In this document: one piece after another, positions 1 to 64,000 of the stretch | Position numbering within the stretch: position 1 is the first letter of the stretch | Layout: every line of letters begins with the position of its first letter | IMG/VR virus record: IMGVR_UViG_3300021255_000136 | Coordinates: 1 to 64,000 of that record | From: a virus | Lineage: Duplodnaviria > Caudoviricetes | Length of the DNA stretch: 64,000 nt | Reading direction: 5' to 3' (one strand) | Program-made: the position numbers and the translations under genes | The notes under the pieces: generated by a model | What the model saw: the letters and a program-made list of their open reading frames with translations, nothing else | Told to the model about the DNA's origin: nothing | Database searches by the model: none

Positions 1-2
1 CG

Positions 3-122
3 AAAGGAATAAAGGACTCATGGGATGCGGAATCAAGTAGACGCTGGGGCATCACAACCACAATGCACATGTGCCACCTCGACCAGACCGCAAGATCATT
101 CATGACTCGGTATAACAGATAA
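3..122 (+). CDS. partial hypothetical protein (5' end outside window)
   Basis: Open frame from window edge (KGIKDSWDAESSRRWG...) to TAA 120-122, followed by the AAGGAGG SD of the next gene. Confidence 0.45.
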   Translation, partial: KGIKDSWDAESSRRWGITTTMHMCHLDQTARSFMTRYNR

Positions 123-135
123 GGAGGATATAGAA

Positions 136-471
136 ATGAACAACGACTATATGGAAAGAGCACGTAAAGCAATCGACGAGAAGACTCTCTACCCCTACGC
201 AATAGCAATGACCGTCGTCCCGCTGAAAACAGATAGACTGACAGCAAGATACTTAAACCTGCGTAGTTCCTTATTCGACACAGTACTATGGAACTACCTC
301 CATGAAAACTACGGCAGAAAATTCAGAAGTGACTATACCAAAGAGCAACTCAAAGAAGCAGAGGACGTAGCACTGGCTGCATTGGAAGACACAGATATGC
401 ATGACCTCTTTGAGCCAATCGTGAACAAACTGGAAGAAAGACTACACGAACTCGACCCCAAAAACTACTAA
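136..471 (+). CDS. hypothetical early protein (111 aa)
   Basis: AAGGAGG SD; tightly packed with neighbours. Confidence 0.8.
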   Translation: MNNDYMERARKAIDEKTLYPYAIAMTVVPLKTDRLTARYLNLRSSLFDTVLWNYLHENYGRKFRSDYTKEQLKEAEDVALAALEDTDMHDLFEPIVNKLEERLHELDPKNY

Positions 472-486
472 CAGGAGGAACTGATA

Positions 487-810
487 ATGATATACGTTGA
501 CACAATCTTTGACGCACCCATCCCTGCATCTGATGCAGAAGACACGATCAACTGGTGGATAGCAACAGCCGCCGGAGAGATCGAATACCAGACCGGAGTA
601 GAGATAAGCACGGATGAGATCATGCAGGAATTCGCTGACAACGAATGGCTGTACCTCTCAGAGAATGATGACGGCATAGAGCTGATTGACATGCAGATCG
701 CTGAGGATTGCCTTAACGATATCATGTACAAGATGATAAGAGATATCGAGGAAGAACAGGAAGAACCCAAAGCCAAGACAGCAACACCGAAAGCGAGGAT
801 GCCGAAATGA
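487..810 (+). CDS. acidic hypothetical protein (107 aa)
   Basis: AGGAGG SD; ATGA overlap with next gene. Confidence 0.8.
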   Translation: MIYVDTIFDAPIPASDAEDTINWWIATAAGEIEYQTGVEISTDEIMQEFADNEWLYLSENDDGIELIDMQIAEDCLNDIMYKMIRDIEEEQEEPKAKTATPKARMPK

Positions 811-1097
811 GATACTTCGCCAGTATAAATAACGTCTTCACACAAGACGATGCCTACTATGACTACAAGGCATTCATGGGATACGTAGAAGACCCAGAGT
901 ACAAAGACATGGACTTCGAAACATGGCTTGATGAGTATTACATCGACGGCTATGAGATAAACGAAATCACGGAAGAAGAATACATTGAACGCAGAGCAGA
1001 AGAGGAAGAACCAGACTGGATTGACGGAGCACCAAACTACGACAAGTACCCTGGCCTCACAACAGAGCAGGTCTTGGTAATGTACAACATAGATTAA
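807..1097 (+). CDS. acidic, Tyr-rich hypothetical protein (96 aa)
   Basis: ATGA coupling to upstream gene. Confidence 0.8.
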   Translation: MRYFASINNVFTQDDAYYDYKAFMGYVEDPEYKDMDFETWLDEYYIDGYEINEITEEEYIERRAEEEEPDWIDGAPNYDKYPGLTTEQVLVMYNID

Positions 1098-1111
1098 TAG
1101 GAGGACTAACC

Positions 1112-1411
1112 ATGATCAACCAAGAACTGGAAACAATCCTTTGGGATGCACTGTCCACGGCTGAAGCATATGGCCGCAGGGAAATCGCCAACGTCTACAA
1201 GCGACTCGTTCATCCCTGCAAAGTGCAGAAGAACCCAGTCGATATGGGAACCTGCACCAAGGTACTGAAGAGAAAAGCACAGGCCTACTGCAATGTAGAT
1301 GAGAATCTCTCAAAGTATTACTACTATCTGTGGGATAACTCCTTCGGTGGAGTATGGGATCTCACTGATGACGACCGAAAAATATTCTTTAAAATTACTG
1401 AGGAGGACTGA
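1112..1411 (+). CDS. hypothetical protein (99 aa)
   Basis: AGGAGGACTAACC-ATG SD. Confidence 0.8.
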   Translation: MINQELETILWDALSTAEAYGRREIANVYKRLVHPCKVQKNPVDMGTCTKVLKRKAQAYCNVDENLSKYYYYLWDNSFGGVWDLTDDDRKIFFKITEED

Positions 1412-1414
1412 CCA

Positions 1415-1927
1415 ATGAATAACTACGTATCCCTTACCGACCACGAGTACACCTCCAAGTGGGGACTCACCGATCTGTATCCGGAGGCTGAGGAAAAACT
1501 CAGAGAACTCCTCGCTTCCGGAGAGGACTTCATCACCGACTGGTGCGGATGCAAAAAGGAAATCCGCTATGCCCAGTACGAAGCTAAGGGAGATCTGCTT
1601 ACCATCACTGTCCATGCACACATGGACGATCTTTATGACTCAACCGATCTTCTCTATGACGCTGCCTGGGCAGCAGGTATACCGGAAGACTGGGAGATCG
1701 AAGACGCATTCATAACCGCTATCCACGAAGTCTGTGCTGACGACGGACTGGATGACTACGCTGAAGCAATAGCTGTTCTCCCAAGGACTGCATCCTATGA
1801 GGAAGTGATGTCCGCCACCGGAGATATGGAAGACGAAGCAGAAGCAACCAATGAGAAGACCTTCAACCGACTGAAGGAAATCGTAAAAAACTACTACGAT
1901 TACTGGAAATTTAATGAGGAGGACTGA
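1415..1927 (+). CDS. acidic hypothetical protein (170 aa)
   Basis: GAGGAGGACTGACCA-ATG SD. Confidence 0.85.
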   Translation: MNNYVSLTDHEYTSKWGLTDLYPEAEEKLRELLASGEDFITDWCGCKKEIRYAQYEAKGDLLTITVHAHMDDLYDSTDLLYDAAWAAGIPEDWEIEDAFITAIHEVCADDGLDDYAEAIAVLPRTASYEEVMSATGDMEDEAEATNEKTFNRLKEIVKNYYDYWKFNEED

Positions 1928-1930
1928 ACC

Positions 1931-2107
1931 ATGGAAATCAAACTGACAACAGAGGACATCCAATATCTTATTCTCGCCCTCGTCTGCACTGACGCAAACA
2001 TTCCCTGCGAAAAGTACAGCCACCTAGACGAGCTGCTTTGCGGGCTCAACAGGAAATGCAAGTTAGCTAACAACTACACCCTTACACTTACATTAAAGGA
2101 GGACTAA
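1931..2107 (+). CDS. small hypothetical protein (58 aa, MEIKLTTEDIQYLILALV...LKED)
   Basis: Read by hand, below the ORF-track cutoff; same SD/junction motif as neighbours; fills the gap exactly. Confidence 0.7.
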   Translation: MEIKLTTEDIQYLILALVCTDANIPCEKYSHLDELLCGLNRKCKLANNYTLTLTLKED

Positions 2108-2110
2108 ACA

Positions 2111-2416
2111 ATGTACCCAGAATACGAAGCACTGAGAGTAGACACCACCTTCTGGAACGACTTCTCCATCGCAGACAAGTTTGGAATCAAAGCAGTAAAG
2201 GACACGTTCAAGAGAGCATTCGAGGAATGGAAATCAGACTACAAGTACCTCACCGAACTGGTGATGGTACTCAACCACAAGTGCTGGGACCACTACAGCA
2301 AAGGAAACACCAAGCTCTCCAACCTGTACTCGGACCTGTACTACAAGGCAAACGACTGGGCATACAGCCACCTCGAGGGAGAAGCACTGGACTTCTACTT
2401 CCACGTAACTGACTGA
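2111..2416 (+). CDS. conserved phage hypothetical protein (TTFWNDFSIAD...YKYLTELVMVLNHK family)
   Basis: AAGGAGG SD; motif recalled from other gut phage/mobile-element proteins. Confidence 0.8.
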   Translation: MYPEYEALRVDTTFWNDFSIADKFGIKAVKDTFKRAFEEWKSDYKYLTELVMVLNHKCWDHYSKGNTKLSNLYSDLYYKANDWAYSHLEGEALDFYFHVTD

Positions 2417-2428
2417 GAGGAGGATAGT

Positions 2429-2578
2429 ATGATAGACATGTATATCAAAGCACTGGCAGCAGCAATCAAAAGAAAAGATCGGAAGGCATGTACAAGACTG
2501 CTCGATGATCTGAAAAGCATGGGCCTAGATGTAGGTACTGCGATGTACCTAGCTATGGTGTACGTAAAGGAGGAATGA
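2429..2578 (+). CDS. small hypothetical protein (49 aa, MIDMYIKALAAAIKRKD...)
   Basis: Read by hand; GAGGAGG SD; fills the gap. Confidence 0.65.
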   Translation: MIDMYIKALAAAIKRKDRKACTRLLDDLKSMGLDVGTAMYLAMVYVKEE

Positions 2579-2581
2579 GCA

Positions 2582-2770
2582 ATGCGCATCGACAACAACA
2601 AAGCTCTAGCCAAGAACAAATCCAGATCGCAACAGTATCAGAAGGAACTGATGGATGCAATCACCAGAGCATACCCCCACTACTATGACATGCCATTCCC
2701 AGAGCGGATGCAGATCAGAGATGAATTCAGATTTAAGCTTCACAAAGAAACAACCTTATGCTATACTTAA
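2582..2770 (+). CDS. hypothetical protein (62 aa)
   Basis: GGAGG SD; operon packing. Confidence 0.7.
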   Translation: MRIDNNKALAKNKSRSQQYQKELMDAITRAYPHYYDMPFPERMQIRDEFRFKLHKETTLCYT

Positions 2771-2789
2771 TAAAAAGGAGATAAAGACT

Positions 2790-3320
2790 ATGGAAATTCA
2801 TGCACCTCAGAAAGTAGACATCACCGAAATCTTCCCTGACATAAAAAAGGATGAAGAGTACGTCCCCCTGCCCAGAGTCAACAAGGAAAAGAAGGGCCCA
2901 ATCGTTTATGCCCCCCTCACAATGGAGCAGGTCTCCACACTGAAGTTCGCCCTGGCCGTAGCAATCCATAGCTGCAAGATCCAGAAGGACCTGTACAGAA
3001 CCATCTCGGACAAGTACCTGTTCGACAAGCTGATCAATGCCTATGAAGAAATCACTGAAGCCGCTACCAAGGCACGTGTCAAGAGAGAAAAGAAGGGCCC
3101 AATCGTTTACATGCCCCTCCATACTGAGCAGATCCCTACACTGAAGCTTGCACTGAATGTGGCAATCCATAGCTGCGAGATCCAGAAGGACCAGTGCAGG
3201 TCCGACTCTGATAAGTATGGATTCGACAAACTGATCAAGGCCTATGAAGAAATCGCTGAAGCCGCTACCCAGGCAGGGGTCGATTGGGTAGACAAGACAT
3301 TAAAAGAACAGGAGAAATAA
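2790..3320 (+). CDS. hypothetical protein with an internal 67-aa duplication
   Basis: AAAAGGAG SD before ATG 2790; EKKGPIVY...AYEEI unit occurs twice (period 201 bp). Confidence 0.8.
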   Translation: MEIHAPQKVDITEIFPDIKKDEEYVPLPRVNKEKKGPIVYAPLTMEQVSTLKFALAVAIHSCKIQKDLYRTISDKYLFDKLINAYEEITEAATKARVKREKKGPIVYMPLHTEQIPTLKLALNVAIHSCEIQKDQCRSDSDKYGFDKLIKAYEEIAEAATQAGVDWVDKTLKEQEK

Positions 3321-3324
3321 TACC

Positions 3325-3552
3325 ATGCCAGTCAAGCTTTCAGTTGAAGCCTATCAGAAAAAGAAAGACAGAAACATTGCCTATGATGCGAACAACACGA
3401 CCAGAGTATTCGTTAGACTAAACAACAAAACCGACGCAGACATCCTCGCCTACCTCCAGACTCTGCCCAATAAGCAAGGCCACATCAAGCAGCTGCTCCG
3501 CAAAGATATGGAAGAGGCAGGCTTTGTCTACACGAAAGAGGAAACACAATGA
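3325..3552 (+). CDS. ribbon-helix-helix-type small DNA-binding protein
   Basis: YDANNTTRVFVRLNNKTDADILAYLQTLPNKQGHIKQLLR: alternating beta strand followed by two helices. Confidence 0.6.
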   Translation: MPVKLSVEAYQKKKDRNIAYDANNTTRVFVRLNNKTDADILAYLQTLPNKQGHIKQLLRKDMEEAGFVYTKEETQ

Positions 3553-3731
3553 GCAGACAGCAAAGCAATTCATTCAACTTCACGCTGCGTATGCACCGGA
3601 AGAAGGACCTTGATATTCTGACAGCAATGGAGTCAGAGGAGAACAAGGCTGAGTTCATCAAGACAGCGATCCGTTTCTACCTCAAGGCTCAGGAGGAGAA
3701 GCACCGGAAGATGGACGCCAGGTACGCATAA
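3549..3731 (+). CDS. ribbon-helix-helix-type small protein, probable paralog of upstream gene
   Basis: FNFTLRMHRKKDLDILTAMESEENKAEFIKTAIR aligns with the upstream pattern; ATGA overlap. Confidence 0.55.
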   Translation: MSRQQSNSFNFTLRMHRKKDLDILTAMESEENKAEFIKTAIRFYLKAQEEKHRKMDARYA

Positions 3732-3734
3732 CAA

Positions 3735-3765
3735 AACCCGCTAGAGATAGCGGGTTATTTTTTTA
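3735..3765 (+). terminator. rho-independent terminator of the left early operon
   Basis: AACCCGCTA-GAGA-TAGCGGGTT stem-loop followed by a T tract. Confidence 0.9.
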
Positions 3766-3792
3766 TTCTATATTCCTATCTAATTAGTAGGT

Positions 3793-4089
3793 TTATCCTG
3801 CACTCTCTTCCGGAACCAGATCCTGCATAAGCCTGTCCACATCTTTCTTAGCCCAGATCACTTCCACCCTCTGACCGATCTGCTCCAGCTTCTTGTGTTG
3901 TAGCTTTTGGATCTCGGCCAGATGACCTCCCTTGGTTTTCAATTCCACCCAGGCACACCTCTGATCTGGGAGAAGGATAAGACGATCCGGCATACCTATC
4001 TTATGCTCGGAAGAAAACTTAATGCAGGGGAATCCACGACGCTCGCATTGGGAGACCAGGTATGATTCCACATCACGCTCACGTACCAT
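3793..4089 (-). CDS. VRR-NUC domain nuclease (phage Holliday-junction resolvase-like)
   Basis: RERDVESYL...GMPDRLILLP...WVELKTKGG.L...QKLQH: PD-(D/E)xK VRR-NUC signature; start moved to ATG 4089 because the upstream extension is repeat-derived. Confidence 0.85.
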   Translation of the reverse strand: MVRERDVESYLVSQCERRGFPCIKFSSEHKIGMPDRLILLPDQRCAWVELKTKGGHLAEIQKLQHKKLEQIGQRVEVIWAKKDVDRLMQDLVPEESAG

Positions 4090-4138
4090 GACGGAAATAG
4101 GACAACACCTCCATAAAAATGTTGAGATCTGGACAATC

Positions 4139-4629
4139 GTGAAGACCTTGTGAAGACTTGCGCTGTACATTTTCTTAATACAGGTCTTCACAGTCTTCAC
4201 AGTCTTCACACTTCGCTACTATAGTTGATTACTGTGAAGACTGTGAAGACTTACTTTAAGAAATCTGCATCCAGCCACTCACCAAGTCTTCACAACTCTT
4301 CACATAATACTACTCTATAAAGTACATAAATATATATATATTTATATATATACGGGTACTTTTAGAGATGGTTGGATTTACTGTGAAGACTGTGAAGACG
4401 TGAAGACTTAGTTTATAAAAAGTGTTTTTTCAGGTCTTCACACTGGGTAATTTGTTGTAAATTGGATGCGTCAAGTCTTCACAAGGTCTTCACAAAGTCT
4501 TCACACTTTGCTACTATAGTTGATTATCTTGCATATTTTGAAAGTAAAAACAAGTCTTCACAGTCTTCACAGTCTTCACAGTCTTCACAGTCTTCACAGT
4601 CTTCACAGTCTTCACAGTCTTCACAGTCC
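4139..4629. repeat. array of 23 GTCTTCAC octamers (8 in a 9-bp-period tandem run) around an AT-rich palindrome; probable replication origin
   Basis: 7 GTGAAGAC + 16 GTCTTCAC counted by hand; perfect 20-bp palindrome ATAAATATATATATATTTAT at 4326-4345; origin role is inference. Confidence 0.75.
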
Positions 4630-4743
4630 TTTTCTCGACAACTACCATGCCAAAAAAAAGGACACCACCCAGACCGACCAAGGTAGCATCCTTCATATCC
4701 CGTATTCTATTGTACCCCCATGCCGATCTGATGTCAAGCCAAG

Positions 4744-5031
4744 TCAAGCTGCGTCTGGTGGTATGATGACTGGAACTCTTCCCTTATACAGTTCAGCCTC
4801 TGTCTCCATCTGGTCCTCGGTAAGGTAGGAGCGCTCATCGAAATGCCCCAATGCGCAATGGGCGAGCTCATGTAGGAATGCATCCCACTGCTGGGTAGCG
4901 CAGAGGTTTGCGTTGATATAGATATTGTAAGTCCCGTCATGGTTGGAAGTAGAGACCCCGCCGATGTGCATACCCATGGGAATATATCGGACGAAATAGT
5001 CTCTGCCCCAGACGAGGGAGCATATCGTCAT
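4744..5031 (-). CDS. ImmA/IrrE-family metallopeptidase (repressor-cleaving anti-repressor)
   Basis: YNIYINANL...AFLHELAHCALGHF (HExxH) directly downstream of an XRE gene. Confidence 0.8.
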   Translation of the reverse strand: MTICSLVWGRDYFVRYIPMGMHIGGVSTSNHDGTYNIYINANLCATQQWDAFLHELAHCALGHFDERSYLTEDQMETEAELYKGRVPVIIPPDAA

Positions 5032-5188
5032 AGCGTGATCATCTCCTTTAAATGGCAGGTTAAGCCGGTAAGTTTGGTGTGGTATGGCTAAGGTTACCTG
5101 CTTAACTGGGGATTAAGGTGCAATAATAGCGCTGTTTTTTCCTGCTGTAGGTGCGAATAATAGTGCGGGTTCAGAGGCGCGGAAAAGT

Positions 5189-5539
5189 TTATCTGTGTCT
5201 CTTCAGTACATCTGCAATATCAGCCAGGGTGTCTATGTCCTTCTCCTCCATGCCTCGTACTGTGATCATCAGACGGGTGGTGGCAGGAGATGGAGGATCA
5301 TTTTGTCCACTTGTGGTCAAAAGTCCGGTGAGTATATAGGACTGGGAGACTTGGTATATCTCGCAGAGTGCGGCCAGTTGTTTAGCCATAGGGGTACTTC
5401 TGTCCGCTTCATAATTAGCAAGAGTACTTCTGGGAACACCGGAAATAAATGATGCGTCTTCCTGCGTGAGCTTCATTAGTTTCCTTGCATTCTTTAATCT
5501 CTCGCCAATTGTACTGCCTTGTACTAACTCGTCGTGCAT
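5189..5539 (-). CDS. XRE-family HTH repressor (ImmR-like)
   Basis: IGERLKNARKLMKLTQEDA...STLANYEADRSTP; GAGGAGG SD before ATG 5539. Confidence 0.9.
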   Translation of the reverse strand: MHDELVQGSTIGERLKNARKLMKLTQEDASFISGVPRSTLANYEADRSTPMAKQLAALCEIYQVSQSYILTGLLTTSGQNDPPSPATTRLMITVRGMEEKDIDTLADIADVLKRHR

Positions 5540-5592
5540 CACTGGCCTCCTCTCTTGTAACAATAAAAAGTTGAAATGTAATCTTTTTGTTG

Positions 5593-5631
5593 TTGAGATC
5601 TGGACATTCCTCTGCTATAGTCTTGTCCAGA
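5593..5631 (+). promoter_or_regulatory. sigma-A promoter for the antirepressor with inverted TCTGGACA/TGTCCAGA operator halves
   Basis: TTGAGA-N17-TATAGT with extended TG; TCTGGACA 5599-5606 and TGTCCAGA 5624-5631. Confidence 0.7.
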
Positions 5632-5682
5632 GTCAAACATTAAATTGTTGTGCTCAGAACATTAGAGAAAGGAAAGTTTGGT

Positions 5683-6501
5683 ATGAAAAAAGAAACGGCA
5701 GCAAGCAACGACATCGCTATCACAACGATCCAAGGTGTTGATTGCTATGAAAGTAATGGGGTAGCTTATCTCCGTCTGGAGAATGTAGCTCGGGGTCTTG
5801 GGTTTACTCAGAAGCAGAAGATTAATGGGGAAACTTATGACAACATCCGCTGGGCTAGAGTGCGGCAGTACCTCGAGTCCTTCGGAGTTCTGAGCCCCGA
5901 AAGCGCTGATCCCTTTCCCGACTACATCCCCGAGAACATCTTCTATCGTCTGGCAATGAAGGCAAAGAACGCTACAGCAGAAGCGTTCCAGGCGAAGGTA
6001 GCAGACGAGATCATCCCCGCTATCAGACGGACCGGTAAGTATGAAGCGAACCAGTCAGTGTCCGATGCAGTAGAGATCTCCGGTCCATTCCTCAGGCAGC
6101 TGCGGGAGAGGAAGGGGTTGACGATAGTTGATGTGTCCAAAGCGACTGGGGTTAACTACTATAACCTCGCAGGATTTGAAAGAGGTAAAGACAAGAGGTA
6201 CTGTCTGTCCAAGCATAAGCGGCTGGTCGTGTACAACTACCTCATGTCTCTTCCGGATGCGACTCTTCCCCGTGTTACCTCAACCCCAGGTCGCAGCTAC
6301 GTTACCTCAGTTCGTAATGACCTGCTCCCGGTTGAGAGGCGCGATTATCCTGCTGGCAGAGTGTCAGTTGAGCAGATCCCCTTCACGATGGAGGAGTTCA
6401 ATGAGCTGATCAAGACGGCAGTAACGAATGCACTGGGTAAGGCTCTGTGTGATGCAATGACCCAGATCATTACTGAAGTACAGAACCGGAACCGTCAGTA
6501 A
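5683..6501 (+). CDS. Bro-N phage antirepressor fused to an XRE-type HTH
   Basis: YIPENIFYRLAMKAKNATAEAFQAKVADEIIPAIRRTGKY (Bro-N C-terminal motif), then LRQLRERKGLTIVDVSKATGV...FERG. Confidence 0.85.
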   Translation: MKKETAASNDIAITTIQGVDCYESNGVAYLRLENVARGLGFTQKQKINGETYDNIRWARVRQYLESFGVLSPESADPFPDYIPENIFYRLAMKAKNATAEAFQAKVADEIIPAIRRTGKYEANQSVSDAVEISGPFLRQLRERKGLTIVDVSKATGVNYYNLAGFERGKDKRYCLSKHKRLVVYNYLMSLPDATLPRVTSTPGRSYVTSVRNDLLPVERRDYPAGRVSVEQIPFTMEEFNELIKTAVTNALGKALCDAMTQIITEVQNRNRQ

Positions 6502-6845
6502 TCCGTAGGTGGCTTGGACTTCCGGAGAGCTTCGATGATAGCACGGGCCTGCTCCACTTCTTCCTTGGTTGCGCCTTGGAGAGTCTGGAGTAGAGCTCTG
6601 TGCTCCGGAGGTATGTTGTCCTCCAGGATATCATCAGTGTATCCGAGGAGGTAGTCCAGTGTGCAGTGGAAGTAATTCGCGATGGCCTTGAGCGTGTCGT
6701 ACCCAGGCTCCCGTCCGAGATTCTCCCAGCCATTGACAGTGCTGCGAGGGATATGCAAAGCTCTGGCTACGTCTTCCTGCGAACGGTGGGCATCTAGTCT
6801 TAGCTCTTTGAAAATGGTAGCGAAGTCTCTGTCATTCTTTCCCAT
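6495..6845 (-). CDS. second XRE-family repressor (CI-like)
   Basis: FKELRLDAHRSQEDVARALHIPRSTVNGWENLGREPGYDTLKAIANYFHCTLDYLLG; AAAGAGGTG SD. Confidence 0.9.
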   Translation of the reverse strand: MGKNDRDFATIFKELRLDAHRSQEDVARALHIPRSTVNGWENLGREPGYDTLKAIANYFHCTLDYLLGYTDDILEDNIPPEHRALLQTLQGATKEEVEQARAIIEALRKSKPPTDY

Positions 6846-6885
6846 TCGTAGCACCTCTTTCTTCAGATTATAATTAGATCATTAT

Positions 6886-7026
6886 TGACTCAAATAGTGT
6901 AACACGTACTGACTCAAAAAGCAACAACAAATTACAAAAAATTTAAAAAAGAAAGACTCAGAAAAGATCAAATTTCTTGTTGCTTTTTGAATCACCCTGT
7001 GCTATAGTATGACTCAGAACGAATCA
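6886..7026. promoter_or_regulatory. divergent control region with TGAYTC-N5-GARTCA operator sites and a rightward promoter
   Basis: Sites at 6886, 6910, 6978 (inverted) and 7010; TTGCTT-N17-TATAGT at 6980-7008. Confidence 0.7.
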
Positions 7027-7072
7027 AGCGATTGATCTCAACGAGAACAATCAGTGTGAAAGGACAAAAGCA

Positions 7073-7294
7073 ATGACAGTAATACAGGCGATACTCTTCG
7101 CGGTGCTAGGACTTGGAGCCGCAGCGTTCCTTGCCAGTAAGTACCGGAAGACGTACGAGTACATGAGCAACGACAGGTACTGGGAACCGAATGACTGGTA
7201 CCAGACCGAGCCGGGGATGAGCGATGACAGATTGTTCAAGTACCACAAGACCCAGATCCAGTACATCGATCCGAGCCAGACAGAGTGGAGGTAG
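7073..7294 (+). CDS. small membrane-anchored protein (73 aa)
   Basis: N-terminal hydrophobic helix VIQAILFAVLGLGAAAFLA; AAAGGA SD. Confidence 0.7.
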   Translation: MTVIQAILFAVLGLGAAAFLASKYRKTYEYMSNDRYWEPNDWYQTEPGMSDDRLFKYHKTQIQYIDPSQTEWR

Positions 7295-7297
7295 TGT

Positions 7298-7780
7298 ATG
7301 AATAAACCGGGCAGGCCTATTACAGCCGCAAATTACAAGCCAGCACATGACTACACCACTCCCCCTAACCAGATACGGAAGTACAGACTGAAGGCAGGAC
7401 TGTCACAGCAGCAGCTGGCGAACATGGTTGGGCTGTCGAGATGCGGGATAGCCAGTCTGGAGCGGAAGGGAAACAGGCCCCGTGACATGCAGATCATTAA
7501 GGCTATAGCCCTTGTGCTGAAAACTTCGGTGCCTGAGATCCTTGGTCTGGAGCAGGACACACCCTGGGTTGACTCCAACTTCTATCTTCCGAAGCGCGAC
7601 GGGTTCTACTTAGCAGCATTCAGACTGAAGTACAGCACAACACTCCGGTACCTTACCCTCTTCTTTGATGCACTGAACGGTGAGTGGAGATACCTCGATG
7701 GAGCCGGTGGTAAAACAGATGACCGCTTCAATGGCCACGTACTCTACTGGTCCGAGATAGAGAAGCCCATCGGAGAATAA
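7298..7780 (+). CDS. XRE/Cro-like HTH protein with a DUF551-like C-terminal domain
   Basis: IRKYRLKAGLSQQQLANMVGLSRCGIASLERKG; C-terminal WVD...LPKRDGFYL...W. Confidence 0.75.
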   Translation: MNKPGRPITAANYKPAHDYTTPPNQIRKYRLKAGLSQQQLANMVGLSRCGIASLERKGNRPRDMQIIKAIALVLKTSVPEILGLEQDTPWVDSNFYLPKRDGFYLAAFRLKYSTTLRYLTLFFDALNGEWRYLDGAGGKTDDRFNGHVLYWSEIEKPIGE

Positions 7781-8135
7781 GTTCTTTCCTCCTATTGATC
7801 CTGCTGGCCTCTGCCTTTTCTCCCTGCCCTTCGTAGTTCGTTGCTCAATAGAGCGAGATTGACTTTGGCCGGTCGATCGTTTAACCCTGCCTCCTGAACA
7901 TCCCTCCTTTCCTTTTTAAATATGTTGCCTTCATATACATTCCTTTCTGACTCTACCTCAACAGACTTTGATATGCAGAAGGGCAGCGAGAAGGGGCAGG
8001 GGTACAGCAGGATCTTGAAGAACTTTTCCACCGAGTTTATACCCTATCGGGATTGCGGGTTAAGAGGCGCGGATATGCACAAGAATGAATAAATGAATAA
8101 TTATTCATGCACTACGAATAGGATGAACACAACAT

Positions 8136-16622: not shown

Positions 16623-16790
16623 ATGACAATAGATCCAGAAGGTCCCTATCTTGTAGGACATTGCGACGTATGCGGCCAGGAGATCTGGTCCTACGATGAC
16701 CGCTACGAGATGGACAACAACGTCTACTATTGCTCGGACTATTGCCTGCTGTATGCGATGGATGTTTATAAGGTAAGGGGAGACGACTAA
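16623..16790 (+). CDS. small zinc-finger protein (HCDVCG...YCSDYC)
   Basis: Two CxxC pairs; AGGAAGGA SD. Confidence 0.65.
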   Translation: MTIDPEGPYLVGHCDVCGQEIWSYDDRYEMDNNVYYCSDYCLLYAMDVYKVRGDD

Positions 16791-17192
16791 ATGAAAAAGA
16801 AAAAAAGTTCTGCGTTTCATCAGGAACTTGTTGGAGACGATCTGAACATGATCAACATGTGCCTGAATTGTCCGTTCCCCCGTTGTGTTAACTGCATTGA
16901 CAGCAAGGGCAAACGCAGCACTCCTAGCGGTGAGAGGACGACGAGGCAGAACCATGGAGGCAGACCGAAGAAGGGACTATCCGGTGTGGAGAAGGTAGTA
17001 CTGCAGTACTATGTTACGTCGAAGGACGATGACGACATAGCAAGTCACTCGAAATATCATCCTCACTCAGTGTGTCAAGCCAGAATAAGGTTAGGCCTCC
17101 CTGTTTTGCGGAGAACTCCTATACCTATCCGGGAGCAACTTGTGGCTGAGGTAAAGGAAAGAATGAATAAGCTGTATGGAATTCAAGCCTAA
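16791..17192 (+). CDS. hypothetical basic protein with CLNC-CVNC motif
   Basis: GGGGAG SD; operon packing. Confidence 0.7.
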   Translation: MKKKKSSAFHQELVGDDLNMINMCLNCPFPRCVNCIDSKGKRSTPSGERTTRQNHGGRPKKGLSGVEKVVLQYYVTSKDDDDIASHSKYHPHSVCQARIRLGLPVLRRTPIPIREQLVAEVKERMNKLYGIQA

Positions 17193-18558
17193 GCCTTACC
17201 AAACCATAGCGATGGACTTCCTCCGTACCCATTCACATTGTGCTTTGTTCTTGGACATGGGGCTGGGAAAGACCGTCACTTCCCTTACTGTAGCCAAGGA
17301 ACTGATCGATGACTACCGAGTCGAGAAGGTTCTGGTCATTGCTCCGAAGCGAGTGGCCGAGGATACGTGGACACGTGAATGCGCAAAGTGGGATCACTTG
17401 AAAGGTCTTAGGATCAGCAAGGTACTCGGCTCCAAGTCAGACAGGATAGCGGCACTGGATGCAGATGCTGATATCTATGTTATTAACCGCGAGAATGTCC
17501 AGTGGCTTGTGGAATATACGAACGGGATCTGGCCGTTTGATATGGTTATCATAGATGAGCTGTCCAGTTTCAAATCCCCCCAGGCTAAGAGATTCAAGAT
17601 GCTGAAGCGAGTGATCAAGCAGTGTGATTATGTTTGGGGTCTGACAGGTACACCGGCATCGAACGGATATATGGACCTATGGGCTCAGATTTATCTGATC
17701 GATAATGGCGAGCGACTGGGTAAGTTTATCGGTTCGTATCGGCAGGAGTTCTTTTACGCCGGTGCTCACAATGGGTTCATCGTCTATGAGTACAAGCTGA
17801 GAACCGGAGCAAAGGAGAAGATAGACAGAAGACTTTCGGACATCTGCCTATCGATGAGTAAAGAAGATTGGCTGCAGATACCGCCGCTTATCTTTAATGA
17901 AGTCCGAGTTAAGATGACGAAGAAAGAACGGAAAGTATATGAGCAGTTCGAAGTTGATAAAGTCCTGCCTCTTCTCGAGAGCAAGCTGGGATCAATTGAT
18001 ACCATGGACTCCGCAGTTGTTGGGGAGACAGCAGCAACGCTCTCCGGGAAGTTATTGCAGATGGCAAACGGAGCAGTCTACGATGACAACGGAGGGGTCT
18101 TTCACCTCCACGATCAGAAGCTGGATGCGCTCGATGAAATCGTAGAGGCGTCACAGGGCCAGCCGATCCTAGTGTTCTACAGTTATAAGCATGACGTAGA
18201 CAGGATAAAAGCGCGGCATCCGGAAGCAGTTGTGCTGAAAGACAGCGCGGATATCCAGAGATGGAACAACGGAGAGATACCAATGTTACTCTGCCATCCT
18301 GCTTCTGCAGGTTACGGTATCAACCTGCAGGAAGGATCACATATCATGGTGTGGTTTGGCCTCCCCTATTCATTGGAGAATTATCAGCAGTCTATCGCCC
18401 GTCTGCATCGGCAGGGGCAGGAGCATCCGGTTATTGTCCATCACATTATCTGTGAGGGTACGCTAGATGAGAAGGTGCTGAAAGTACTACAGAGTAAGAA
18501 CGCAACACAGAAATCATTATTAGATGCACTAAAGAGGTACATTAAACATGACGATTAA
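17176..18558 (+). CDS. SNF2-family (SF2) helicase
   Basis: LFLDMGLGKT (Walker A), IIDELSSFKS (DExx), GLTGTPA, SAGYGINLQ, ARLHRQGQ. Confidence 0.95.
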   Translation: MEFKPKPYQTIAMDFLRTHSHCALFLDMGLGKTVTSLTVAKELIDDYRVEKVLVIAPKRVAEDTWTRECAKWDHLKGLRISKVLGSKSDRIAALDADADIYVINRENVQWLVEYTNGIWPFDMVIIDELSSFKSPQAKRFKMLKRVIKQCDYVWGLTGTPASNGYMDLWAQIYLIDNGERLGKFIGSYRQEFFYAGAHNGFIVYEYKLRTGAKEKIDRRLSDICLSMSKEDWLQIPPLIFNEVRVKMTKKERKVYEQFEVDKVLPLLESKLGSIDTMDSAVVGETAATLSGKLLQMANGAVYDDNGGVFHLHDQKLDALDEIVEASQGQPILVFYSYKHDVDRIKARHPEAVVLKDSADIQRWNNGEIPMLLCHPASAGYGINLQEGSHIMVWFGLPYSLENYQQSIARLHRQGQEHPVIVHHIICEGTLDEKVLKVLQSKNATQKSLLDALKRYIKHDD

Positions 18559-18919
18559 AAACATTTATATCGCAGACGACGGCGAAGAGTTCGAGACCGA
18601 GGAAGAATGCCTCGAATATGAGGAACAGCTGAGATGCATCGACGGTGTGGATATGTTCACCTACACATTCGAAAAATGTAACCAGGGTGGACTCGAAGCA
18701 TTTGAACATGCGACGTATATGTTCATCAGTGATCCGGATAGAGCGGAGAAGTACTTTGAATATGTACAGAGGGAAGGTGGCTATGATACACCAGGCTACT
18801 TTATTCCCGGGGACTGTCTCAGATATGATGAGCGTTCTGATAGCTGGGTCAACATGCGTGATGAGATCCAAGAGCTGCAGGACAATCTTCTCAAGCTGAT
18901 GATGCAGGTGGACAAATGA
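18548..18919 (+). CDS. hypothetical protein (IYIADDGEEFETEEECLEYE family)
   Basis: AGAGGT SD; overlap with helicase stop. Confidence 0.75.
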   Translation: MTIKNIYIADDGEEFETEEECLEYEEQLRCIDGVDMFTYTFEKCNQGGLEAFEHATYMFISDPDRAEKYFEYVQREGGYDTPGYFIPGDCLRYDERSDSWVNMRDEIQELQDNLLKLMMQVDK

Positions 18920-19341
18920 AAGACCTGCGTCTATATGAGAAGCACAACGGCAGTAATCCAGTCGAGTACGGTTTCGGCCGGGAGTGGGTAGCAATGGCAA
19001 TGTACATGGACGACTACCCCAGGTTCTACAACGAGGACGACGCTGTCCTCTACTGGTTCCGGACAGTCAGGGAAGAGGATGTCCTCGACTGGTACCACAA
19101 CGACTATAAGAAGTACATGGAGGAACAGTATGCAAACAATAAAGCAGCCGATGATCCAGATCAACTCGACGAACCCGGCAGTGATCCAGGGGATGAAGCT
19201 GATGGCTCAGGCGAAGAAGCAGAAGGAGAAGCGGGAGAAAGAAGCGGAGAAGCAGAAGACGAAGAGTCCGCAGACGTGGGCGATAGACTTCGACGGGACG
19301 ATTACTACTGGCGGGGCTTGGCCGAATATTGGGAAGCCTAA
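18916..19341 (+). CDS. hypothetical protein; acidic tail overlaps next gene
   Basis: ATGA coupling; 212-bp overlap with 19130..19621 makes the 3' part uncertain. Confidence 0.5.
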   Translation: MKDLRLYEKHNGSNPVEYGFGREWVAMAMYMDDYPRFYNEDDAVLYWFRTVREEDVLDWYHNDYKKYMEEQYANNKAADDPDQLDEPGSDPGDEADGSGEEAEGEAGERSGEAEDEESADVGDRLRRDDYYWRGLAEYWEA

Positions 19342-19621
19342 CGTCAACCTCATCGAGTTGCTGAAGTTGGCCCGGACTATGGGAGTCAAGCTGATCCTGT
19401 GGACGAGCCGAGAGGGACACTACCTTGACGAGGCAATTGAGTTCTGCAGGGACTACGGTCTGGAGTTCGACGCAATCAACGACAACCTTCCAGAGACGAA
19501 GGAGCATGTCGGCGGGAACCCACGGAAAGTGATAGCGCATCTGTTCATCGATGATCGTGCGTTCCACTTCTGGGGTGAAGAAGGAGAGAGAAAGCTTTGG
19601 GAGTTAGTGCAGAAGCTGTAA
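19130..19621 (+). CDS. HAD-superfamily hydrolase/phosphatase
   Basis: WAIDFDGT (motif I), LILWTSRE (motif II), RKVIAHLFIDDRA (motifs III/IV); GGAGG SD. Confidence 0.85.
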   Translation: MQTIKQPMIQINSTNPAVIQGMKLMAQAKKQKEKREKEAEKQKTKSPQTWAIDFDGTITTGGAWPNIGKPNVNLIELLKLARTMGVKLILWTSREGHYLDEAIEFCRDYGLEFDAINDNLPETKEHVGGNPRKVIAHLFIDDRAFHFWGEEGERKLWELVQKL

Positions 19622-20064
19622 GATCTTTCCTCGAATCCGCCCTCCTGTTCTCTTCCCTATCCGAAGACCAGCGGAACAGATACCTCACAATGTATGAGGC
19701 AGCTACCAAAACCACCACGGCTATAACAGGGATGCCGGGTGGTGGAGGATCTGATCGGAACATGACGCTGGCCAACCTCGGTGACGCCGAGAGTAGTCTG
19801 CATCGGTGGGAAGAGATCGTTGAGAAAAAACGAAATGTAATTCGGCAGTTTTTAAAAGATGCGGAAATCGATTCATATTATAAGGACATCCTCTGGCGAA
19901 GGTACATCATGGGAGCTAGCTGGGATATGATCCTTCTGATACTAAGGGATAAGCATGAATTATCCCAGCGAAAGTTATTCTATGACCACAACAAAGCCCT
20001 CGAAGCTGCAGCTGCCTGGGTGAATGAAACTGGTAAATATAAAGAAGAGGTACTTAACAAATGA
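19597..20064 (+). CDS. ArpU/RinA-like (DUF1492-type) late transcription activator
   Basis: TTAITGMPGGGG...ILWRRYIMGASWDMI...SQRKLFYDHNKAL; TTG start with AAGGAG SD. Confidence 0.7.
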   Translation: MGVSAEAVRSFLESALLFSSLSEDQRNRYLTMYEAATKTTTAITGMPGGGGSDRNMTLANLGDAESSLHRWEEIVEKKRNVIRQFLKDAEIDSYYKDILWRRYIMGASWDMILLILRDKHELSQRKLFYDHNKALEAAAAWVNETGKYKEEVLNK

Positions 20065-20372
20065 CAAGACAAGAGATACTAGAGAACGCGCTTCAGTGTG
20101 TGAACGGTGATCGCGAGCAAGACTATGGTACTCCGGAAACAAATTTTCTTTCCATTGCTGCTATGTGGAACATTTACATAGCCAGGATCGGGCATCGGCT
20201 TTTGGATGCTAAAGACGTTGCTGCCATGCTTTCCATGCTGAAGATCATCCGCATCGCATCTGGCCATGCTAAAGCTGACAACTGGATTGACCTCGCAGGA
20301 TATGCAGCTTGCGGTGGAGAGATCGAGATCAGCGCACTGGAGAATATGGCAGAGGTTCCTGCCGATGAGTGA
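20061..20372 (+). CDS. DUF6378-like phage protein
   Basis: EILENALQCVNGDREQDYGTPETNF..IA.MW...DVA.ML.MLKI.R...DNWIDLAGYAACGGE. Confidence 0.85.
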   Translation: MTRQEILENALQCVNGDREQDYGTPETNFLSIAAMWNIYIARIGHRLLDAKDVAAMLSMLKIIRIASGHAKADNWIDLAGYAACGGEIEISALENMAEVPADE

Positions 20373-20523
20373 GCCTCATTACATGAGCTACGGTAAGCTG
20401 GAACTTTTGCCAGAGCCTGGAGATAAGTTCCGCCTACTGATCGATGGCAAAGAGGTACGGCGCGGAATTCGTAGGAAGGATGTGCCGAAAGCAATAGCAG
20501 AGGAGTTGGAGAAGTATGAGTAA
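20365..20523 (+). CDS. small hypothetical protein
   Basis: AGAGGT SD; fills the gap. Confidence 0.55.
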   Translation: MSEPHYMSYGKLELLPEPGDKFRLLIDGKEVRRGIRRKDVPKAIAEELEKYE

Positions 20524-20875
20524 GTTCAGCGGTAAGTGTGATCTGTATGATTGGTTTGGCATGATCGCCTGTGAACCTGGGGAGACTCCGTTCGAATGTT
20601 ACAAGCGTTTAGGCTCAGAGATTTTTTATTCATATGGTGGGGATGATCGTCCTGTTCGAATTGAGAAGCCCTCCGATCTGGTTATGTTCTATCCGTTTAT
20701 TGCTGGCGCACACATCTATTCAAAGGACGGGGATGATATACACTGGATATCTAAGGGGAGTTATCTTGCAGACATTTGTATGTATGCTCCTGCTACAGCA
20801 GCCAGGTACTTACAGGATCTTCTGGATGAGTACTGGAGGGTAAGAGATGCCGAAGACCCGAAGTACACAGGATGA
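20516..20875 (+). CDS. hypothetical protein (MSKFSGKCDLYD family)
   Basis: GGAG SD; operon packing. Confidence 0.75.
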   Translation: MSKFSGKCDLYDWFGMIACEPGETPFECYKRLGSEIFYSYGGDDRPVRIEKPSDLVMFYPFIAGAHIYSKDGDDIHWISKGSYLADICMYAPATAARYLQDLLDEYWRVRDAEDPKYTG

Positions 20876-21209
20876 GATAGAAGAGTTTCTGACCGTCGAG
20901 GAATACAAACCGATGGTCGAGAAACTGGAAGAGCAAGTAAGGAACAGAGAAGTAAAGATAGCTGCTCTCGAGTCAGAGCTGAAGGCCCAGCAGGACAAAG
21001 AAAAAGAGCACAGGCAAGCGGATCTCAACAACACCTATGCGTGGATGAGCGAGGCCATGAGACTGAGGCGGCTGTCGGAAATGCTAGGTGAGGACTTAAT
21101 GGAATATAAGAAACGAGCGGAGAAAGCGGAACGCGGATTGCGTAATATGCAGAAGTGGATCGAGATCTCCGGCGAGAAAGGAGCGCCCCGTGGACCAGAA
21201 TATCTCTGA
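20847..21209 (+). CDS. coiled-coil hypothetical protein
   Basis: Heptad-like E/K/L pattern; GGAGG SD. Confidence 0.7.
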   Translation: MPKTRSTQDEIEEFLTVEEYKPMVEKLEEQVRNREVKIAALESELKAQQDKEKEHRQADLNNTYAWMSEAMRLRRLSEMLGEDLMEYKKRAEKAERGLRNMQKWIEISGEKGAPRGPEYL

Positions 21210-21384
21210 AGAAGTATGGATCGGCCCATACGATGACGCTCCGGATTGCGTATATAACGATTGTGTTGGTTGTTATTACCATCATTGTGAGGATTGTGGA
21301 TGGAACCCCTTCGTGTCCCTTGCCCGCGTCACAGTAAAATACGGTGAGAAAGCTGCGGACCATTTAACGATGAACGCAGGCTAG
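21190..21384 (+). CDS. small Cys-rich protein
   Basis: DCVYNDCVGC...CEDCGWNP; AAAGGAG SD. Confidence 0.65.
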   Translation: MDQNISEEVWIGPYDDAPDCVYNDCVGCYYHHCEDCGWNPFVSLARVTVKYGEKAADHLTMNAG

Positions 21385-21394
21385 GGAGGTATTC

Positions 21395-23353
21395 GTGAAT
21401 ATTACAATAACAGAATTCACGAGCAGGAGAAATCCTAACGGTGTAGTAAAGAACACCACCTGGTCTGACCTGGTCAAGCGGCTGAAGACTCCGGTCTATA
21501 CTGAGGAGTCAATCGATGAATACTGGGCGATGTCAAACGAGGATCGCACAGACGCAAAGGATGTAGGCGGATATGTAGCCGGTGAGTTTGAGGGCGGCAA
21601 GCGTGAGAAGAAACTGCTGAAGAGCAGATACATTCTTACCATCGACGCGGACGATGCAACCGATCATGACGTTGAAGACTTCCAGTTCATGAACGAGCAT
21701 GTGATGTTCTTCTGTCACTCCACCCATACCAGCACCGAAAAGAATCCTAGACTCAGGTGGCTGTTCCCTCTGGCTCGTCCGGTAACAGCAGAAGAGTATA
21801 GAGATCTGGTAGGAATCGTGGCCTCCTGGGTTGGTTCGAGTACCATAGACGAAACGACAGACCAGCCTGAGCGTCTGATGTTCTGGCCATCCGTTTCATG
21901 GGATGCGCACTACGCATACTGGGAGGGCGGAGATACTCCCATCGATCCGGACGAGATACTGGTCGAGGTAGATCCCGGAGAAATGCAGCCTGTCGAGTAC
22001 TCCCCCACAACATCATCGGATACTACAATAGTTTTTGATGATGACGGGAAGATCCCCCAGGGTATGAGGAATAGAACAGTGTTCCGGTACGCATCCAAAC
22101 TCCGCGAGGCCGGGCTTGATGCAGATATCATTCTTGAGTCGATCCGTCTGTTCAATGAGAAGTATTGCGATCCTCCCCTTCCAGACACCGAGCTGAAGAC
22201 TATCACCGGCTCTACGAATAGATTCCCCAAAGGCGAGAAGATCACAGCGGATATGTACACCGCTGATGATGACTTCAATGATATGGGCGAGTCTAAGAAG
22301 AGGCAGCTCGCTCCTCCTCTGGAGAACGGCAACCAACTTCTCAGCAGGTACATCCAGCCAGCAGTTTTCCTCGTGGAGGACATGGTGACTACGGGACTGG
22401 GAATGGTGGTAGCTCCTCCGAAGTTTGGCAAGTCGTGGTTCGCACTTGACCTGGCTATCTCTATAGCAACAGGCCGAGAGTTCTTCGGGAAGAAAACAGT
22501 TAAGTCCGGGGTTCTGTACTATGCCTTGGAAGATAACGACCGTCGAATTCAGAATCGTCTGGACGAGGTATCCGGAAAGGATAAGGAGCTTGCGTGGTTC
22601 TATCATAAAGAAGAGGCCCCGACTATGGACGAAGGACTATTCGATGAGATCGATGCCTACCTCAAGATGTATCCGGAGATTAAGTTCATCGTGATCGATA
22701 CCCTGCAGAAGGTCAGGCCACCTGCCAAAAGATCTGAGGGCGCATACTCCAACGACTACAATGACGCAGGTAAGATTCAGAAGTACGCGCTGAAGAGAGA
22801 CATCTCGATTCTGCTTGTCCATCACACGAGAAAGATCATAGATCCAAACGATCTGATCGGAAACATCAGCGGCACGAATGGTCTGTCCGGTGCTATCGAC
22901 TATGCGTTTGGTATGTCCAAGAAGAAGTGGGATGATGACGAGGCAAAGCTTGAACTCACAGGCCGAGACATCAATAAGCAGACGTACATGATGACCTTCA
23001 ACCAGATTTCTTACCGCTGGGAGAACCTCGGATCAGAGAAGCAGGTAAAAGAGTCCGAGGCCGATAGGATGTATAACGAAGATCCTGTTGTGAAAACTAT
23101 CAAGTATTACCTTGATCTCGTTGAAGAAGAGACAGATGAAGACCCGGTAGTCTGGAATGCTACAGCCAAGGAACTATATGACAACTGCTTACAGCTGTAC
23201 CATACAGCCGGAGAAGGCACAGACTCGAAGCAGAAGCTTGGTATTAGAGTAAACGCTTTAGCCGAAACTCTCCAGCGTAGAGATGATATCGTTGTGTCGA
23301 AGGGGCATGACCGGAGCGGTAACTATTACATCTTTACCAGAGACCGTTTATAA
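21395..23353 (+). CDS. primase-helicase (prim-pol-like N-terminus, PriCT-1, AAA_25/RepA-type helicase)
   Basis: ILTIDADD...HSTHTS...PRLRW; GMRNRTVFRYASKLR...NEKYCDPPLPDTELKTI (PriCT); APPKFGKS (Walker A), FIVIDTLQ (Walker B), VHHTRK; GTG start with GGGAGGT SD. Confidence 0.9.
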   Translation: MNITITEFTSRRNPNGVVKNTTWSDLVKRLKTPVYTEESIDEYWAMSNEDRTDAKDVGGYVAGEFEGGKREKKLLKSRYILTIDADDATDHDVEDFQFMNEHVMFFCHSTHTSTEKNPRLRWLFPLARPVTAEEYRDLVGIVASWVGSSTIDETTDQPERLMFWPSVSWDAHYAYWEGGDTPIDPDEILVEVDPGEMQPVEYSPTTSSDTTIVFDDDGKIPQGMRNRTVFRYASKLREAGLDADIILESIRLFNEKYCDPPLPDTELKTITGSTNRFPKGEKITADMYTADDDFNDMGESKKRQLAPPLENGNQLLSRYIQPAVFLVEDMVTTGLGMVVAPPKFGKSWFALDLAISIATGREFFGKKTVKSGVLYYALEDNDRRIQNRLDEVSGKDKELAWFYHKEEAPTMDEGLFDEIDAYLKMYPEIKFIVIDTLQKVRPPAKRSEGAYSNDYNDAGKIQKYALKRDISILLVHHTRKIIDPNDLIGNISGTNGLSGAIDYAFGMSKKKWDDDEAKLELTGRDINKQTYMMTFNQISYRWENLGSEKQVKESEADRMYNEDPVVKTIKYYLDLVEEETDEDPVVWNATAKELYDNCLQLYHTAGEGTDSKQKLGIRVNALAETLQRRDDIVVSKGHDRSGNYYIFTRDRL

Positions 23354-23371
23354 TTTTCAACTAAAAGTTTG

Positions 23372-23423
23372 TTGACTTTGTCCGTATGTGTAGGTTACAA
23401 TGTGGAGGAAATCAATCCTCCAC
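23372..23423 (+). promoter_or_regulatory. integrase promoter and leader hairpin
   Basis: TTGACT-N18-TACAAT, then GTGGAGGA-AATCAA-TCCTCCAC stem-loop. Confidence 0.6.
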
Positions 23424-23454
23424 TAAGCCTGCAAGCTAACAGGAGGAAAAACAA

Positions 23455-24558
23455 ATGGCCAATAAAAAATTAGTTAAAGTATCTCTTCAGCTCCCGGACA
23501 AGAGCAGAAAGTACTTTTACGGAAAGACAAAGAAGGAGGCAGAGCAGAAAAGAGAAGAAGCAAAGCGGAAGCTTTTTATGGGATTCGATGTGGGCAACAC
23601 CACCACATTCGAGGAACTGGCTGACCTCTGGCTCACAGAGTACAAGGCCCAGCGCAAACTCCATATACGGACAAAGGAATCCACTGAGGACATAGTCAAG
23701 CGGTACATCCTGCCAGAGCTTGGAAGCAAAAGGGTAAAGGATATCAAGCCAGCAAATATCGACCGCATGCTGCTGAACATCTCTCACCTGTCCAAGAGTA
23801 CACAGGAGAAGGTTCTGACGTATACGAACAAGATCTTCAACAAAGCTGTAGAGAACGATATCATTCCTCACTCCCCCGCGTTCAATAAGAAGCCTACAGC
23901 GGATAAGCCAGAGAAGGTAAGGCCGCTCACCGACGCACAGTGCGAGGCTTTACTGAAAGCAACAAAGGGAACCAGGGTGTACCCGTTCATCGTTGTCTGT
24001 CTGTTCAGTGGTCTGCGCAAAGGCGAGGCAGCCGGACTGATGTGGAAGGATCTGGACTTCGAGAACCGGATGATCCATGTTGAGAGATCTATCGTATGGC
24101 CGAAGTCCAATCGCCAGGGCGAGATCAATACTCTAATGAAATCTGATGCAGCCCATAGAAAGATCCCGATGGCACCGGAGATCTACCAGGTTCTGAAGCC
24201 ACTGAAGTCAGGAAGCAAATCCCTGTACGTGTTCCCCTGCAAGACCGGCGGCTTCATGACAGCGGAATCCATCCGTAGTATGTGGAGCTTCGTAACGAAC
24301 CGGACAGTCGGTGGGCCGAGTACAGGATATCATCTCAAGCCAACACTGGACTTCCATGTTACACCGCATGTCCTGCGCCACACCTGCTGCACGAGATGGA
24401 TCGCCAATGGGATGCAGCCTAAAGAAGCACAGTACCTCATGGGCCATGCCTCGCCGGATATCACGATGGCTATTTATGCAGAATATATGGCTGAACAGGA
24501 ATTGCCTAAGACCGCAGAAAAAATTAATTCCGAGAATCTCCGGCTGGCTCTGGGATAA
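23455..24558 (+). CDS. int: tyrosine integrase
   Basis: N-terminal arm-binding region (KYFYGKTKKEA), SGLRKGE (R), HVLRH (HxxR), MGHAS...TMAIY (H, Y). Confidence 0.95.
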   Translation: MANKKLVKVSLQLPDKSRKYFYGKTKKEAEQKREEAKRKLFMGFDVGNTTTFEELADLWLTEYKAQRKLHIRTKESTEDIVKRYILPELGSKRVKDIKPANIDRMLLNISHLSKSTQEKVLTYTNKIFNKAVENDIIPHSPAFNKKPTADKPEKVRPLTDAQCEALLKATKGTRVYPFIVVCLFSGLRKGEAAGLMWKDLDFENRMIHVERSIVWPKSNRQGEINTLMKSDAAHRKIPMAPEIYQVLKPLKSGSKSLYVFPCKTGGFMTAESIRSMWSFVTNRTVGGPSTGYHLKPTLDFHVTPHVLRHTCCTRWIANGMQPKEAQYLMGHASPDITMAIYAEYMAEQELPKTAEKINSENLRLALG

Positions 24559-24566
24559 AAAATTTG

Positions 24567-24921
24567 TACCACATAAATGTGGTACTCCTGTGGTAGTACT
24601 ACCACATAACCACCACACGGCAGCGAACTCTGGCTTTGTACCACGTAAGTACCACGCAAAAACGACAACAGTAGCTATACATTCGCAACATTTGTTTACT
24701 ATATTTTATCATGTTTGCAACAAATGTGAAATTAATATAGTAAAAAAAGTTCCCAGATTCAAGCGATTTACTTAAATCTGAGAACTTTTTGAAGTGGCAG
24801 CGGGAGAAGGATTCGAACCCTCACATACGGAGTCAGAGGAAGCCTGTCCTAAACCTCCAACTGCCAAGTAATCACTGGTGGTTTAGGCATGTAACAATTT
24901 GTAATACCACATAAATACCAC
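24567..24921. promoter_or_regulatory. putative integrase arm-type sites (TACCAC repeats) flanking the att core
   Basis: TACCAC at 24567, 24600, 24639, 24650, 24905, 24916; GTGGTA at 24579, 24590; pairs spaced 11 bp. Confidence 0.65.
24795..24838 (-). mobile_element. attP core = 3' half of a tRNA-Gln(CTG) gene
   Basis: Minus strand CT-CTG-AC-TCCGT-ATGT-GAGGG-TTCGAAT-CCTTC-TCCCGCT-G-CCA; similarity stops at the anticodon loop; 240 bp downstream of integrase. Confidence 0.85.
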
Positions 24922-25023
24922 AGCAAAAGTTTAACATAAAGATTTATTTATAAAACAGCAGATGCTTAGTTACGGATTGATTTCATTTTGTAGTATTTAT
25001 ATTCTAAGAAAGGAACGTTTTTG

Positions 25024-25281
25024 ATGGAATTCAATAAGAAATATACACTCGTAATGGAAGTTTATTCAAACGTAGAAGGGCTTCCGGGGGCTTATGCCAC
25101 TGCGAAAATTGAATCAAACGACGGTTCGATAAGCAAAAGCAGAGCCTGGATCGACAAGGAATTTCCCACAAAAGAAACAATTGGAGATTTCTTTCACGAG
25201 CTTTTCGACGAATTCGTCCCCCGAAAAACGGCGGAAGAACCGGCGAAACCTGTAGTAAAGAGAGGTAAAAAGAATGGTTGA
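25024..25281 (+). CDS. hypothetical protein
   Basis: GAAAGGA SD. Confidence 0.65.
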   Translation: MEFNKKYTLVMEVYSNVEGLPGAYATAKIESNDGSISKSRAWIDKEFPTKETIGDFFHELFDEFVPRKTAEEPAKPVVKRGKKNG

Positions 25282-25519
25282 TCGTATTCCGAAACAGGAG
25301 ATAGCTTTACATCATGAGGAGGATGTGTGGCCACTTGTAAAGGTGCTGATTGATAACAACTATGTCGTGATGGTAAGCCAGGAGGAAGAGCTCTGGATTA
25401 TCAATTATATATGGGCAACGTATTCAAGCCAAGCAAATAGGAACGATGTTGTATTCATGCCGATAGACGATTTCGAGATGAATTTCTACGAGCGGTGTGA
25501 CGACGAGGATGAGGAGTAA
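25274..25519 (+). CDS. acidic hypothetical protein
   Basis: AGAGGT SD; overlap with upstream stop. Confidence 0.7.
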   Translation: MVDRIPKQEIALHHEEDVWPLVKVLIDNNYVVMVSQEEELWIINYIWATYSSQANRNDVVFMPIDDFEMNFYERCDDEDEE

Positions 25520-25536
25520 ATTTTTTTAATTTTCTA

Positions 25537-25565
25537 TTGACTCGAATTGAGTCATGTGATATGAT
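25537..25565 (+). promoter_or_regulatory. sigma-A promoter overlapped by a perfect TGACTC-N5-GAGTCA operator
   Basis: TTGACT-N17-TATGAT with extended TG; palindrome at 25538-25554. Confidence 0.8.
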
Positions 25566-25599
25566 TCATTTAGAAACATACGAATGAGGAGCAAATGCA

Positions 25600-25998
25600 A
25601 TGCAGGAAGAATGGCGCGTTATAGAAGAGTATCCGATGTACTCTGTGAGCAATACATGGAAAGTCCGGAACAATAAAACCGGAAGGATACTGAAGACAAG
25701 TGGAAAAGGAACTGTGGTTCTGTACTCTGGCAGTAGAGACACGCGTGTCGATAAGAGTGTATATGGTCTGTACCTTAAAGCTTTTGAGGGCTATCCGAGT
25801 GAGACGCGTGGTCGAACCAAGATCCGGGTTATTGAAACGGACGAGATATACTACAGCTATAGAGAGACTTGCGAAGGACTTGGCCTCCCCAGCTGCTATG
25901 CCAACTCTATCTGTACCGCTGTGTACCATAAGCGAAAGGATGGAACGAAGCGAACGGTGAAGGGATATACCTTTGAACTTGTGGAGGATGTTGCGTAA
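25600..25998 (+). CDS. NUMOD4 + NUMOD1-like DNA-binding protein without a visible HNH core
   Basis: EWRVIEEYPMYSVSNTWKVRNNKTGRILK (NUMOD4-like); KIRVIETDEIYYSYRE (NUMOD1-like); GAGGAG SD. Confidence 0.65.
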   Translation: MQEEWRVIEEYPMYSVSNTWKVRNNKTGRILKTSGKGTVVLYSGSRDTRVDKSVYGLYLKAFEGYPSETRGRTKIRVIETDEIYYSYRETCEGLGLPSCYANSICTAVYHKRKDGTKRTVKGYTFELVEDVA

Positions 25999-26418
25999 AT
26001 GTATAAGAGTCCGTTGATATTTGATAAGAGACCGGACCAGGGTGTAATCGATCTGTGCGAGAGGATGGCTCAGGAAGCTCTGGATATGGCAGTCGGTGAG
26101 CAGGTCAGCCAGTTGGTAGGCATACGCGTAGATGCTGTAGAACTTCGTAAAGCTCTGAACTATGACCGGGATATGTATAACAAGGGCTATCAAGACGGTG
26201 TCGAGTATGCAAAACACAAACAAGTCGAAGCCGAGTGGGAGCCAGAAAAGAAAGAAGAGCCAAAGCCGGAGAAGCCGAAGCCTGAAGGATACGGGGAATG
26301 CTGGGCCTGTCGGTATGCGGCATGGGATGGTAAGGAGAAAGACTGGTTGTGTAATAGTGTAGTACTCTGCACTGGCGGTCAGTGTTGGAAGAGCAGGAAG
26401 GTTGAGGAAGATGGCTGA
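25999..26418 (+). CDS. hypothetical protein (VDAVELRKALNYDRDMYNKGYQDG family)
   Basis: GGAGG SD. Confidence 0.7.
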   Translation: MYKSPLIFDKRPDQGVIDLCERMAQEALDMAVGEQVSQLVGIRVDAVELRKALNYDRDMYNKGYQDGVEYAKHKQVEAEWEPEKKEEPKPEKPKPEGYGECWACRYAAWDGKEKDWLCNSVVLCTGGQCWKSRKVEEDG

Positions 26419-26701
26419 GTATTGGAAAAAAGAAGACGTGCTAAAAACGATAAGTGATCTGAGAATAGATACTGTCGATCCAAGAGTTCGATATGCTTTC
26501 TGCAGATTGCAGGAGATGGCCAGTAAGTATCTTTGGAATGTGATCCCAGCCGCTGATGTCGTCGAGCGGAGATCGTGTAATACGTGCAAATACTATGAAG
26601 GAGTACATAATGCCCAAGGCTGTGCGCCATGCTCATTTTTAAATATTGGCTGTATTATGTGGAATGATTTTTGCTCACGATGGGAGAAAGAAAATGGCTG
26701 A
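26411..26701 (+). CDS. clostridial phage accessory protein (MAEY...PAADVVE..SCNTC)
   Basis: GAGGA SD; family motif. Confidence 0.7.
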   Translation: MAEYWKKEDVLKTISDLRIDTVDPRVRYAFCRLQEMASKYLWNVIPAADVVERRSCNTCKYYEGVHNAQGCAPCSFLNIGCIMWNDFCSRWEKENG

Positions 26702-26987
26702 GTACATTGATCGAGATGCTTTGCTTGCCGAGGCGAAAAGAATATCTGGCCCAATGACAGGAGATGGTTGGGACAACTGGGGTGTGTATGCATTAATTAA
26801 CAGACAACCTGCCGCTGATGTGCGGCCTGTGGTGCTGTGCCGTGATTGTAAACACAAAGGATGGGTACAAGAGCCGGAGCACGGGAAAAGCGTTGATTAT
26901 TGCCGTTTGTTAGAACGATGCGTTGACAAACAATTTTTTTGCGCTGCTGGTGAACGCAAAACCAACTGCGGGGCTGATATGAGCTGA
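26694..26987 (+). CDS. clostridial phage accessory protein (MAEYIDRDAL...PAADVRPVVLCRDCKH)
   Basis: GGGAG SD; related to upstream gene. Confidence 0.75.
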   Translation: MAEYIDRDALLAEAKRISGPMTGDGWDNWGVYALINRQPAADVRPVVLCRDCKHKGWVQEPEHGKSVDYCRLLERCVDKQFFCAAGERKTNCGADMS

Positions 26988-27002
26988 TATGAGAGGTGAA
27001 AC

Positions 27003-27173
27003 ATGAACATCCGTGATTGTTCCGGATGCATATACTTTGCAAAGCATTATGGGAATAAAAACAAGTTAGGAGAACTCACGGTAAGTAATTACTGGTGTGT
27101 TAAGAAGCAAGGTTTCATCCGTTCTTTCCCTAAGAAATGTAAATTTAAAGCAAAGAGGGAGGAAACATGCTGA
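27003..27173 (+). CDS. small Cys-containing protein (56 aa)
   Basis: Read by hand: MNIRDCSGCIYFAKH...; GAGAGGTG SD. Confidence 0.55.
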   Translation: MNIRDCSGCIYFAKHYGNKNKLGELTVSNYWCVKKQGFIRSFPKKCKFKAKREETC

Positions 27174-27463
27174 CTTTACCGATCAAGAAGAAATGGTTTG
27201 ACATGATCCGATCCGGTGAGAAGAAAGAAGAATATAGGTGTATTAAAGATTACTACGGCACAAGATTCAGAAATGTTTTTGGTTATCCCGCATATTGGGG
27301 AGAACCTCATAAGATCAGACTCAGAAACGGGTATTCTTCTAAGTCCCCTTCAATTATCGTAACCTGCACTCTGAGTAAAACCAAAGGGAAACCAGAGTGG
27401 GGAGCAGAACCCGGCAAGAGGTATTTCGTGCTTACAATTTTAGAGGTGGAGGACGAAACATGA
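27167..27463 (+). CDS. ASCH-domain protein
   Basis: LTLPIKKKWFDMIRSGEKKEEYR...IRLRNGY: GxKxxExR motif. Confidence 0.85.
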   Translation: MLTLPIKKKWFDMIRSGEKKEEYRCIKDYYGTRFRNVFGYPAYWGEPHKIRLRNGYSSKSPSIIVTCTLSKTKGKPEWGAEPGKRYFVLTILEVEDET

Positions 27464-27660
27464 CTATTGAGAGATACAGACTTACTCTCGAACATGAATA
27501 CATCGACGGTAATGGAGAAGTGCATAAGATCGAAGATCCGATTCGCACTGATTACAGTGTCGTAGTAGATAGGCTTGCTCCGCCAAAAGCCATAATAGTG
27601 AATGAGATGATAGAAAAACTAAAACACTTTATGCTCAACATCATATACCAGGAGGGCTAA
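27460..27660 (+). CDS. hypothetical protein
   Basis: GGAGG SD; ATGA overlap. Confidence 0.65.
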   Translation: MTIERYRLTLEHEYIDGNGEVHKIEDPIRTDYSVVVDRLAPPKAIIVNEMIEKLKHFMLNIIYQEG

Positions 27661-27662
27661 AG

Positions 27663-27959
27663 ATGAGTGTCATAATAAAGAATGTGGAAGTACCGCAGTA
27701 TTGTGGTGCTTGCCATGTAGGATTCTGCAAACAGATTGGATGTGAGCTGTACATTGGATTCGATGACTATGCTACAAGTAGACATCCAGATTGCCCTATC
27801 AGTAATATTCCTACACCGCACGGCAGATTGATTGATGCGGATGCTTTAGCAGATAATTGGTACTATGCTTCCGCTGCATTACAACAAGATGATGTAAGAA
27901 AAGTGGTTTGCTTGGATGATATTGATAGCGCACCAACCATCATCGAAGCGGAGGAATGA
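27663..27959 (+). CDS. clostridial phage accessory protein (PHGRLIDADAL...APTIIEAE)
   Basis: AGGAGG SD; family motif. Confidence 0.75.
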   Translation: MSVIIKNVEVPQYCGACHVGFCKQIGCELYIGFDDYATSRHPDCPISNIPTPHGRLIDADALADNWYYASAALQQDDVRKVVCLDDIDSAPTIIEAEE

Positions 27960-28336
27960 GCATGACAAAGGAAGAACTGTTAGCCTACCCGGAACGCGAA
28001 ATGGATGAAGTACTTCACAATGTCACTGGAGTATGGGTGATTCCAGCACAGCAACAGCATGAAAGTGGTTGGGGATGCATGAGTTTTCTAGCTACATTCA
28101 AGGATAAAGGAAAAAAGCCTGTACGTTTTGGTGGTGGATGTGACGATGTGATGTTCGAAGGAGATAAATTCAGAATGGATTGTGATTACCCAAGTGGAAT
28201 AATTCATATCTGGAGTAATAAGCCGTTCTCCATAACTTCGGATGTTTCGTCTATCAGTTTCATCGACGAGGAAATATACAGGAGATCTACAGGAGGTATT
28301 AATGAAGACATTACAGCCCTGCCCTGGTTGTGGTAG
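27956..28336 (+). CDS. hypothetical protein
   Basis: GGAGG SD; ATGA overlap. Confidence 0.65.
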   Translation: MSMTKEELLAYPEREMDEVLHNVTGVWVIPAQQQHESGWGCMSFLATFKDKGKKPVRFGGGCDDVMFEGDKFRMDCDYPSGIIHIWSNKPFSITSDVSSISFIDEEIYRRSTGGINEDITALPWLW

Positions 28337-28664
28337 TGAGCGCGTAAAGCTAAATAAGAAGAGAGATAAGTTTCGATACGAATGCGACGGTGATTGCTGG
28401 ACAACAACCAACAAGTGGTATATGACCAGAGAAGAAGCCGCCGATGCTTGGAACAGCCTAGTAAACGAAAGGGAAAAGAAGGGTACGAACTTTATCAGCA
28501 ACGGAGAAAAAATACGACAGATGAGTGATGAGGAACTCGTGAGTATACTTAGATGTCCGGGGAACATAGATGTGGAGTTTGGATTGGATGAATGTGCATT
28601 TAGCACCTGCGGTGAGTGTAAGCTTAAATGGCTGAAAGAGAAGAACAAGCATGGAAGCGATTGA
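28302..28664 (+). CDS. Lar-family restriction-alleviation-like zinc-ribbon protein
   Basis: LQPCPGCGS...YECDGDC...TREEAADAWN; AGGAGGT SD; C-terminal NGEKIRQMSDEEL module. Confidence 0.7.
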   Translation: MKTLQPCPGCGSERVKLNKKRDKFRYECDGDCWTTTNKWYMTREEAADAWNSLVNEREKKGTNFISNGEKIRQMSDEELVSILRCPGNIDVEFGLDECAFSTCGECKLKWLKEKNKHGSD

Positions 28665-28962
28665 ATTTTTGAAAGAGTACAAACGGATGTGCACAGAATG
28701 CAAAAGCTGTCTCGAATGCCCATTGGCAGGAACTACTTGTTCAATAGATTCTGAATTGTCTGAAAGACAAATGATCAACATTATAGACGCAACTGAACGG
28801 TGGAACAAAGAGCACCAAATAATAACAAATGCCCAGAAGTTCAAAGAAGTGTTTGGTTTCTTGCCAGACGGAGACGTTATATTTAGTAAAGACTATTTTA
28901 TAAACGCTGTAAAAGGACCCGTTCTCAAATGGGATGAACCATACGAAGGAGCAGAAATATGA
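28651..28962 (+). CDS. accessory protein (MEAIEFLKEYKRMC family)
   Basis: Cys cluster CTECKSCLECPL. Confidence 0.7.
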   Translation: MEAIEFLKEYKRMCTECKSCLECPLAGTTCSIDSELSERQMINIIDATERWNKEHQIITNAQKFKEVFGFLPDGDVIFSKDYFINAVKGPVLKWDEPYEGAEI

Positions 28963-29186
28963 AACCTATAATCTTAAGAGCAGACCAGGATGGAAATCTT
29001 ATGATCACAGCGGATAAGATTCAGGAGATGGTAGAGGACGCATATAACGAAGGCGTTGCGGATGGGAAAGCAAGCGTTCAGAATAGGCCATCACTGACCC
29101 AAGGTGATCTGTGGCAGAATACAACGCCATCCACAATTCCGGTTTACTATGGAACCGAAATAACGTGCGGACAAGATTCGAAGTGA
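28959..29186 (+). CDS. hypothetical protein
   Basis: AAGGAG SD; ATGA overlap. Confidence 0.65.
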   Translation: MKPIILRADQDGNLMITADKIQEMVEDAYNEGVADGKASVQNRPSLTQGDLWQNTTPSTIPVYYGTEITCGQDSK

Positions 29187-29189
29187 GGA

Positions 29190-29876
29190 ATGAATATGAA
29201 AACACAAGACGAAGTAATTAACGACTATCTCGAACGGCATACTCCTTTTGGCCCGGCGATCCGGTCCGAGCTGAGCGGTATCTGGAATAACGGATATTAC
29301 CATGGTTATGAAACTGCTGAGAGAAAGGCCAAAGACAAGTACGAAGTGGATACTAACATGCAGTACAACCTTGGGTATCAGCATGGCTATGATAGCGGTA
29401 AGGACGTAGCCTACAAGGAACTCTCCGGCTTGACTTCTGAGGAAGGCAAGGCAAAATTCGACGAGGCCTATCAGGAAGGCTATGACAAAGGCGCGGATGA
29501 TGCACGTTCCGAACTGTGGTGGGCAATAAAGAAGCTGTATCTAGATACTTCGGAAGGCGGGCTTACAATTGCGGATATGGCTAAAATATTTGGAGAATTC
29601 GATCTAGTCAGTGATGTCCTACGGAAGTTTACTCCAGAGGAATTTATCGAGAAGATCAAGGCCTACGAAGAATCCAAGAAATCCGCGCCTACTAACCGGG
29701 ATAAGTTTGAAGAACTTTTTCATGAGCAGTTTCCCAGACTATGGCATAGCTATCAAATTGCCAAGAACGGCTATACCTCAGATAACGGCTTCTTCATTCC
29801 GGACTCTTGGTTGGATACACCTTATAAAGCCACTTGGTTGGACAAGCCATATGAGGAACCGGCAGATGGGAACTAA
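29190..29876 (+). CDS. hypothetical protein with repeated GYxxG motifs
   Basis: GYYHGY, GYQHGYDSG, AYQEGYDKG; GAGGA SD. Confidence 0.75.
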   Translation: MNMKTQDEVINDYLERHTPFGPAIRSELSGIWNNGYYHGYETAERKAKDKYEVDTNMQYNLGYQHGYDSGKDVAYKELSGLTSEEGKAKFDEAYQEGYDKGADDARSELWWAIKKLYLDTSEGGLTIADMAKIFGEFDLVSDVLRKFTPEEFIEKIKAYEESKKSAPTNRDKFEELFHEQFPRLWHSYQIAKNGYTSDNGFFIPDSWLDTPYKATWLDKPYEEPADGN

Positions 29877-30222
29877 CTACTACGCAGTTCGTACCAGACC
29901 TACGGTTGGGGAGCCTGTTCATATCGGTAAGTCCTCATGGGGCTGGCTGTTTCTGTTCCAGGCGCAGGACAACCAATACCATGATCCGCCCATTGTATGG
30001 AACAGCTATGACGAAGTGAAGGATTGGTTACGGAAATACACAGTGGAACGCAACGATTATGTTATCATGGATGAGTACGACAACATAGTCCAGCTCGATG
30101 AGTTCATTGATATAGTGGACAGCAAACAGAACGATCCGCACAATCTGGAAAACCCAGACAACTTCCGGGAAGGTGTAAGGAACGTGAACGGATATCGATT
30201 CGATGATCGGTGGTTTTGTTAG
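29866..30222 (+). CDS. conserved phage protein (MGTNYY...HIGKSSWGWLFLF family)
   Basis: GAGGA SD before ATG 29866. Confidence 0.75.
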   Translation: MGTNYYAVRTRPTVGEPVHIGKSSWGWLFLFQAQDNQYHDPPIVWNSYDEVKDWLRKYTVERNDYVIMDEYDNIVQLDEFIDIVDSKQNDPHNLENPDNFREGVRNVNGYRFDDRWFC

Positions 30223-30406
30223 GAGCAGTTATGATTAACATTAAATCAATTTTGCTTGCTATATCGCCTGCAATGATTATGCTGTTGGCACATTTGCTAT
30301 CAGATTAACTGGAGCAATTCATCCGAAAGGAAACAACAAATGTCAATATGGACAGGTGATAACTCAAGCGAATGGAGTTGGATCGATAATGAAGAGGAGA
30401 ACGAAA

Positions 30407-30592
30407 ATGAACAATAACAATTCAAACACTGGGGGTAGCGTTGGCTTCGCTGGACTACTAACCCTCTTATTTATTGCATTAAAACTTATGAACGTAATCA
30501 CTTGGTCATGGGTCTGGGTACTCTCCCCTGTCTGGATCACGCTCCTGCTTATGATCCTGGTTAGCGTCGCAATCTATTTTGGCACGAGGTAG
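30407..30592 (+). CDS. small two-TM membrane protein (GFAGLLTLLFIALKL..VITWSWVWVLSPVW)
   Basis: GAGGAG SD; family motif common in phages. Confidence 0.8.
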   Translation: MNNNNSNTGGSVGFAGLLTLLFIALKLMNVITWSWVWVLSPVWITLLLMILVSVAIYFGTR

Positions 30593-30594
30593 TA

Positions 30595-30897
30595 ATGGAG
30601 AATTTATATGAGAAGTTTTTAGAAATCCTGGAAGACCATCCGGAAATAGACGAGATGTTCTACCCGTGGAGTGAATGCCAAGTTGGTATATATGAGATTC
30701 CACGGGGAGAAACAGAAATAACAAGATCCCCCGTAGATCTTTCGCCGAAGATACCACCGGAGAAAGCTCTGGAACTCGCCGAAGCCAATGCCCGTATCCT
30801 AGGCTATGTACTCCCTTTATGGCTTGTCGATCCACCGGGTACTGAAAGGTTCTTCCCTAGGCATCCTAATTCTATGATAGAGGTAAAAGAAAAATGA
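30595..30897 (+). CDS. hypothetical protein
   Basis: GAGGT SD. Confidence 0.65.
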   Translation: MENLYEKFLEILEDHPEIDEMFYPWSECQVGIYEIPRGETEITRSPVDLSPKIPPEKALELAEANARILGYVLPLWLVDPPGTERFFPRHPNSMIEVKEK

Positions 30898-31523
30898 TAA
30901 TAGTTGATAACATAATAACACCGAGCCAGTATCAATGGGCGACAGTTGTTGCTGGCTGCAGAAACCCGTTCAACAGCTGGCATAAGTCCGACAGCAAATG
31001 GGGAGAAAGCGAATACTACATTGGCGAACAAGATTACACACTGATGAAACGCCTAGCACATGCGGGCGATGATCATGGCAAGTTCATGCGTATGTTACCG
31101 GTTATCATGGATATAACCGCGCCTCTCTACTGGTGGAAACAAATGAGTCAGTACAAGGTAGGCACGGTTACCAACTCCACTTCGACCATGCACCGACTCC
31201 TTGCCGACCCGTTTACTGTGGATGATTTCTCTTTCGACCACACCCCTATGTATGTGCAGGACAATATACTGGCACATCTGAACACATTAAGGGGTCAGTA
31301 CTTAGCAGAGAAAGACCCAGATAAGAAGGCTGAGATCTTTGCCGAAGCTAATGAATTCCTCCCCCAGTCCTTTATGCAGCTTCGTACATGGAGCGGAAAC
31401 TACCAGGTACTACGGCATATCTACCACGCAAGGAAGGACCACAAGCTGGATTGTTGGCATAAGTTCTGTGCAAAATTAGAGACACTTCCCTACTCTGAAT
31501 TGATAACAGGTGAAAAGATATGA
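30894..31523 (+). CDS. ThyX-like (FAD-dependent thymidylate synthase-related) phage protein
   Basis: GCRNPFNSWHKSDS...HGKFMR...DITAPLYWWKQ...TNSTSTMHRL...LPQSFMQLRT..GNY..LR.IY..RKDHKL..W..FC; recalled family, canonical RHRx7-8S motif absent. Confidence 0.55.
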   Translation: MIIVDNIITPSQYQWATVVAGCRNPFNSWHKSDSKWGESEYYIGEQDYTLMKRLAHAGDDHGKFMRMLPVIMDITAPLYWWKQMSQYKVGTVTNSTSTMHRLLADPFTVDDFSFDHTPMYVQDNILAHLNTLRGQYLAEKDPDKKAEIFAEANEFLPQSFMQLRTWSGNYQVLRHIYHARKDHKLDCWHKFCAKLETLPYSELITGEKI

Positions 31524-31690
31524 CAACTCTTGATATACTAACTTTGTTTAGAACCTTGGAAAAAGCTGAAAAGAAATTAGATGCGCTTCGAAATAAGTTA
31601 ACCGATTACGATGAGAAAGATGAGCTGGAATGCCTTGTCGAAGACATACGTTCTGCACAGCGAAACTTCCTCCGAGCGGAGTGGCATTAA
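31520..31690 (+). CDS. small helical protein (56 aa)
   Basis: Read by hand: MTTLDILTLFRTLEKAEKKLDALR...RAEWH; ATGA overlap. Confidence 0.6.
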   Translation: MTTLDILTLFRTLEKAEKKLDALRNKLTDYDEKDELECLVEDIRSAQRNFLRAEWH

Positions 31691-31703
31691 GGCGCGATTA
31701 TCC

Positions 31704-31748
31704 TAAAAAAAGATACCCCCTACTACATTTCTGTAGTAGGGGGTTTTG
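31704..31748. terminator. bidirectional rho-independent terminator between convergent early and late regions
   Basis: A tract, CCCCCTACTACA-TTTC-TGTAGTAGGGGG, T tract. Confidence 0.9.
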
Positions 31749-31752
31749 TCGT

Positions 31753-34700
31753 TTATTTGCGACGGTTGTTCGTGATCTTTTCGTAGTCCGACCAGTGCAT
31801 GTTGTAGTCGAGTTTTCTTCCGTTAGAGGAGGTGGCTCTTGAAGAACTGCTCTGGGCGGGTGTCGTGGTGGAACTCGCCTGGGTATTGGGCGGGATCACA
31901 AACGGAGTGGTCTGGGTGCCGGATGTTCCGAGATCTCTGGTGAAGTCCAGAGGCTGGCTCATCCAGCGGTTGAAGCCCCAGTTCGGATCTGCCTTATTGG
32001 CGCGATCCTGTTCGTCAGAAACCTTCCTGACGATGCCGAAGTCACGAGCCGTCTGGTTACCGGATGTGGACATACCGGACTTGTGCAGGCTTCCTTCGAA
32101 TGCGGATGCGATCCTGTCGATCATAGCCACTTCCTGATCATCAGTAAGATACTTGGAAGTGAACGCATCGAAGTTCTGCTCCATGTAGTCCATGTATGCT
32201 TCAACACGGTGTGCGCGTTCAACATAGCTGAGAGTGTTGTTCTTTACACTTGTACCGACTTTGCTGGTGTAGCGCTGTTGCAGGAGATCGAACTGCTCCT
32301 CTCTCGTCAGCTTGTCGTTGAACAGCATGGAGAAGAACACATCGTTGCGGCTTGCTGTAACGTCGCGCTTATCTTCATAAGGTATGCTGTTATCGATAAG
32401 CCACCTTGCGTACTTCCCTTCCTCAAGCTTGGCTACAGCATTGTCTAGATCACGGAGAGCACCGGCCTGTTCGTTGAAGGACAGAGCCTTGAATTCGGCG
32501 CTGTTCATCATCTGGATAGCTACATCGATGAATCGCTCCTGTTCATGTCTTGCTTCTGTGTTCTTCTGGTCTGTACTGAGTACCATCTTGTGCCCGATCT
32601 GATCCGGGTTGTCAATGCTGGACGCGCCAGTCATCTTCCCGGCCATCCACCTGACCTGCTCTTCAACAGTAGAGAAGTTGTCCAGCGCGATCTGGTATGC
32701 CTCGGTCCACTTGTATCCGGCCTTTACATCCGCCAGCGCTTCGACTGCGTACTCATCAGCGTCGTCTTCGATGAAGAAGTCTCCATCCTCTCCGGCCTGA
32801 TCAGCGGTCATAGTGAACTGCGTCTTCACCTGCCCGGTTGCAGACAGATTTCGTGCGAAGGCTTCTTCGACCTTAGATGCTGTCGCATTGAATCGGGCTG
32901 CTACTATGGCTTCCCTATCTTCCTCGGTCTCTGCCAGACGGTAGGCGCTGGAGTTCAGGGTTTCCGCATACTCCTTATCCCATGCAGCAGCGAATTCCTT
33001 ATCGAGGTCTCGCTTCTGTGCATCGGTGAGGTTAATGACGAAGCCCTTCTTGTCCGGGTTGTCGATCTTGCTCGGTACAGCATAACTGTCAGCGAGGTAA
33101 GCAGCCTGCTCTGCAACAGTTCCGTCCATGTTGATCGCGACATTGAACTTCTCCTTACCAGCCTGGGATGCTCTGCCAACTTCCATAGCCCTGCTGGAGT
33201 TGTCCAGTATCTCGCTGTACCTCTCCTTCGTAGTCTCACGAGCTCTGTTGTAGGCGTCGTTGATAAGATATCCGCGCTCACGATCATCGGCCTCAGCATA
33301 GTCCTGGCTGTTCTCCAGCTTACGCATCTCTGCTCTGATCTCTTCGTTGAAGATGTCCCGCATCGCCGCCTTGTCCTCATCGGTTATCTCATAGACATAC
33401 CCGACGTTGCCAACACTGGAGAGCTCTCTCGGAGGAGCGAACTCTGCTGACACCATGTCAGCTATCTGCTCGGTAGTAAGGCTCGGAGTTACGGCCAACA
33501 GCTGGAACAGATCGTCATTGGAGTAGGCATTGGGCAGGTTGTACTTCGTGGTGATGTAGTCTGCCGCACCAACCTTCAGTGCTGTCTGCTTGGTCATATC
33601 CAGTGCGTAGTGATCAGATACCGTGTGCCGTCCGAAGTCTTTAGCGATATCGAACGCCTGCTGCATCATAGCCAGCTTCCCTGCGTCGTCTGCCTGGATG
33701 TACACCGGATCGGTCATAACCTCGAAGCAGATCTGGTACGCAGCGCTACCGGCTACTTTCATCAGCTGTTCGAATTCTTCAGCCGTGAGATCCTTCAGCC
33801 CCTCATCCGTTTTGAAGCTCTTGGACAGTTGTTTCGGGATTATGCTGTTATCTCCGGTGGCCTCGTACAGTCTCATGAGCTCTGCGTCTACCGGAGTCTC
33901 GTTGATCACGTTGGCATAACCAGGCGACAGGAAGTTCTCCAGTGCTCTGAGGAACCAGCTGTCATTAGTATCCGTACGGCCCCACGCATCGACATATGCC
34001 ATCTTCTGACTTGCCCAGCCGGGTACCTTGCTCTGGATCGAGTTCTGAACGAACCGCTGCAGAGCTCCGGGCATCGGGCTGTTCTTATCCGTATAGGTCG
34101 CCCTTCTATCCGGGTCTGCCGTTCTGGCGATCTGGCCGAAGAATGTAGGCATACCCTGGGCGAAGTAGCTCGTGGTCATTGCCGCCAGCAAAGCGGAGAT
34201 ACCGTTGACATCAGAGCTGTAGGCCAGTGAGGACAGCGTGTTCTCGAAACCATCCAGCATGGACATTGCCAGCATAGGATCCGCAATACCCATCAGTGCT
34301 GTCCACAGATTGGACGGGGTACTGAGATCAACCTGGCCGCTGACGAGATTATAGATAGTCGCGCCTACGAACAGCGGCATCGACATCGGTGCCATCCAGT
34401 CCATAGTGTAGCTAACTTTCTTCCCGTCTACTGTAAACTCCACTGCCCAGTTCTGATGGCCTTGGAGTTTTTTCATCTTATCCTTATCATCGTCTCCGGT
34501 CCCGCCACCACGGAGTAATCCTGCGGAGGCAAGTAATGCACCGAGGATCATGACGCCGGTACCGGTAAGTCCAGCTGCCATGTTGTCAAGGATCTGCATG
34601 GTGTTGCCGTCGCCATTCTTCAGTGCCGCCTTCAGGTCAACCAGGGACTTGATGAATCCGGGGAGTGAATACTTAGCTGCGCCCAGTACGAGGATGTTGG

Positions 34701-37700
34701 CCGGGGTGCTGACGAACGGTAACAGTCCTTCCATCAGTACGTTGCCAATAGGTCCGGATGTACTCTTGAACCGGTTCAGTGCCATAGCGAAGGTGTTCAG
34801 CTCATGGTAGGTATCACGCTGGGCCTGCATCGTCGCGTACTGTCTGGCCTTGTTTAGCATCTCTCTGCCTTCTCTGGTGTTGAAGATCGTCGGTTCTTCA
34901 GAGTTCTCTTCGCCTACTTCCATAGCCTTCAGGAGATCTTCTTCAGATACGCCCTGAGCCTGTAGTGCTTCTGCCAGTGCTCTGACATAGTAGCGCTTCT
35001 GGAATGCGAAGTCAGATTTCTCCAGGAACTCGCCATTCTTCTTCGACAGTTTGTCAAGTGGAGCCCAGCCGAAGATGTCGCGCTTGTTCAGGATATCACT
35101 GATGTCGTTGAACTTGTTGCCAGTACGCTTGCCTGCTACGACGTCTTGCATAGTTGCGTAGTCGCGCTGTGCAAACCGGACATAGGTGTTGTCGGACTCT
35201 TTGCCAAACAAGCCTACCCAACCGGTAAGTTCAGCACCGGGTACGTGCATCTTGTACTCGGGGTCAATAATGCCGGGGATCTGTTCAAGACGTCGCAGGA
35301 TAAGATCTTTCATGAACACTGCGGGCATGAAAGCTGCATTACCAACGAAGTTCCTTATGTGGGTTCTCGGATTGCCTAGCATCGCCAGATATCTCCAAGC
35401 GTTCCACTTATCCATGATCGTTGCGGGGATCTGGTCAGCAATATCTTTCTTGATCAGTTCCATGATATCGCTGATCTCCTGACGGCTTGTTGCGGCCATC
35501 AGTCTCTCTGCCAGTTCCTGGTTCAGAGTGATACGCTGCATCTTGTTCTTCGGGTTTTCTATCCTCTTTGCATACGTTGCATTCAGGTGGTTGATAACAC
35601 CGTTGATGTAGTAGAGCTGGCCTTGCGGTGTCGCCTTCTTAATAATCGACATCGCCTGTACAGCCTGACCTAAGTTGGTACCCAGGATAGACAGATCGGC
35701 TGCTACCTTGACTGCCTTATCATAGGTGTTAGGATCAGAGCTGAATTCCTGGATGAGGAGTTCTGCCAGTGCGATCCACTCAGCTCTCGGCAGTTCACCA
35801 CTCTCGACCATTGCGCTGAATGTGTTCATTGCCTGATCGAAGTTGCCGTTGAAGCGATTTGAAAGAATGCTACGCGCCAGTCGGATAGACCTTGCGTTGG
35901 ACTGAGGGGTATATCCCAGCAGCTCATTTGTCATACCTTCATACAGCATGCGCTCGGTGAGGTGTTCGTTCTCGACGTTTGCCGCTACGGTCTGCATGTG
36001 CTTCCGCACAGCGGTGTTGTCAGCGGACTTCTTCGGGAGATGTACATCATCCTTCTTGTCGCCTCTACCTTTCGGGAGCTTGCCGTACTTCTTTATAGCG
36101 GAGTCGATTGCTTTGTGGAGTTGTTCCTTCTTCTCCTCGGTCAGGTCGTCGGCGTAGTCAACTACACCCTTCAACCGTTCAAAGCTGTCGGCCAGAGCCT
36201 GTGGTCCGTTCCGGTTGACATACTCGTTAACGATGTCCTCCAGCTTGAACGGGTCGTTCTGGTTGGCGTTGAGCAGGTAGTTGTACTCGAAGGAGTTGAT
36301 CGGGAACGTGTCCAGTGTGGTGATCTGCTGGCCGCTAGCGTTGCGGAAAGTGAAGGTCTGGTCTCCTGTTGCGTTCTCCCTCATCGGGTTCTCGAAGCCA
36401 ACGGAGAATTGTTTGCTTACACCTTCCTGCGCTTCACTCTGCGGTTGACTCTGTTCATACAGTTCTCCATTGTCTCCTGTGCGTCGAGATGTTCCTTCTT
36501 GATCCTGCGCAGGAACTTCTTCCGTTCCTCGTCGTAAGCCAGCATCCTGTTCACGGAGACGATATCCAGTATCGACATCCCGATTTGCAGGAGGTATTGT
36601 ATAAGGTTGCGTTGTGGTTCGGTCAGTACTGTTGGCATTGTTCATCGCCTCCAAATAATTGATGTATTGTGCTTCGGGGGAATCTCCTCCTACGTTCTCC
36701 ATGACCACCGTCTCACCAGAGTCGAGCTGGTAGTATGCGGTATCGTCGGAGTAGTACAGGTTCGGAGAAAGTTCGGACTGAGTAAGGTCTGTTGGGTTGG
36801 TGTTGGAGATTTCAACTTCATCGCCGAATGCGTCGTAGGCAGCATTGGGGTCGATGGAGAGGGAATAGCTACCAGCAACCCCCCAGGAATTTACGGTATT
36901 GAAAATTGCGTCTCTGGAGTACTTCGGCGCATTTCTCCGCCTACGTTCGGCTCCCCATTCCAATCTGCTTTGAACATCTCTGGCCTCGATTTCTCCGGCT
37001 GTATTCCTATAGAGATCGTAGTCGGAGTCATTTTTGTGAGACCGGTTCCTGCTCTGGGAAAGATCGTAGTTACTCAAGAAGTCTGCTACTTCGCCGAGAC
37101 CATACTCGCCTATCGCCCACAGGAGCTCTTTCTGATAGTCCTCGCGCTTTTTCTCATAGTATAGCTGGCCATTCTTCTGGAAATCCTGCAGCGTCAGATG
37201 AAGCATTTCGTTGCGGGTTTCTGCCATAGCATAGAGCCGATTCAAGCCATCTGCTGGGATGTACAGTTTCATGGCTTCTAAGGCTTTCTTTGCACGGTCC
37301 TTCGGTGTGTACGGCACTCGTTTCCCGTTTACGTCGATCTGGTCGTCCCAGGCTTCGAGATTTGAACCGCTCGCAAATCCTTCCATATACTGGATAGCGT
37401 GCTGTATTTCATGCATCAATGTACTGCGTACGTCTCTCTCGGCCTCTGATAAATACCCGACGAGGTCATCAAGAGCAATTGTGATCGTGAAGCTGGAGGG
37501 ATCAAATTCGCCGCGTACATTACTCGGCATTTCTGTGAAAACAACGGTATAGTTTTTAAGGTCAGGATAGTTAGCAAATAACATCCCGGCGTTTCTTAAA
37601 ACTTCTGGGAGCTTATACTCGGACCTGTAGTTTTCTGCGTTACCAAGAGAACTTTGTATAGCCGCGTTCCATTCCTGATCAAGTACAGCAGGACGTATGG

Positions 37701-40700
37701 TAAAGTCCTTATCATAGATCTCCCACTTCCATTTGCCGTCAACGCCACGGAACCATCCAGTATCTTTCCAGATTTCATCCCGGCTGTATCCAGCTATTTC
37801 CCTCTGCTCAGCTGATTCGAGTTTACCGAGATCAGCGCCTTTTGCAGCTGGGCCAGCGAGGCTAAATCTTTTCTCAATTCTGTCTACTTCATCGCGGACA
37901 GCTTGAGCGCTCTTCCGTTCTTTCTTTGCCGCATCTCTTTCAGCTTTAGTCTGATAAGAGTACGGGAACGGTTCAAGACCTGCCTCTTCACGAGCGGCGT
38001 TTACTTCAGAAAGATATTTTCTGTAGTTAGCTTCAGATAGCCCTGTACCAGTAAGGTCAATTGGAACGCCAACTTCCTGAAGAGCAGAGAGCAAACCGGA
38101 AGGTACAACATTGAAAGGCACACCAAGACCGGGTGCTTCCCTGTCGAGGATCTCCTTGTACTGCTGGGCAACTTCGATGTTGGACAGCTTACGTACCGGC
38201 ATGAGCCACCGAGAAAGATACACATGTCTTTGTGTGTTTTCTAACTGGCTTGCTAGGGAGCCGCTCTTCCAGTCGTGCATACCAACAGCATCTTTTGCAG
38301 TAACAATATCTCCGTCAGAACGAGTTGCCTTTTCAGGATCTGTTACACCGAAGTGATAGCCGCTGGTCAGCTCACTCTTTGGAATGGCGCACATATACGT
38401 TACCAGGTTGGGACGTTTGTACGCAATGGAGAACTGGTCATTGAGAACTACATCGCTAGAGTGCTGGTACGGGTTATACGCAGCCGGTACCACGGAACCA
38501 TCTACGTCGCTCTTCTCAAGTCCATAAGTCCAGGATACTTCACCGGTCTTGTCATTGACTTTCTTACCGAGGCTCTTGGAGTTTGGATTGCCTACTGACT
38601 CTTCCCACACCCCGGGACGGAGAGCATGCGATTGGCTCTTCTTGCCTGTCTCGTCTTTCTGCACACCGGCCATAGGAGCAATAAGATATGGATCTCCGTT
38701 CTCGTCTTCGTACTCAAGGAATGATTTGTATGTGTAAACCACATCACCGTTCTCGAGCTGATCGTTAAGGAAGTTCAGCGTATCTGGATCGGAAACAGCG
38801 ATGGAATACATCGGGTCCATGTCACGCTGTTCAGAAGTTTTATATCGGTCTATCCTTCTATTATCTTCATCAACAGCTTCGTTCTTAGCTGCTATCTGCT
38901 CGTCGTCGAGGAACTGGTTCGGTATATACTTCAAGAAATGCCCGTCCTGAGGATTGACATTTTTAAAGATATCTGCTATACTATATGTAGCTGATACCAG
39001 GGCCGATGCAGGAGTCTTAGATTCCTCCGTCCTCCCCGTGACGTCAGCTTTTATTTTTGCCAACGCGACGGTCATATACAATTTGCCTCCATCATTGGAG
39101 GTATTTTTTATTTCAAATTGTACTGGGACGAGGCTGTTCTCATCTTTGAAAACACTAAGTAAAACCTTTGTGTCTATTAGATTTCGGCTTTCTCGTTTCG
39201 TACCGGCGTATTTATCCGTATGCGCTTCAATTAGAACTGCCGAATTTAATAAGTCATCGATGTTGATTAGCGCTTTTGCAAAGTCTAAGTAAGTCCCGCC
39301 TGTTCTGAGTTGCTTGTGAAGACTCTCCCTTAAACCACCGTTTTTAGAAAACAGAAATTCGATTTCTACTTCAGGAGAGGATAAGGCCCGATTTAGTATT
39401 CCAAGCTTTTCTGCTAACGGATAAATGACTTTCTCCGCTCTGCTCTTGGCTATACTCTCTGCTTCCAGCTCGCTAAGTTCTTCTGCATAGTCCTGAGATT
39501 TTGTATCGACAACAGCAGTAATAGTACGGTCTTTAAGTTCCTCGTAGCGCTCATCTTCGGTCATCCCGGCAGATATAGAATACTGCTTATTGACACCCTC
39601 ACCGTCTTGTGGTATACTATTATTCGACGCTATGGGGTGCCGGGCGAACCAATCTTGGTTTTCGCCATTGAAGTCGATGTTCGGATTATTTCTGGATGTC
39701 GGCTGGAACGCGACTCCCACGGCGTTATTTTTTTGCATCATTGCATGGTACAAAATACTACGACCGTCATCAGCTTGCGCTATGCTCAGGATTACAGGAT
39801 ATATATTCTGCCTGTCCATGACGTAAGCTTTTCTATATTCAAATCCGTTCCTATCCATCCACTGGTGGTTCTCTCTCGGGTCGGTGTCCTGCTCGGAATA
39901 GCCCTCGAACTTGGAGATCTGCACTACTTCCGGAGCGTTGAGGTAGACCATACGAGTCGTGCGGTTCCTGCCTCTACCATACGTTAGCTCTGTCAGAGGA
40001 TGGTGCGCGTTGCCATGCTTTGATACGTCCTTATCTTTGGCATCTGCAAATACAATAGTCTCCGGTACGCCGTAGTCGGATACTGTTCCGATCTCCATAC
40101 CAGCGAAGTTATTCATAACGAAGTTATTAAACTCAGCGTTTCTGAAGTACCTGCTCTTGAGGTCAGTATCCATGTAGACAACTTCGTCATAGGTCTGGCC
40201 GTTAACGTCTACAACATTCTTTGCGACGGAGAACCGCATATCTCGATTACTATCATCAAATCTCTGAGACAGAGGAATAATATTGCCGTCGTCGTCATAT
40301 GTGACTGCGTCGGCTCTTTTTATATTCTCTGCGTTCAGCATGATGTAGGACTCGTTACCGGCGTCTTCCATCTCATTGATGTACCGGATGCTGTCGTAAC
40401 CCAGACCGAGTAAATACTTCTGTGCGGACAGGTTGGCGATTCTTCCGAGGTCATCGAGATCGTCGTCCGTCACTGCCGCGCCTTCAAATTCGCCCTCGTT
40501 GTACAGAGCATCCTGCCAGCGTTGCGCATCCGCTTCGTACTGGTCATACGCCTCGTTCCTTACCAGAGCCTCTTTGAGTTTCTTCGAGTTGGCCTTGGTC
40601 CACTTGGTATTAACAGCGCGTCTCGGAATGTACCCGTCCTCGATCCAGTCATCGACGTCGTCCATCATGTTCTTCAGGGCCATAGGATCGCCCCACACAT

Positions 40701-43700
40701 CCGGTGTACGGAGTGTGTTCTCCATCTTGAGATACACATCGTAGATGCCAGGGTTGTCACCGAGGTTGTTGTACAGGTTGTTGTAGAATGCCTCAGCTGC
40801 AGCTCGCGTACCGAAGTGAACACCAAGTTCGTTCGCAGATATCATACGGAATTCATTGAATCCGAATGACTGCGTACCGTGGAATGCTTCCTTCTTGTAC
40901 CCGGCTTTCTTCGCTGCCTTCTCTACCATAGCCTGCGCTGTTTCCATGTCGTCGCTCTTTACAGCGTCCATGTACTGCTGGTCGGATTTGCTCAGGCTGT
41001 ACTGCATACCGGGGTGCTGCTCCTTATACTGGGCAACGAACTTGTCTACGATACCGTGGGCGACCGGGAATACGTTCGGGTTCTCGTCGTAGCTGTTGAG
41101 CATACGATTGACCTGATCCATATTGAAGATAGGACGTACCGGCAGCTGGGGTGAACCGTTACCGTTGTTGTCGTACATCTTGAAGTCGATCAGGAGTTTC
41201 CAATACCCATCCGTGCTTCCGTCTTCCTTCAGGGAGTAAGATCCATCCTTATTATCAGTAAGGAACTTGTAGAACTTAGGCCTCTTACCATCCCTTGCAC
41301 ACATCCCGAGATACTTCTCCGCGTTCTCTTTCCCGGACTTACTGAAGTCCCAGTACTCGTTCGGCATGTAGTTCGTGCATTTGGTTGGGACGTCTCTACC
41401 CTGCCATTTGTGCGTGTGCTCTTTGGGATTAAGCCACTTCTCGTTCTGCTGGTATGTGTAGTCCTTTGTAGTAGCCGGAAGGCCCATAGCTTTGTACTGG
41501 GCTTTCTTCCACTGGCTGCGATGGAATGGAATAATAAAGTCGATCCGATCATCGGCCAGAGCAGCAAGCAGCTGGGCGTCATCATAGACGCAGCAGATCG
41601 TACCGACGTTCCTCGGGTATGCGTTCCTCAACTCCATAGCTGTGTCGAAGTTCATACCTTCTTTATTATTAAAGACTAATTTACCGTTCTCATCCACAGA
41701 CCATGCGTCAATACTCAGGTTGATCTTCAGCCCTGTATCGCCAAGCGCCCATGCGAAGTCAGGTACTTTCGTGTAGGCCTGACCCTGCAGTCCTACTCTA
41801 CTCATATCCGTTATCACTTGCATAGCATCTATGAGATGTACGATTTCAAAGTCTGAGAAACTTTGCATGCGGATACCGCCGTTCCGGTTCTTCTCCCGGA
41901 TCATATCAGCGTCTTCGAAATGCTGACGGATCTCGCCCTTGTACGCGCTTCTCATCTGGTACAGCTTCGGCTTCTGCTGACTTGCGAACAGGTTCTTGTC
42001 GCCCTTCCGTAACGTACCATAGTGGTTCCAGAAGTACTCGTACTCTTCATATACTTCCGGGTGGTTCTGCCGTACCCACTCAATACCGTCCGGTGTATTC
42101 ATCTGGGCCATGTTCGGTACCCACTCACCCGGATGATATTTCTCGTACAGCTTGAGGAACTCCTTGGTGAAGATGCCCATCGTAGCGCGTGAACCTTCGA
42201 CGTAGCATTTACCGCAGCTTACTTCGAGCCCGGCGTCGTCCATCATTGCCCTGATACTCAGAACATCGAACGGAGTCAGTACGGTATTCGGTAATGCGTT
42301 CTGGATAGCGCTGAACGTACCGGTGAGCAGTCTGCGTTTTTTGCACAGTGTGGTGAAGTCAAAGCTTCCGCCATACTCTGCATTGCTTACGAACGGAGAC
42401 TTGCCGGTGTCTTTATAGTCCAGACGGCCTTTGTCTTCAGCGATCATCTTGGCCACGCTGTTAACGTCATCAACCCACTTCTCAGCCTGTTCGTAAGTGA
42501 CACCGAGCTGTTCGACAAGCGCGGTGATGGCCTTCTCCCTGTCGGTTACGTAGTCGCTTGCGTTCCATGTAGATAGTGAATAAAGTTTATTGGCGCTGTC
42601 ACCGTTCGTCTCTATCTCGGATGCACCGGAGCTGAGTGAGAAGAACATCGAAAGATTGGACACATAGTTCTTCTTCGGGGATGCCGCCTTCTCTTTAATA
42701 TCCATAACGATGGACTCGGGGCTGGTGCTGAAGTCATAGAATGTGGTTCCGTATCCGCCGTTTATCTCAACCGTGAGCTTCGGATCTTTGGCCCATTGTG
42801 AAGAACCCGGCCAGTCCTTGTGCGAGAATACCCACTTAATATAATCGAGTAGCTTTTCACACTGCACATCGGTTAGCTCCGCGCCAGCAGACGCCTCGAT
42901 TGCCGGACCTTCTGCCGCGATACGGACATTGCCTCTCTCGATGAAGTCCGAGCGATAGTTATTGTTATCGGGTAGCAGCTTAACTCCTGATTGTTTATAA
43001 GCCTTTTCGACTGTACTGTGCGTAGCACCACCGGTCCGCATCCCGTTAGGGTTGTTCTTCATCCAAGTGCGCATTTCCTCCACTTCTTCTGCCGGTTCGC
43101 CCATTGCGAGCAAGCTGTCCATCTGCTGGTCAATACCGGAGAAGTCCAGCATATCGCCGTATGGTGTGATGTACCCGCCATAGCAAAAGTATGGTGTGGT
43201 TCCGAAGATCTCAGTGGCCGCGTCTACTACCTTGACTGTACTGGATCTGGTAGAATCTTTCCAATCGTCAACGGAAAGGCTGAAGAACATCGCAAACGGT
43301 GAGACGTACTTCCGTTTGAAAGAACCGTGCTCATAGTAGTAAGCGATCTCGTCTGTTATGTCATCCGCGCTCTGGCCCAGCTTGAATGTCTTGGACTCAG
43401 CATTGTTTCCGTTGTCGTCCATGATATCCACCATGAATGTATCGGAGCCATGTACGCGTCTGTTCTGCTGTGCCCACTCGATGTATTTCTCGATTGTGGC
43501 AAGCTGTTCAGTTGTCGGCGCTGTTGTTTTGAAGAGGTGAACACCCGGTGCTTCAGGCTGCATACGGATGTTGCCCTGCCTCATGAACTCCACCATGCCT
43601 TTATCCTGCATGTTGGTGCCGACGTCGATACCAACAGACTTATAGACATTAGCGATTTCACGATGGTCAACAGTACGGTTTTCCTGGAACTTTTCATACG

Positions 43701-46700
43701 TCTGACGGTCCTGAGGTCTGAGCTCATGGGAGCCGGAGAAGTTAAGCATCTGGCCCTGCGGAATAATGTATCCGCCGTGACGATAGTTAGAGGTGATACC
43801 GAACGTTCTGATCGATGCCATCTCTACCTTGCGCTCGTCTTCTGTAGCGTTCTCGTACCAGTCCTGAGCAGAGGAGATGCTGAACCGGAAGTCAGGATCA
43901 TTGGTCGGGTTTTTGTTGTCCGGGTCCTTGAACTGGTTGGACTCGAAGCCGACAACAATCGTGGCGAGCGTTCCGTCCAGAGTACCATCGTCTTTGCCAC
44001 CTACATCTTCAATGTTTCGGAAGATAACGCCGTCATAGCCATGAGCATGTGCCCAGTTTACAACGCCGTTAGTGGTCATAGTTCCCGGTATGTCTTCTCT
44101 AAACAGGAAATTCTCCTGCTGCTTCGGGTTTCCTATTCTCTCCAGATATGCCCGGATGCCGTCCTTATCGGAGAGTCTACTCCATATTCCGCCTTCAGCG
44201 TCATAGATATACGGATTCTTCAGATTCGCGTATAACGGTCTGTTGCCTCTGGTTGTGAAGTCCTCTACCGTCGGCGGTGCAAATTGTTGTGCCAGTTCGA
44301 TTGCGTCTTCTCTGGACACCATCTCGCCATCGAATTCGAATACGGACTCGTTATTCTCATAGGCGTCATACAGTTCGTCGTAGAGGTATTCAAAGTTATC
44401 GAGTTCTTCCTCGAGCTGGTTCATGATCTTGTCTATGAACCTCTTCAGCGATGGCGCGATTTCTGCAATCTCCGGAAGATGATCCCGTGCAATCTTAGCC
44501 TGCTCGATAACACCTTCGAAATAGTTATCGGCATCACCAGCCGCCGCCTCCATAAGATTCCGTATCCTTTGCGCTGCGTTTAGGAAATCCTTAGAATACG
44601 GGGCCAAAGCCATTAGTGTATCGAGACTGTGTGCGAGAGTATACAGGTTCTCTACATTGTCATACAGTTCGTTCTCGACAAATACTCGACCATAGCCGTC
44701 ACTGTACCCGGTCTCTTCCTCTGCCCTCTTAGCAAGGAAGTCGCCCAGCTCGTTGTCGTCCATTTCCTCTATACCCGGTACCTCAGTCATCTCACGCATG
44801 GGGTTAACCTCACGCATGGTACCTGAGTAAGATCCGGCTATACGAGGATCGTCCACCGCAAAGAAGCTCAGATGGTCTGCCGCCCACTGCGGGTCGAAGA
44901 TGTTCTGGGTGGCGTGTGTAATAGATCCGTGCCACAGCTTCAGCAACCGGCCCAGATTATCTCTGACTCTGGAGCCTTTGAAGTACTCCAGCTGACCTCT
45001 GGACAAGCTGGCACCTTGGTTGTCCTCAGCTACATTATCGCCGTCCATAGTTACCGGCTGGCTAAGACTGTACTGCTTGCCCTTCACGAAATCACTGTAG
45101 TCCTGCGTCTGGGCTGCTTCGGATGTAGCGTATTCTACCAGCTTGTTGTCCAGCTCGAACTTCTGGGCTAGGCGCTGGTATGTCGGCATATCGGACTGAA
45201 TAAGCGAGACACCATGCATCCACGACATTCTATCTATGCCATTTACTAGATCGGCGTACATCTCGTTGAGGACGGCCTGCTCGAATTCCTCTGGGGATTT
45301 ATTGGCATAGGCGTCTTTGTAAAGGCCGCTATAATAGTCGTAGAGCCGGTCGAACAGGGATTTCTTTCCTTTGAAGATTGCTCCTATCGCCTTCTTCAAA
45401 TACTTAGACCGTTCAGCGTCGTTGAGCTTCTTGAGCATCTCGTGGGATATCTCGTGGTGCGCATTCTTAATATCCCTGTTGACGTTAATGATCATGGTAT
45501 CCATGCCGTGATTATTAAAGACCACGCCATCAAACGGAGTTCTATTTATTACCTTTCCGTTCTCGTCACGGATCAAGCTGTATAGACCATCCGCGTCAAC
45601 AAAAAAGACCCGTTCTACGCCAGCGCTTTGTGCGCGGCGTACAGCAGATCTCTCCTCATTAGTAAGTACGGACTCGTCATCCGAGAAGGAATCGTAGACA
45701 ACGAAGCCGTGGTTATATTCTATTGTATCTCTCTTCTTCTCGCCTGACAGGTCGAGAAGAGTTGCGTTTACTCGTCGTCCCCGAAGATCTCGTCCATCAG
45801 AGCTTTCTTCCGCCCCTGATATTCCTTCTCCTCCTCCGCTGTTCTGGGCTTCGGATTCAGCGGATCCCACTTGCCCTGCTGATACAGTTCCAGCTGCTCC
45901 TGAGTCATCGGGATTGACGCTCCGTTCGGCAGGCGTACTATCATTCGGTCGAATATCATTATCTGTTCCTCCATGTCTGGATTGTAGTGTTGCAAGGTCT
46001 TCCTGTGCTGCAGCTAACTTACGCTCCACTTCCTGCAGACGTTCAGCGTTGCCTTTGGGATCATTATATATCCTGTCACGCTCTGATGTCAAGCTAGCTA
46101 TTTCACGCTGTGTGGACTCGACAGTAGCGCCGACATTAGGCACACGGAACGGTTGAGGTGCTGTCTGGGTCTTAGGCGCGGATTTCTTCGACGTGGATTT
46201 CTTGGGCTCGCTTTTTGTGCTCTTCGCCTTCTCTGCAGTCTTGTTCGACGCGGTACGGTCTGGTTTGGTAACGGTGATTCCGTACTCCACTTCCATTGTG
46301 CCAAATGTATCGTTGGCTGCACGGTCCATCATCATATCGAACTGGAGATGCGCCTCTTCTGCGGATTTGCCCTTCGACACCTCGCTCTCGACAAACTCAC
46401 GACGTGTCTTCCACGGGAATGACGGATTGAGACGTACCTTATCCTCCCAGCTTCTGGGATGGACTTCTCTGGCCCCGAGCTTCTTCTCCAGCTCCTCATC
46501 GAGGTTCTTTACCTTCTGCTCTTTGGGGTTCTTCGGCTTCTCTGTGGTATCCGCCTTGTCGCCCTTCTTCACGACTGCAGCGCCAGTGTCAGTACCCTCA
46601 GTCTTGGCCACCCAGTTTATAGCTGCGTTCTGTCCTGCGCCGTCGAGGATAAGTTTAAATTCTTTCGCCGCTACGTCCAGAGTAACATTAGAGTTCTGAG

Positions 46701-49700
46701 CGTGGCGCATATTATAATAAGAGTAGACATTGTAAGTCCTGCGCCCGATCTTTATCTGACGACCGGCCACATCCTTTGCACTCTGCGGTATAGACGCCTG
46801 ATAGGAAGCTATCCTGGTCTGCGGGTCCAGACGAGGTGCTGGCTGTGCCGCCTTGGACTCAGTCTTCGTCGTGGTCTTGGAGGACTGTACACGCGGTGCT
46901 CTATTCTCTGTAGCCGCACCTGGCATTGAAGTATTAGCCGGAGGGATAACGTCCATACGGAATGCTTCGATATTCGGGTTGTTCGTACCACCAAGCTGAG
47001 CCTGTTGTCTTGCCTGCATCAGCTGCGCAAGATTGTCATTTGCATGAACGGGTGTAGGAGTAGGACCATAGGAGCCTTGTGTATACCCCATGGACCTGTT
47101 CATCTGTTGCTGGCCACGATACTCGCGTTCGTTGTTCTGGCTAATACCCGCGCTTCTGGCTTCCCGCTGTTCAATGTTGGCATTAGCAAGACGGAAGAAT
47201 TTCCATGTGTTGTTCAGTACGTCGTTGATATCCCCGGTCTGGATAACCTTCAGGAGATCCTCAGACTGCTGGCCTACCGTATTAAGAATGTAGTTGTAGA
47301 TCGCATTCCTCGTATTGTAGTCCTTCATGAAGTCTTGCGCTGCGAACTCCTGTATGCTCTTATAAGTAATACGAGCAGAACCTTTGAGTATTCCTTCTAG
47401 GAAAGACTGTACATCCGCTGCTGTACCTGCATCCAGACCATATTTGTCATGGAGCGTGGTACCGATATCCGAAAGAACAATACTATTCGGATTTTGAGTC
47501 TTGGCATAGAGGTACGCCATAGACTCCGTATTCTGTCTGGCCTCGTGGTCAAACTCGTTAACAGCGTTGAAGAACCAGTTCGGCATGGTTTTGAACATAC
47601 CCTCGCCGTTCTCGAGGACAATAGCGTTGAACATACCCGGATCGAACTCACGAACCATAAGAGCCAGCTTACCGATATCTCTTGCAATATCTCCGGTCTT
47701 GGCCGTGTTGTTGGCCTGTTGTTGCTCCAGATACTTCAGTCGTGATGCGTCGTTCGGTCGGCTCTGGTTGTTCTTCATCCGCTCATAGATCTCTGCGATC
47801 TCGGCTTGGATTCTAGTACCGTTCTCAGCCACCGCCTGCATTCTACTGTTCCAGCGGTTACGGATGTCCTGAGCAAGTGATGTAATCTCTCTTGCCTGCT
47901 CGCCTTTGTCGAAACCTCTGTAGTCCGTCTCGCCGTTCCCTTCAGTCGGGCCCGGAGTAGGAGTACCTTCTGTGTGAGTTCGTGCAGTGGTTCCTTCTGT
48001 AGCGGTTTCTGTATCGGTGGTCGTGTCCTGCGGGTTCTGTACTCTAAGCGGCTCACCTTTCTGGGTATCGGCACTCGGTTCGCCATTCCGGGAAAGCTCG
48101 GTGCCGTCTACCGTAGACTGTTCCTGCTTGGTATCTTTGCCCACAGAGTATTGCTTGCCATTGCTGCTATCGGCCATCGCTGCCCTGTAGTCTTTTAGAT
48201 ACTGGCGGGCATCGTTTCTCTCAGTTTCTGCCTGCTGGCGCATAGTTTCAAAGTTGCCCATCGCTTCATCTACAAAGCTCTTGGTCTCCGAGTGTTTATT
48301 GAGCTCGTGGAGTACAAAGTCTATGCCGTACCATAGTGTGGCATAGTCGGTTTTTTCGCTTACTCCTTTTTTCCGGTTGCCCGCGTCACCGAGGTCAATA
48401 GTCGTCCCATCGCTGAAATTAATCCAAGCTTCGACGGCTACATCTGTAGGCGCCTTCGTGGCCTTATCAAGTCCGCCATTAAAATATTTCTTACGCTGCT
48501 TGTCTATTTCTTCTCGCGAGAACCCAGATTCTGCGAGAGCACGAAGATCGTATGGGGAATCAACATGAATTACCGTGCCGTCGGCAAGAGTCCATTCGTA
48601 ACCGAAGTTGTTCGAGTTAGTCCAGTGATCGACGTCTTTGGCTTGGTCCATCATACTGAACAGTGCGAAAGCATCTTTAGCGTCATTAAGCCGCGTAAAT
48701 TTATCGGATGCATTATACACATTATTCTGTGCTTCTTCTAGTCCCGCAATCCGTTCTGCTTTTGTCTTTCCGGTAAGATCAATTGGCTTCTTATCTTTAC
48801 CGGGAGCAGACGCGTCTTCTTTGCCGCTATTCTGCTGATCGTCAAATTGTTCCTTCGTGGGGATTACAGGTGTAGCAGGCGCCTCGTTTTGTTGCTCCGC
48901 TTCGGCAACTTCCGGTGCCTGCTCTGTAATCGGACTAGCAGGGGTCTGGTCTACTGATGCTGGCTCAACTGGGGCCGTGGCTTCTTCAGTCGTCGTTCCG
49001 GTTGTTTCACTTGTCGCGCCGGAGGTTACTGACGGGGCATCACTAGTATGCGCGAGAAGGTACTGCATCGCGTCATTGTATTTGCCGCGTACGTCGTTAA
49101 GTTTATTCTGTAGTTTTTCAACCGCTGAATCATACCAGCCATTTAGAATATCGGCGACATCTTTATTTGCATTTCCTATCTTCTCAATGGTCTGATCTAT
49201 TCCGTCTTCTTGTTTATAATTATAACTTGCGACGTACTCTGCCTGAGATTTAAATGTCTGTGTCTTTCCCTTTGCCCCCGCATTGAAACCGGTGATTGTT
49301 CCGTCTCCGTTGTATATAAACGCTCTCGGGAAGAGATGATGTTTATCCCCGTCTGCGAATTCAATGTGGATGTTCTTTCCGTTTGCAAGCTGTTTTTCAT
49401 AGGCCACGCCATTACCAAAGATTGTAGGTACCTTCTTACCCGTTCTTGCAATGGTAGAGAATATTGTCGCAGCTCTGCCATTCTGCTGCAGCTTCTCAAG
49501 CCTATCTTCAAGCCCTGTCTGTTCCTGATTCAGCTTGACAAGGTTGTCGTAGTTCTCGTTATATTTCTGCTGCTCTGGCGTTAGCTCTTCTTTTGTGACT
49601 TCGGGAGCGTTCTCCGATACTCCTTCTGCTTCAGAGCTTCCGTTCTTCACTTCAGCAGCAAGTCCAGCCTTAGCTGAACGGATCTGGTCAGCCATGTTCT

Positions 49701-52700
49701 TGATCGTACCAGTGAGCTCTATGCCGGTGATAGCTTTAAATGCATCACGCAGGCCTTGGTCTCTTGCGATCTCTCTGGCTTCCTTAATAGTAACAGAGTC
49801 CTGCTTCCTGTTGAGGATGGCCTTTACACGACTCTCTTCTTCAGTGTCGTCAGGAGATGACGGGAACTTACCGTTCTCATCAGCCTTTGCACGAGGTATA
49901 GCCAGAGGTTGCTGCTGTTCTGCTCTCTCTTCCCCGTGGCGATTCGGTGCTGGCCCTGTAGGTGTTGTGTTTGCGGGAGGAATAATTGCCGGTGCCTGAT
50001 TCTCCTCGGGAGTACTACCTTCCTGTGCAACCGGTGCTGCAGGAGCAGCGGGTGTTGCATTCGCAGGAGGAATAACTGCCGGTGTCTCAGGTGCTGCAGG
50101 AGCCGCGTTTTCAACTGTAGTCGTCTCCGTATCACCAGTGGTTTCTGACGGAGTATACCCAGCCTCTGCTGCGCGTTGTACAGCAGCAGCCACAGGTGTT
50201 ACGGGAGACTCGGCAGCGTACTGCATCATCACCGGGTCTTTGGAATGGTCTAGAACAGAGTTGGTAAAATCTATACCAAGACCGCTTTTCAGCATATCGT
50301 TACCGATCTGCCTGTACGTTTGGTTGGTCTTGCCTTCTCTTACGGCATTACCGAAGCCCATCAGTGCACCACTGGCAAAACTGTCTGTTACAATGTCAGC
50401 GAGTTTTTTCTTTTCTTCCTGCTTCAGGATATACTCGGCTTCTTCTGGAGTAATGTCAGATTCTTGAAGCAGTTCATTCTTTCTGGTGTGATACTCACTT
50501 CTCTCGCCTTCAATCCACTCCGCGATAGCATTTGTGAGTTTTTCTGTATTGAATTCTTCACTGGCCTCAACGAAGCCGGACGTAGACGTTTTTAATACGC
50601 CGTTAACTATATCGTTAAAGAGCCCGTTACTGGAGAGTTCAATATCCGGGATCTTATCGAATATGATATCAAGGGATACAGCTTCACTAAAGCCATCTGC
50701 AAAAGCACTGGCAAGAGCGTATTGGTTGGCTTTATTTACATCTCCGGTACGTGCAAACGATTCTTGGAATGCATTTGCATAAGAAGCGCCGCCATAAGCC
50801 AGTGTCGTATACCCCCAGGAAATAGCTTTTGCTGCGGCTTCTGTAGCCAGCGCGGGAGCTGCAACCCCGGCAACTGATGCAAGAGCGCCAGCCATGCCAA
50901 CAACGTATGTCGATTGCATAGCACTCTGTAAAGCTTTAGGCAATGTAGCCGCTGAAAGTGTAGTCTCACCGAAGAACGGGATATTAATATTTTTCTGCCA
51001 ATGTTCTCCCAGTTCGCCATAAAGCCCGGCATTAACAGCGTCCATAAGTTCCATAACAGTTGGATTAGCATAAATCGGAACTTCGCCGGTACGTTTGGCC
51101 TCATTATAAAATCCGATTGAATCAGTTATGCCAAAGCCTAGAGCTGTTGGTATACCGGTGACAAATATTGAGCCCAGCAGATATGCCGCTCCAGCCGCAT
51201 CGCCCCAGTTGCGCTTCCCGTCGAACAGATTACCGGCCATTGCTGCGGAGAAGTCCTGTACCGCTTTGACTCTGGCCTCATGCGTTTCACCGTCATGGAG
51301 TCTGTTCTGGTCCTTTGCATACTCGAGAGCCGTCTGCAGCTCACCGTTGCCGATGTAGTAGGCATAGGTCTGTAACTCAGTATAAGACCACGTATCATTC
51401 GGGAGTACGTTGCCTACACCGAAACGCGCTATGTACTGTTCCGCTTCTTTCTTCTGAGTATCGGTCAGTCCAGGGATGACATCCAACAAGCCAGTTACGC
51501 CCTTTAGTTGCTGCTGGTATGCCTGCTGCGCGTTTGGATTGATAGTATCTTGATCGATCCTCTTAGATCCGCGAATAGCCATAGCCAAGTCAGCGAATCG
51601 TTCACCGGCTTTTACTTTATCCTGATAATTCTTATCACGCTGGATATCTACGCCATAAACCCCGTGGCCTTGTTCGTCCACGCCGACCTGTACCTGAATA
51701 CCACGGAAAGATTTCTGATAGCCAAGCTCTTCGTTCTTCTGGTCGATGGCCTTCTGATACTCTGGATGTGCTGCGTCAAAATTTGTCCAGAGCGTATTGA
51801 GAGTGGACTCGTTACCGGATTCCCACCAACTCGAGTTAGGCTTATTTCCGTTGCCAAGAAGATAGTTAGCGTACTCTGTTATAGACTGGTTCAGTCTGGC
51901 GTCGTATTGTCCGGACGCCGCAGTATCAAGCAGATAGTTTGCAAAAGCCTGTTCTCTTTCACCAACCAGCCCGCGATTACCGGAAGCGTATTCCGGATAG
52001 GCTTTAAAGAAGTCCATGTCCAGCTGTTCCTGGAACCGACTATTAAGCCCCTTAGCATTTCCAAGTCCGTGCTCCTCTTTCCATTGCTCAGAGAAGTCGG
52101 TGTAATCCGCGTTCCAGTCATCCATGCTGTAGCCGAGTTCTGCTTTTGTCTGGGCAATTATATTCTCCAGACCACGGCCAGAGTTGTCGCTGATAAGGCC
52201 TATTGCCGAGTTGTAATAGTCACGGGCCTTCTGAGTTTGTAATTCATTCTGGAAGAACTTAGCTCTCTTGGTCTGCTCGTCTGTCAGCTTAGTATCGTCT
52301 TGAGAAGAACTATATTTCTTTTTCTCTTCCAGAACTGCTTTCTGCTGAGCAATCAGATCGTTATAGAGCTTTACGTTCTCGTCATTCGGATCTAGGACAT
52401 CATCTATCTGACTATCCAACGCAACGATCTGCTCGTCAAGTTCGTTATACTGTCGCGTCCAGTATGACTCATACAGGGTGTCGCTGATTTCGTTCTGAAG
52501 CTTATCTCTCGCAATGCGGGACTCGGTGAGCGTGTCGTATTTACCGAAATACTCTCCGGTTTCACGATAATGTTTGGCTGCTTCTGAACGGGACAAGTAC
52601 TGCCATTCGCCGTTCTCGTCTTTAACCATAGCCGGGACGTTGACATATTGCCCGTCGTCATAGACCATGTACGCATCGAAAGCATCTTCCAGCTCGATAT

Positions 52701-55044
52701 CGTCGTCTTCCTTGTCCGGTCCGAAACCGACAAAGCGTTCATGAAGATTTATGTTGCCATCGCCGTAGACGACGCCCATTCCGTTCTCCATGGCATTGTA
52801 ATCCGCTACCTGCCGCTGGAGATAATCCGCATATTCCTGCGCAGCTGTCTCCGGATTAGCCGCATAGAGATCGGCCTTCACCTTATTGAGTTCTGCATCC
52901 CACAGCTGTGTGTTTGCATAGTCCAGTGCTTTCTGTAGGAATGCCGGATCGGATTCATCACCGAAGGCTTTTCCGTAACGACGGGTTGCATCCTGCAGTT
53001 GATCGCTTGCATCATTCCTCGCCGTTCTTGCTTCGCCTAATGCCTTCTGTGCTTCGTTCGACGCTGTTATGGAAGCTTCATACTGCTCCCACAGTACATT
53101 ATAATCATCAACCATCTGCTTGGTGATCTGCCACTGCTGGAGACTGTTGAACTTCTCATTCTCTGCTATTATCTTTTCTTCGAGCTCCTTATAGGCAGTG
53201 TACTTGGCGTCGGCATCTGCTTCTAAGGTATCGTATGCCGTAGCCGCAGTATCGTATCTTACCTGGGCTTCATCAAGAAGTTTCTCTGCAGCGGTATCGT
53301 GGTAGTAGTGTGCCTGGTCCTGCTCGATCTGGAATGCATACATTTCTGCGGAAGACTCGCTATCAAACTTGCCAAGCTGTTCGCCTGTAGCCTTGTAGTG
53401 GTCCTCTGCTTCCTTTTGGGATACATGCTTCCACTCCCCATCTACTTCGATCACAGTGGGGATAAGCACGTACTGATCGCCATCCTGGATAACTACAGAG
53501 TCTACAGTAGAGTACGTGCCGTCGACATTCGTCAGTACAGGGCGGGCGTTAAGATCTATGTTACCGCCAGCCGTACCGTAGTCAGCTTCTGTTGATGCAG
53601 GAGTGAAGTACCCAAGAGCAGACTGCAAAGACTCTACAGTAGCCTGCCAATCTTCTACCGTTTCGTTACCAAGGAATGCAGCCTTGATCTTTCTGTCATT
53701 ATTCAGATTCGTTGCAGTATTCAGGTCGTTGGTGTACTGCTCCTCAATACGTTTCCGCTCTGCAACAGCCTCATCAAGATCAGCCTTTGCTTCTTTCTCA
53801 GCGTCCAGTACGCCGAAGTCATACTCCGCGCCGCTGTTCCTATAATTATCTGCGTCGAGATGCGCCTTGTCATATGCGGCCTGTGCCTTATCTACAGCAT
53901 CGTTAGCGGTCTTTATGTCCGCCTGATACTGAGTAGTAAGCGGAGTCGTATCGATCATGTCGTACTGCCGCATTTCATTGTCGTATGCAACGAGAGCATT
54001 GAACAGGCCTTGAATACTAGGCCAGTTTTTGTCAGGATCGCCTTGGGCCAGCTTCTGGATATCCTCAAGAGTATACCCGGCTTCTTCAGCGCCCTTCATT
54101 TCGTCCGTGCCCCACTTGGACCCGAATTCATTTGCATCCGCTAGAACATTAGCCGCCCACTTAATAACTTCTTCGCGCTTCTCAGGAGTGTTGTATTTGT
54201 CGCCCTCATTGACAATGAAGTCAATAACAGCATTAACCTGAGGCGTCATAGCGTCCTGCCATTTTTCGATACCAGTTTTCCCGCCTGGGTCGTTGGTATA
54301 GTTCCGGACATCGCCTTCAAGAACTTCGTCCTCTCCGGTAGGCATTATCCAGTAGTTAGGATCACTCTCTGGGGGGAAAGACCTGCCGCCATTCTGGAAG
54401 TACTTCTCATATCTGGCCTGCTCTGCGGCATTAGCCTGAGCAATCTGGTCGGCTTCTTTCTTCTTTTCTTCGGAGAAAGTATCACCGTCCATATTCGCCA
54501 CGACGTTCTTGAGCCAGTCGGGCCAGGTATCCATACCTTCCATGATCTTCTCGCCGTTCGACTCCGTGGCTTTCTCGGTCTGAGATTCAGTGGCCTTCTC
54601 CCCTGCGTGGCTGGCAGCTTCAGTATTCTTGGTCTCTTCTGGCTGCGTTACAGTATTATCCTCAGTCTCTTCCTGGATTGGAGTTTCTGGAGCAGACGTC
54701 TCGGTATTGGAAACCTCTGATCCGTCCCCATCGTAAGAGTCATCGATAGGATTAGTATTAGAAGGGGTATCTGTTTCCCATGAATAATTATCGCTATCAT
54801 TCGAACCGTTATCACTTGGGAAAAGAGTCTCCGGCGCATTAGATGGGTCATAAGAATTCGTAATCGGATTAATCTTATCCGTACTGTTATAATCCGCAGT
54901 TGGGGTATACGAGTCCGCCCGGTCCATTGCGTCGTAGTCTATATCATACGACTTCGTCTCAGGAGTTGGAGTTACGGAAGGTACTGATATATTATGGTTA
55001 CCAAAATCTTTTTCTTTACCTAGTTCATCTTTTACTAGCGCCAT
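31753..55044 (-). CDS. giant polyvalent protein (7763 aa), probably virion-packaged and injected
   Basis: Uninterrupted ORF with AAAAGGAG SD; two ART-PolyVal-like domains (HGS/HGT...GYDG/GYDS), two HExxH sites (HEISH, HEIQH), LPD3-, LPD23- and LPD38-like segments recognised by motif. Confidence 0.92.
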   Translation of the reverse strand: MALVKDELGKEKDFGNHNISVPSVTPTPETKSYDIDYDAMDRADSYTPTADYNSTDKINPITNSYDPSNAPETLFPSDNGSNDSDNYSWETDTPSNTNPIDDSYDGDGSEVSNTETSAPETPIQEETEDNTVTQPEETKNTEAASHAGEKATESQTEKATESNGEKIMEGMDTWPDWLKNVVANMDGDTFSEEKKKEADQIAQANAAEQARYEKYFQNGGRSFPPESDPNYWIMPTGEDEVLEGDVRNYTNDPGGKTGIEKWQDAMTPQVNAVIDFIVNEGDKYNTPEKREEVIKWAANVLADANEFGSKWGTDEMKGAEEAGYTLEDIQKLAQGDPDKNWPSIQGLFNALVAYDNEMRQYDMIDTTPLTTQYQADIKTANDAVDKAQAAYDKAHLDADNYRNSGAEYDFGVLDAEKEAKADLDEAVAERKRIEEQYTNDLNTATNLNNDRKIKAAFLGNETVEDWQATVESLQSALGYFTPASTEADYGTAGGNIDLNARPVLTNVDGTYSTVDSVVIQDGDQYVLIPTVIEVDGEWKHVSQKEAEDHYKATGEQLGKFDSESSAEMYAFQIEQDQAHYYHDTAAEKLLDEAQVRYDTAATAYDTLEADADAKYTAYKELEEKIIAENEKFNSLQQWQITKQMVDDYNVLWEQYEASITASNEAQKALGEARTARNDASDQLQDATRRYGKAFGDESDPAFLQKALDYANTQLWDAELNKVKADLYAANPETAAQEYADYLQRQVADYNAMENGMGVVYGDGNINLHERFVGFGPDKEDDDIELEDAFDAYMVYDDGQYVNVPAMVKDENGEWQYLSRSEAAKHYRETGEYFGKYDTLTESRIARDKLQNEISDTLYESYWTRQYNELDEQIVALDSQIDDVLDPNDENVKLYNDLIAQQKAVLEEKKKYSSSQDDTKLTDEQTKRAKFFQNELQTQKARDYYNSAIGLISDNSGRGLENIIAQTKAELGYSMDDWNADYTDFSEQWKEEHGLGNAKGLNSRFQEQLDMDFFKAYPEYASGNRGLVGEREQAFANYLLDTAASGQYDARLNQSITEYANYLLGNGNKPNSSWWESGNESTLNTLWTNFDAAHPEYQKAIDQKNEELGYQKSFRGIQVQVGVDEQGHGVYGVDIQRDKNYQDKVKAGERFADLAMAIRGSKRIDQDTINPNAQQAYQQQLKGVTGLLDVIPGLTDTQKKEAEQYIARFGVGNVLPNDTWSYTELQTYAYYIGNGELQTALEYAKDQNRLHDGETHEARVKAVQDFSAAMAGNLFDGKRNWGDAAGAAYLLGSIFVTGIPTALGFGITDSIGFYNEAKRTGEVPIYANPTVMELMDAVNAGLYGELGEHWQKNINIPFFGETTLSAATLPKALQSAMQSTYVVGMAGALASVAGVAAPALATEAAAKAISWGYTTLAYGGASYANAFQESFARTGDVNKANQYALASAFADGFSEAVSLDIIFDKIPDIELSSNGLFNDIVNGVLKTSTSGFVEASEEFNTEKLTNAIAEWIEGERSEYHTRKNELLQESDITPEEAEYILKQEEKKKLADIVTDSFASGALMGFGNAVREGKTNQTYRQIGNDMLKSGLGIDFTNSVLDHSKDPVMMQYAAESPVTPVAAAVQRAAEAGYTPSETTGDTETTTVENAAPAAPETPAVIPPANATPAAPAAPVAQEGSTPEENQAPAIIPPANTTPTGPAPNRHGEERAEQQQPLAIPRAKADENGKFPSSPDDTEEESRVKAILNRKQDSVTIKEAREIARDQGLRDAFKAITGIELTGTIKNMADQIRSAKAGLAAEVKNGSSEAEGVSENAPEVTKEELTPEQQKYNENYDNLVKLNQEQTGLEDRLEKLQQNGRAATIFSTIARTGKKVPTIFGNGVAYEKQLANGKNIHIEFADGDKHHLFPRAFIYNGDGTITGFNAGAKGKTQTFKSQAEYVASYNYKQEDGIDQTIEKIGNANKDVADILNGWYDSAVEKLQNKLNDVRGKYNDAMQYLLAHTSDAPSVTSGATSETTGTTTEEATAPVEPASVDQTPASPITEQAPEVAEAEQQNEAPATPVIPTKEQFDDQQNSGKEDASAPGKDKKPIDLTGKTKAERIAGLEEAQNNVYNASDKFTRLNDAKDAFALFSMMDQAKDVDHWTNSNNFGYEWTLADGTVIHVDSPYDLRALAESGFSREEIDKQRKKYFNGGLDKATKAPTDVAVEAWINFSDGTTIDLGDAGNRKKGVSEKTDYATLWYGIDFVLHELNKHSETKSFVDEAMGNFETMRQQAETERNDARQYLKDYRAAMADSSNGKQYSVGKDTKQEQSTVDGTELSRNGEPSADTQKGEPLRVQNPQDTTTDTETATEGTTARTHTEGTPTPGPTEGNGETDYRGFDKGEQAREITSLAQDIRNRWNSRMQAVAENGTRIQAEIAEIYERMKNNQSRPNDASRLKYLEQQQANNTAKTGDIARDIGKLALMVREFDPGMFNAIVLENGEGMFKTMPNWFFNAVNEFDHEARQNTESMAYLYAKTQNPNSIVLSDIGTTLHDKYGLDAGTAADVQSFLEGILKGSARITYKSIQEFAAQDFMKDYNTRNAIYNYILNTVGQQSEDLLKVIQTGDINDVLNNTWKFFRLANANIEQREARSAGISQNNEREYRGQQQMNRSMGYTQGSYGPTPTPVHANDNLAQLMQARQQAQLGGTNNPNIEAFRMDVIPPANTSMPGAATENRAPRVQSSKTTTKTESKAAQPAPRLDPQTRIASYQASIPQSAKDVAGRQIKIGRRTYNVYSYYNMRHAQNSNVTLDVAAKEFKLILDGAGQNAAINWVAKTEGTDTGAAVVKKGDKADTTEKPKNPKEQKVKNLDEELEKKLGAREVHPRSWEDKVRLNPSFPWKTRREFVESEVSKGKSAEEAHLQFDMMMDRAANDTFGTMEVEYGITVTKPDRTASNKTAEKAKSTKSEPKKSTSKKSAPKTQTAPQPFRVPNVGATVESTQREIASLTSERDRIYNDPKGNAERLQEVERKLAAAQEDLATLQSRHGGTDNDIRPNDSTPAERSVNPDDSGAAGTVSAGQVGSAESEAQNSGGGEGISGAEESSDGRDLRGRRVNATLLDLSGEKKRDTIEYNHGFVVYDSFSDDESVLTNEERSAVRRAQSAGVERVFFVDADGLYSLIRDENGKVINRTPFDGVVFNNHGMDTMIINVNRDIKNAHHEISHEMLKKLNDAERSKYLKKAIGAIFKGKKSLFDRLYDYYSGLYKDAYANKSPEEFEQAVLNEMYADLVNGIDRMSWMHGVSLIQSDMPTYQRLAQKFELDNKLVEYATSEAAQTQDYSDFVKGKQYSLSQPVTMDGDNVAEDNQGASLSRGQLEYFKGSRVRDNLGRLLKLWHGSITHATQNIFDPQWAADHLSFFAVDDPRIAGSYSGTMREVNPMREMTEVPGIEEMDDNELGDFLAKRAEEETGYSDGYGRVFVENELYDNVENLYTLAHSLDTLMALAPYSKDFLNAAQRIRNLMEAAAGDADNYFEGVIEQAKIARDHLPEIAEIAPSLKRFIDKIMNQLEEELDNFEYLYDELYDAYENNESVFEFDGEMVSREDAIELAQQFAPPTVEDFTTRGNRPLYANLKNPYIYDAEGGIWSRLSDKDGIRAYLERIGNPKQQENFLFREDIPGTMTTNGVVNWAHAHGYDGVIFRNIEDVGGKDDGTLDGTLATIVVGFESNQFKDPDNKNPTNDPDFRFSISSAQDWYENATEDERKVEMASIRTFGITSNYRHGGYIIPQGQMLNFSGSHELRPQDRQTYEKFQENRTVDHREIANVYKSVGIDVGTNMQDKGMVEFMRQGNIRMQPEAPGVHLFKTTAPTTEQLATIEKYIEWAQQNRRVHGSDTFMVDIMDDNGNNAESKTFKLGQSADDITDEIAYYYEHGSFKRKYVSPFAMFFSLSVDDWKDSTRSSTVKVVDAATEIFGTTPYFCYGGYITPYGDMLDFSGIDQQMDSLLAMGEPAEEVEEMRTWMKNNPNGMRTGGATHSTVEKAYKQSGVKLLPDNNNYRSDFIERGNVRIAAEGPAIEASAGAELTDVQCEKLLDYIKWVFSHKDWPGSSQWAKDPKLTVEINGGYGTTFYDFSTSPESIVMDIKEKAASPKKNYVSNLSMFFSLSSGASEIETNGDSANKLYSLSTWNASDYVTDREKAITALVEQLGVTYEQAEKWVDDVNSVAKMIAEDKGRLDYKDTGKSPFVSNAEYGGSFDFTTLCKKRRLLTGTFSAIQNALPNTVLTPFDVLSIRAMMDDAGLEVSCGKCYVEGSRATMGIFTKEFLKLYEKYHPGEWVPNMAQMNTPDGIEWVRQNHPEVYEEYEYFWNHYGTLRKGDKNLFASQQKPKLYQMRSAYKGEIRQHFEDADMIREKNRNGGIRMQSFSDFEIVHLIDAMQVITDMSRVGLQGQAYTKVPDFAWALGDTGLKINLSIDAWSVDENGKLVFNNKEGMNFDTAMELRNAYPRNVGTICCVYDDAQLLAALADDRIDFIIPFHRSQWKKAQYKAMGLPATTKDYTYQQNEKWLNPKEHTHKWQGRDVPTKCTNYMPNEYWDFSKSGKENAEKYLGMCARDGKRPKFYKFLTDNKDGSYSLKEDGSTDGYWKLLIDFKMYDNNGNGSPQLPVRPIFNMDQVNRMLNSYDENPNVFPVAHGIVDKFVAQYKEQHPGMQYSLSKSDQQYMDAVKSDDMETAQAMVEKAAKKAGYKKEAFHGTQSFGFNEFRMISANELGVHFGTRAAAEAFYNNLYNNLGDNPGIYDVYLKMENTLRTPDVWGDPMALKNMMDDVDDWIEDGYIPRRAVNTKWTKANSKKLKEALVRNEAYDQYEADAQRWQDALYNEGEFEGAAVTDDDLDDLGRIANLSAQKYLLGLGYDSIRYINEMEDAGNESYIMLNAENIKRADAVTYDDDGNIIPLSQRFDDSNRDMRFSVAKNVVDVNGQTYDEVVYMDTDLKSRYFRNAEFNNFVMNNFAGMEIGTVSDYGVPETIVFADAKDKDVSKHGNAHHPLTELTYGRGRNRTTRMVYLNAPEVVQISKFEGYSEQDTDPRENHQWMDRNGFEYRKAYVMDRQNIYPVILSIAQADDGRSILYHAMMQKNNAVGVAFQPTSRNNPNIDFNGENQDWFARHPIASNNSIPQDGEGVNKQYSISAGMTEDERYEELKDRTITAVVDTKSQDYAEELSELEAESIAKSRAEKVIYPLAEKLGILNRALSSPEVEIEFLFSKNGGLRESLHKQLRTGGTYLDFAKALINIDDLLNSAVLIEAHTDKYAGTKRESRNLIDTKVLLSVFKDENSLVPVQFEIKNTSNDGGKLYMTVALAKIKADVTGRTEESKTPASALVSATYSIADIFKNVNPQDGHFLKYIPNQFLDDEQIAAKNEAVDEDNRRIDRYKTSEQRDMDPMYSIAVSDPDTLNFLNDQLENGDVVYTYKSFLEYEDENGDPYLIAPMAGVQKDETGKKSQSHALRPGVWEESVGNPNSKSLGKKVNDKTGEVSWTYGLEKSDVDGSVVPAAYNPYQHSSDVVLNDQFSIAYKRPNLVTYMCAIPKSELTSGYHFGVTDPEKATRSDGDIVTAKDAVGMHDWKSGSLASQLENTQRHVYLSRWLMPVRKLSNIEVAQQYKEILDREAPGLGVPFNVVPSGLLSALQEVGVPIDLTGTGLSEANYRKYLSEVNAAREEAGLEPFPYSYQTKAERDAAKKERKSAQAVRDEVDRIEKRFSLAGPAAKGADLGKLESAEQREIAGYSRDEIWKDTGWFRGVDGKWKWEIYDKDFTIRPAVLDQEWNAAIQSSLGNAENYRSEYKLPEVLRNAGMLFANYPDLKNYTVVFTEMPSNVRGEFDPSSFTITIALDDLVGYLSEAERDVRSTLMHEIQHAIQYMEGFASGSNLEAWDDQIDVNGKRVPYTPKDRAKKALEAMKLYIPADGLNRLYAMAETRNEMLHLTLQDFQKNGQLYYEKKREDYQKELLWAIGEYGLGEVADFLSNYDLSQSRNRSHKNDSDYDLYRNTAGEIEARDVQSRLEWGAERRRRNAPKYSRDAIFNTVNSWGVAGSYSLSIDPNAAYDAFGDEVEISNTNPTDLTQSELSPNLYYSDDTAYYQLDSGETVVMENVGGDSPEAQYINYLEAMNNANSTDRTTTQPYTIPPANRDVDTGYRLREQDAGLRRGTEEVPAQDQEGTSRRTGDNGELYEQSQPQSEAQEGVSKQFSVGFENPMRENATGDQTFTFRNASGQQITTLDTFPINSFEYNYLLNANQNDPFKLEDIVNEYVNRNGPQALADSFERLKGVVDYADDLTEEKKEQLHKAIDSAIKKYGKLPKGRGDKKDDVHLPKKSADNTAVRKHMQTVAANVENEHLTERMLYEGMTNELLGYTPQSNARSIRLARSILSNRFNGNFDQAMNTFSAMVESGELPRAEWIALAELLIQEFSSDPNTYDKAVKVAADLSILGTNLGQAVQAMSIIKKATPQGQLYYINGVINHLNATYAKRIENPKNKMQRITLNQELAERLMAATSRQEISDIMELIKKDIADQIPATIMDKWNAWRYLAMLGNPRTHIRNFVGNAAFMPAVFMKDLILRRLEQIPGIIDPEYKMHVPGAELTGWVGLFGKESDNTYVRFAQRDYATMQDVVAGKRTGNKFNDISDILNKRDIFGWAPLDKLSKKNGEFLEKSDFAFQKRYYVRALAEALQAQGVSEEDLLKAMEVGEENSEEPTIFNTREGREMLNKARQYATMQAQRDTYHELNTFAMALNRFKSTSGPIGNVLMEGLLPFVSTPANILVLGAAKYSLPGFIKSLVDLKAALKNGDGNTMQILDNMAAGLTGTGVMILGALLASAGLLRGGGTGDDDKDKMKKLQGHQNWAVEFTVDGKKVSYTMDWMAPMSMPLFVGATIYNLVSGQVDLSTPSNLWTALMGIADPMLAMSMLDGFENTLSSLAYSSDVNGISALLAAMTTSYFAQGMPTFFGQIARTADPDRRATYTDKNSPMPGALQRFVQNSIQSKVPGWASQKMAYVDAWGRTDTNDSWFLRALENFLSPGYANVINETPVDAELMRLYEATGDNSIIPKQLSKSFKTDEGLKDLTAEEFEQLMKVAGSAAYQICFEVMTDPVYIQADDAGKLAMMQQAFDIAKDFGRHTVSDHYALDMTKQTALKVGAADYITTKYNLPNAYSNDDLFQLLAVTPSLTTEQIADMVSAEFAPPRELSSVGNVGYVYEITDEDKAAMRDIFNEEIRAEMRKLENSQDYAEADDRERGYLINDAYNRARETTKERYSEILDNSSRAMEVGRASQAGKEKFNVAINMDGTVAEQAAYLADSYAVPSKIDNPDKKGFVINLTDAQKRDLDKEFAAAWDKEYAETLNSSAYRLAETEEDREAIVAARFNATASKVEEAFARNLSATGQVKTQFTMTADQAGEDGDFFIEDDADEYAVEALADVKAGYKWTEAYQIALDNFSTVEEQVRWMAGKMTGASSIDNPDQIGHKMVLSTDQKNTEARHEQERFIDVAIQMMNSAEFKALSFNEQAGALRDLDNAVAKLEEGKYARWLIDNSIPYEDKRDVTASRNDVFFSMLFNDKLTREEQFDLLQQRYTSKVGTSVKNNTLSYVERAHRVEAYMDYMEQNFDAFTSKYLTDDQEVAMIDRIASAFEGSLHKSGMSTSGNQTARDFGIVRKVSDEQDRANKADPNWGFNRWMSQPLDFTRDLGTSGTQTTPFVIPPNTQASSTTTPAQSSSSRATSSNGRKLDYNMHWSDYEKITNNRRK
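36417..36638 (-). CDS. nested +1-frame small protein inside the giant gene (73 aa)
   Basis: GGAGG 9 nt before ATG; amphipathic helical sequence; host frame is a polar linker. Confidence 0.55.
   Translation of the reverse strand: MPTVLTEPQRNLIQYLLQIGMSILDIVSVNRMLAYDEERKKFLRRIKKEHLDAQETMENCMNRVNRRVKRRKV
45768..45959 (-). CDS. nested +1-frame small protein inside the giant gene (63 aa)
   Basis: GGAGG 8 nt before ATG 45959; protein-like composition ending DEIFGDDE; host frame is a G/S/E linker. Confidence 0.6.
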   Translation of the reverse strand: MIFDRMIVRLPNGASIPMTQEQLELYQQGKWDPLNPKPRTAEEEKEYQGRKKALMDEIFGDDE

Positions 55045-55063
55045 TACGCATTATCTCCTTTTA

Positions 55064-57151
55064 TCAATAGAGACTTATTTGCCTTCCAGACGGAAGGGTA
55101 TAGAGCTGGCTTGAACCGGATGCATTATCCCACGCCGTGTTCAGATTCGCGCGATCCATATCAGCGGTTGTAGCTGTAGTAGGTACGCTCCAGTTGGTAG
55201 GTAATACATTTCTGTCGGCGGCTAAAGCATTATTAAGGTTCGCAAGGTCAGTAGAGGTATCCGCACTAGCCGTAGCTCCGCTCGCCGTTGGCGTCGTAGT
55301 CAAACCGGTTAAGCCACCCAGAGCCCCGCCATAGCCAAGAGCAAACGGGTCAACAACGGACGATGTCGTCTGATTGTTGCTCGGCAGATTAAGCGACGGG
55401 TAATAGCTCATTTGCGTTCCGCCGCCAAGTCCGAACGCACCAGAAAGCGCACCGCCAGCAGCAGACCTGTCGTAACTTGCTGTTGGCATAGACGCAATCG
55501 CTGCGGCCTGTTCAGCCAGCATGCCCATAGCCGAGAGCTGTTCAGCCGTTGGGATGATGCCCTTCTCCAGCAGTGCCTGACCAGATGCCGCAAGGATCTG
55601 ACGGGCATTCTGCTGTGCCTGATATGTCGGCGTACCATCCGCAAAGGAACCCGTTGCCTCAGCCGCTTTAAGTTGTGCCTCAAGTGCGGCATTCCGTGCG
55701 TTGATGCCATAGTTACCGGCATTGATCTGGTTGTTGAGATAGTCATTCGCTGCATTCCTTCTCGCATCGAACATCGCCTGCTCCTGGTTGTATGCAGCAT
55801 TGAACAGATCAGTAGCCTGATTCCAACGGGCGTTGTACAAACTGTTCTCCTGCTGATATGCATTCTGCCAGAGCTGCTGTGCCTGATTCCATCTTGCATT
55901 GTACAGGCTGTTCTCCTGCTGATACGCATTATTGAACTGGTTCTGGTTCTGCTCCATCATGACCTTGGCCAGATTAAGATTCGATGCCTGAGCCTCAAGT
56001 TGAGCATCCACCAGACTTAGCTTGTAATTCTCTTCCCACTGAGCAACCTGGAGATTGAACTCGTCAATGCCAACGTTCGCCTCTTTAGCCCATGTGGACA
56101 AATCCATCAGCTTGGACAGATACTGCTGCGAAATATTAAGCAGCTGATTTGCTTTCTCGAATTCGCCCTGAGCACGGAGATCGGCCACCTGTCTTGCCGT
56201 GTCTGTTGCCAATTGCGTCTGCTCGGTCTGTACCGTCAGTCGATTAGTAGCCGCTGTATTCTGGATCGTATCATACTGAGCCTGACCAATACCGCCACGG
56301 TCACCTCTTGCTTCAGTATACAGTGCCTGGTTGTCCTTTGCTCTGGCCTCATCAATATCGATCTGCCTCTGCTGAGTCTGGAACTGGCGCTGTGCCTCCT
56401 GCATCTGTCTCTGCAGTTGTGCCGTACCTTGCGCAACATTATAGTCCGCACTGTTAATAGCCTGCTGCCTCTGAGCCTCAGTCAACTGGCCAAGCAGTGC
56501 CTCTTCTCTTACGGTGTCTATGTTGTTTACTCTGCCGACATCGACCCCCGCTTCCTGCATCGCCTGCTGGAAGTTGATCTGATCCGGTAACGCAACCTTA
56601 TCCGGAAGAGCGATCTCATTCGGAAGATTTACATTGTTCGGCAGAGCTACCTCATTAGGCAGCGCAATATTATTCGGCAGAGCTACTTCATTCGGAAGAG
56701 CTACCTGCCCAGGTACATTCAATTGAGTCTGCTGTGGAAAATTAAGCCCCGCATTTTCCAGAAGAGCTTTATTAGCGTTGGCGTTTGCAGGGTTATTATA
56801 CAGGTTGTCTCTTACTGCAGAAGTATCTACTGGTTCTGCAGGCTCTGTTTCTGCTGGTGTAGTCATACCCATAAGCATATCCGTGTAGCCTTGCAATCCG
56901 CCGATATCTCGTATGCCCGCGCCAGAGTAACTGCGTCTTGAACTGGATGAACCTGTCCGTGCTCTCTCTGCTGCGAGGTCTGCTGCACTTGGTCTAGGGG
57001 TATCGTCTACATAGTAATGATGGCTTCCGGCATAACTGTAGCTCGGTTTCCAAGAACTGTCACCGCCCGGAGCGCCGTATGGGTTTTTTACGCCTGAAGG
57101 ATTGGATTCTGTCGCGGGCACAGTGCCACTACCAGTACTAGAGACTGCCAT
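55064..57151 (-). CDS. Q/N/A-rich helical protein, putative internal virion/ejection protein
   Basis: GGAGGTG SD; 6-aa (VALPNE) and 22-aa repeats; directly upstream of the giant gene. Confidence 0.7.
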   Translation of the reverse strand: MAVSSTGSGTVPATESNPSGVKNPYGAPGGDSSWKPSYSYAGSHHYYVDDTPRPSAADLAAERARTGSSSSRRSYSGAGIRDIGGLQGYTDMLMGMTTPAETEPAEPVDTSAVRDNLYNNPANANANKALLENAGLNFPQQTQLNVPGQVALPNEVALPNNIALPNEVALPNNVNLPNEIALPDKVALPDQINFQQAMQEAGVDVGRVNNIDTVREEALLGQLTEAQRQQAINSADYNVAQGTAQLQRQMQEAQRQFQTQQRQIDIDEARAKDNQALYTEARGDRGGIGQAQYDTIQNTAATNRLTVQTEQTQLATDTARQVADLRAQGEFEKANQLLNISQQYLSKLMDLSTWAKEANVGIDEFNLQVAQWEENYKLSLVDAQLEAQASNLNLAKVMMEQNQNQFNNAYQQENSLYNARWNQAQQLWQNAYQQENSLYNARWNQATDLFNAAYNQEQAMFDARRNAANDYLNNQINAGNYGINARNAALEAQLKAAEATGSFADGTPTYQAQQNARQILAASGQALLEKGIIPTAEQLSAMGMLAEQAAAIASMPTASYDRSAAGGALSGAFGLGGGTQMSYYPSLNLPSNNQTTSSVVDPFALGYGGALGGLTGLTTTPTASGATASADTSTDLANLNNALAADRNVLPTNWSVPTTATTADMDRANLNTAWDNASGSSQLYTLPSGRQISLY

Positions 57152-57221
57152 TTACCCCACCTCCTTATATACGAATAAAGGGGATGACTTATTAATTAAA
57201 GTCAATCCCCTATCAAGTCTA

Positions 57222-57494
57222 TTACTGTATAATCTCATCGCTGTAATCCCCATACTGTACCTCCCCATTACCGTAATAGTAATTGTATTCTTTCGGGGAG
57301 CCGTCTGCGAAACCTTCACCGATGATATATGCGATGATCATACCGCCAGCCATAATCATAGCGGTAATTCGCTCAGTTGTGCCGGAGCTTCCACCTGCAA
57401 GTACAAGGATGTTCGCGATAAAACCGGCAACAGCCATCCAGAATTTACGGGAGGTAAATTTTCTTGCAAGGTTCTTTTTCATTTCTTCATTCAT
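57222..57494 (-). CDS. holin-like two-TM protein
   Basis: RKFTSRKFWMAVAGFI...MAGGMIIAYIIGEGFAD; AAGGAGG SD; in lysis cluster. Confidence 0.75.
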   Translation of the reverse strand: MNEEMKKNLARKFTSRKFWMAVAGFIANILVLAGGSSGTTERITAMIMAGGMIIAYIIGEGFADGSPKEYNYYYGNGEVQYGDYSDEIIQ

Positions 57495-57597
57495 AGTTAC
57501 CATCCTCCTTACGGTTTCCTGTGATGGTCCTCATTACTCACAATACATGCGTAAGTAACGAAGAGAACAAAAACAATAAAAGCCAATGTGTTTTCCA

Positions 57598-58026
57598 TCA
57601 TGCCGCATGCACCAGAAATCCACCGGTTGTTTTCATTTCGTGATACGTCTTCTCTATGTATTCCATAGCTACTTCCCCACGGCTGTTTTTAAAATCCGGG
57701 TGGTTTATAACGAACCGCTTATAATAACTGACGTCGTCAAGAATGTCCTCGAAGTGACTCTCCGAGCACGGCATCTCTCCTCGTGACATCGCCCGACATA
57801 GTTCGTCATAAAATCTCAATATCCTGACTCGTACCTGTTTTGCATTGTCGAATTCATTTTCCTTGATGTGTTTGTCCAACTTCTTGTCGAGACCATCCAC
57901 CTTATCACCCAGTGCGGCTAGACTCGCTTCTGTCTTCTTCCTATTAGCGATGATAGTAGGAATGACGCCAACAAGAGCAACAAGAATCGGAGCCAACACC
58001 TGGATGAGGGCAATTAAATTTGCCAT
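57598..58026 (-). CDS. lysis-cluster membrane protein (N-terminal TM + coiled coil, RVRILRFYDE family)
   Basis: Hydrophobic N-terminus; family recalled next to clostridial phage holins. Confidence 0.7.
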   Translation of the reverse strand: MANLIALIQVLAPILVALVGVIPTIIANRKKTEASLAALGDKVDGLDKKLDKHIKENEFDNAKQVRVRILRFYDELCRAMSRGEMPCSESHFEDILDDVSYYKRFVINHPDFKNSRGEVAMEYIEKTYHEMKTTGGFLVHAA

Positions 58027-58032
58027 CATCGA

Positions 58033-58194
58033 TCACCCTTTCTGAGTAAAATCTATATCACAGCTGTCAACCCCGCAGGTGTGATCCTTTTTATTGAGCC
58101 CCAGCTTCGGCTCATGTTCACAGCACCAGCAGAGATCTTTCCCTGCCGGTACCGTCTGTCCGCATTTTCTGCACTTCGGCAGATCATTCTCCAT
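58033..58194 (-). CDS. small zinc-ribbon protein (53 aa)
   Basis: KCRKCG...LCWCC; start at ATG 58194. Confidence 0.6.
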   Translation of the reverse strand: MENDLPKCRKCGQTVPAGKDLCWCCEHEPKLGLNKKDHTCGVDSCDIDFTQKG

Positions 58195-58357
58195 CTTCTC
58201 TGTCATGTAGCTGCCCCCAGATAGCATCCGCCTCGCGCTGGGTAGCTTCCCAGTGGGAGTCAACGATTTCCTCAAGATCGACCACTTTCTTAAAAAGCAT
58301 CGCATCCGTAAAAATTAAAAGTGCAATTGCAAGAGCCAATAATATAATAGAGATCAT
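58184..58357 (-). CDS. small single-TM protein (57 aa)
   Basis: Read by hand: MISIILLALAIALLIFTDAMLF...; AAAGGAG SD; fills the gap. Confidence 0.65.
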   Translation of the reverse strand: MISIILLALAIALLIFTDAMLFKKVVDLEEIVDSHWEATQREADAIWGQLHDREDGE

Positions 58358-58359
58358 TT

Positions 58360-59484
58360 TTATTCTCCTTTAATCTGGTCGGGCTTTACCCAACCGTATA
58401 CATCAGATTCATTCGGGGCCAGGTGATACGGGAACTTAGCTCCGAGTTTTATGGAAGTGATTTTCGCTTTGCCCGGTTCATAGCTCTTGCCCATATCTAC
58501 ATTTGAGGATATCCGCGCCTTGCCACCCGTGAAGGTAACAATCTGGCCGAGCTTCAGTTCCTTGTTCCCTACCTCTTTATACCGCTCGTTCAGCTTGCCC
58601 ATAGTGTCCGGACCAACTTCGCCATCCATGAGAAGCCTGTTCCTTTCCTGGAACTTCATCACTGCGGATAGTGTCTGATCACCAAACTTACCGTCAGCTT
58701 CACCGGTATAGTAGCCAAGTGCTTTCAGTTTCTTCTGGACATCCAGCACCTCTTTGCCCCAGTCACCATACCGCATAATATACGGATAGTCGTCGTGGTT
58801 GATATGCGTGGGATCTTCATAAGGAAGAAGGTCAGGATTAACAACCGGATTAATACCATCAGTTGTCTGCGTGTTGTGCGGATACCGGAGAACTACTCGC
58901 CACGGGAAATTGTAATATTGCATGACGCGGATCTCTCTCCCTGTCTGATCACCAGGTTCAGGATGTCCATCAGTACCACCAGCCTGAACGATCCGGCCAT
59001 TTCCGACGTATATAGCCGTATGATCCCCTGCATGCTGCGGAGTCTTATCCTCAAGAAGAATATCTCCTCGGACCATTCCAGCGCAGTTGGCAAGGTTAAC
59101 CTGATTAGTTACATCCTTAAATCCACAAGCCAAGAAAGCATCACGCATATTCCCGGTGTACGAAGCACCCTTTTCCATCACAGGAATACCTGCTCGTTGC
59201 ACCACGTTGCTAACCAGACTGGAACAATCATAGTCAGGATCGCCGTTGCGCCGTGCCTGAGAATATCCATGAGAATTGTCATTAGCTACGTTCTCGGCGT
59301 CTCTAACATAATTCTCTACCTTATCGAATCTATCATTGCCACCGGTTATAGGAGCTGTATCGCCTTTCATCCTGCGCTCACACTCTTTACAAAATCCGGG
59401 ATCTTTTTTACCACGGGAGAGGTAGTCTCTCCCGCAGTACTTACATGTTAAAGTTTCGGCTGGGCCGTTTATAATAATACTCAT
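58360..59484 (-). CDS. endolysin: NlpC/P60-type peptidase + PG_binding_1 domain
   Basis: YDCSSLV (catalytic Cys), GDILL...HTAIYVGNG (His); GDWGKEVLDVQKKLKALGYY..EADGKFG..T..AV..FQ....L..DG.VG..T. Confidence 0.9.
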   Translation of the reverse strand: MSIIINGPAETLTCKYCGRDYLSRGKKDPGFCKECERRMKGDTAPITGGNDRFDKVENYVRDAENVANDNSHGYSQARRNGDPDYDCSSLVSNVVQRAGIPVMEKGASYTGNMRDAFLACGFKDVTNQVNLANCAGMVRGDILLEDKTPQHAGDHTAIYVGNGRIVQAGGTDGHPEPGDQTGREIRVMQYYNFPWRVVLRYPHNTQTTDGINPVVNPDLLPYEDPTHINHDDYPYIMRYGDWGKEVLDVQKKLKALGYYTGEADGKFGDQTLSAVMKFQERNRLLMDGEVGPDTMGKLNERYKEVGNKELKLGQIVTFTGGKARISSNVDMGKSYEPGKAKITSIKLGAKFPYHLAPNESDVYGWVKPDQIKGE

Positions 59485-59499
59485 ATTATGTAATCCTCA

Positions 59500-60123
59500 T
59501 TATGTAAGGTAGACTTGATATACTTTTATTCCGTTACCGCCATTTAATGCGCCTACACCGACTAACTTACTCCCGGTAACAGACGAAATATCCAAGGTAA
59601 CCGCTGTTTTCGATGAAGCTGCGTTGAGGGCCAAGCTTTTTTCCAGCGTATATGGGCTCGGCGTTGTACCTGCTTTCCAATAGCCTAAGTGGCCGAGGGT
59701 ACCAGGGCCGGTAGCGGTATACTGTAAATGCAAAGTGGAATAACCAGACAGGTCAATAGCCGTCGTAGCATAGCCTACTTCGCGTATAGTCAAGCAATCA
59801 GAACCCGCTGAACTGCTGGCATCGTATGTCCACGCCACATCCTGTGTGCCATCGTGATACAGATACTTCGTCAGCGTAATCGTCAGATTCACTGTCTGCC
59901 CGACTGACGTGACGGATGCGTTCGCGCTCTTCGTTATAGAACCGGACTTTGCTGTACACACCCATGTACCTATCTTCGGTACGACAAAGCTGGCCACACC
60001 GGAACTGTTCGCCGTTGCTGAGAAGGAGTACGGAGATAATACACAGGTTACCGTAGCACCGGCAGTGGTAGTGACTTTCACCGTGGCCACATGCGGACGA
60101 CCGGTTACAAGATTAAGTATCAT
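59500..60123 (-). CDS. tail/receptor-associated beta-rich protein
   Basis: T/S/G/V-rich; SGVASFVVPKIGTW; IDLSGYSTL motif; position after fibres. Confidence 0.6.
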   Translation of the reverse strand: MILNLVTGRPHVATVKVTTTAGATVTCVLSPYSFSATANSSGVASFVVPKIGTWVCTAKSGSITKSANASVTSVGQTVNLTITLTKYLYHDGTQDVAWTYDASSSAGSDCLTIREVGYATTAIDLSGYSTLHLQYTATGPGTLGHLGYWKAGTTPSPYTLEKSLALNAASSKTAVTLDISSVTGSKLVGVGALNGGNGIKVYQVYLT

Positions 60124-60184
60124 AGGAACTCACTTCCATTTGTTATCAATCTGCGCTGTGATGATCTGCTCAAGCTCATCCCTG

Positions 60185-60484
60185 TCAAGCATTCTCTTCG
60201 CCCTCCGGTTCAGGTTCAGGAGTAGGCTCGGGTTCAGGTTCCGGCTCAGGTTCGGGCTCAGGGATTCTGTCATCGATAGCTACATCAAACGTCATACCTG
60301 TCAGGTCGAGGATATGGCAGGCAACATAGTCGGTGTCTGCGTTGCTACCGTAACCATAGGCACCGAGGTATGCATGGAATGACTGACGCGCTCCATTCAG
60401 CGTGTCCTTTACCACTACGCCTTTGTCCCAGGTGTCAGTGCTTGCAATGTGCTTAATTTCTACGAGAAAATATTTTTCGTTCAT
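60185..60484 (-). CDS. hypothetical protein with PE-repeat tail
   Basis: GGAGG SD; PEPEPEPEPEPEPTPEPEPE. Confidence 0.7.
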   Translation of the reverse strand: MNEKYFLVEIKHIASTDTWDKGVVVKDTLNGARQSFHAYLGAYGYGSNADTDYVACHILDLTGMTFDVAIDDRIPEPEPEPEPEPEPTPEPEPEGEENA

Positions 60485-60499
60485 TTTATTAATCCTCCA

Positions 60500-62815
60500 T
60501 TAATTAAGAATAACTATGTTTACAGTTATTGCCGCAGTTGTATTTGTATCCGCCGTAAAAGTGAGTTTGCCAGCTGCCTGAGCTGAACAACGTACTCTAT
60601 GGTCTACCCATTGAACCCAGGATGCGGGCGCGGGTGCAATCAGTACGGTGTTAGACGCCGTAACATTACTATTACTCCAAGTCCATGATTTAGCATTCGT
60701 TGCAAGAGTCGCTGTAGTTGCTATCTTTGCTGACTGCGCTCCTATATTCGCCGGAGTCAAGTTTACGTTTCCAGTACGATAGCTGGACTCTGAATTACCT
60801 TTAACCCCAGTAACTGTATTCACCTGAGCACCAGAAGCGATGCCGTCCAGCTTCTTCTTATCCGCCGAAGACATCAGGCCGTTAGCGGATTGGGTGGCTG
60901 CTGAGTACGTTGTGTTTGTCCAAGGTACATTTACGTACATCTTCTCGCTGGATAATTGAACAGCGTAGTTTTTATTCGTGGCGTCAGTCGTAAAACCGAC
61001 CTTGACACCACCTCTAGTTCCGCTTGCTGCCAACGGGAGCGAATACGCATTAGCACCGGCCGCTATCCCATCAAGCTTTGTCTTATCCGCTGCTGTCATT
61101 AAGCCATGAGCGGACTGAGTCGCATCGCCATACGTGGTGTTCGCCGAAGCAATTGTTATCTTATCATTCGTAGCATCAGGAGTAAGAGTAACATTGTTGC
61201 CTGCTACAAGAGTGATGGCATCCGTTTTGGAGTCGGCATCTATGTTTATTGAACCAACCGTGAAGCGAGAGAACGCATTCTGATTAACCTCCGCCCCGGA
61301 AGAAATTCCGGAAAGTTTAGTTTTCTCATCAGACGTATAGTCCTCTGTCGATAGTCCTTTCCCATCAACCTTGTCCACCTTTGTATCATCACTCGGATGT
61401 ACATGGTCCTCTCTTGCATAAAGAATGGACGAACCTACAGCAGCAGTTCCGTCCATAAGCGGTGTACTGGCCCCCGGGTTCGCATCCTGCCCGTTATAGA
61501 CATCAAATGTTCCAGCCGTAGTTCCGTCAGACTTGTTCACAGTATAGGTGTCAACTGTCCCCGGAGCACCAGTACCGGATGTCTTACTCACGGTAGTTAT
61601 GCTTACACCTTGGATACCCTGTTCGCCTTGGATACCCTGTTCGCCTTGGATACCTTGTGGACCTCTCAGACCCTCCAGTTGAGTCGGGGTGAAATCGCTA
61701 TACTCGAACGCATCACCTTTCGGACCTTGAGGACCGGTCTCGCCTTGAATACCTTGTGGGCCTCTCAACGCTTCCAATTGCGCAGGTGTAAAGTCGCTAT
61801 ACTCGAACGCATCGCCTTTCGGTCCTGTCTCACCTTGAATACCTTGTGGACCCCGAAGTGCTTCCAGTTGAGCCGGGGTGAAATCGCTGTACTCAAACGG
61901 ATCGCCTTTCGGACCCTGTGGGCCTGTTGCGCCTTGTATACCTTGAGGACCTCTCAGTCCTTCCAGTTGTTCCGGAGTAAAATCGCTGTACTCAAACGGA
62001 TCACCCTTTTCGCCTTGAGGGCCAACTTCTCCTTGAATACCCTGTGGACCTTGAATACCCTGCGGGCCTCGTTCACCCTGGATGCCCTGAAGACCGCGTT
62101 CGCCCTGATATCCTCTCGGGCCTTGTTCACCCTGCGGACCTGTTGGCCCGGTAAGAGCTTCCAGTTGTTCCGGTGTAAAGTCCTCATAAGTAAAAGGATC
62201 GCCCTTCTCACCTTGAGGCCCAACATCGCCGGTATCCCCCTTCGGTCCCTGCTCTCCGGTATCGCCCTTGTAACCTTTCAAACCATGGAAAGCCAGAGAT
62301 AGTATTCTGTCCCCAGCTTCTCCTTCAATAGCGTATTCCACTGTTGGCGTACCATGCGTATCATCAACTGTTACTTCCGCATGCGTTATCCGATCCCGTA
62401 AAGCCGCTGTAGCTTTGGCATCGATCTGTTCAGCAACGGAAGGACCTAAATCCGGAAGATACCCATCGTCCGCTGTATTGGATGGGTCGATCACAATACT
62501 CTGTACACTAGTGACCAATCTCTGGGACATCTCCATATCATCGAGAACTTCTCCATGCAGATACACATCCCATACACCGGAAGGAAGATTAAGCCCGGAC
62601 TCGGCAGGTATACAGTCGTCTATCAGATTAAAGACGTACTCTTCATCCTGGTTGTAGTCTGGGTTATAAAAATGCGCCCACTTAGAAGCGCCGTCCCATT
62701 CCGGAGATCGGAACGTGAACTCGGCTGTACAGACATTCAGGTTATCTGTCACACCTCTTGTTGGCGTTAGTAAATCTAGTTTTTCTTTAAATACCGCAAA
62801 TTTAAACTTCGCCAT
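60500..62815 (-). CDS. collagen-like tail fibre with BppU-like N-terminus
   Basis: Gly-X-Y runs interrupted by five DPF/DAF-xYxDFTPxQLExL units; [20 protein letters not shown] repeats; GGAGG SD. Confidence 0.85.
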
Positions 62816-62828
62816 AGAGCTCCTCCAA

Positions 62829-64000
62829 TCAGAGATCCATGATGATCAGTTCTACAGATACATTAGAACCAGGTGCTGTGTCTGCGGCAAACGTCAGCTT
62901 ACCTGCGGTCTGACCAGTGCATCTTATTCTGTTATCCACCCATAGAGCATAAGATGTAGCAGCCGGAGCGCATATCACAGTATTCGATGCTGTTACAGCA
63001 GAAACACTTACCGTCCAGGAAGTGCTCCCGGAGGATAACGTAGTGGTCGTTGCCGTGTGTTTCTTCTGTACACCGCTTGTCTTTGCATACGTTACTGCTG
63101 CGTCTGCGATCTTCGATGTGCCAACAGCCCCGTCTTTAATCTTGCCGTTCGACACAGCACTGGCCGCTATCTTTCCTTCAGTCACGTTCAGGTCAGTGAT
63201 CTTTGCTGTAGTTACAGAGTTCGATGCCAGCTTTGCGTTCGTAACATTCGCATCGACGATCTTTGCAGTAGTAACCGCGCCGTCCTTAATCTTTGCAGTC
63301 GTTACAGCACTAGCACCGATCTTTCCCTCGGTTACGGCTCCAGCTGCGATCTTCCCTTCTGTTACGTTCAGATCTTTTATCTTTGCTGTCTCTACCGCTG
63401 CTGCACCGATCTTGCCTGCAGTTACCGCACCAGCCGCTATCTTAGCCTCTGTCACATTAAGATCGGCAATCTTATCCGTAGTGACATTAGCATCCTTGAT
63501 CTTACCGGTGGTTACCGCATTCGCCGCAATCTTACCTTCCGTTACGTTCAAGTCCGCGATCTTTGCTGTTGTAACATTCGCATCCTTGATCTTGCCAGTG
63601 GTTACCGCATTCGCCGCGATCTTGCCCTCGGTCACGTTCAGATCTGTAATCTTCACTGTCGTAACGGCATTAGTAGCAAGCTTCGCCGCAGTTACACTGC
63701 CATCCGCCAGCTTTGCATCCGTAACAGCCAGATCATTGATCTTTGCCGTTGTTACAGCAAGATCCTTAATCCTCTGTGTAATAACCGCGTTGTTCGCAAG
63801 CTTCGCATCAGTTACACAGTTCGCGATCAACTGGTTCGTTCCAACGGACGTTAGAGCTAACTTCGCTTCGGTAATAGCGCCGTCAACCAGAGCATCGCCG
63901 CCCAAAGTGCCAAGTGCCAACTTATCACCGGTAACCGCATGATCAGCGATCTTATCGGTTGTGATCGCACCGTCTCTTACAGTAGCGGTTGTTACTGCCT
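62829..64000 (-). CDS. tail-fibre-like protein with 10-aa repeats (5' end outside window)
   Basis: AVTTAKIxDL/[10 protein letters not shown] repeats; frame stays open to the window edge ([20 protein letters not shown]...). Confidence 0.85.

What the first reader, a model, noticed from the sequence alone, without database searches (positions are those of the whole stretch)
31753..55044. 23.3-kb gene encoding a 7763-aa polyvalent protein
It takes up 36% of the window. Modules are separated by short 'QYSL/RFS/MFFSL' linkers. From N to C: acidic leader, duplicated GNI(D/N)L domain, helical region, HEISH zincin site, ART-like domain 1, two copies of an unknown domain, GP88-like domain, ART-like domain 2, two BECR/LPD3-like domains, a YNPYxHSS domain, LPD23-like + HEIQH peptidase, and an LPD38-like end. 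Established: polyvalent proteins of phages and plasmids are proposed to be delivered into the host with anti-defence effectors. Its position in the late operon after a Q/N/A-rich protein suggests an injected, proteolytically processed toolkit.
Basis: partly seen in the sequence, partly recalled or inferred. Interest (0 to 1): 0.72.

Follow-up and report, generated by a model that had tools for sequence, protein, structure and literature searches.

The report
Giant polyvalent protein of gut phage
One intact gene fills 29% of a complete 81-kb gut phage genome and encodes an 868-kDa "polyvalent" protein, a string of enzyme modules on a conserved membrane-type C-terminal module, probably packed in the virion and ejected into the host; the class is known, but this is the longest of its detectable relatives and several modules are uncatalogued.

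Summary
Window 31753-55044 (minus strand) is one uninterrupted 7763-codon ORF with a Shine-Dalgarno site and a strong terminator. It lies in a complete 81.4-kb temperate phage that looks like a podovirus (P22-type portal, no tape measure).

It is a phage-type polyvalent protein (Iyer et al. 2017). This scan met the same class before on other DNA (e1-3451095).

Supported module calls:
- two ART-PolyVal domains with the H-Y-D residues, the first split by a ~195-aa insert
- LPD23
- the duplicated GNIDL domain and the duplicated unknown domain

Not supported by the family models: LPD38, MPTase, PBECR3, LPD3 (below cut-off) and GP88.

New here:
- Residues ~6300-7150 form an ~850-aa helical module with hydrophobic segments. 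No Pfam, PHROG or NCBIfam family matched it and no PDB relative was found. It occurs in 5399 cluster representatives, nearly always near the C-terminus behind variable effector arrays, mostly in gut Clostridia prophages.
- The "GP88-like" module has a radical-SAM-like fold with a non-canonical Cys triad. It is 69-80% identical in the best 120 of 1243 other polyvalent proteins.
- A junction motif, [DEN]x[RKQ][FY]S, marks module borders across the family.
- A conserved partner gene lies directly upstream.

Virion packaging, ejection and proteolytic processing remain inferred.

The parts
31753..55044 (-). Giant ORF: 7763 aa, 868.5 kDa, pI 4.76
55055..55060 (-). Shine-Dalgarno AAGGAG, 10 nt upstream of the ATG
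31715..31744 (.). Bidirectional intrinsic terminator (13-bp stem) that ends the late operon
55064..57151 (-). Upstream partner gene: 695-aa Q/N/A-rich protein, member of a conserved gene family that directly precedes polyvalent giants
54415..55044 (-). Acidic, disorder-like leader (residues 1-210: 48 D+E against 14 K+R)
53290..53565 (-). GNIDL domain, copy 1 (residues 494-585). Also found at the C-end of two relatives and in a 3165-aa protein of the PF10145 tape-measure family
52411..52758 (-). GNINL domain, copy 2 (residues ~763-878)
50065..51297 (-). N-terminal hydrophobic module (residues 1250-1660; helices ~1286-1307 and 1378-1399), shared with 12 relatives
45055..45777 (-). HEISH region (residues 3090-3330; HExxH at 3197), shared with 9 relatives; no peptidase family matched
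43879..45069 (-). ART-PolyVal copy 1 (residues 3326-3722). HMM positions 1-46 align to residues 3362-3408 and 55-139 to 3603-3714, with a ~195-aa insert between. H3372, Y3406, D3671
43279..43881 (-). Unknown domain U1 (residues 3722-3922), present in 25 relatives
42637..43281 (-). Unknown domain U2 (residues 3922-4136), paralogue of U1
40996..42579 (-). Radical-SAM-like (GP88-like) module (residues 4156-4683); invariant Cys 4234, 4277, 4280, 4582
40228..40998 (-). ART-PolyVal-like copy 2 (residues 4683-4939); H4722, D4884
39577..40230 (-). Module B1 (residues 4939-5156): unassigned, shared with 4 relatives
38803..39579 (-). Module B2 (residues 5156-5414) with a sub-threshold LPD3 match at residues 5221-5323
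37861..38805 (-). YNPYxHSS module (residues 5414-5728), present in 25 relatives; 94% identical to the copy in P0002
36862..37863 (-). LPD23 (residues 5728-5783) plus the HEIQH region (HExxH at 5878); PHROG 21376
33535..36177 (-). Conserved C-terminal core (residues 6290-7170): all-alpha with hydrophobic helices (6769-6787, 6826-6844 and others); no catalogued family
31756..33534 (-). C-terminal tail (residues 7171-7763), shared with about 8 close relatives; ends in a disorder-like S/T-rich stretch

Best explanation
The gene encodes a phage-type polyvalent protein that doubles as an internal virion (ejection) protein of a temperate, podovirus-like phage of gut Clostridia.

Proposed mechanism; only step 1's gene layout (operon position, RBS, terminator, adjacent partner gene) was observed here, and the expression timing and steps 2-4 are inferred:
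1. It is made late, from the end of the virion operon, together with the Q/N/A-rich partner protein encoded just upstream.
2. It is packed inside the capsid.
3. On infection it leaves through the portal and tail. The ~850-aa helical C-terminal core, and perhaps the N-terminal hydrophobic module, insert into the host membrane as part of the DNA conduit.
4. The effector modules carried by the chain act on host targets before any phage gene is expressed. These modules are two ART-PolyVal ADP-ribosyltransferases with intact H-Y-D sites, a radical-SAM-like enzyme, two HExxH regions, LPD23 and several unknown domains.

Modules are exchangeable cassettes, separated by a short conserved junction motif ([DEN]x[RKQ][FY]S; here mostly [KM][QRF][FY]S[LIV][SAG]). 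The motif may be a cleavage site or a hand-off site. Whether the chain is cut, and by what, is unknown.
For: Class:
- LPD23 scores 65 bits. ART-PolyVal is over the cut-off in copy 1.
- Both ART copies converge on Pfam-defined ART-PolyVal segments in relatives, with the H-Y-D residues defined by Iyer et al. conserved.
- 72 relatives of 4.3-7.4 kaa carry ART-PolyVal, LPD3, LPD23, LPD38, PBECR and C5-methylase domains in shuffled order.

Phage type:
- P22-type portal, large terminase, collagen-like fibres and no tape measure.

Virion association by synteny:
- In seven fetched relatives the giant lies inside the morphogenesis module: next to the P22/SU10-type portal, between tail genes and lysis genes, or after lysis next to the integrase, as here.
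- Loci bearing the core repeat the orders 'portal-121aa-731aa-334aa-giant' and 'gp53-like fibre-410aa-giant'.

Core module:
- 5399 cluster representatives match it. In 74 genomic loci it sits 4-457 aa from the C-terminus, behind 17 to more than 3300 variable residues.
- The AF2 model (pLDDT 73.8, pTM 0.64) is all-alpha, and several hydrophobic helices are seen in the sequence.
- In BFVD, after its own homologues, it matches proteins annotated 'internal virion protein' in Pelagibacter and Synechococcus podoviruses (E 1e-10 to 1e-13, TM 0.33-0.44).

Precedent and other links:
- Podovirus phi24B packs a 2.8-kaa LPD5/LPD1/LPD38/MuF-C polyvalent protein, shown by virion proteomics (bioRxiv 10.64898/2026.04.10.717836). 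That gene is likewise the last late gene and follows a 421-aa protein.
- The GNIDL domain also occurs in a protein of the tape-measure family.
- A partner gene upstream is conserved in 44 of 48 contexts.
- Junction motif statistics.
Against: - There is no direct evidence of packaging, ejection or cleavage for this protein or for any protein with this core.
- The core has no detectable sequence or fold relative among solved structures. Its BFVD matches to internal virion proteins are modest for long helical proteins and rest on others' annotations.
- It shows no homology to the phi24B protein.
- A position after the lysis cassette, at the prophage end, is also typical of lysogenic-conversion genes.
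- A 987-aa stand-alone core survives next to an integrase and a repressor in a Firmicute chromosome without any virion genes.
- The models tried (MPTase-PolyVal, LPD38) find nothing, and the Pfam scan shows no MuF or portal domain.
- Junction-motif density does not correlate with zincin modules in the same protein.
- A single chain of 868 kDa is far larger than any protein shown to be packaged.
Confidence: 0.62

Rival explanations
1. The protein is not packaged. It is a lysogenic-conversion or late-expressed membrane protein, for example a superinfection-exclusion, competition or toxin-display factor. The hydrophobic modules would anchor it in the host membrane, where its enzymes act in or from the producing cell.
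For: The gene sits after holin and endolysin, at the very end of the late operon and convergent with other genes. The same layout lies next to the integrase in L087 and in L005/L022. A stand-alone core is kept in a minimal integrase-repressor island, beside an ADP-ribosylglycohydrolase and without virion genes. Hydrophobic helices are present.
Against: In most fetched relatives the giant is embedded among portal, capsid and fibre genes, with further late genes downstream. The phi24B protein with the same end-of-operon layout is an abundant virion protein. The leader is acidic rather than signal-like, and no defence-system model matches. ART-PolyVal and LPD domains are those of proteins thought to be delivered with the DNA (PMC5512222).
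Confidence: 0.17
2. The protein is mainly a structural conduit protein, a tape-measure-like or needle-like ejection scaffold. Its enzyme-like modules would be decayed or only structural, so it delivers no effector activity.
For: About 2900 N-terminal residues are helical or disordered with no enzyme signature. The GNIDL domain is shared with a protein of the PF10145 tape-measure family. The zincin regions match no peptidase family.
Against: The catalytic H-Y-D positions of both ART copies are conserved. The radical-SAM-like module is 69-80% identical across the best 120 of 1243 proteins, with invariant Cys and polar residues, which indicates strong purifying selection on an active site.
Confidence: 0.12
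3. The long ORF is an assembly chimera of several genes or phages.
For: The assembly is a short-read metagenome with recombining cassettes. One module is 94% identical to its copy in another giant, while the flanks are below 40%.
Against: A second assembler gives one contig with no differences across 20 kb at even depth. The genome closes on itself. The frame stays open for 23.3 kb. Independent assemblies give colinear relatives of 5-7.4 kaa with the same C-terminal 1600 aa.
Confidence: 0.02

Closest known systems
Phage-type polyvalent proteins (Iyer, Burroughs, Anand, de Souza, Aravind 2017, PMC5512222)
   Same: Many unrelated effector-type domains lie in one polypeptide: ART-PolyVal in several copies, LPD domains and HExxH regions. 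The gene is encoded among late or virion genes. The predicted role is delivery with the DNA.
   Different: That paper describes 2-15 domains per protein; this one has about 17 modules in 7763 aa. The C-terminal 850-aa core, the radical-SAM-like module and the junction motif were not found in the text searches of that paper. No MuF, portal, LPD38 or MPTase domain was detected here.
phi24B gp47 / vb_24B_48 (2807 aa; LPD5, LPD1, LPD38, MuF-C), bioRxiv 10.64898/2026.04.10.717836
   Same: It is a polyvalent giant of a temperate podovirus. It is the last gene of the late region and follows a ~400-aa protein. Proteomics detects it in virions, and the authors propose it as an ejection protein.
   Different: It shows no detectable homology to the core or to other modules here. 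The host is Gram-negative, and the protein is a third of the size.
Ejection / internal virion proteins of podoviruses (T7 gp14-16, P22 gp7/16/20, N4 gp50-52)
   Same: They are large, helical, membrane-inserting proteins stored in the capsid. N4 also delivers an enzyme of 3500 aa. The core matches predicted structures of 'internal virion proteins' of marine T7-like phages at fold level.
   Different: No sequence similarity was found, and no match to any solved ejection-protein structure. Here the conduit-like part is fused to a long effector array.
Radical SAM superfamily and Pfam GP88 (PF17338), for residues 4156-4683
   Same: The partial TIM-barrel fold resembles them: the top 23 PDB matches are all radical SAM enzymes (spore photoproduct lyase Z 7.3 over 239 aa, QueE 6.9, PFL-AE 6.6, viperin 6.4). 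An invariant Cys sits in the loop after the first strand, followed by CxxC-Tyr. Language-model features point to GP88. Three motifs are colinear with this phage's own GP88 gene.
   Different: The canonical CX3CX2C is replaced by C-x42-CxxC. All Z scores are below 8. The Pfam GP88 model does not match the giant. No biochemistry is known for GP88.
Earlier finding of this scan, e1-3451095 (3674-aa giant in a 40.5-kb gut Clostridia phage)
   Same: It belongs to the same class, the same host group and a phage without a tape measure. It shares sequence words with the enzyme-like module.
   Different: This protein is twice as long, in an 81-kb genome, and carries the C-terminal core. Whether that protein has the core was not checked here.

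Membership tests
Phage-type polyvalent protein (Iyer et al. 2017) | Two or more unrelated effector-type domains in one polypeptide | tested here: met
   ART-PolyVal, LPD23, a radical-SAM-like module and two HExxH regions
Phage-type polyvalent protein (Iyer et al. 2017) | Encoded by a phage among late or virion genes | tested here: met
   The gene is the end of the late operon after fibres and lysis genes. Relatives lie inside morphogenesis modules
Phage-type polyvalent protein (Iyer et al. 2017) | Delivered into the host with the DNA | not testable with these tools
   Needs virion proteomics and infection assays
ART-PolyVal (PF18760) | Match to the family model above its cut-off (31.2 bits) | tested here: met
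   Copy 1 scores 24.8 + 10.9 bits and 39.9 bits when summed in frame. Copy 2 is not found by the model itself. It is linked only by iterated profiles to Pfam-defined segments of P0015, P0029 and P0033
ART-PolyVal (PF18760) | H (strand 1), Y (strand 2), D (strand 5) active site (PMC5512222) | tested here: met
   Copy 1: H3372, Y3406, D3671. Copy 2: H4722 and D4884 lie in conserved columns, and its Tyr is probably Y4754 but was not resolved
LPD23 (PF18838) | Match above the cut-off of 27 bits | tested here: met
   65 bits, E 5e-18, residues 5728-5783
LPD3 (PF18798) | Match above the cut-off of 27 bits | tested here: not met
   15.9 and 18.6 bits at residues 5221-5323. The other proposed copy has no match and does not resemble the first
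LPD38 (PF18857) | Match to the family model | tested here: not met
   No match at E <= 10 in the phage's own genome. That search's control also matched nothing in any control genome. The profile-profile link of core residues 6841-6955 to the LPD38 region of P0029 has only 20% probability
MPTase-PolyVal (PF18818) | Match to the family model | tested here: not met
   No match; only the HEISH and HEIQH motifs are present
PBECR nucleases | Match to a PBECR model | tested here: inconclusive
   PBECR3 (PF18812) gives no match, and the Pfam scan at E <= 0.1 shows none. The other PBECR models were not run singly
GP88 (PF17338) | Match above the cut-off of 24.4 bits | tested here: not met
   The model matches the stand-alone gene at genome 78692-79147 (65.8 bits) but not the giant. 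Language-model features (0.94, 30 of 30 hits) and colinear motifs are leads only
Radical SAM superfamily | Partial (beta/alpha)6 barrel fold | tested here: inconclusive
   AF2 model pLDDT 85.3, pTM 0.84. The top 23 VIA matches are all radical SAM enzymes but have Z 5.3-7.3, below the tool's caution line of 8
Radical SAM superfamily | CX3CX2C cluster motif | tested here: not met
   The invariant Cys are spaced C4234-x42-C4277-xx-C4280
Radical SAM superfamily | [4Fe-4S] cluster and reductive cleavage of SAM | not testable with these tools
   Needs anaerobic biochemistry
Podovirus internal virion / ejection proteins | Fold or sequence relation to known members | tested here: inconclusive
   BFVD matches to annotated internal virion proteins have E 1e-10 to 1e-13 and TM 0.33-0.44. 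Nothing was found in the PDB by Foldseek, VIA or profile search
Podovirus internal virion / ejection proteins | Presence in the virion and release on infection | not testable with these tools
   Needs proteomics or cryo-EM

The most novel reading that the evidence does not exclude
The ~850-aa C-terminal core defines a very large, uncatalogued family: a 'delivery chassis' of podovirus-like phages of gut Clostridia. Any number of effector cassettes can be hung on it. The [DEN]x[RKQ][FY]S junction motif would then be the signal at which the chain is cut or released after ejection. The most conserved cargo would be an oxygen-sensitive, radical-SAM-like enzyme delivered ready-made from the virion into anaerobic hosts. 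That would be a new type of injected effector chemistry.
Probability: 0.3. Interest if true: 0.78.

Novelty: new variant of a known kind. Interest (0 to 1): 0.56.

Why it matters
Polyvalent proteins are thought to be the first weapons a phage brings into a cell, yet almost none has been studied. This one and its relatives take up 27-35% of their phage genomes, so they must be central to infection of abundant gut Clostridia.

The work gives four concrete handles:
- A C-terminal module that no Pfam, PHROG or NCBIfam model matched, present in thousands of protein clusters. It could serve to find such proteins and to test how very large cargo is packed and ejected.
- A strongly conserved radical-SAM-like cargo enzyme of unknown chemistry.
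- A short junction motif that can be tested directly as a processing site.
- Cultured hosts carrying prophages with the same core, which makes experiments possible: Massiliimalia, Lawsonibacter, Dielma, Agathobaculum, Yeguia and Ligaoa.

Tried and rejected
- Prp protease as the enzyme acting at the motif. Relatives that encode a phage Prp show the classical LxLF site at the N-ends of their capsid and scaffold proteins, but their giants have no strict motif. This phage has no Prp gene and no such capsid N-end. Rejected.
- In-cis zincins as the cutting enzymes. Motif density is the same with and without LPD23-peptidase or HEISH modules, and it does not correlate with HExxH count. No support.
- The motif as a DNA-level recombination signal. 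Codons differ between the 13 sites. Rejected.
- Homology of the core to the phi24B giant. hmmsearch gave a negligible hit (E 0.008, 0.2 bits) and hhalign gave 0.1% probability.
- PDB relatives of the core. Foldseek gave none, VIA-wide gave only generic helical matches with Z < 7, and the profile search gave none.
- Whole-protein scans. Pfam found only LPD23. PHROGs found one family of unknown function. NCBIfam, PADLOC and the PDB sequence search found nothing.
- GenBank phages. megablast found nothing. tblastn gave only short LPD23-region hits. The core found nothing significant even at E 5 (one 81-aa hit at E = 4).
- IMG/VR pattern scan with the C-terminal 1551 aa: no relative.
- B1 vs B2, and HEISH vs HEIQH, as paralogues: not similar.
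- BLASTP of the 695-aa partner against the 359-aa partner of L005 was not significant; the link appears only through profiles. The single 31-aa hit that tied the phi24B 421-aa protein to the partner cluster was judged spurious.
- No RNA holder was listed among public runs, so expression could not be examined.
- Two look-ups failed on the 5000-residue limit, and one locus came without DNA.
Full report
**The object.** Window 31753-55044 (minus strand) is a single ORF of 7763 codons. It encodes an acidic protein of 868.5 kDa, pI 4.76. AAGGAG lies 10 nt before the ATG, which follows the stop of the upstream gene by 19 nt. A 13-bp-stem bidirectional terminator lies 8 nt after the stop and separates the gene from convergent plus-strand genes. 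The window is part of a one-contig genome of 81,433 bp with a 97-bp terminal overlap, classed as complete. The gene therefore takes 28.6% of the phage. A second assembly of the probable source run covers 33001-53000 in one 26.4-kb contig without a difference, and another sample of the same study holds near-identical fragments. The identical protein is on record from two contigs. I see no sign of misassembly, although long reads were not available.

**The phage.** The minus-strand late operon runs from about 77 kb down to the giant. It holds a T4-type large terminase, a P22-type portal, an acidic scaffold-like protein and a capsid gene interrupted by a GIY-YIG/NUMOD3 ORF. These are followed by two proteins of 212 and 768 aa, collagen-like fibres and an NlpC/P60 plus PG_binding endolysin. 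The operon ends with a 695-aa Q/N/A-rich protein and the giant. No tape measure is present. An integrase, an SNF2 helicase and a primase-helicase lie on the other strand. This is a temperate, podovirus-like phage. Prophages with the same C-terminal module are almost all in gut Clostridia (Oscillospiraceae, Acutalibacteraceae and others), which is the likely host group.

**What the standard libraries see.** Pfam recognises only LPD23 (65 bits) and a weak LPD3 signal. PHROGs gives one family of unknown function. NCBIfam, PADLOC and PDB sequences give nothing. GenBank phages hold almost nothing similar. In contrast, the large protein collection holds 72 relatives of 4.3-7.4 kaa, none longer than this one. 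They are often on contigs of ~80 kb and carry ART-PolyVal, LPD3, LPD23, LPD38, PBECR and C5-methylase domains. Local BLAST and iterated profile searches against them show that the protein is a chain of cassettes, which relatives carry in other orders and combinations. One cassette (residues 5406-5731) is 94% identical in P0002, whose other shared parts are 26-39% identical. That indicates recent cassette exchange.

- *ART domain 1.* It matches Pfam ART-PolyVal when the model is run on the phage alone. HMM positions 1-46 align to residues 3362-3408 and positions 55-139 to residues 3603-3714. The sum is 39.9 bits against a cut-off of 31.2, so the domain is split by a ~195-aa insert.
- *ART domain 2.* The model itself does not find it. 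Profiles started from either copy land on the Pfam-defined ART-PolyVal segments of P0015, P0029 and P0033.
- *Active site.* Iyer et al. define the family by H, Y and D. H3372, Y3406 and D3671 in copy 1, and H4722 and D4884 in copy 2, sit in the conserved columns.
- *Duplications.* The GNIDL pair (E 1.5e-14) and the U1/U2 pair (E 3e-18) are true duplications.
- *Peptidase sites.* HEISH and HEIQH are the only two HExxH motifs, and MPTase-PolyVal does not match either.
- *LPD3.* It stays below its cut-off (18.6 bits). The second supposed copy has no support.
- *PBECR3 and LPD38.* The models find nothing. In the LPD38 search the control genomes also matched nothing.

**The C-terminal core.** Residues ~6060-7730 are the one part that is colinear and C-terminal in the ten closest relatives. 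An exhaustive search with residues 6214-7400 found 5399 cluster representatives (2911 at E <= 1e-30). The match is almost always to query residues ~6300-7150 and lies at the C-end of proteins of 850 to 7100 aa. None of nine short members has a Pfam domain over this part. Their N-terminal additions are ART-PolyVal, MuF_C or LPD3. In 74 genomic loci the module ends 4-457 aa before the stop and is preceded by 17 to more than 3300 residues. An AF2 model built on 21 sequences (pLDDT 73.8, pTM 0.64) is all-helical, and the sequence shows several hydrophobic helices. It has no relative among solved structures. Among predicted viral structures it first finds its own gut-virome homologues. It then finds proteins annotated as internal virion proteins of Pelagibacter and Synechococcus podoviruses (E 1e-10 to 1e-13, TM 0.33-0.44) and marine 'large polyvalent protein associated domain' proteins. 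A profile-profile comparison aligns core residues 6841-6955 with the LPD38 region of P0029, but at only 20% probability. I read the core as a separate, uncatalogued family that may be a distant relative of LPD38.

**The most conserved cargo.** Residues 4156-4683 occur in 54 of the 72 giants and in 1243 shorter polyvalent proteins. The best 120 of those are 69-80% identical and mostly lie on ~43-kb contigs. An eight-sequence alignment shows invariant C4234, C4277, C4280 and C4582 and many invariant polar residues. The AF2 model is good (pLDDT 85.3, pTM 0.84). All of the 23 best PDB matches are radical SAM enzymes, including spore photoproduct lyase (Z 7.3 over 239 aa), QueE, PFL-activase and viperin. 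The Z values are below the level at which the tool advises trust. Weak BFVD matches are again radical SAM, Fe-S and GP88 proteins. The Pfam GP88 model hits a stand-alone gene of this phage (genome 78569-79411) and not the giant. The two share three colinear motifs (CxxCY, R-x-h-x-x-[SG]-DF, YTKV) without statistical support, and language-model features place the module with GP88. It is best described as a radical-SAM-like, GP88-related enzyme with a C-x42-CxxC arrangement. Its activity is unknown.

**The junction motif.**
- In this protein, [KRQMLF][YF]S[LIV][SAG] occurs 13 times against 0.43 expected, and homology blocks end at it.
- The codons differ between sites, so selection acts on the peptide.
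- The ART-PolyVal family ends in a conserved D-[IM]-R-F-S.
- In 323 large relatives, D.R[FY]S occurs 179 times against 21.6 expected. Scrambled control patterns are not enriched.
- In an all-against-all comparison of the 72 giants, alignment starts and ends fall within 12 aa of [DEN].[RKQ][FY]S six times more often than at random, with peaks directly at the motif.
- I found no mention of it in the 2017 paper or elsewhere in the searchable library.
- Its function is open. A Prp-type protease and the in-cis zincins are not supported.

**Context and mechanism.** Seven relatives fetched with flanks all lie in the virion modules of temperate phages with a P22/SU10-type portal. They sit beside the portal, between tail genes and lysis genes, or after lysis next to the integrase, as here. 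Core-bearing loci repeat orders such as portal-121-731-334-giant. The gene directly upstream belongs, in 44 of 48 contexts, to three profile-linked groups of Q/N-rich proteins. The 695-aa protein here matches those of L008 and L009 at E 4e-38. Compositional bias may inflate the weaker links. A published proteomic study of podovirus phi24B found its 2.8-kaa LPD38/MuF-C polyvalent protein abundant in virions and proposed it as an ejection protein. In the phi24B genome that gene is also the last late gene, behind a 421-aa protein, although it is not homologous to this one. Together with the 2017 proposal, this makes packaging and ejection the best explanation (about 0.6). The main rival is a non-packaged membrane or conversion factor. 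It is favoured by the post-lysis position and by a stand-alone core kept in an integrase island without virion genes.

**Verdict.** The class is known, and this scan has met it before (e1-3451095). This example is the longest among its detectable relatives. It exposes three features that I could not find described: the core family, the radical-SAM-like cargo and the junction motif.

Noticed in passing
genome 78569-79411 (+), outside the window (L002:16569-17411): A stand-alone 280-aa GP88-family gene (PF17338, 65.8 bits) lies in the early region of the same phage. The phage may therefore carry this enzyme type twice, once free and once, much diverged, inside the giant.
   Followed up: partly
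window 55064-57151 (-): The 695-aa Q/N/A-rich protein belongs to a family of genes that directly precede polyvalent giants in 44 of 48 contexts, whether or not the giant carries the core. It is probably a functional partner.
   Followed up: partly
L003:6135-12964: A ~7-kb island in a spore-forming Firmicute chromosome holds an integrase, an ADP-ribosylglycohydrolase, an HTH repressor, a 119-aa ORF and a stand-alone 987-aa core protein, with no virion genes. It may be a prophage remnant or a sign of a virion-independent role. The glycohydrolase could counter ADP-ribosylation.
   Followed up: no
L095:2943-13253: In a 42-kb relative the 3436-aa giant (LPD38 on record for the protein) sits between a 426-aa gene and the scaffold and capsid genes, where a portal gene would be expected. 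No separate portal gene is called nearby, so the portal may be fused into the giant.
   Followed up: no
L086:1842-4130 and L001:2066-4440: L086 encodes a phage Prp peptidase right after the portal; L001 has a 113-aa ORF in the same place whose N-terminus resembles it, without a Pfam hit on record. In both, the scaffold and capsid proteins start with the LxLF-type Prp site. The window's phage has neither.
   Followed up: yes
window 37861-38805 (-), residues 5406-5731: This cassette is 94% identical to its copy in P0002, a 6128-aa giant on an 81.7-kb contig. The rest of the two proteins is 26-39% identical, which points to recent cassette transfer between related phages.
   Followed up: partly
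genome 68218-68925 (-), outside the window (L002:6218-6925): A GIY-YIG/NUMOD3 homing-endonuclease ORF lies inside the capsid gene region. This fits the intron-split capsid gene noted by another reader.
   Followed up: no
window 31715-31744: A perfect 13-bp-stem hairpin with T-runs on both strands serves as a shared terminator for the convergent late and plus-strand units.
   Followed up: yes
L074:13388-22555 (-): In one Oscillospiraceae contig a second open frame of 3055 aa lies convergent to the 3400-aa core-bearing giant, so two giant genes are adjacent.
   Followed up: no

Follow-up and report, generated by a model that had tools for sequence, protein, structure and literature searches.

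Small genes embedded in larger ones have been described in several systems. In phage lambda the o-spanin gene Rz1 is embedded in the i-spanin gene Rz (PMC5295617, PMC6139136), in Bacillus subtilis the tiny regulatory gene comS lies in a distinct frame inside srfAB, a giant multi-module gene (PMC12915044), and overprinted genes are found in small viruses, such as B, E and K of phiX174 and L of MS2 (reviewed in PMC8227390). For the polyvalent proteins, the class to which the host gene analyzed here belongs, background is provided by Iyer et al. 2017 (PMC5512222), where the word "overlapping" is absent and no linker-embedded genes are described. The present locus lies in the gene of a polyvalent virion protein from a gut phage with an 81-kb genome, within a 64,000-nucleotide stretch of DNA that was analyzed as a whole (the window). 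Based on sequence comparisons, an ORF nested in this giant gene is very likely a real gene, in which case one stretch of DNA encodes two proteins. The host gene and its main landmarks, in window coordinates, are as follows:

31753..55044, minus strand: host gene, a polyvalent virion protein of 7,763 amino acids, which ends the tail-fibre and endolysin operon
36976..37869, minus strand: LPD23 and zincin-like peptidase cassette, upstream of the insert
37869, minus strand: RFSL junction, a motif position in the peptidase cassette
37696-37863, minus strand: LPD23 (Pfam E 5.3e-18; giant residues 5728-5783)
37399-37413, minus strand: HEIQH zinc-peptidase motif (giant residues 5878-5882)
36976-36996, minus strand: GEIEARD, a motif position in the peptidase cassette
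31753..36351, minus strand: C-terminal module (residues ~6232 to ~7232 common to at least 447 other polyvalent proteins)

The assignment to the polyvalent proteins was based on the presence of LPD23 and HEIQH, on the tail-fibre and endolysin genes found upstream, and on homologues with ART-PolyVal and LPD domains. In distant relatives, homology to the C-terminal module begins at giant residues 6232-6300. Between the peptidase cassette and this module, the following features were recognized:

36400..36870, minus strand: insert restricted to the clade, about 157 codons long (giant residues 6059-6215), holding the island and the nested gene
36859-36870 (SYSL) and 36400-36411 (QFSV), minus strand: x[YF]S[LV] junction motifs bounding the insert
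36640..36741, minus strand: conserved 34-codon giant-frame island (residues 6102-6135), directly upstream of the nested ATG
36648..36652, minus strand: Shine-Dalgarno sequence GGAGG, 9 nt upstream of the nested ATG, invariant at all ten loci read
36417..36638, minus strand: nested gene, 73 codons plus TAA, in the +1 frame of the giant ORF
36417..36639, minus strand: overlapped giant-frame linker (residues 6136-6209), polar and predicted to be disordered
36580..36597, minus strand: giant-frame peptide motif [IV]IPPAN(R), located in the overlap and encoded by nearly invariant DNA

The nested gene shares its strand but not its frame with the giant ORF, within which it lies entirely, and its ATG (36638-36636, minus strand) corresponds to giant residue 6136. 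All sequence-level claims of the first-pass annotation were borne out, namely the ORF itself, its +1 frame, the GGAGG 9 nt before the ATG at 36638 and a product that is helical by prediction, as was its placement after the LPD23/peptidase module. At the ten loci, the GGAGG overlaps giant-frame codons for Leu (always xTG) and Glu (always GAG), and the 9-nt spacer is variable. The sequence (T)GGAGG located 6-10 nt before an ATG is the pattern of the other genes of this phage, and GGAGG-N5-10-ATG occurs three times in the whole 23.3-kb giant gene. The product (P0001) is a basic protein of 8.9 kDa with a pI of about 10, for which AF2 predicted helices at residues 7-18, 23-32, 36-47 and 53-72, giving a four-helix fold with a pLDDT of 72 when eight sequences were the sole input alignment. 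The +1 frame of the giant ORF holds 11 ATG-ORFs of at least 73 aa (the longest of 141 aa), and the nested ORF is the only one of them with an SD-like sequence upstream. Its size by itself is within chance, and the evidence, as far as sequences go, is the conservation pattern.

Ten loci from independent assemblies were read, eight of which were non-redundant and full length; only the 3' part of L008, a chimeric contig, was used, and L007, which has an in-frame TAG near the end, was excluded from codon counts. In each of the eight non-redundant relatives the 73-codon ORF is kept, starting at the same ATG behind a GGAGG 9 nt upstream and ending at the same position, with TAA or TGA as stop codon depending on the relative. 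Linker homologues with stops in the +1 frame or lacking the SD and ATG were looked for and not found, in line with the proposal of a separately initiated +1-frame gene. Identity of the nested protein ranged from 74 to 96%, compared with about 52% in the flanking giant frame. The insert was confined to the close family: none of 120 distant C-terminal-module homologues had it, and the island-plus-overlap segment was also sought in them and not found. In L006/G003, from a related 80-kb phage, the orthologue of the nested protein is 82% identical, in a giant protein of 6,129 aa with largely different N-terminal cassettes; it is the C-terminal part of the giant protein that the nested gene accompanies. 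Gene callers picked the nested frame on four short metagenome contigs. Parts of the stretch also occur in sequencing runs from ruminant gut.

In counts that come from about eight lineages with 74-96% protein identity, and that are limited and phylogenetically non-independent because the family is small and fairly close, pN/pS over the overlap was 0.25 for the nested frame against 1.86 for the giant one (8 sequences), as expected from the earlier claim that constraint lies on the overlapping frame. The remaining four of the six frames showed values from 0.46 to 2.44, and no frames other than the giant and the nested ones were open in all eight sequences. Antisense coding over the overlap was considered and rejected, the antisense frames having either stops or ratios in that same range. 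Among nested-frame codon columns, 21 were identical, 28 synonymous-only and 24 amino-acid-changing, compared with 23, 1 and 50, respectively, among the 74 giant-frame columns; the suppression of synonymous variation in the giant frame that had been suggested as a check was apparent. Variable sites in the 74 overlap codons were distributed 45/26/14 by giant codon position, equivalent to 26/13/44 by nested position, with flanks that were normal by codon position (contingency test, P = 7e-6). The island directly upstream also showed a normal codon pattern (12/8/27 variable sites by position, host pN/pS 0.21), and constraint shifts from the giant to the nested frame exactly at the nested ATG.

The remainder of the giant gene provided an empirical null, for which 40-codon windows, 154 in number, were scanned along an alignment of four full-length giants (1,573 codons). 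The difference pi3-pi1 averaged +0.18 (sd 0.11), and the sole strongly negative windows (-0.20) were those at residues 6137-6206. Of seven +1 open stretches of at least 50 codons, the nested gene alone was stop-free in all three full-length relatives, and the other six had 1-6 stops in each of them.

The giant-frame linker over the overlap was predicted by AF2 with a pLDDT of 34-44 and no secondary structure, so that the description of the host frame as an unconstrained polar linker agrees with both selection and predicted disorder. It is not wholly "featureless", as had been stated, since it carries one copy of [IV]IPPAN. Back-translated, this motif is found at four sites in the window, each of them in the giant ORF (0.04 sites expected), and the copy in the overlap is invariant across relatives. 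Dual constraint on the DNA is possible at the [IV]IPPAN(R) site, and giant-frame constraint may also account for part of the conservation at the stretches IPPAN and GLRRGxEEVP. The island, in turn, is part of a small predicted beta-plus-helix domain (pLDDT 58-83 over the 80 residues before the overlap, AF2), for which no homologue was found among proteins of 131-2000 aa.

The explanation as a whole, a gene for a strongly basic, all-helical protein of 73 residues embedded in the +1 frame of a disordered linker, is one in which we place high confidence. The protein would be a product of late infection, translated from the long mRNA of the giant protein through internal initiation. No sigma-70-like promoter or terminator was found upstream on the minus strand, and since no promoter-like site precedes the gene on its strand, the protein would be produced when and where the giant protein is. 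The only contig from an RNA library over the start, a 220-nt contig from a poly(A) RNA-seq library covering 36538-36757, is indistinguishable from DNA carry-over, and such contigs give neither ends nor strand. Much less certainly, the product could act as a small accessory of the injected polyvalent protein. The nested gene may have arrived or arisen with the ~150-codon insert, the first half of which would be a small folded domain of the giant frame. The lack of detectable homologues fits de novo birth by overprinting, without proving it; capture of a pre-existing small gene may also have been the origin.

Searches with the nested protein were extended to sequence, profile and structure databases. 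Neither blastn nor tblastn, with region and protein against 50,697 deposited phage genomes, returned a match, and a search for stand-alone homologues, proposed by the first-pass annotation, led back to the same locus: the nested-protein profile, compared with 5.8e9 and 1.84e9 proteins, matched this locus on short contigs only. Since gene callers never report ORF-embedded genes, the family is missing from protein databases except for short contigs that cut the giant gene. One profile match, P0007, was rejected as compositional, the alignment involving only the charged stretch 36-61, and repeatedly. Nothing significant was found for the nested protein in Pfam, PHROGs, NCBIfam, PADLOC, PDB sequences or the ESM Atlas, and HTH families in Pfam and NCBIfam gave no match. 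Foldseek comparisons with PDB and BFVD yielded no match at E <= 0.001, and the best Z of the wide VIA-align search (6.3) was within noise for helical models. Sub-threshold resemblances were observed to the KorB DNA-binding domain (Z 5.9, rmsd 2.5 A over 56 residues), to Noc (TM 0.50, E 3) and to the P1 ParB profile (E 0.047, matching outside its HTH).

Going by charge, helicity and context, one may tentatively guess that the protein binds nucleic acid, and the guess that it binds the giant protein is made on the same grounds and as tentatively. Complex prediction with giant insert residues 6056-6215 gave a score of 0.51 (best control, 0.02), which represents weak support. Of 80 solved complexes, 58 passed the mark used, as did 2 of 110 mismatched pairs; passing scores of 0.60 or less comprised 7 of the 80 solved complexes plus both mismatches that passed. 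The runs agreed in at least 63% of contacts, with a partner pLDDT of at least 55. The score has to be discounted further, because both chains come from the same DNA and their alignments co-vary trivially, which may mimic co-evolution. A broader and unlikely reading is that the ~150-codon insert is a two-frame module: its first half would encode a small folded docking domain in the giant frame, and its second half, no more than a spacer in that frame, would encode in the +1 frame the basic protein that binds this domain and is recruited, co-packaged and co-injected, with linkers as a general harbour or birthplace of such genes.

Among the alternatives, the one proposed by the first-pass annotation, a cognate inhibitor or chaperone of the LPD23/metallopeptidase cassette, seems improbable. 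The nested gene lies about 115 codons past the end of the peptidase cassette, on the same mRNA, and the peptidases of polyvalent proteins are thought to process the chain, so that control of its timing is conceivable (PMC5512222). Against this, more than 100 distant polyvalent proteins pass from ..GEIEARD.. or another cassette to the same module without the ~150-codon segment, and in P0008, P0051 and others the ..GEIEARD.. end is joined directly to the C-terminal module, with neither insert nor nested gene. A general role as peptidase inhibitor is therefore disfavoured, and the nested gene travels with the clade-specific insert rather than with the peptidase. Moreover, giant residues about 5398-5714 form a block of 95% identity between the window and G003, with its end upstream of the LPD23/peptidase cassette, whereas the nested proteins of the two show no more than 82% identity, so that the two segments have separate histories.

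It is quite doubtful that the product is a small holin- or ExbB-TM1-like membrane protein, with its N-terminus out, one hydrophobic helix and a basic C-terminus in. Residues 12-32 are indeed hydrophobic and followed by a highly charged basic tail, and seven of the eight members show weak similarity to TIGR02805 ExbB over its N-terminal 50 positions (best E 0.0027, about 15 bits against a cut-off of 135). However, the maximum Kyte-Doolittle mean over 19 residues was 1.02-1.38 in all members, under the usual ~1.6, the mid-segment position 22 is occupied by S, P, N, Q or E, D25 is invariant, and in the AF2 model a turn at G20 divides the hydrophobic segment into two helices.

A nucleic-acid element (an RNA structure, a regulatory site, or a recombination or packaging signal) with no second coding frame would be compatible with the very high nucleotide conservation, with the pairing, by RNAalifold, between the GGAGG and a CCUCC situated some 45 nt inside the ORF, and with the four metagenome contigs that break 123-153 nt upstream. 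It is nevertheless a most improbable reading, given that the variation has a 3-nt periodicity in the phase of the +1 frame, that start and stop are conserved, that the single-sequence RNA fold was no better than shuffles (z = +0.40), that no covarying pair was found in the RNAalifold alignment, and that promoter- or terminator-like sites are absent from this strand. Sequestration of the SD by the downstream CCUCC, paired in the alignment fold but without covariation, was rejected with the same z value.

That the ORF arose by chance in a stop-poor +1 frame, its apparent conservation being a by-product of giant-frame selection, is hardly credible: the 11 long ATG-ORFs of that frame and the recurring IPPAN motif in the giant frame of the overlap speak for it, but the pN/pS of the giant frame, with its single synonymous-only column, is the reverse of that of the nested frame with its 28, all six control stretches gain stops in relatives, and the stop position is constant despite the change between TAA and TGA. 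Equally hard to credit is a programmed +1 (or -2) frameshift yielding a truncated protein of ~6,200 residues with a 73-residue basic tail, in spite of giant-frame constraint reaching right to the nested ATG and of the SD-like GGAGG upstream, which stimulates frameshifting when located before the shift site in prfB and dnaX, because in three lineages (the window, L009 and L005) the +1 frame is closed by a stop two codons ahead of the ATG, so that a shift site would have no space, a slippery motif is lacking, the 9-nt spacer differs freely from relative to relative, and the ATG, required for initiation and not for frameshifting, is invariant at ten loci.

If the ORF is, as the comparisons indicate, an embedded gene, it constitutes an unusually clean case, in which the ATG marks the point where selection changes frame and the remainder of the giant gene serves as internal control. 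It would mean that the long disordered linkers of polyvalent proteins, the injected toolbox of the phage, can carry extra genes, and it would offer a tractable example of a structured protein coexisting with, or born inside, a disordered reading frame. Were this general, the coding capacity of such phages would be underestimated, as would their repertoire of small, possibly host-directed proteins. A second apparent embedded gene lies at 45768-45972 of the same giant ORF, which appears to carry two. Should the two-frame module exist, the giant virion protein would recruit a protein whose gene lies within its own, and both would be packaged and injected together; with the second embedded gene counted in, disordered linkers of polyvalent proteins would then be places where small effector genes are generally harboured or born.

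In comparison with the known systems, the locus resembles Rz1/Rz in that a small phage gene lies inside a larger one, on the same strand, in the +1 frame and with its own start signals. Rz1, however, is a secreted lipoprotein, and it acts jointly with its host gene's product in the lysis of Gram-negative hosts, whereas the nested protein is basic and helical, and its host gene, unlike Rz, is a 7,763-codon gene for a polyvalent virion protein. An Rz1-like o-spanin identity was considered and rejected, as the nested protein has no signal peptide or lipobox, no Cys in the first 59 residues of any member, and an N-terminus (MPTxLTxPQ) that is not hydrophobic. The gene for ComS, a peptide of 46 aa, is expressed from the mRNA of a giant operon with coupled output, a coupling that would apply here as well; comS, however, is bacterial, and its product acts on the MecA/ClpCP-ComK pathway and has no sequence similarity to the nested protein. 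With the overprinted genes of small viruses the locus shares a dual-coding stretch and a lineage-restricted orphan, one frame being structured and the other disordered and relaxed; those genes belong to tiny genomes under strong size pressure, whereas here the genome is far larger and the setting is a linker of a mosaic giant gene, within a clade-specific insert. The host gene, lastly, belongs to the polyvalent proteins described by Iyer et al. 2017 (PMC5512222), being giant and modular, with LPD23 and a zincin-like HExxH cassette.

The virus record from which the window derives is 81,433 bp long and has direct terminal repeats. Its minus-strand virion operon comprises tail-fibre genes, an endolysin-like gene, a 695-aa ORF and, as its final member, a giant ORF encoding a polyvalent virion protein, within which the analyzed nested ORF lies. 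A Pfam search of the giant ORF gave no match other than LPD23. The relevant features are:

31753-55044, minus strand: giant ORF, a single uninterrupted frame of 7,763 codons
giant residues 5728-5783, minus strand: LPD23, Pfam match
giant residues 5878-5882, minus strand: HEIQH zinc-peptidase motif, downstream of LPD23
giant residues 6017-6023, minus strand: GEIEARD motif, downstream of HEIQH
36652-36648, minus strand: GGAGG, nine bases upstream of the nested ATG
36417-36638, minus strand: nested ORF, 73 codons, +1 relative to the giant ORF
36856-36870, 36400-36414 and 37849-37869, minus strand: SYSL, QFSV and RFSL, three junction motifs of the form x[YF]S[LV], which bracket the cassettes before and after the nested gene

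The giants of relatives (5,620-6,129 residues) are mosaic, their N-terminal parts being barely related and their C-terminal part 41-64% identical. A 317-residue block (giant residues ~5398-5714, window ~37900-38850) is 95% identical to positions 25502-26452 of a related phage genome (G003:C1:25502-26452), while the remainder of the common C-terminal part is only ~41% identical, a pattern that points to a putative recent swap in which phages that are diverged elsewhere exchanged a single cassette. In another related genome a single TGA breaks the giant ORF close to where its final ~300 residues begin (locus L014, G001:C1:45328-46194), and homology continues past it; this TGA may represent a sequencing error, a split gene or readthrough.

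The first-pass annotation had described an ORF in the +1 frame with GGAGG 9 nt upstream of its ATG, and this description proved accurate when the window was re-read. The existence of the ORF is, by itself, not beyond chance. Within the giant ORF, 11 ATG-initiated ORFs of at least 73 codons (the longest of 141 aa) occur in the +1 frame, while none exceeds 28 codons in the +2 frame, and because of this strong asymmetry, with a stop-poor +1 frame, raw +1 ORFs inside it are poor evidence for genes. Among the long +1 ORFs only the nested one is preceded by an SD-like sequence; (T)GGAGG placed 6-10 nt upstream of ATG is the start context of this phage's real genes, and GGAGG-N5-10-ATG occurs just three times in the 23.3 kb of the giant gene. 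The third occurrence (GGAGG-N10-ATG; 39073-39090, minus strand) has its ATG in the giant's own frame at residue ~5324, a possible internal in-frame start that is probably a chance match.

Relatives of the locus came from phage genomes in IMG/VR (three), additional metagenome contigs (three) and short contigs in ENA (four). Eight of the ten loci read were non-redundant and full length; one was chimeric (L008), with an unrelated AT-rich DUF969-like start, and one (L007) carried a giant-frame TAG close to its end, some 50 codons upstream. The four independent ENA contigs (L007-L010) all stop 123-153 nt 5' of the nested ATG, where a conserved 34-codon giant-frame island has its edge, and these ends seem to be assembly breaks where co-occurring strains diverge. 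The GGAGG, the 9-nt spacer length and the ATG were kept in all ten loci while the spacer sequence varied freely, and the stop fell at the same codon in 10/10, the triplet itself being either TAA or TGA. Identity among relatives was 74-96% for the nested protein and about 52% for the surrounding giant frame.

Variation among relatives in the overlapping codons (first value, nested +1 frame; second value, giant frame)
Variable sites at codon positions 1/2/3: 26/13/44; 45/26/14
Codon columns identical/synonymous-only/amino-acid change: 21/28/24; 23/1/50
Pairwise pN/pS: 0.25; 1.86

The 34 codons just upstream of the overlap showed the normal giant-frame pattern (variable sites 12/8/27; contingency test against the overlap, P = 7e-6), and their pN/pS values were the reverse of those in the overlap (giant frame 0.21, +1 frame 1.68); constraint therefore switches frame exactly at the nested ATG. 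Stops interrupted the remaining four frames over the overlap in part or all of the relatives, and pN/pS there was 0.46-2.44. As an internal control, four full-length giants were aligned over their C-terminal ~1,700 residues (1,573 ungapped codons): across 154 windows of 40 codons, pi3-pi1 averaged +0.18 (sd 0.11), and strongly negative windows (-0.20) were restricted to residues 6137-6206, which correspond to the nested ORF. Moreover, among seven +1 open stretches of at least 50 codons in the window's aligned region, the nested ORF alone had no stop in any of the three full-length relatives; each of the remaining six contained 1-6 stops in every one of them.

Judging from these sequence comparisons, the nested ORF is very probably a translated gene, expressed by internal initiation on the late mRNA. 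An RNA or DNA element as the cause of conservation would not yield +1-phased periodicity; the local RNA fold was no better than shuffles (z = +0.40), the consensus fold was without covariation, and no promoter- or terminator-like site was found on the minus strand. Entry by frameshifting is implausible, with a +1 stop two codons 5' of the ATG in three lineages and no slippery site.

The giant-frame product of the overlap, previously regarded as a featureless linker, is predicted to be disordered (pLDDT 34-44), but it contains one [IV]IPPAN motif. The preceding 80 giant residues are predicted to form a small beta-plus-helix domain (pLDDT 58-83). Four copies of the motif (0.04 matches expected) were found by motif search, all of them in linkers of low complexity in the giant protein and each encoded by different codons:

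36583-36597, minus strand: [IV]IPPAN copy inside the overlap
46933-46947, 49969-49983 and 50059-50073, minus strand: remaining [IV]IPPAN copies

Some dual constraint is likely at the first copy, since the overlap DNA there is nearly invariant among relatives. The motif may serve in docking or processing. A VIPPN variant occurs near the giant C-terminus, and the giants of relatives end with a similar VIPPN.

Downstream of the overlap lies a C-terminal module of ~1,000 residues (giant residues ~6232-7232; within 31753-36351), which contains hydrophobic, membrane-like segments and is without Pfam or PHROG annotation. It recurs in 447 or more polyvalent proteins outside the close family (2,700-4,500 aa), many of them carrying ART-PolyVal, LPD3 or LPD23 domains, and sits at their very C-terminus, while the window's family has ~500 additional residues. 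Homology with these proteins starts at giant residue ~6232, about 22 residues past the nested stop, and their preceding cassette, closed by an x[YF]S[VA] motif (R[YF]SV in the corresponding position), is directly joined to the module; in two of them (P0008 and P0051) this cassette is a homologous GEIEARD-containing peptidase. The island-plus-overlap segment was absent from all 120 distant module-sharing proteins checked, and in the close family it occupies giant residues 6059-6215, flanked by SYSL and QFSV. Since it is bracketed in the close family and missing from the distant proteins, the nested gene lies within an insert of about 150 codons that is specific to this clade. In general the nested gene and the peptidase do not occur together, which weakens the earlier proposal of an inhibitor or chaperone of the LPD23/peptidase module. 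No homologues of either half of the insert were found elsewhere, the search for the island half covering proteins of 131-2000 aa. De novo birth by overprinting (PMC8227390) would fit; alternatively, the nested gene may be a captured small gene.

The nested protein (8.9 kDa, pI about 10, 16 K+R vs. 9 D+E) was modeled with AlphaFold2 from eight sequences as four helices (7-18, 23-32, 36-47 and 53-72; mean pLDDT 72). Residues 30-50 are almost invariant among relatives, the sole change being K40T in L009. Family, profile and fold searches gave no significant match; three sub-threshold matches to helical DNA-binding domains (ParB, KorB and Noc type) and one to ExbB's first membrane helix were not counted as evidence. 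Hydropathy does not reach the threshold usual for transmembrane segments, the hydrophobic stretch is interrupted by a variable polar or Pro position, and no lipobox was found. It is possible, as a guess, that the product is a small nucleic-acid-binding accessory made together with the giant protein; an accessory made in the same way that binds the giant protein is an equally tentative guess. A single complex prediction between the nested protein and the giant-frame insert scored 0.51 (best control 0.02), with runs agreeing in at least 63% of contacts and partner pLDDT of at least 55. The mark was reached by 58/80 solved complexes and 2/110 mismatches, and at 0.60 or under by just 7/80 solved complexes plus both passing mismatches. 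The predicted complex is weakly supported, and the score was discounted further because both alignments come from the same DNA, with trivial co-variation.

Phages offer classic examples of +1-frame genes embedded in another gene and equipped with start signals of their own, e.g. Rz1 in Rz (PMC5295617, PMC6139136), and comS in srfAB is a bacterial precedent for a small gene within a giant modular gene (PMC12915044). The survey defining polyvalent proteins (PMC5512222) does not mention overlapping genes. The nested gene represents a well-supported further case of embedded phage genes, its product being an orphan protein.

Follow-up and report, generated by a model that had tools for sequence, protein, structure and literature searches.

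Nested reading frame, giant host gene and candidate promoter

The window, that is, the whole stretch of DNA that was analysed (64 kb), carries on its minus strand an uninterrupted ORF of 7,763 codons (31753..55044), which encodes a polyvalent-type virion protein. Tail and lysis genes are located upstream of this giant gene. LPD23 was the sole Pfam match of the giant protein (E = 4.9e-18), and most of its domains have no Pfam model. Its length of 7,763 aa, the LPD23 domain and its presence in a phage record with terminal repeats place it among the polyvalent proteins. In a word-indexed search for relatives of similar length, the giant protein found only itself.

A small ORF of 63 codons followed by TAA (45768..45959, minus strand) lies wholly inside the ORF 31753-55044, on the same strand and in another frame, which is an arrangement of the Rz/Rz1 type. 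The nested ORF begins with ATG at 45959 and ends with TAA at 45770-45768. Its start is offset by 9085 nt from that of the giant ORF (55044), which puts it in the +1 frame, and it spans giant residues 3029-3092. A Shine-Dalgarno (SD) sequence GGAGG (45968..45972, minus strand) is located 8 nt before the ATG and is read as Gly-Gly codons in frame 0. An alternative ATG in the same frame, 15 nt further upstream (45974), lacks an SD sequence. Judged by sequence, the nested ORF has its own translation start signals. The initial annotation had described a +1-frame ORF of 63 aa with GGAGG 8 nt before its ATG; our translation was identical, and frame 0 across the nested ORF is, as claimed, a G/S/E/A-rich segment (giant residues about 3029-3095). 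No terminator-like site was found downstream of the nested gene.

Frame 0 encodes a conserved module on both sides of the nested gene. The upstream part (45973..46455, minus strand) lies in a segment that BLASTP matched to two distant phage contigs (L002 and L003). It consists of a small region at the N-terminal side and a stretch predicted to resemble a coiled coil, and the promoter hexamers are embedded in this part. The domain immediately downstream (45199..45726, minus strand) carries an HExxH motif, HEISH, at residue 3197 (45456-45442), about 105 residues beyond the nested ORF. The residues H91, E92 and H95 of this motif are invariant in a three-sequence alignment and lie on a predicted helix. 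The AF2 model of the HEISH domain had a pLDDT of 77.9. The top Foldseek rows were zincins (ZMPSTE24, HtpX, IrrE and lethal factor), all weak (E at least 0.18), and VIA-align gave Z scores of 5.3 or less with no clear zincin. On the basis of the invariant HExxH and these weak fold matches, the HEISH domain may be zincin-like.

A candidate promoter, TTGACA-18 nt-TATAAT, matches the sigma-70 consensus at 12/12 positions (46063..46092, minus strand), with the -35 hexamer at 46092-46087 and the -10 hexamer at 46068-46063. It lies about 104 nt upstream of the nested ATG. The predicted transcript would start near 46056 and carry a leader of about 97 nt. This was the sole perfect sigma-70 consensus match in the 64-kb window, where 0.03 were expected.

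Nested and free-standing members of a small-protein family

The +1 product was compared with 1.8 billion representative proteins by an exhaustive phmmer (HMMER) search. The matches were P0004 (E = 2.3e-10, 56% identity), P0005 (3.3e-6), P0007 (1.3e-4) and P0008 (2.5e-4), and a profile search added P0009 (E = 7.9e-20). P0003 (1,533 aa, 23 stretches) and P0006 were rejected, as they are tandem-repeat proteins that scored by repetition and are not homologues. The retained proteins are significantly similar across the whole core and share invariant residues, and they constitute an unannotated family with the motif M-x-H-Y-x-V-x-L-P-N-G ... L-E-x-Y-x-x-G-x-W-D-P. In the family, 10-12 columns are invariant (M1, L10, G13, M18, L23, Y26, G29, W31, D32, P33). 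The known members comprise three nested and five free-standing copies.

P0005 and P0007 are nested at the aligned spot of the homologous module, in the +1 frame of 2,394-aa and 1,889-aa ORFs. L002 and L003 have the upstream gene and modules of the giant gene in common with the window. By BLASTP, giant residues 2864-3282 matched residues 1566-1995 in L002 and 1508-1845 in L003 at 29% identity, and the flanking frame-0 identity to the giant gene is about 30%. Searches with the surrounding 2 kb (800 aa), as DNA and as protein, gave no relatives in phage and plasmid collections. Scans of IMG/VR and JGI metagenomes with the window module, the three-sequence module alignment and the L002/L003 modules also gave none.

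The free-standing members come from gut and rumen Bacillota, where they sit in elements that are integrative or carry a primase. On its contig, P0004 is flanked by genes that were called separately, and an NrS-1-type primase is nearby. P0009 belongs to an element with integrase, ParA and HTH_17, which also carries its tandem paralogue P0011. A 63-aa free-standing copy is located near a primase-helicase in an Oscillospiraceae MAG. The copies in L005 (the tandem pair), L006 and the P0004 contig show that the small gene exists independently of a giant ORF, and these contexts exclude the artefact that all family matches are nested mis-calls. In L005, the frame-0-equivalent reading is broken by 2 and 3 stops, and no homologue of the giant protein lies beside the copies. 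No HEISH-type module was found near the free-standing homologues within the flanks examined, and the proposal in the initial annotation that the nested genes are partners of the adjacent domains gained no support here.

Other searches with the small protein returned little. The 63-aa product alone gave no relatives in the word-indexed search, nor did the small-protein alignment in the viral scan and the first genome scan, nor tblastn of P0001 against phages and of P0009 against plasmids. In Pfam, PHROGs and NCBIfam, the only matches were coiled-coil noise caused by the long P0004 tail, and a PDB sequence search with the family gave the same noise from that tail only. Membership of TnpV (PF14198) found no support, as 0/7 family members matched at E up to 10. 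With a 7-sequence alignment, AF2 predicted a compact hairpin-helix-helix model of the nested product (pLDDT 76.8), laid out as a beta-hairpin, a short helix, the WDP motif and an acidic C-terminal helix. Foldseek found no match at E ≤ 0.001 in PDB or BFVD, the best Z in the wide VIA-align search was 2.2, and the ESM Atlas gave no usable match. No published description of the nested gene was found.

Conservation of the two reading frames

The SD sequence, ATG and stop are retained in 3/3 nested loci, and both frames are open in all three. In all five other loci (L002-L006), an SD sequence (GGAG, AGGAG or AAGGAG) lies 6-8 nt before the ATG, and it is present even though the frame-0 residues at this place differ among loci. 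The -35 hexamer TTGACA is retained in all three nested loci despite a rare Leu codon; at each locus, a Leu-Thr pair would be encoded as TTG-ACA with a probability of 1.5-4%. L002 has an 11/12 promoter match at the homologous place, and L003 keeps TTGACA with a weak -10 (TACAAA). The length of the spacer (18 nt, within the 16-18 nt range) and the weak -10 of L003 count against the promoter; with sigma-70/sigma-A hexamers and this conservation, the nested gene probably has one of its own all the same.

Selection on the two frames was evaluated against a null in which the frame-0 protein was fixed and synonymous codons were reshuffled (2,000 trials). The +1 identity was 0.43-0.54, compared with 0.15-0.18±0.06 in the null, and exceeded the maximum of all trials in every pair. 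The frame-0 identity among the nested loci (n = 3) was 0.41-0.44, compared with 0.21-0.25 in its null, an excess that presumes saturated synonymous sites. The probability that frame 0 stays open by chance was 0.7% or less; this null is probably too strict, because 2/4 free-standing copies also lack stops in the frame-0-equivalent reading. Between nested and free-standing copies, the identity in the +1 frame was 0.54-0.69 at the first codon position, 0.60-0.66 at the second and 0.23-0.43 at the third, and the variable third position is the ordinary signature of protein coding. Among nested copies, the third-position identity was raised to 0.60-0.66, which we read as a sign of double constraint. 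The three loci indicate that both reading frames are maintained by selection in the relatives.

As a control, every stop-to-stop segment in the +1 and +2 frames of the giant gene was compared with L002 and L003, and only this ORF and a second nested ORF (36417-36638, giant residues 6136-6209) matched significantly. The second nested ORF is also conserved in relatives, and the two nested genes of the giant gene are unrelated to each other. No promoter-like site was found upstream of the second one on its strand. The proposal that overprinted genes form a hidden layer in the linkers thus holds for this giant gene, as both nested ORFs are conserved. The companion statement, that they flank one metallopeptidase-like domain, had to be dropped. 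The second ORF lies about 260 residues after a separate motif, HEIQH (aa 5878), and the two HExxH motifs are different and about 2,700 residues apart.

Overall, we believe that 45768-45959 (minus strand) is quite probably a bona fide +1-frame gene, that the same ~190 nt serve in frame 0 as a disordered linker, and that selection keeps both. It is very likely, from the comparisons above, that this stretch of DNA encodes two proteins.

The other explanations differ in how well they survive. The small gene could be a silent relic, engulfed when neighbouring genes fused and now only linker-coding DNA that is not expressed. The free-standing homologues suggest that the small gene predates nesting, as such a relic would have done. 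However, a silent relic would decay, and the +1 start, SD sequence, stop and family-invariant residues are kept in 3/3 loci whose flanks are at about 30% identity. The +1 identity is also above anything that frame-0 selection can produce, and the promoter hexamers are kept against codon bias. We consider this explanation improbable.

Still less credit can be given to a frameshift, in which ribosomes of the giant ORF would shift +1 near GGAGG and make a protein of ~3,030 aa with a 63-aa tail, with no independent initiation. Two points favour this explanation: the nested ORF shares the strand of the giant ORF and is in its +1 frame, and the programmed frameshifts of prfB and dnaX are stimulated by SD-like sequences. 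Nevertheless, no slippery or stop-codon shift site exists between GGAGG and the ATG, the free-standing members begin with Met at the aligned position with the same SD spacing, and a promoter lies just upstream.

It is hardly conceivable that the conservation reflects a nucleic-acid element (a promoter, RNA structure or recombination site) and not a second protein. A conserved promoter-like site is nearby, and the second nested ORF is conserved in all three frames, that is, it has high nucleotide identity, as such an element would have. Against this, the RNA around the nested start has no unusual fold (z = 0.46), the third position of the +1 frame varies relative to the free-standing copies, and these copies have the protein in common, not the context.

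By length alone, the nested ORF is within chance expectation. The giant gene contains 13 ATG-started +1 ORFs of at least 63 aa, compared with 9.5±2.6 in synonymous-codon shuffles, and the stretch was open in +1 in 16% of the shuffles. The non-randomness therefore comes from homology and conservation, not from the ORF itself. A chance ORF making no protein, in the stop-poor +1 frame of a Gly/Glu-rich linker whose Gly-Gly pair happens to supply GGAGG, would fit these counts but can practically be set aside, since it leaves unexplained the homologues at E 2e-10 in a library of 1.8 billion proteins, the free-standing family members, a +1 identity of three times the by-product level, and the conservation of ATG, SD sequence and stop in three lineages.

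Origin, possible role and comparison with known overlaps

If 45768-45959 is a genuine gene, 30S subunits would initiate at GGAGG-8 nt-ATG independently of the ribosomes that translate frame 0. The nested gene would also be transcribed from its own host-type promoter (46092-46063), and the nested product could then appear earlier than the late giant mRNA, or without it. Of the two readings, the small gene would be the older one, through which the giant ORF came to read, and its out-of-frame reading would serve the giant protein as a linker. Because the small gene has free-standing relatives, the linker reading looks younger, and the direction of overprinting implied by the initial annotation is probably the reverse. 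We tentatively suggest, as a possibility somewhat short of an even chance, that the giant gene grew by read-through of an older free-standing small gene, that the linker is the younger, overprinted reading, and that the engulfed gene has retained a consensus promoter of host type and is expressed early despite lying in a late virion gene.

As to function, our best guess is that mobile elements carry the nested product as a small, autonomous accessory protein, whose target is a process of the host or the element. It could instead serve the adjacent HExxH domain as a chaperone or inhibitor, which we regard as rather unlikely and less likely than the accessory role.

The closest arrangement is that of the lambda spanin genes Rz and Rz1. 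Rz1 is contained entirely in Rz, on the same strand but shifted to +1, and has a start and RBS of its own; both genes are functional. The present inner gene is likewise fully embedded, on the same strand, in the +1 frame and with its own start signals. In lambda, however, the two products work as subunits of a single machine, and the part of Rz that is overlapped is structured. In the present locus, the outer frame encodes a low-complexity linker in a protein of 7,763 aa, and the inner gene is preceded by a candidate promoter of its own and has homologues that stand free in unrelated elements. comS in srfAB of Bacillus subtilis and mobB in mobA/repB of RSF1010 are likewise small out-of-frame genes, each contained in a very large gene with many domains. 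The srf transcript is the message from which comS is translated, and comS is confined to its lineage, whereas here a conserved consensus promoter lies inside the big gene and the family is also free-standing. To our knowledge, long same-strand overlaps with demonstrable two-frame selection are rare in large-genome phages, and we know of no gene caller that reports long same-strand overlaps. In public assemblies, gene callers gave the small ORF or pieces, never both together.

The giant gene resembles the polyvalent proteins described by Iyer et al. (2017, PMC5512222) in being a giant multidomain gene with LPD23 at the end of the virion operon. The text of that paper does not contain 'overlapping', 'frameshift' or 'linker', and uses 'nested' only for a hairpin fold (PMC5512222). 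A second coding layer in linkers is outside the polyvalent concept as described there. The present locus suggests that giant polyvalent genes may be built when neighbours fuse across a gene that lies between them, which then supplies a flexible tether through its out-of-frame reading, and that the 'linkers' of polyvalent genes merit a systematic search for hidden genes. If this is true, engulfing small genes as linkers would be a general route by which polyvalent genes accrete domains, hiding unannotated small proteins. Should the internal promoter be active, the regulatory layout would be unusual, with a small gene of early type expressed from inside a late structural gene. The case is tractable: a free-standing family is available for comparison, the conserved promoter and RBS can be mutated, and a change that is silent in frame 0 would kill the nested start. 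The translation of the nested ORF contains the tryptic peptides LPNGASIPMTQEQLELYQQGK and WDPLNPK.

The nested reading frame and its protein family

The source phage record is 81,433 bp long with direct terminal repeats. Its giant ORF runs from 55044 to 31753 on the minus strand (7,763 codons) and is preceded by tail-fibre and endolysin-like genes. The sole Pfam match across the 7,763 residues is LPD23, a polyvalent-protein domain (second-half residues 1845-1900), and most of the protein shows no recognisable family. The nested ORF (45768-45959, minus) is as the initial annotation described it, with ATG at 45959, TAA at 45770-45768, a product of 63 aa in the +1 frame, and a GGAGG Shine-Dalgarno (SD) sequence (45972-45968, minus) 8 nt before the ATG. 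It covers giant residues 3029-3092. In frame 0, the frame of the giant ORF, this segment is rich in G/S/E/A. The giant protein has HExxH motifs further along, HEISH at residue 3197 and HEIQH at residue 5878 (window 37413).

By itself, the nested ORF is no more than chance. The giant protein was held fixed and its synonymous codons were reshuffled to give the expected ORF counts. Stops are scarce in the giant gene's +1 frame: 13 ATG-started ORFs of at least 63 aa were present against 9.5±2.6 expected, and the nested stretch was free of +1 stops in 16% of the reshuffles. An ORF of this length, with an SD formed by two Gly codons, could not be called a gene on those grounds alone.

The +1 product was used as the query of an exhaustive phmmer search against 1.84 billion cluster representatives. 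The results showed four small-protein homologues: P0004 (139 aa, E 2.3e-10, 56% identity), P0005 (63 aa, E 3.3e-6), P0007 (61 aa, E 1.3e-4) and P0008 (51 aa, E 2.5e-4). P0003 and P0006, which had similar or higher scores, were rejected as tandem-repeat artefacts. P0009 (E 7.9e-20) came from a profile search, and its locus proved to contain the tandem paralogue P0011. An Oscillospiraceae MAG from roe-deer omasum, picked up in a genome scan, contributed one more copy, of 63 aa. The family pattern runs from M-x-H-Y-x-V-x-L-P-N-G through L-E-x-Y-x-x-G-x-W-D-P to a charged helical tail, and 10 columns are invariant across seven sequences. No Pfam, PHROG or NCBIfam model and no PDB sequence covers the family, and none of seven members matched TnpV (PF14198) at E up to 10. 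In the AlphaFold2 model of the 63-aa protein (seven-sequence alignment, pLDDT 76.8), residues 6-9 and 15-18 are predicted to form strands, and residues 20-28 and 41-59 helices; a search for structural neighbours of this model found none.

Selection on the two frames

P0005 and P0007 are also nested, each in the +1 frame of a big ORF that runs on the same strand. P0005 lies at 6001-6192 of phage contig L002, inside ORF 693-7877 (2,394 aa), and P0007 at 6001-6186 of phage contig L003, inside ORF 1212-6881 (1,889 aa). Both contigs are related to the window phage and share with it the gene ahead of the giant ORF. Giant residues 2864-3282 align to L002 residues 1566-1995 and L003 residues 1508-1845; this frame-0 module of the window is about 29% identical to its counterparts, and the nested ORFs occupy the same aligned place in it. 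The counterpart of the single window ORF is divided into at least two large ORFs in L002 (693-7877 and 7825-12192) and L003 (1212-6881 and 6872-12184), although the split in L003 is uncertain, with a masked N run (about 6760-6870) just ahead of the junction. The assembly gene lists of both contigs leave out the big ORFs and give the small nested ORFs instead.

Each frame-0 protein was kept and its synonymous codons were reshuffled in 2,000 trials per locus pair. The +1 identity expected as a by-product was 0.15-0.18±0.06. The observed identities were 0.51, 0.43 and 0.54, each exceeding the maximum of 2,000 trials, and therefore the +1 conservation is not a by-product of frame 0. In the reverse test, with the +1 protein kept, the predicted frame-0 identity was 0.21-0.25 and the observed 0.41-0.44 (P 0.0005-0.0075). 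Frame 0 stayed open in at most 0.7% of these trials, a figure to be read with caution because two of the four free-standing copies are open in the same frame; a predisposition to read-through in the family may account for this, as may descent of some free copies from nested ones. Between nested and free-standing copies, identity by +1-frame codon position was 0.54-0.69 (first), 0.60-0.66 (second) and 0.23-0.43 (third). Between nested copies, the third position reached 0.60-0.66, as expected under double constraint. An SD stands 6-8 nt before the ATG at all loci, despite differing frame-0 residues there (HGG, RGR or RRS).

As a control, all +1 and +2 stop-to-stop segments of the giant gene were set against the same kind of segment from the big ORFs of L002 and L003, and just two matched significantly, the nested ORF (E about 2e-13 to both) and a second nested ORF (E 1e-41). 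The latter (36417-36638, minus) encodes 73 aa in the +1 frame with GGAGG 9 nt before its ATG, and its 73-aa counterpart in L002 (10670-10891, plus) is in the +1 frame with the same GGAGG; SD and start are identical. Their identity is 75-77% for the +1 reading and 58% for frame 0; the by-product null for the +1 identity was 0.25 (maximum 0.42). The second nested ORF has no Pfam or PHROG match, and no promoter-like site was found upstream on its own strand.

These comparisons indicate that the stretch 45768-45959 is dual-coding, with a genuine small gene maintained by purifying selection. This gene is very probably translated from its own SD-ATG. Lambda Rz/Rz1 and comS in srfAB have the same architecture. 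Our literature search for nested genes in polyvalent-protein genes found nothing, and the paper that introduced polyvalent proteins makes no mention of genes that overlap or are nested (Iyer et al. 2017, PMC5512222).

Free-standing relatives and the origin of the overlap

P0004 is free-standing: the genes on both sides of it are called separately, and an NrS-1-type primase, an HTH protein and a sigma-70 region-4 protein are encoded nearby. P0009 and P0011 are adjacent in an element (L005) with an integrase, ParA, an HTH_17 protein and a Toprim-DnaB primase-helicase, and their frame-0-equivalent reading is broken by two and three stops. These tandem paralogues (6615-6803 and 6900-7106) have repeated upstream sequence, and the downstream proteins of 562 aa and 371 aa have no Pfam match. 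The MAG copy precedes an NrS-1/D5-type primase-helicase by about 1 kb. In two free-standing copies, at L006 1067-1372(+) and L004 2-271(+), the frame-0-equivalent reading is stop-free across the small gene. This may have arisen by chance or from a compositional tendency of the family, or it may be left over from an earlier nested state.

Free-standing relatives exist for the +1 product only, and frame 0 is of low complexity; the likelier course of events is therefore that an older small gene was read through by the expanding giant ORF. Escape of a nested gene to become free-standing is the less likely alternative. A chance ORF, a silent relic, a frameshift tail or a nucleic-acid element is in each case contradicted by at least two independent results.

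Downstream of the nested gene, the frame-0 domain carries an invariant HExxH, which structure prediction places on a helix. The best fold matches of this domain are all zincins, but weak, and a further structural comparison with VIA-align gave Z of at most 5.3 and no clear zincin. No such domain was found within the readable flanks of the free-standing copies, which argues, weakly, that the small protein acts autonomously.

A candidate promoter inside the giant gene

The 64-kb window has a single perfect match to TTGACA-N16-18-TATAAT (0.03 expected per window), which occupies 46092-46063(-) and precedes the nested ATG by about 104 nt. It is also the sole 12/12 site of the whole genome, where seven sites reach 11/12 of the consensus against 1.3 expected. 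The homologous codons of L002 spell TTGACA-18-TATACT; in L003 the TTGACA is conserved and the -10 is weak. Frame 0 at the -35 hexamer is an invariant Leu-Thr. These genes use TTG for just 5-14% of their Leu codons, and the expected frequency of TTG-ACA at the three loci is 1.5%, 1.5% and 4.1%. The first credible start past the predicted transcript start is the nested SD-ATG. We infer transcription from this candidate promoter. No terminator-like site was found downstream of the nested gene, as expected because the surrounding ORF must be read through.

Two antisense near-consensus promoters lie in an AT-richer stretch of the giant gene, at 38954-38982(+) and 39590-39618(+), both TTGACA-17-TATACT with an extended -10 TG (11/12). 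The plus-strand ORFs after them, of 112 aa (38954-39292) and 126 aa (39607-39987), have no Pfam or PHROG match. Other 11/12 sigma-70 matches are at genome positions 76929, 77881 and 78594, past the window end, and at 4737(-). These other sites cluster past the window end and near a repeat array at about 4.1-4.7 kb, which fits with phage use of host-type promoters for early genes.
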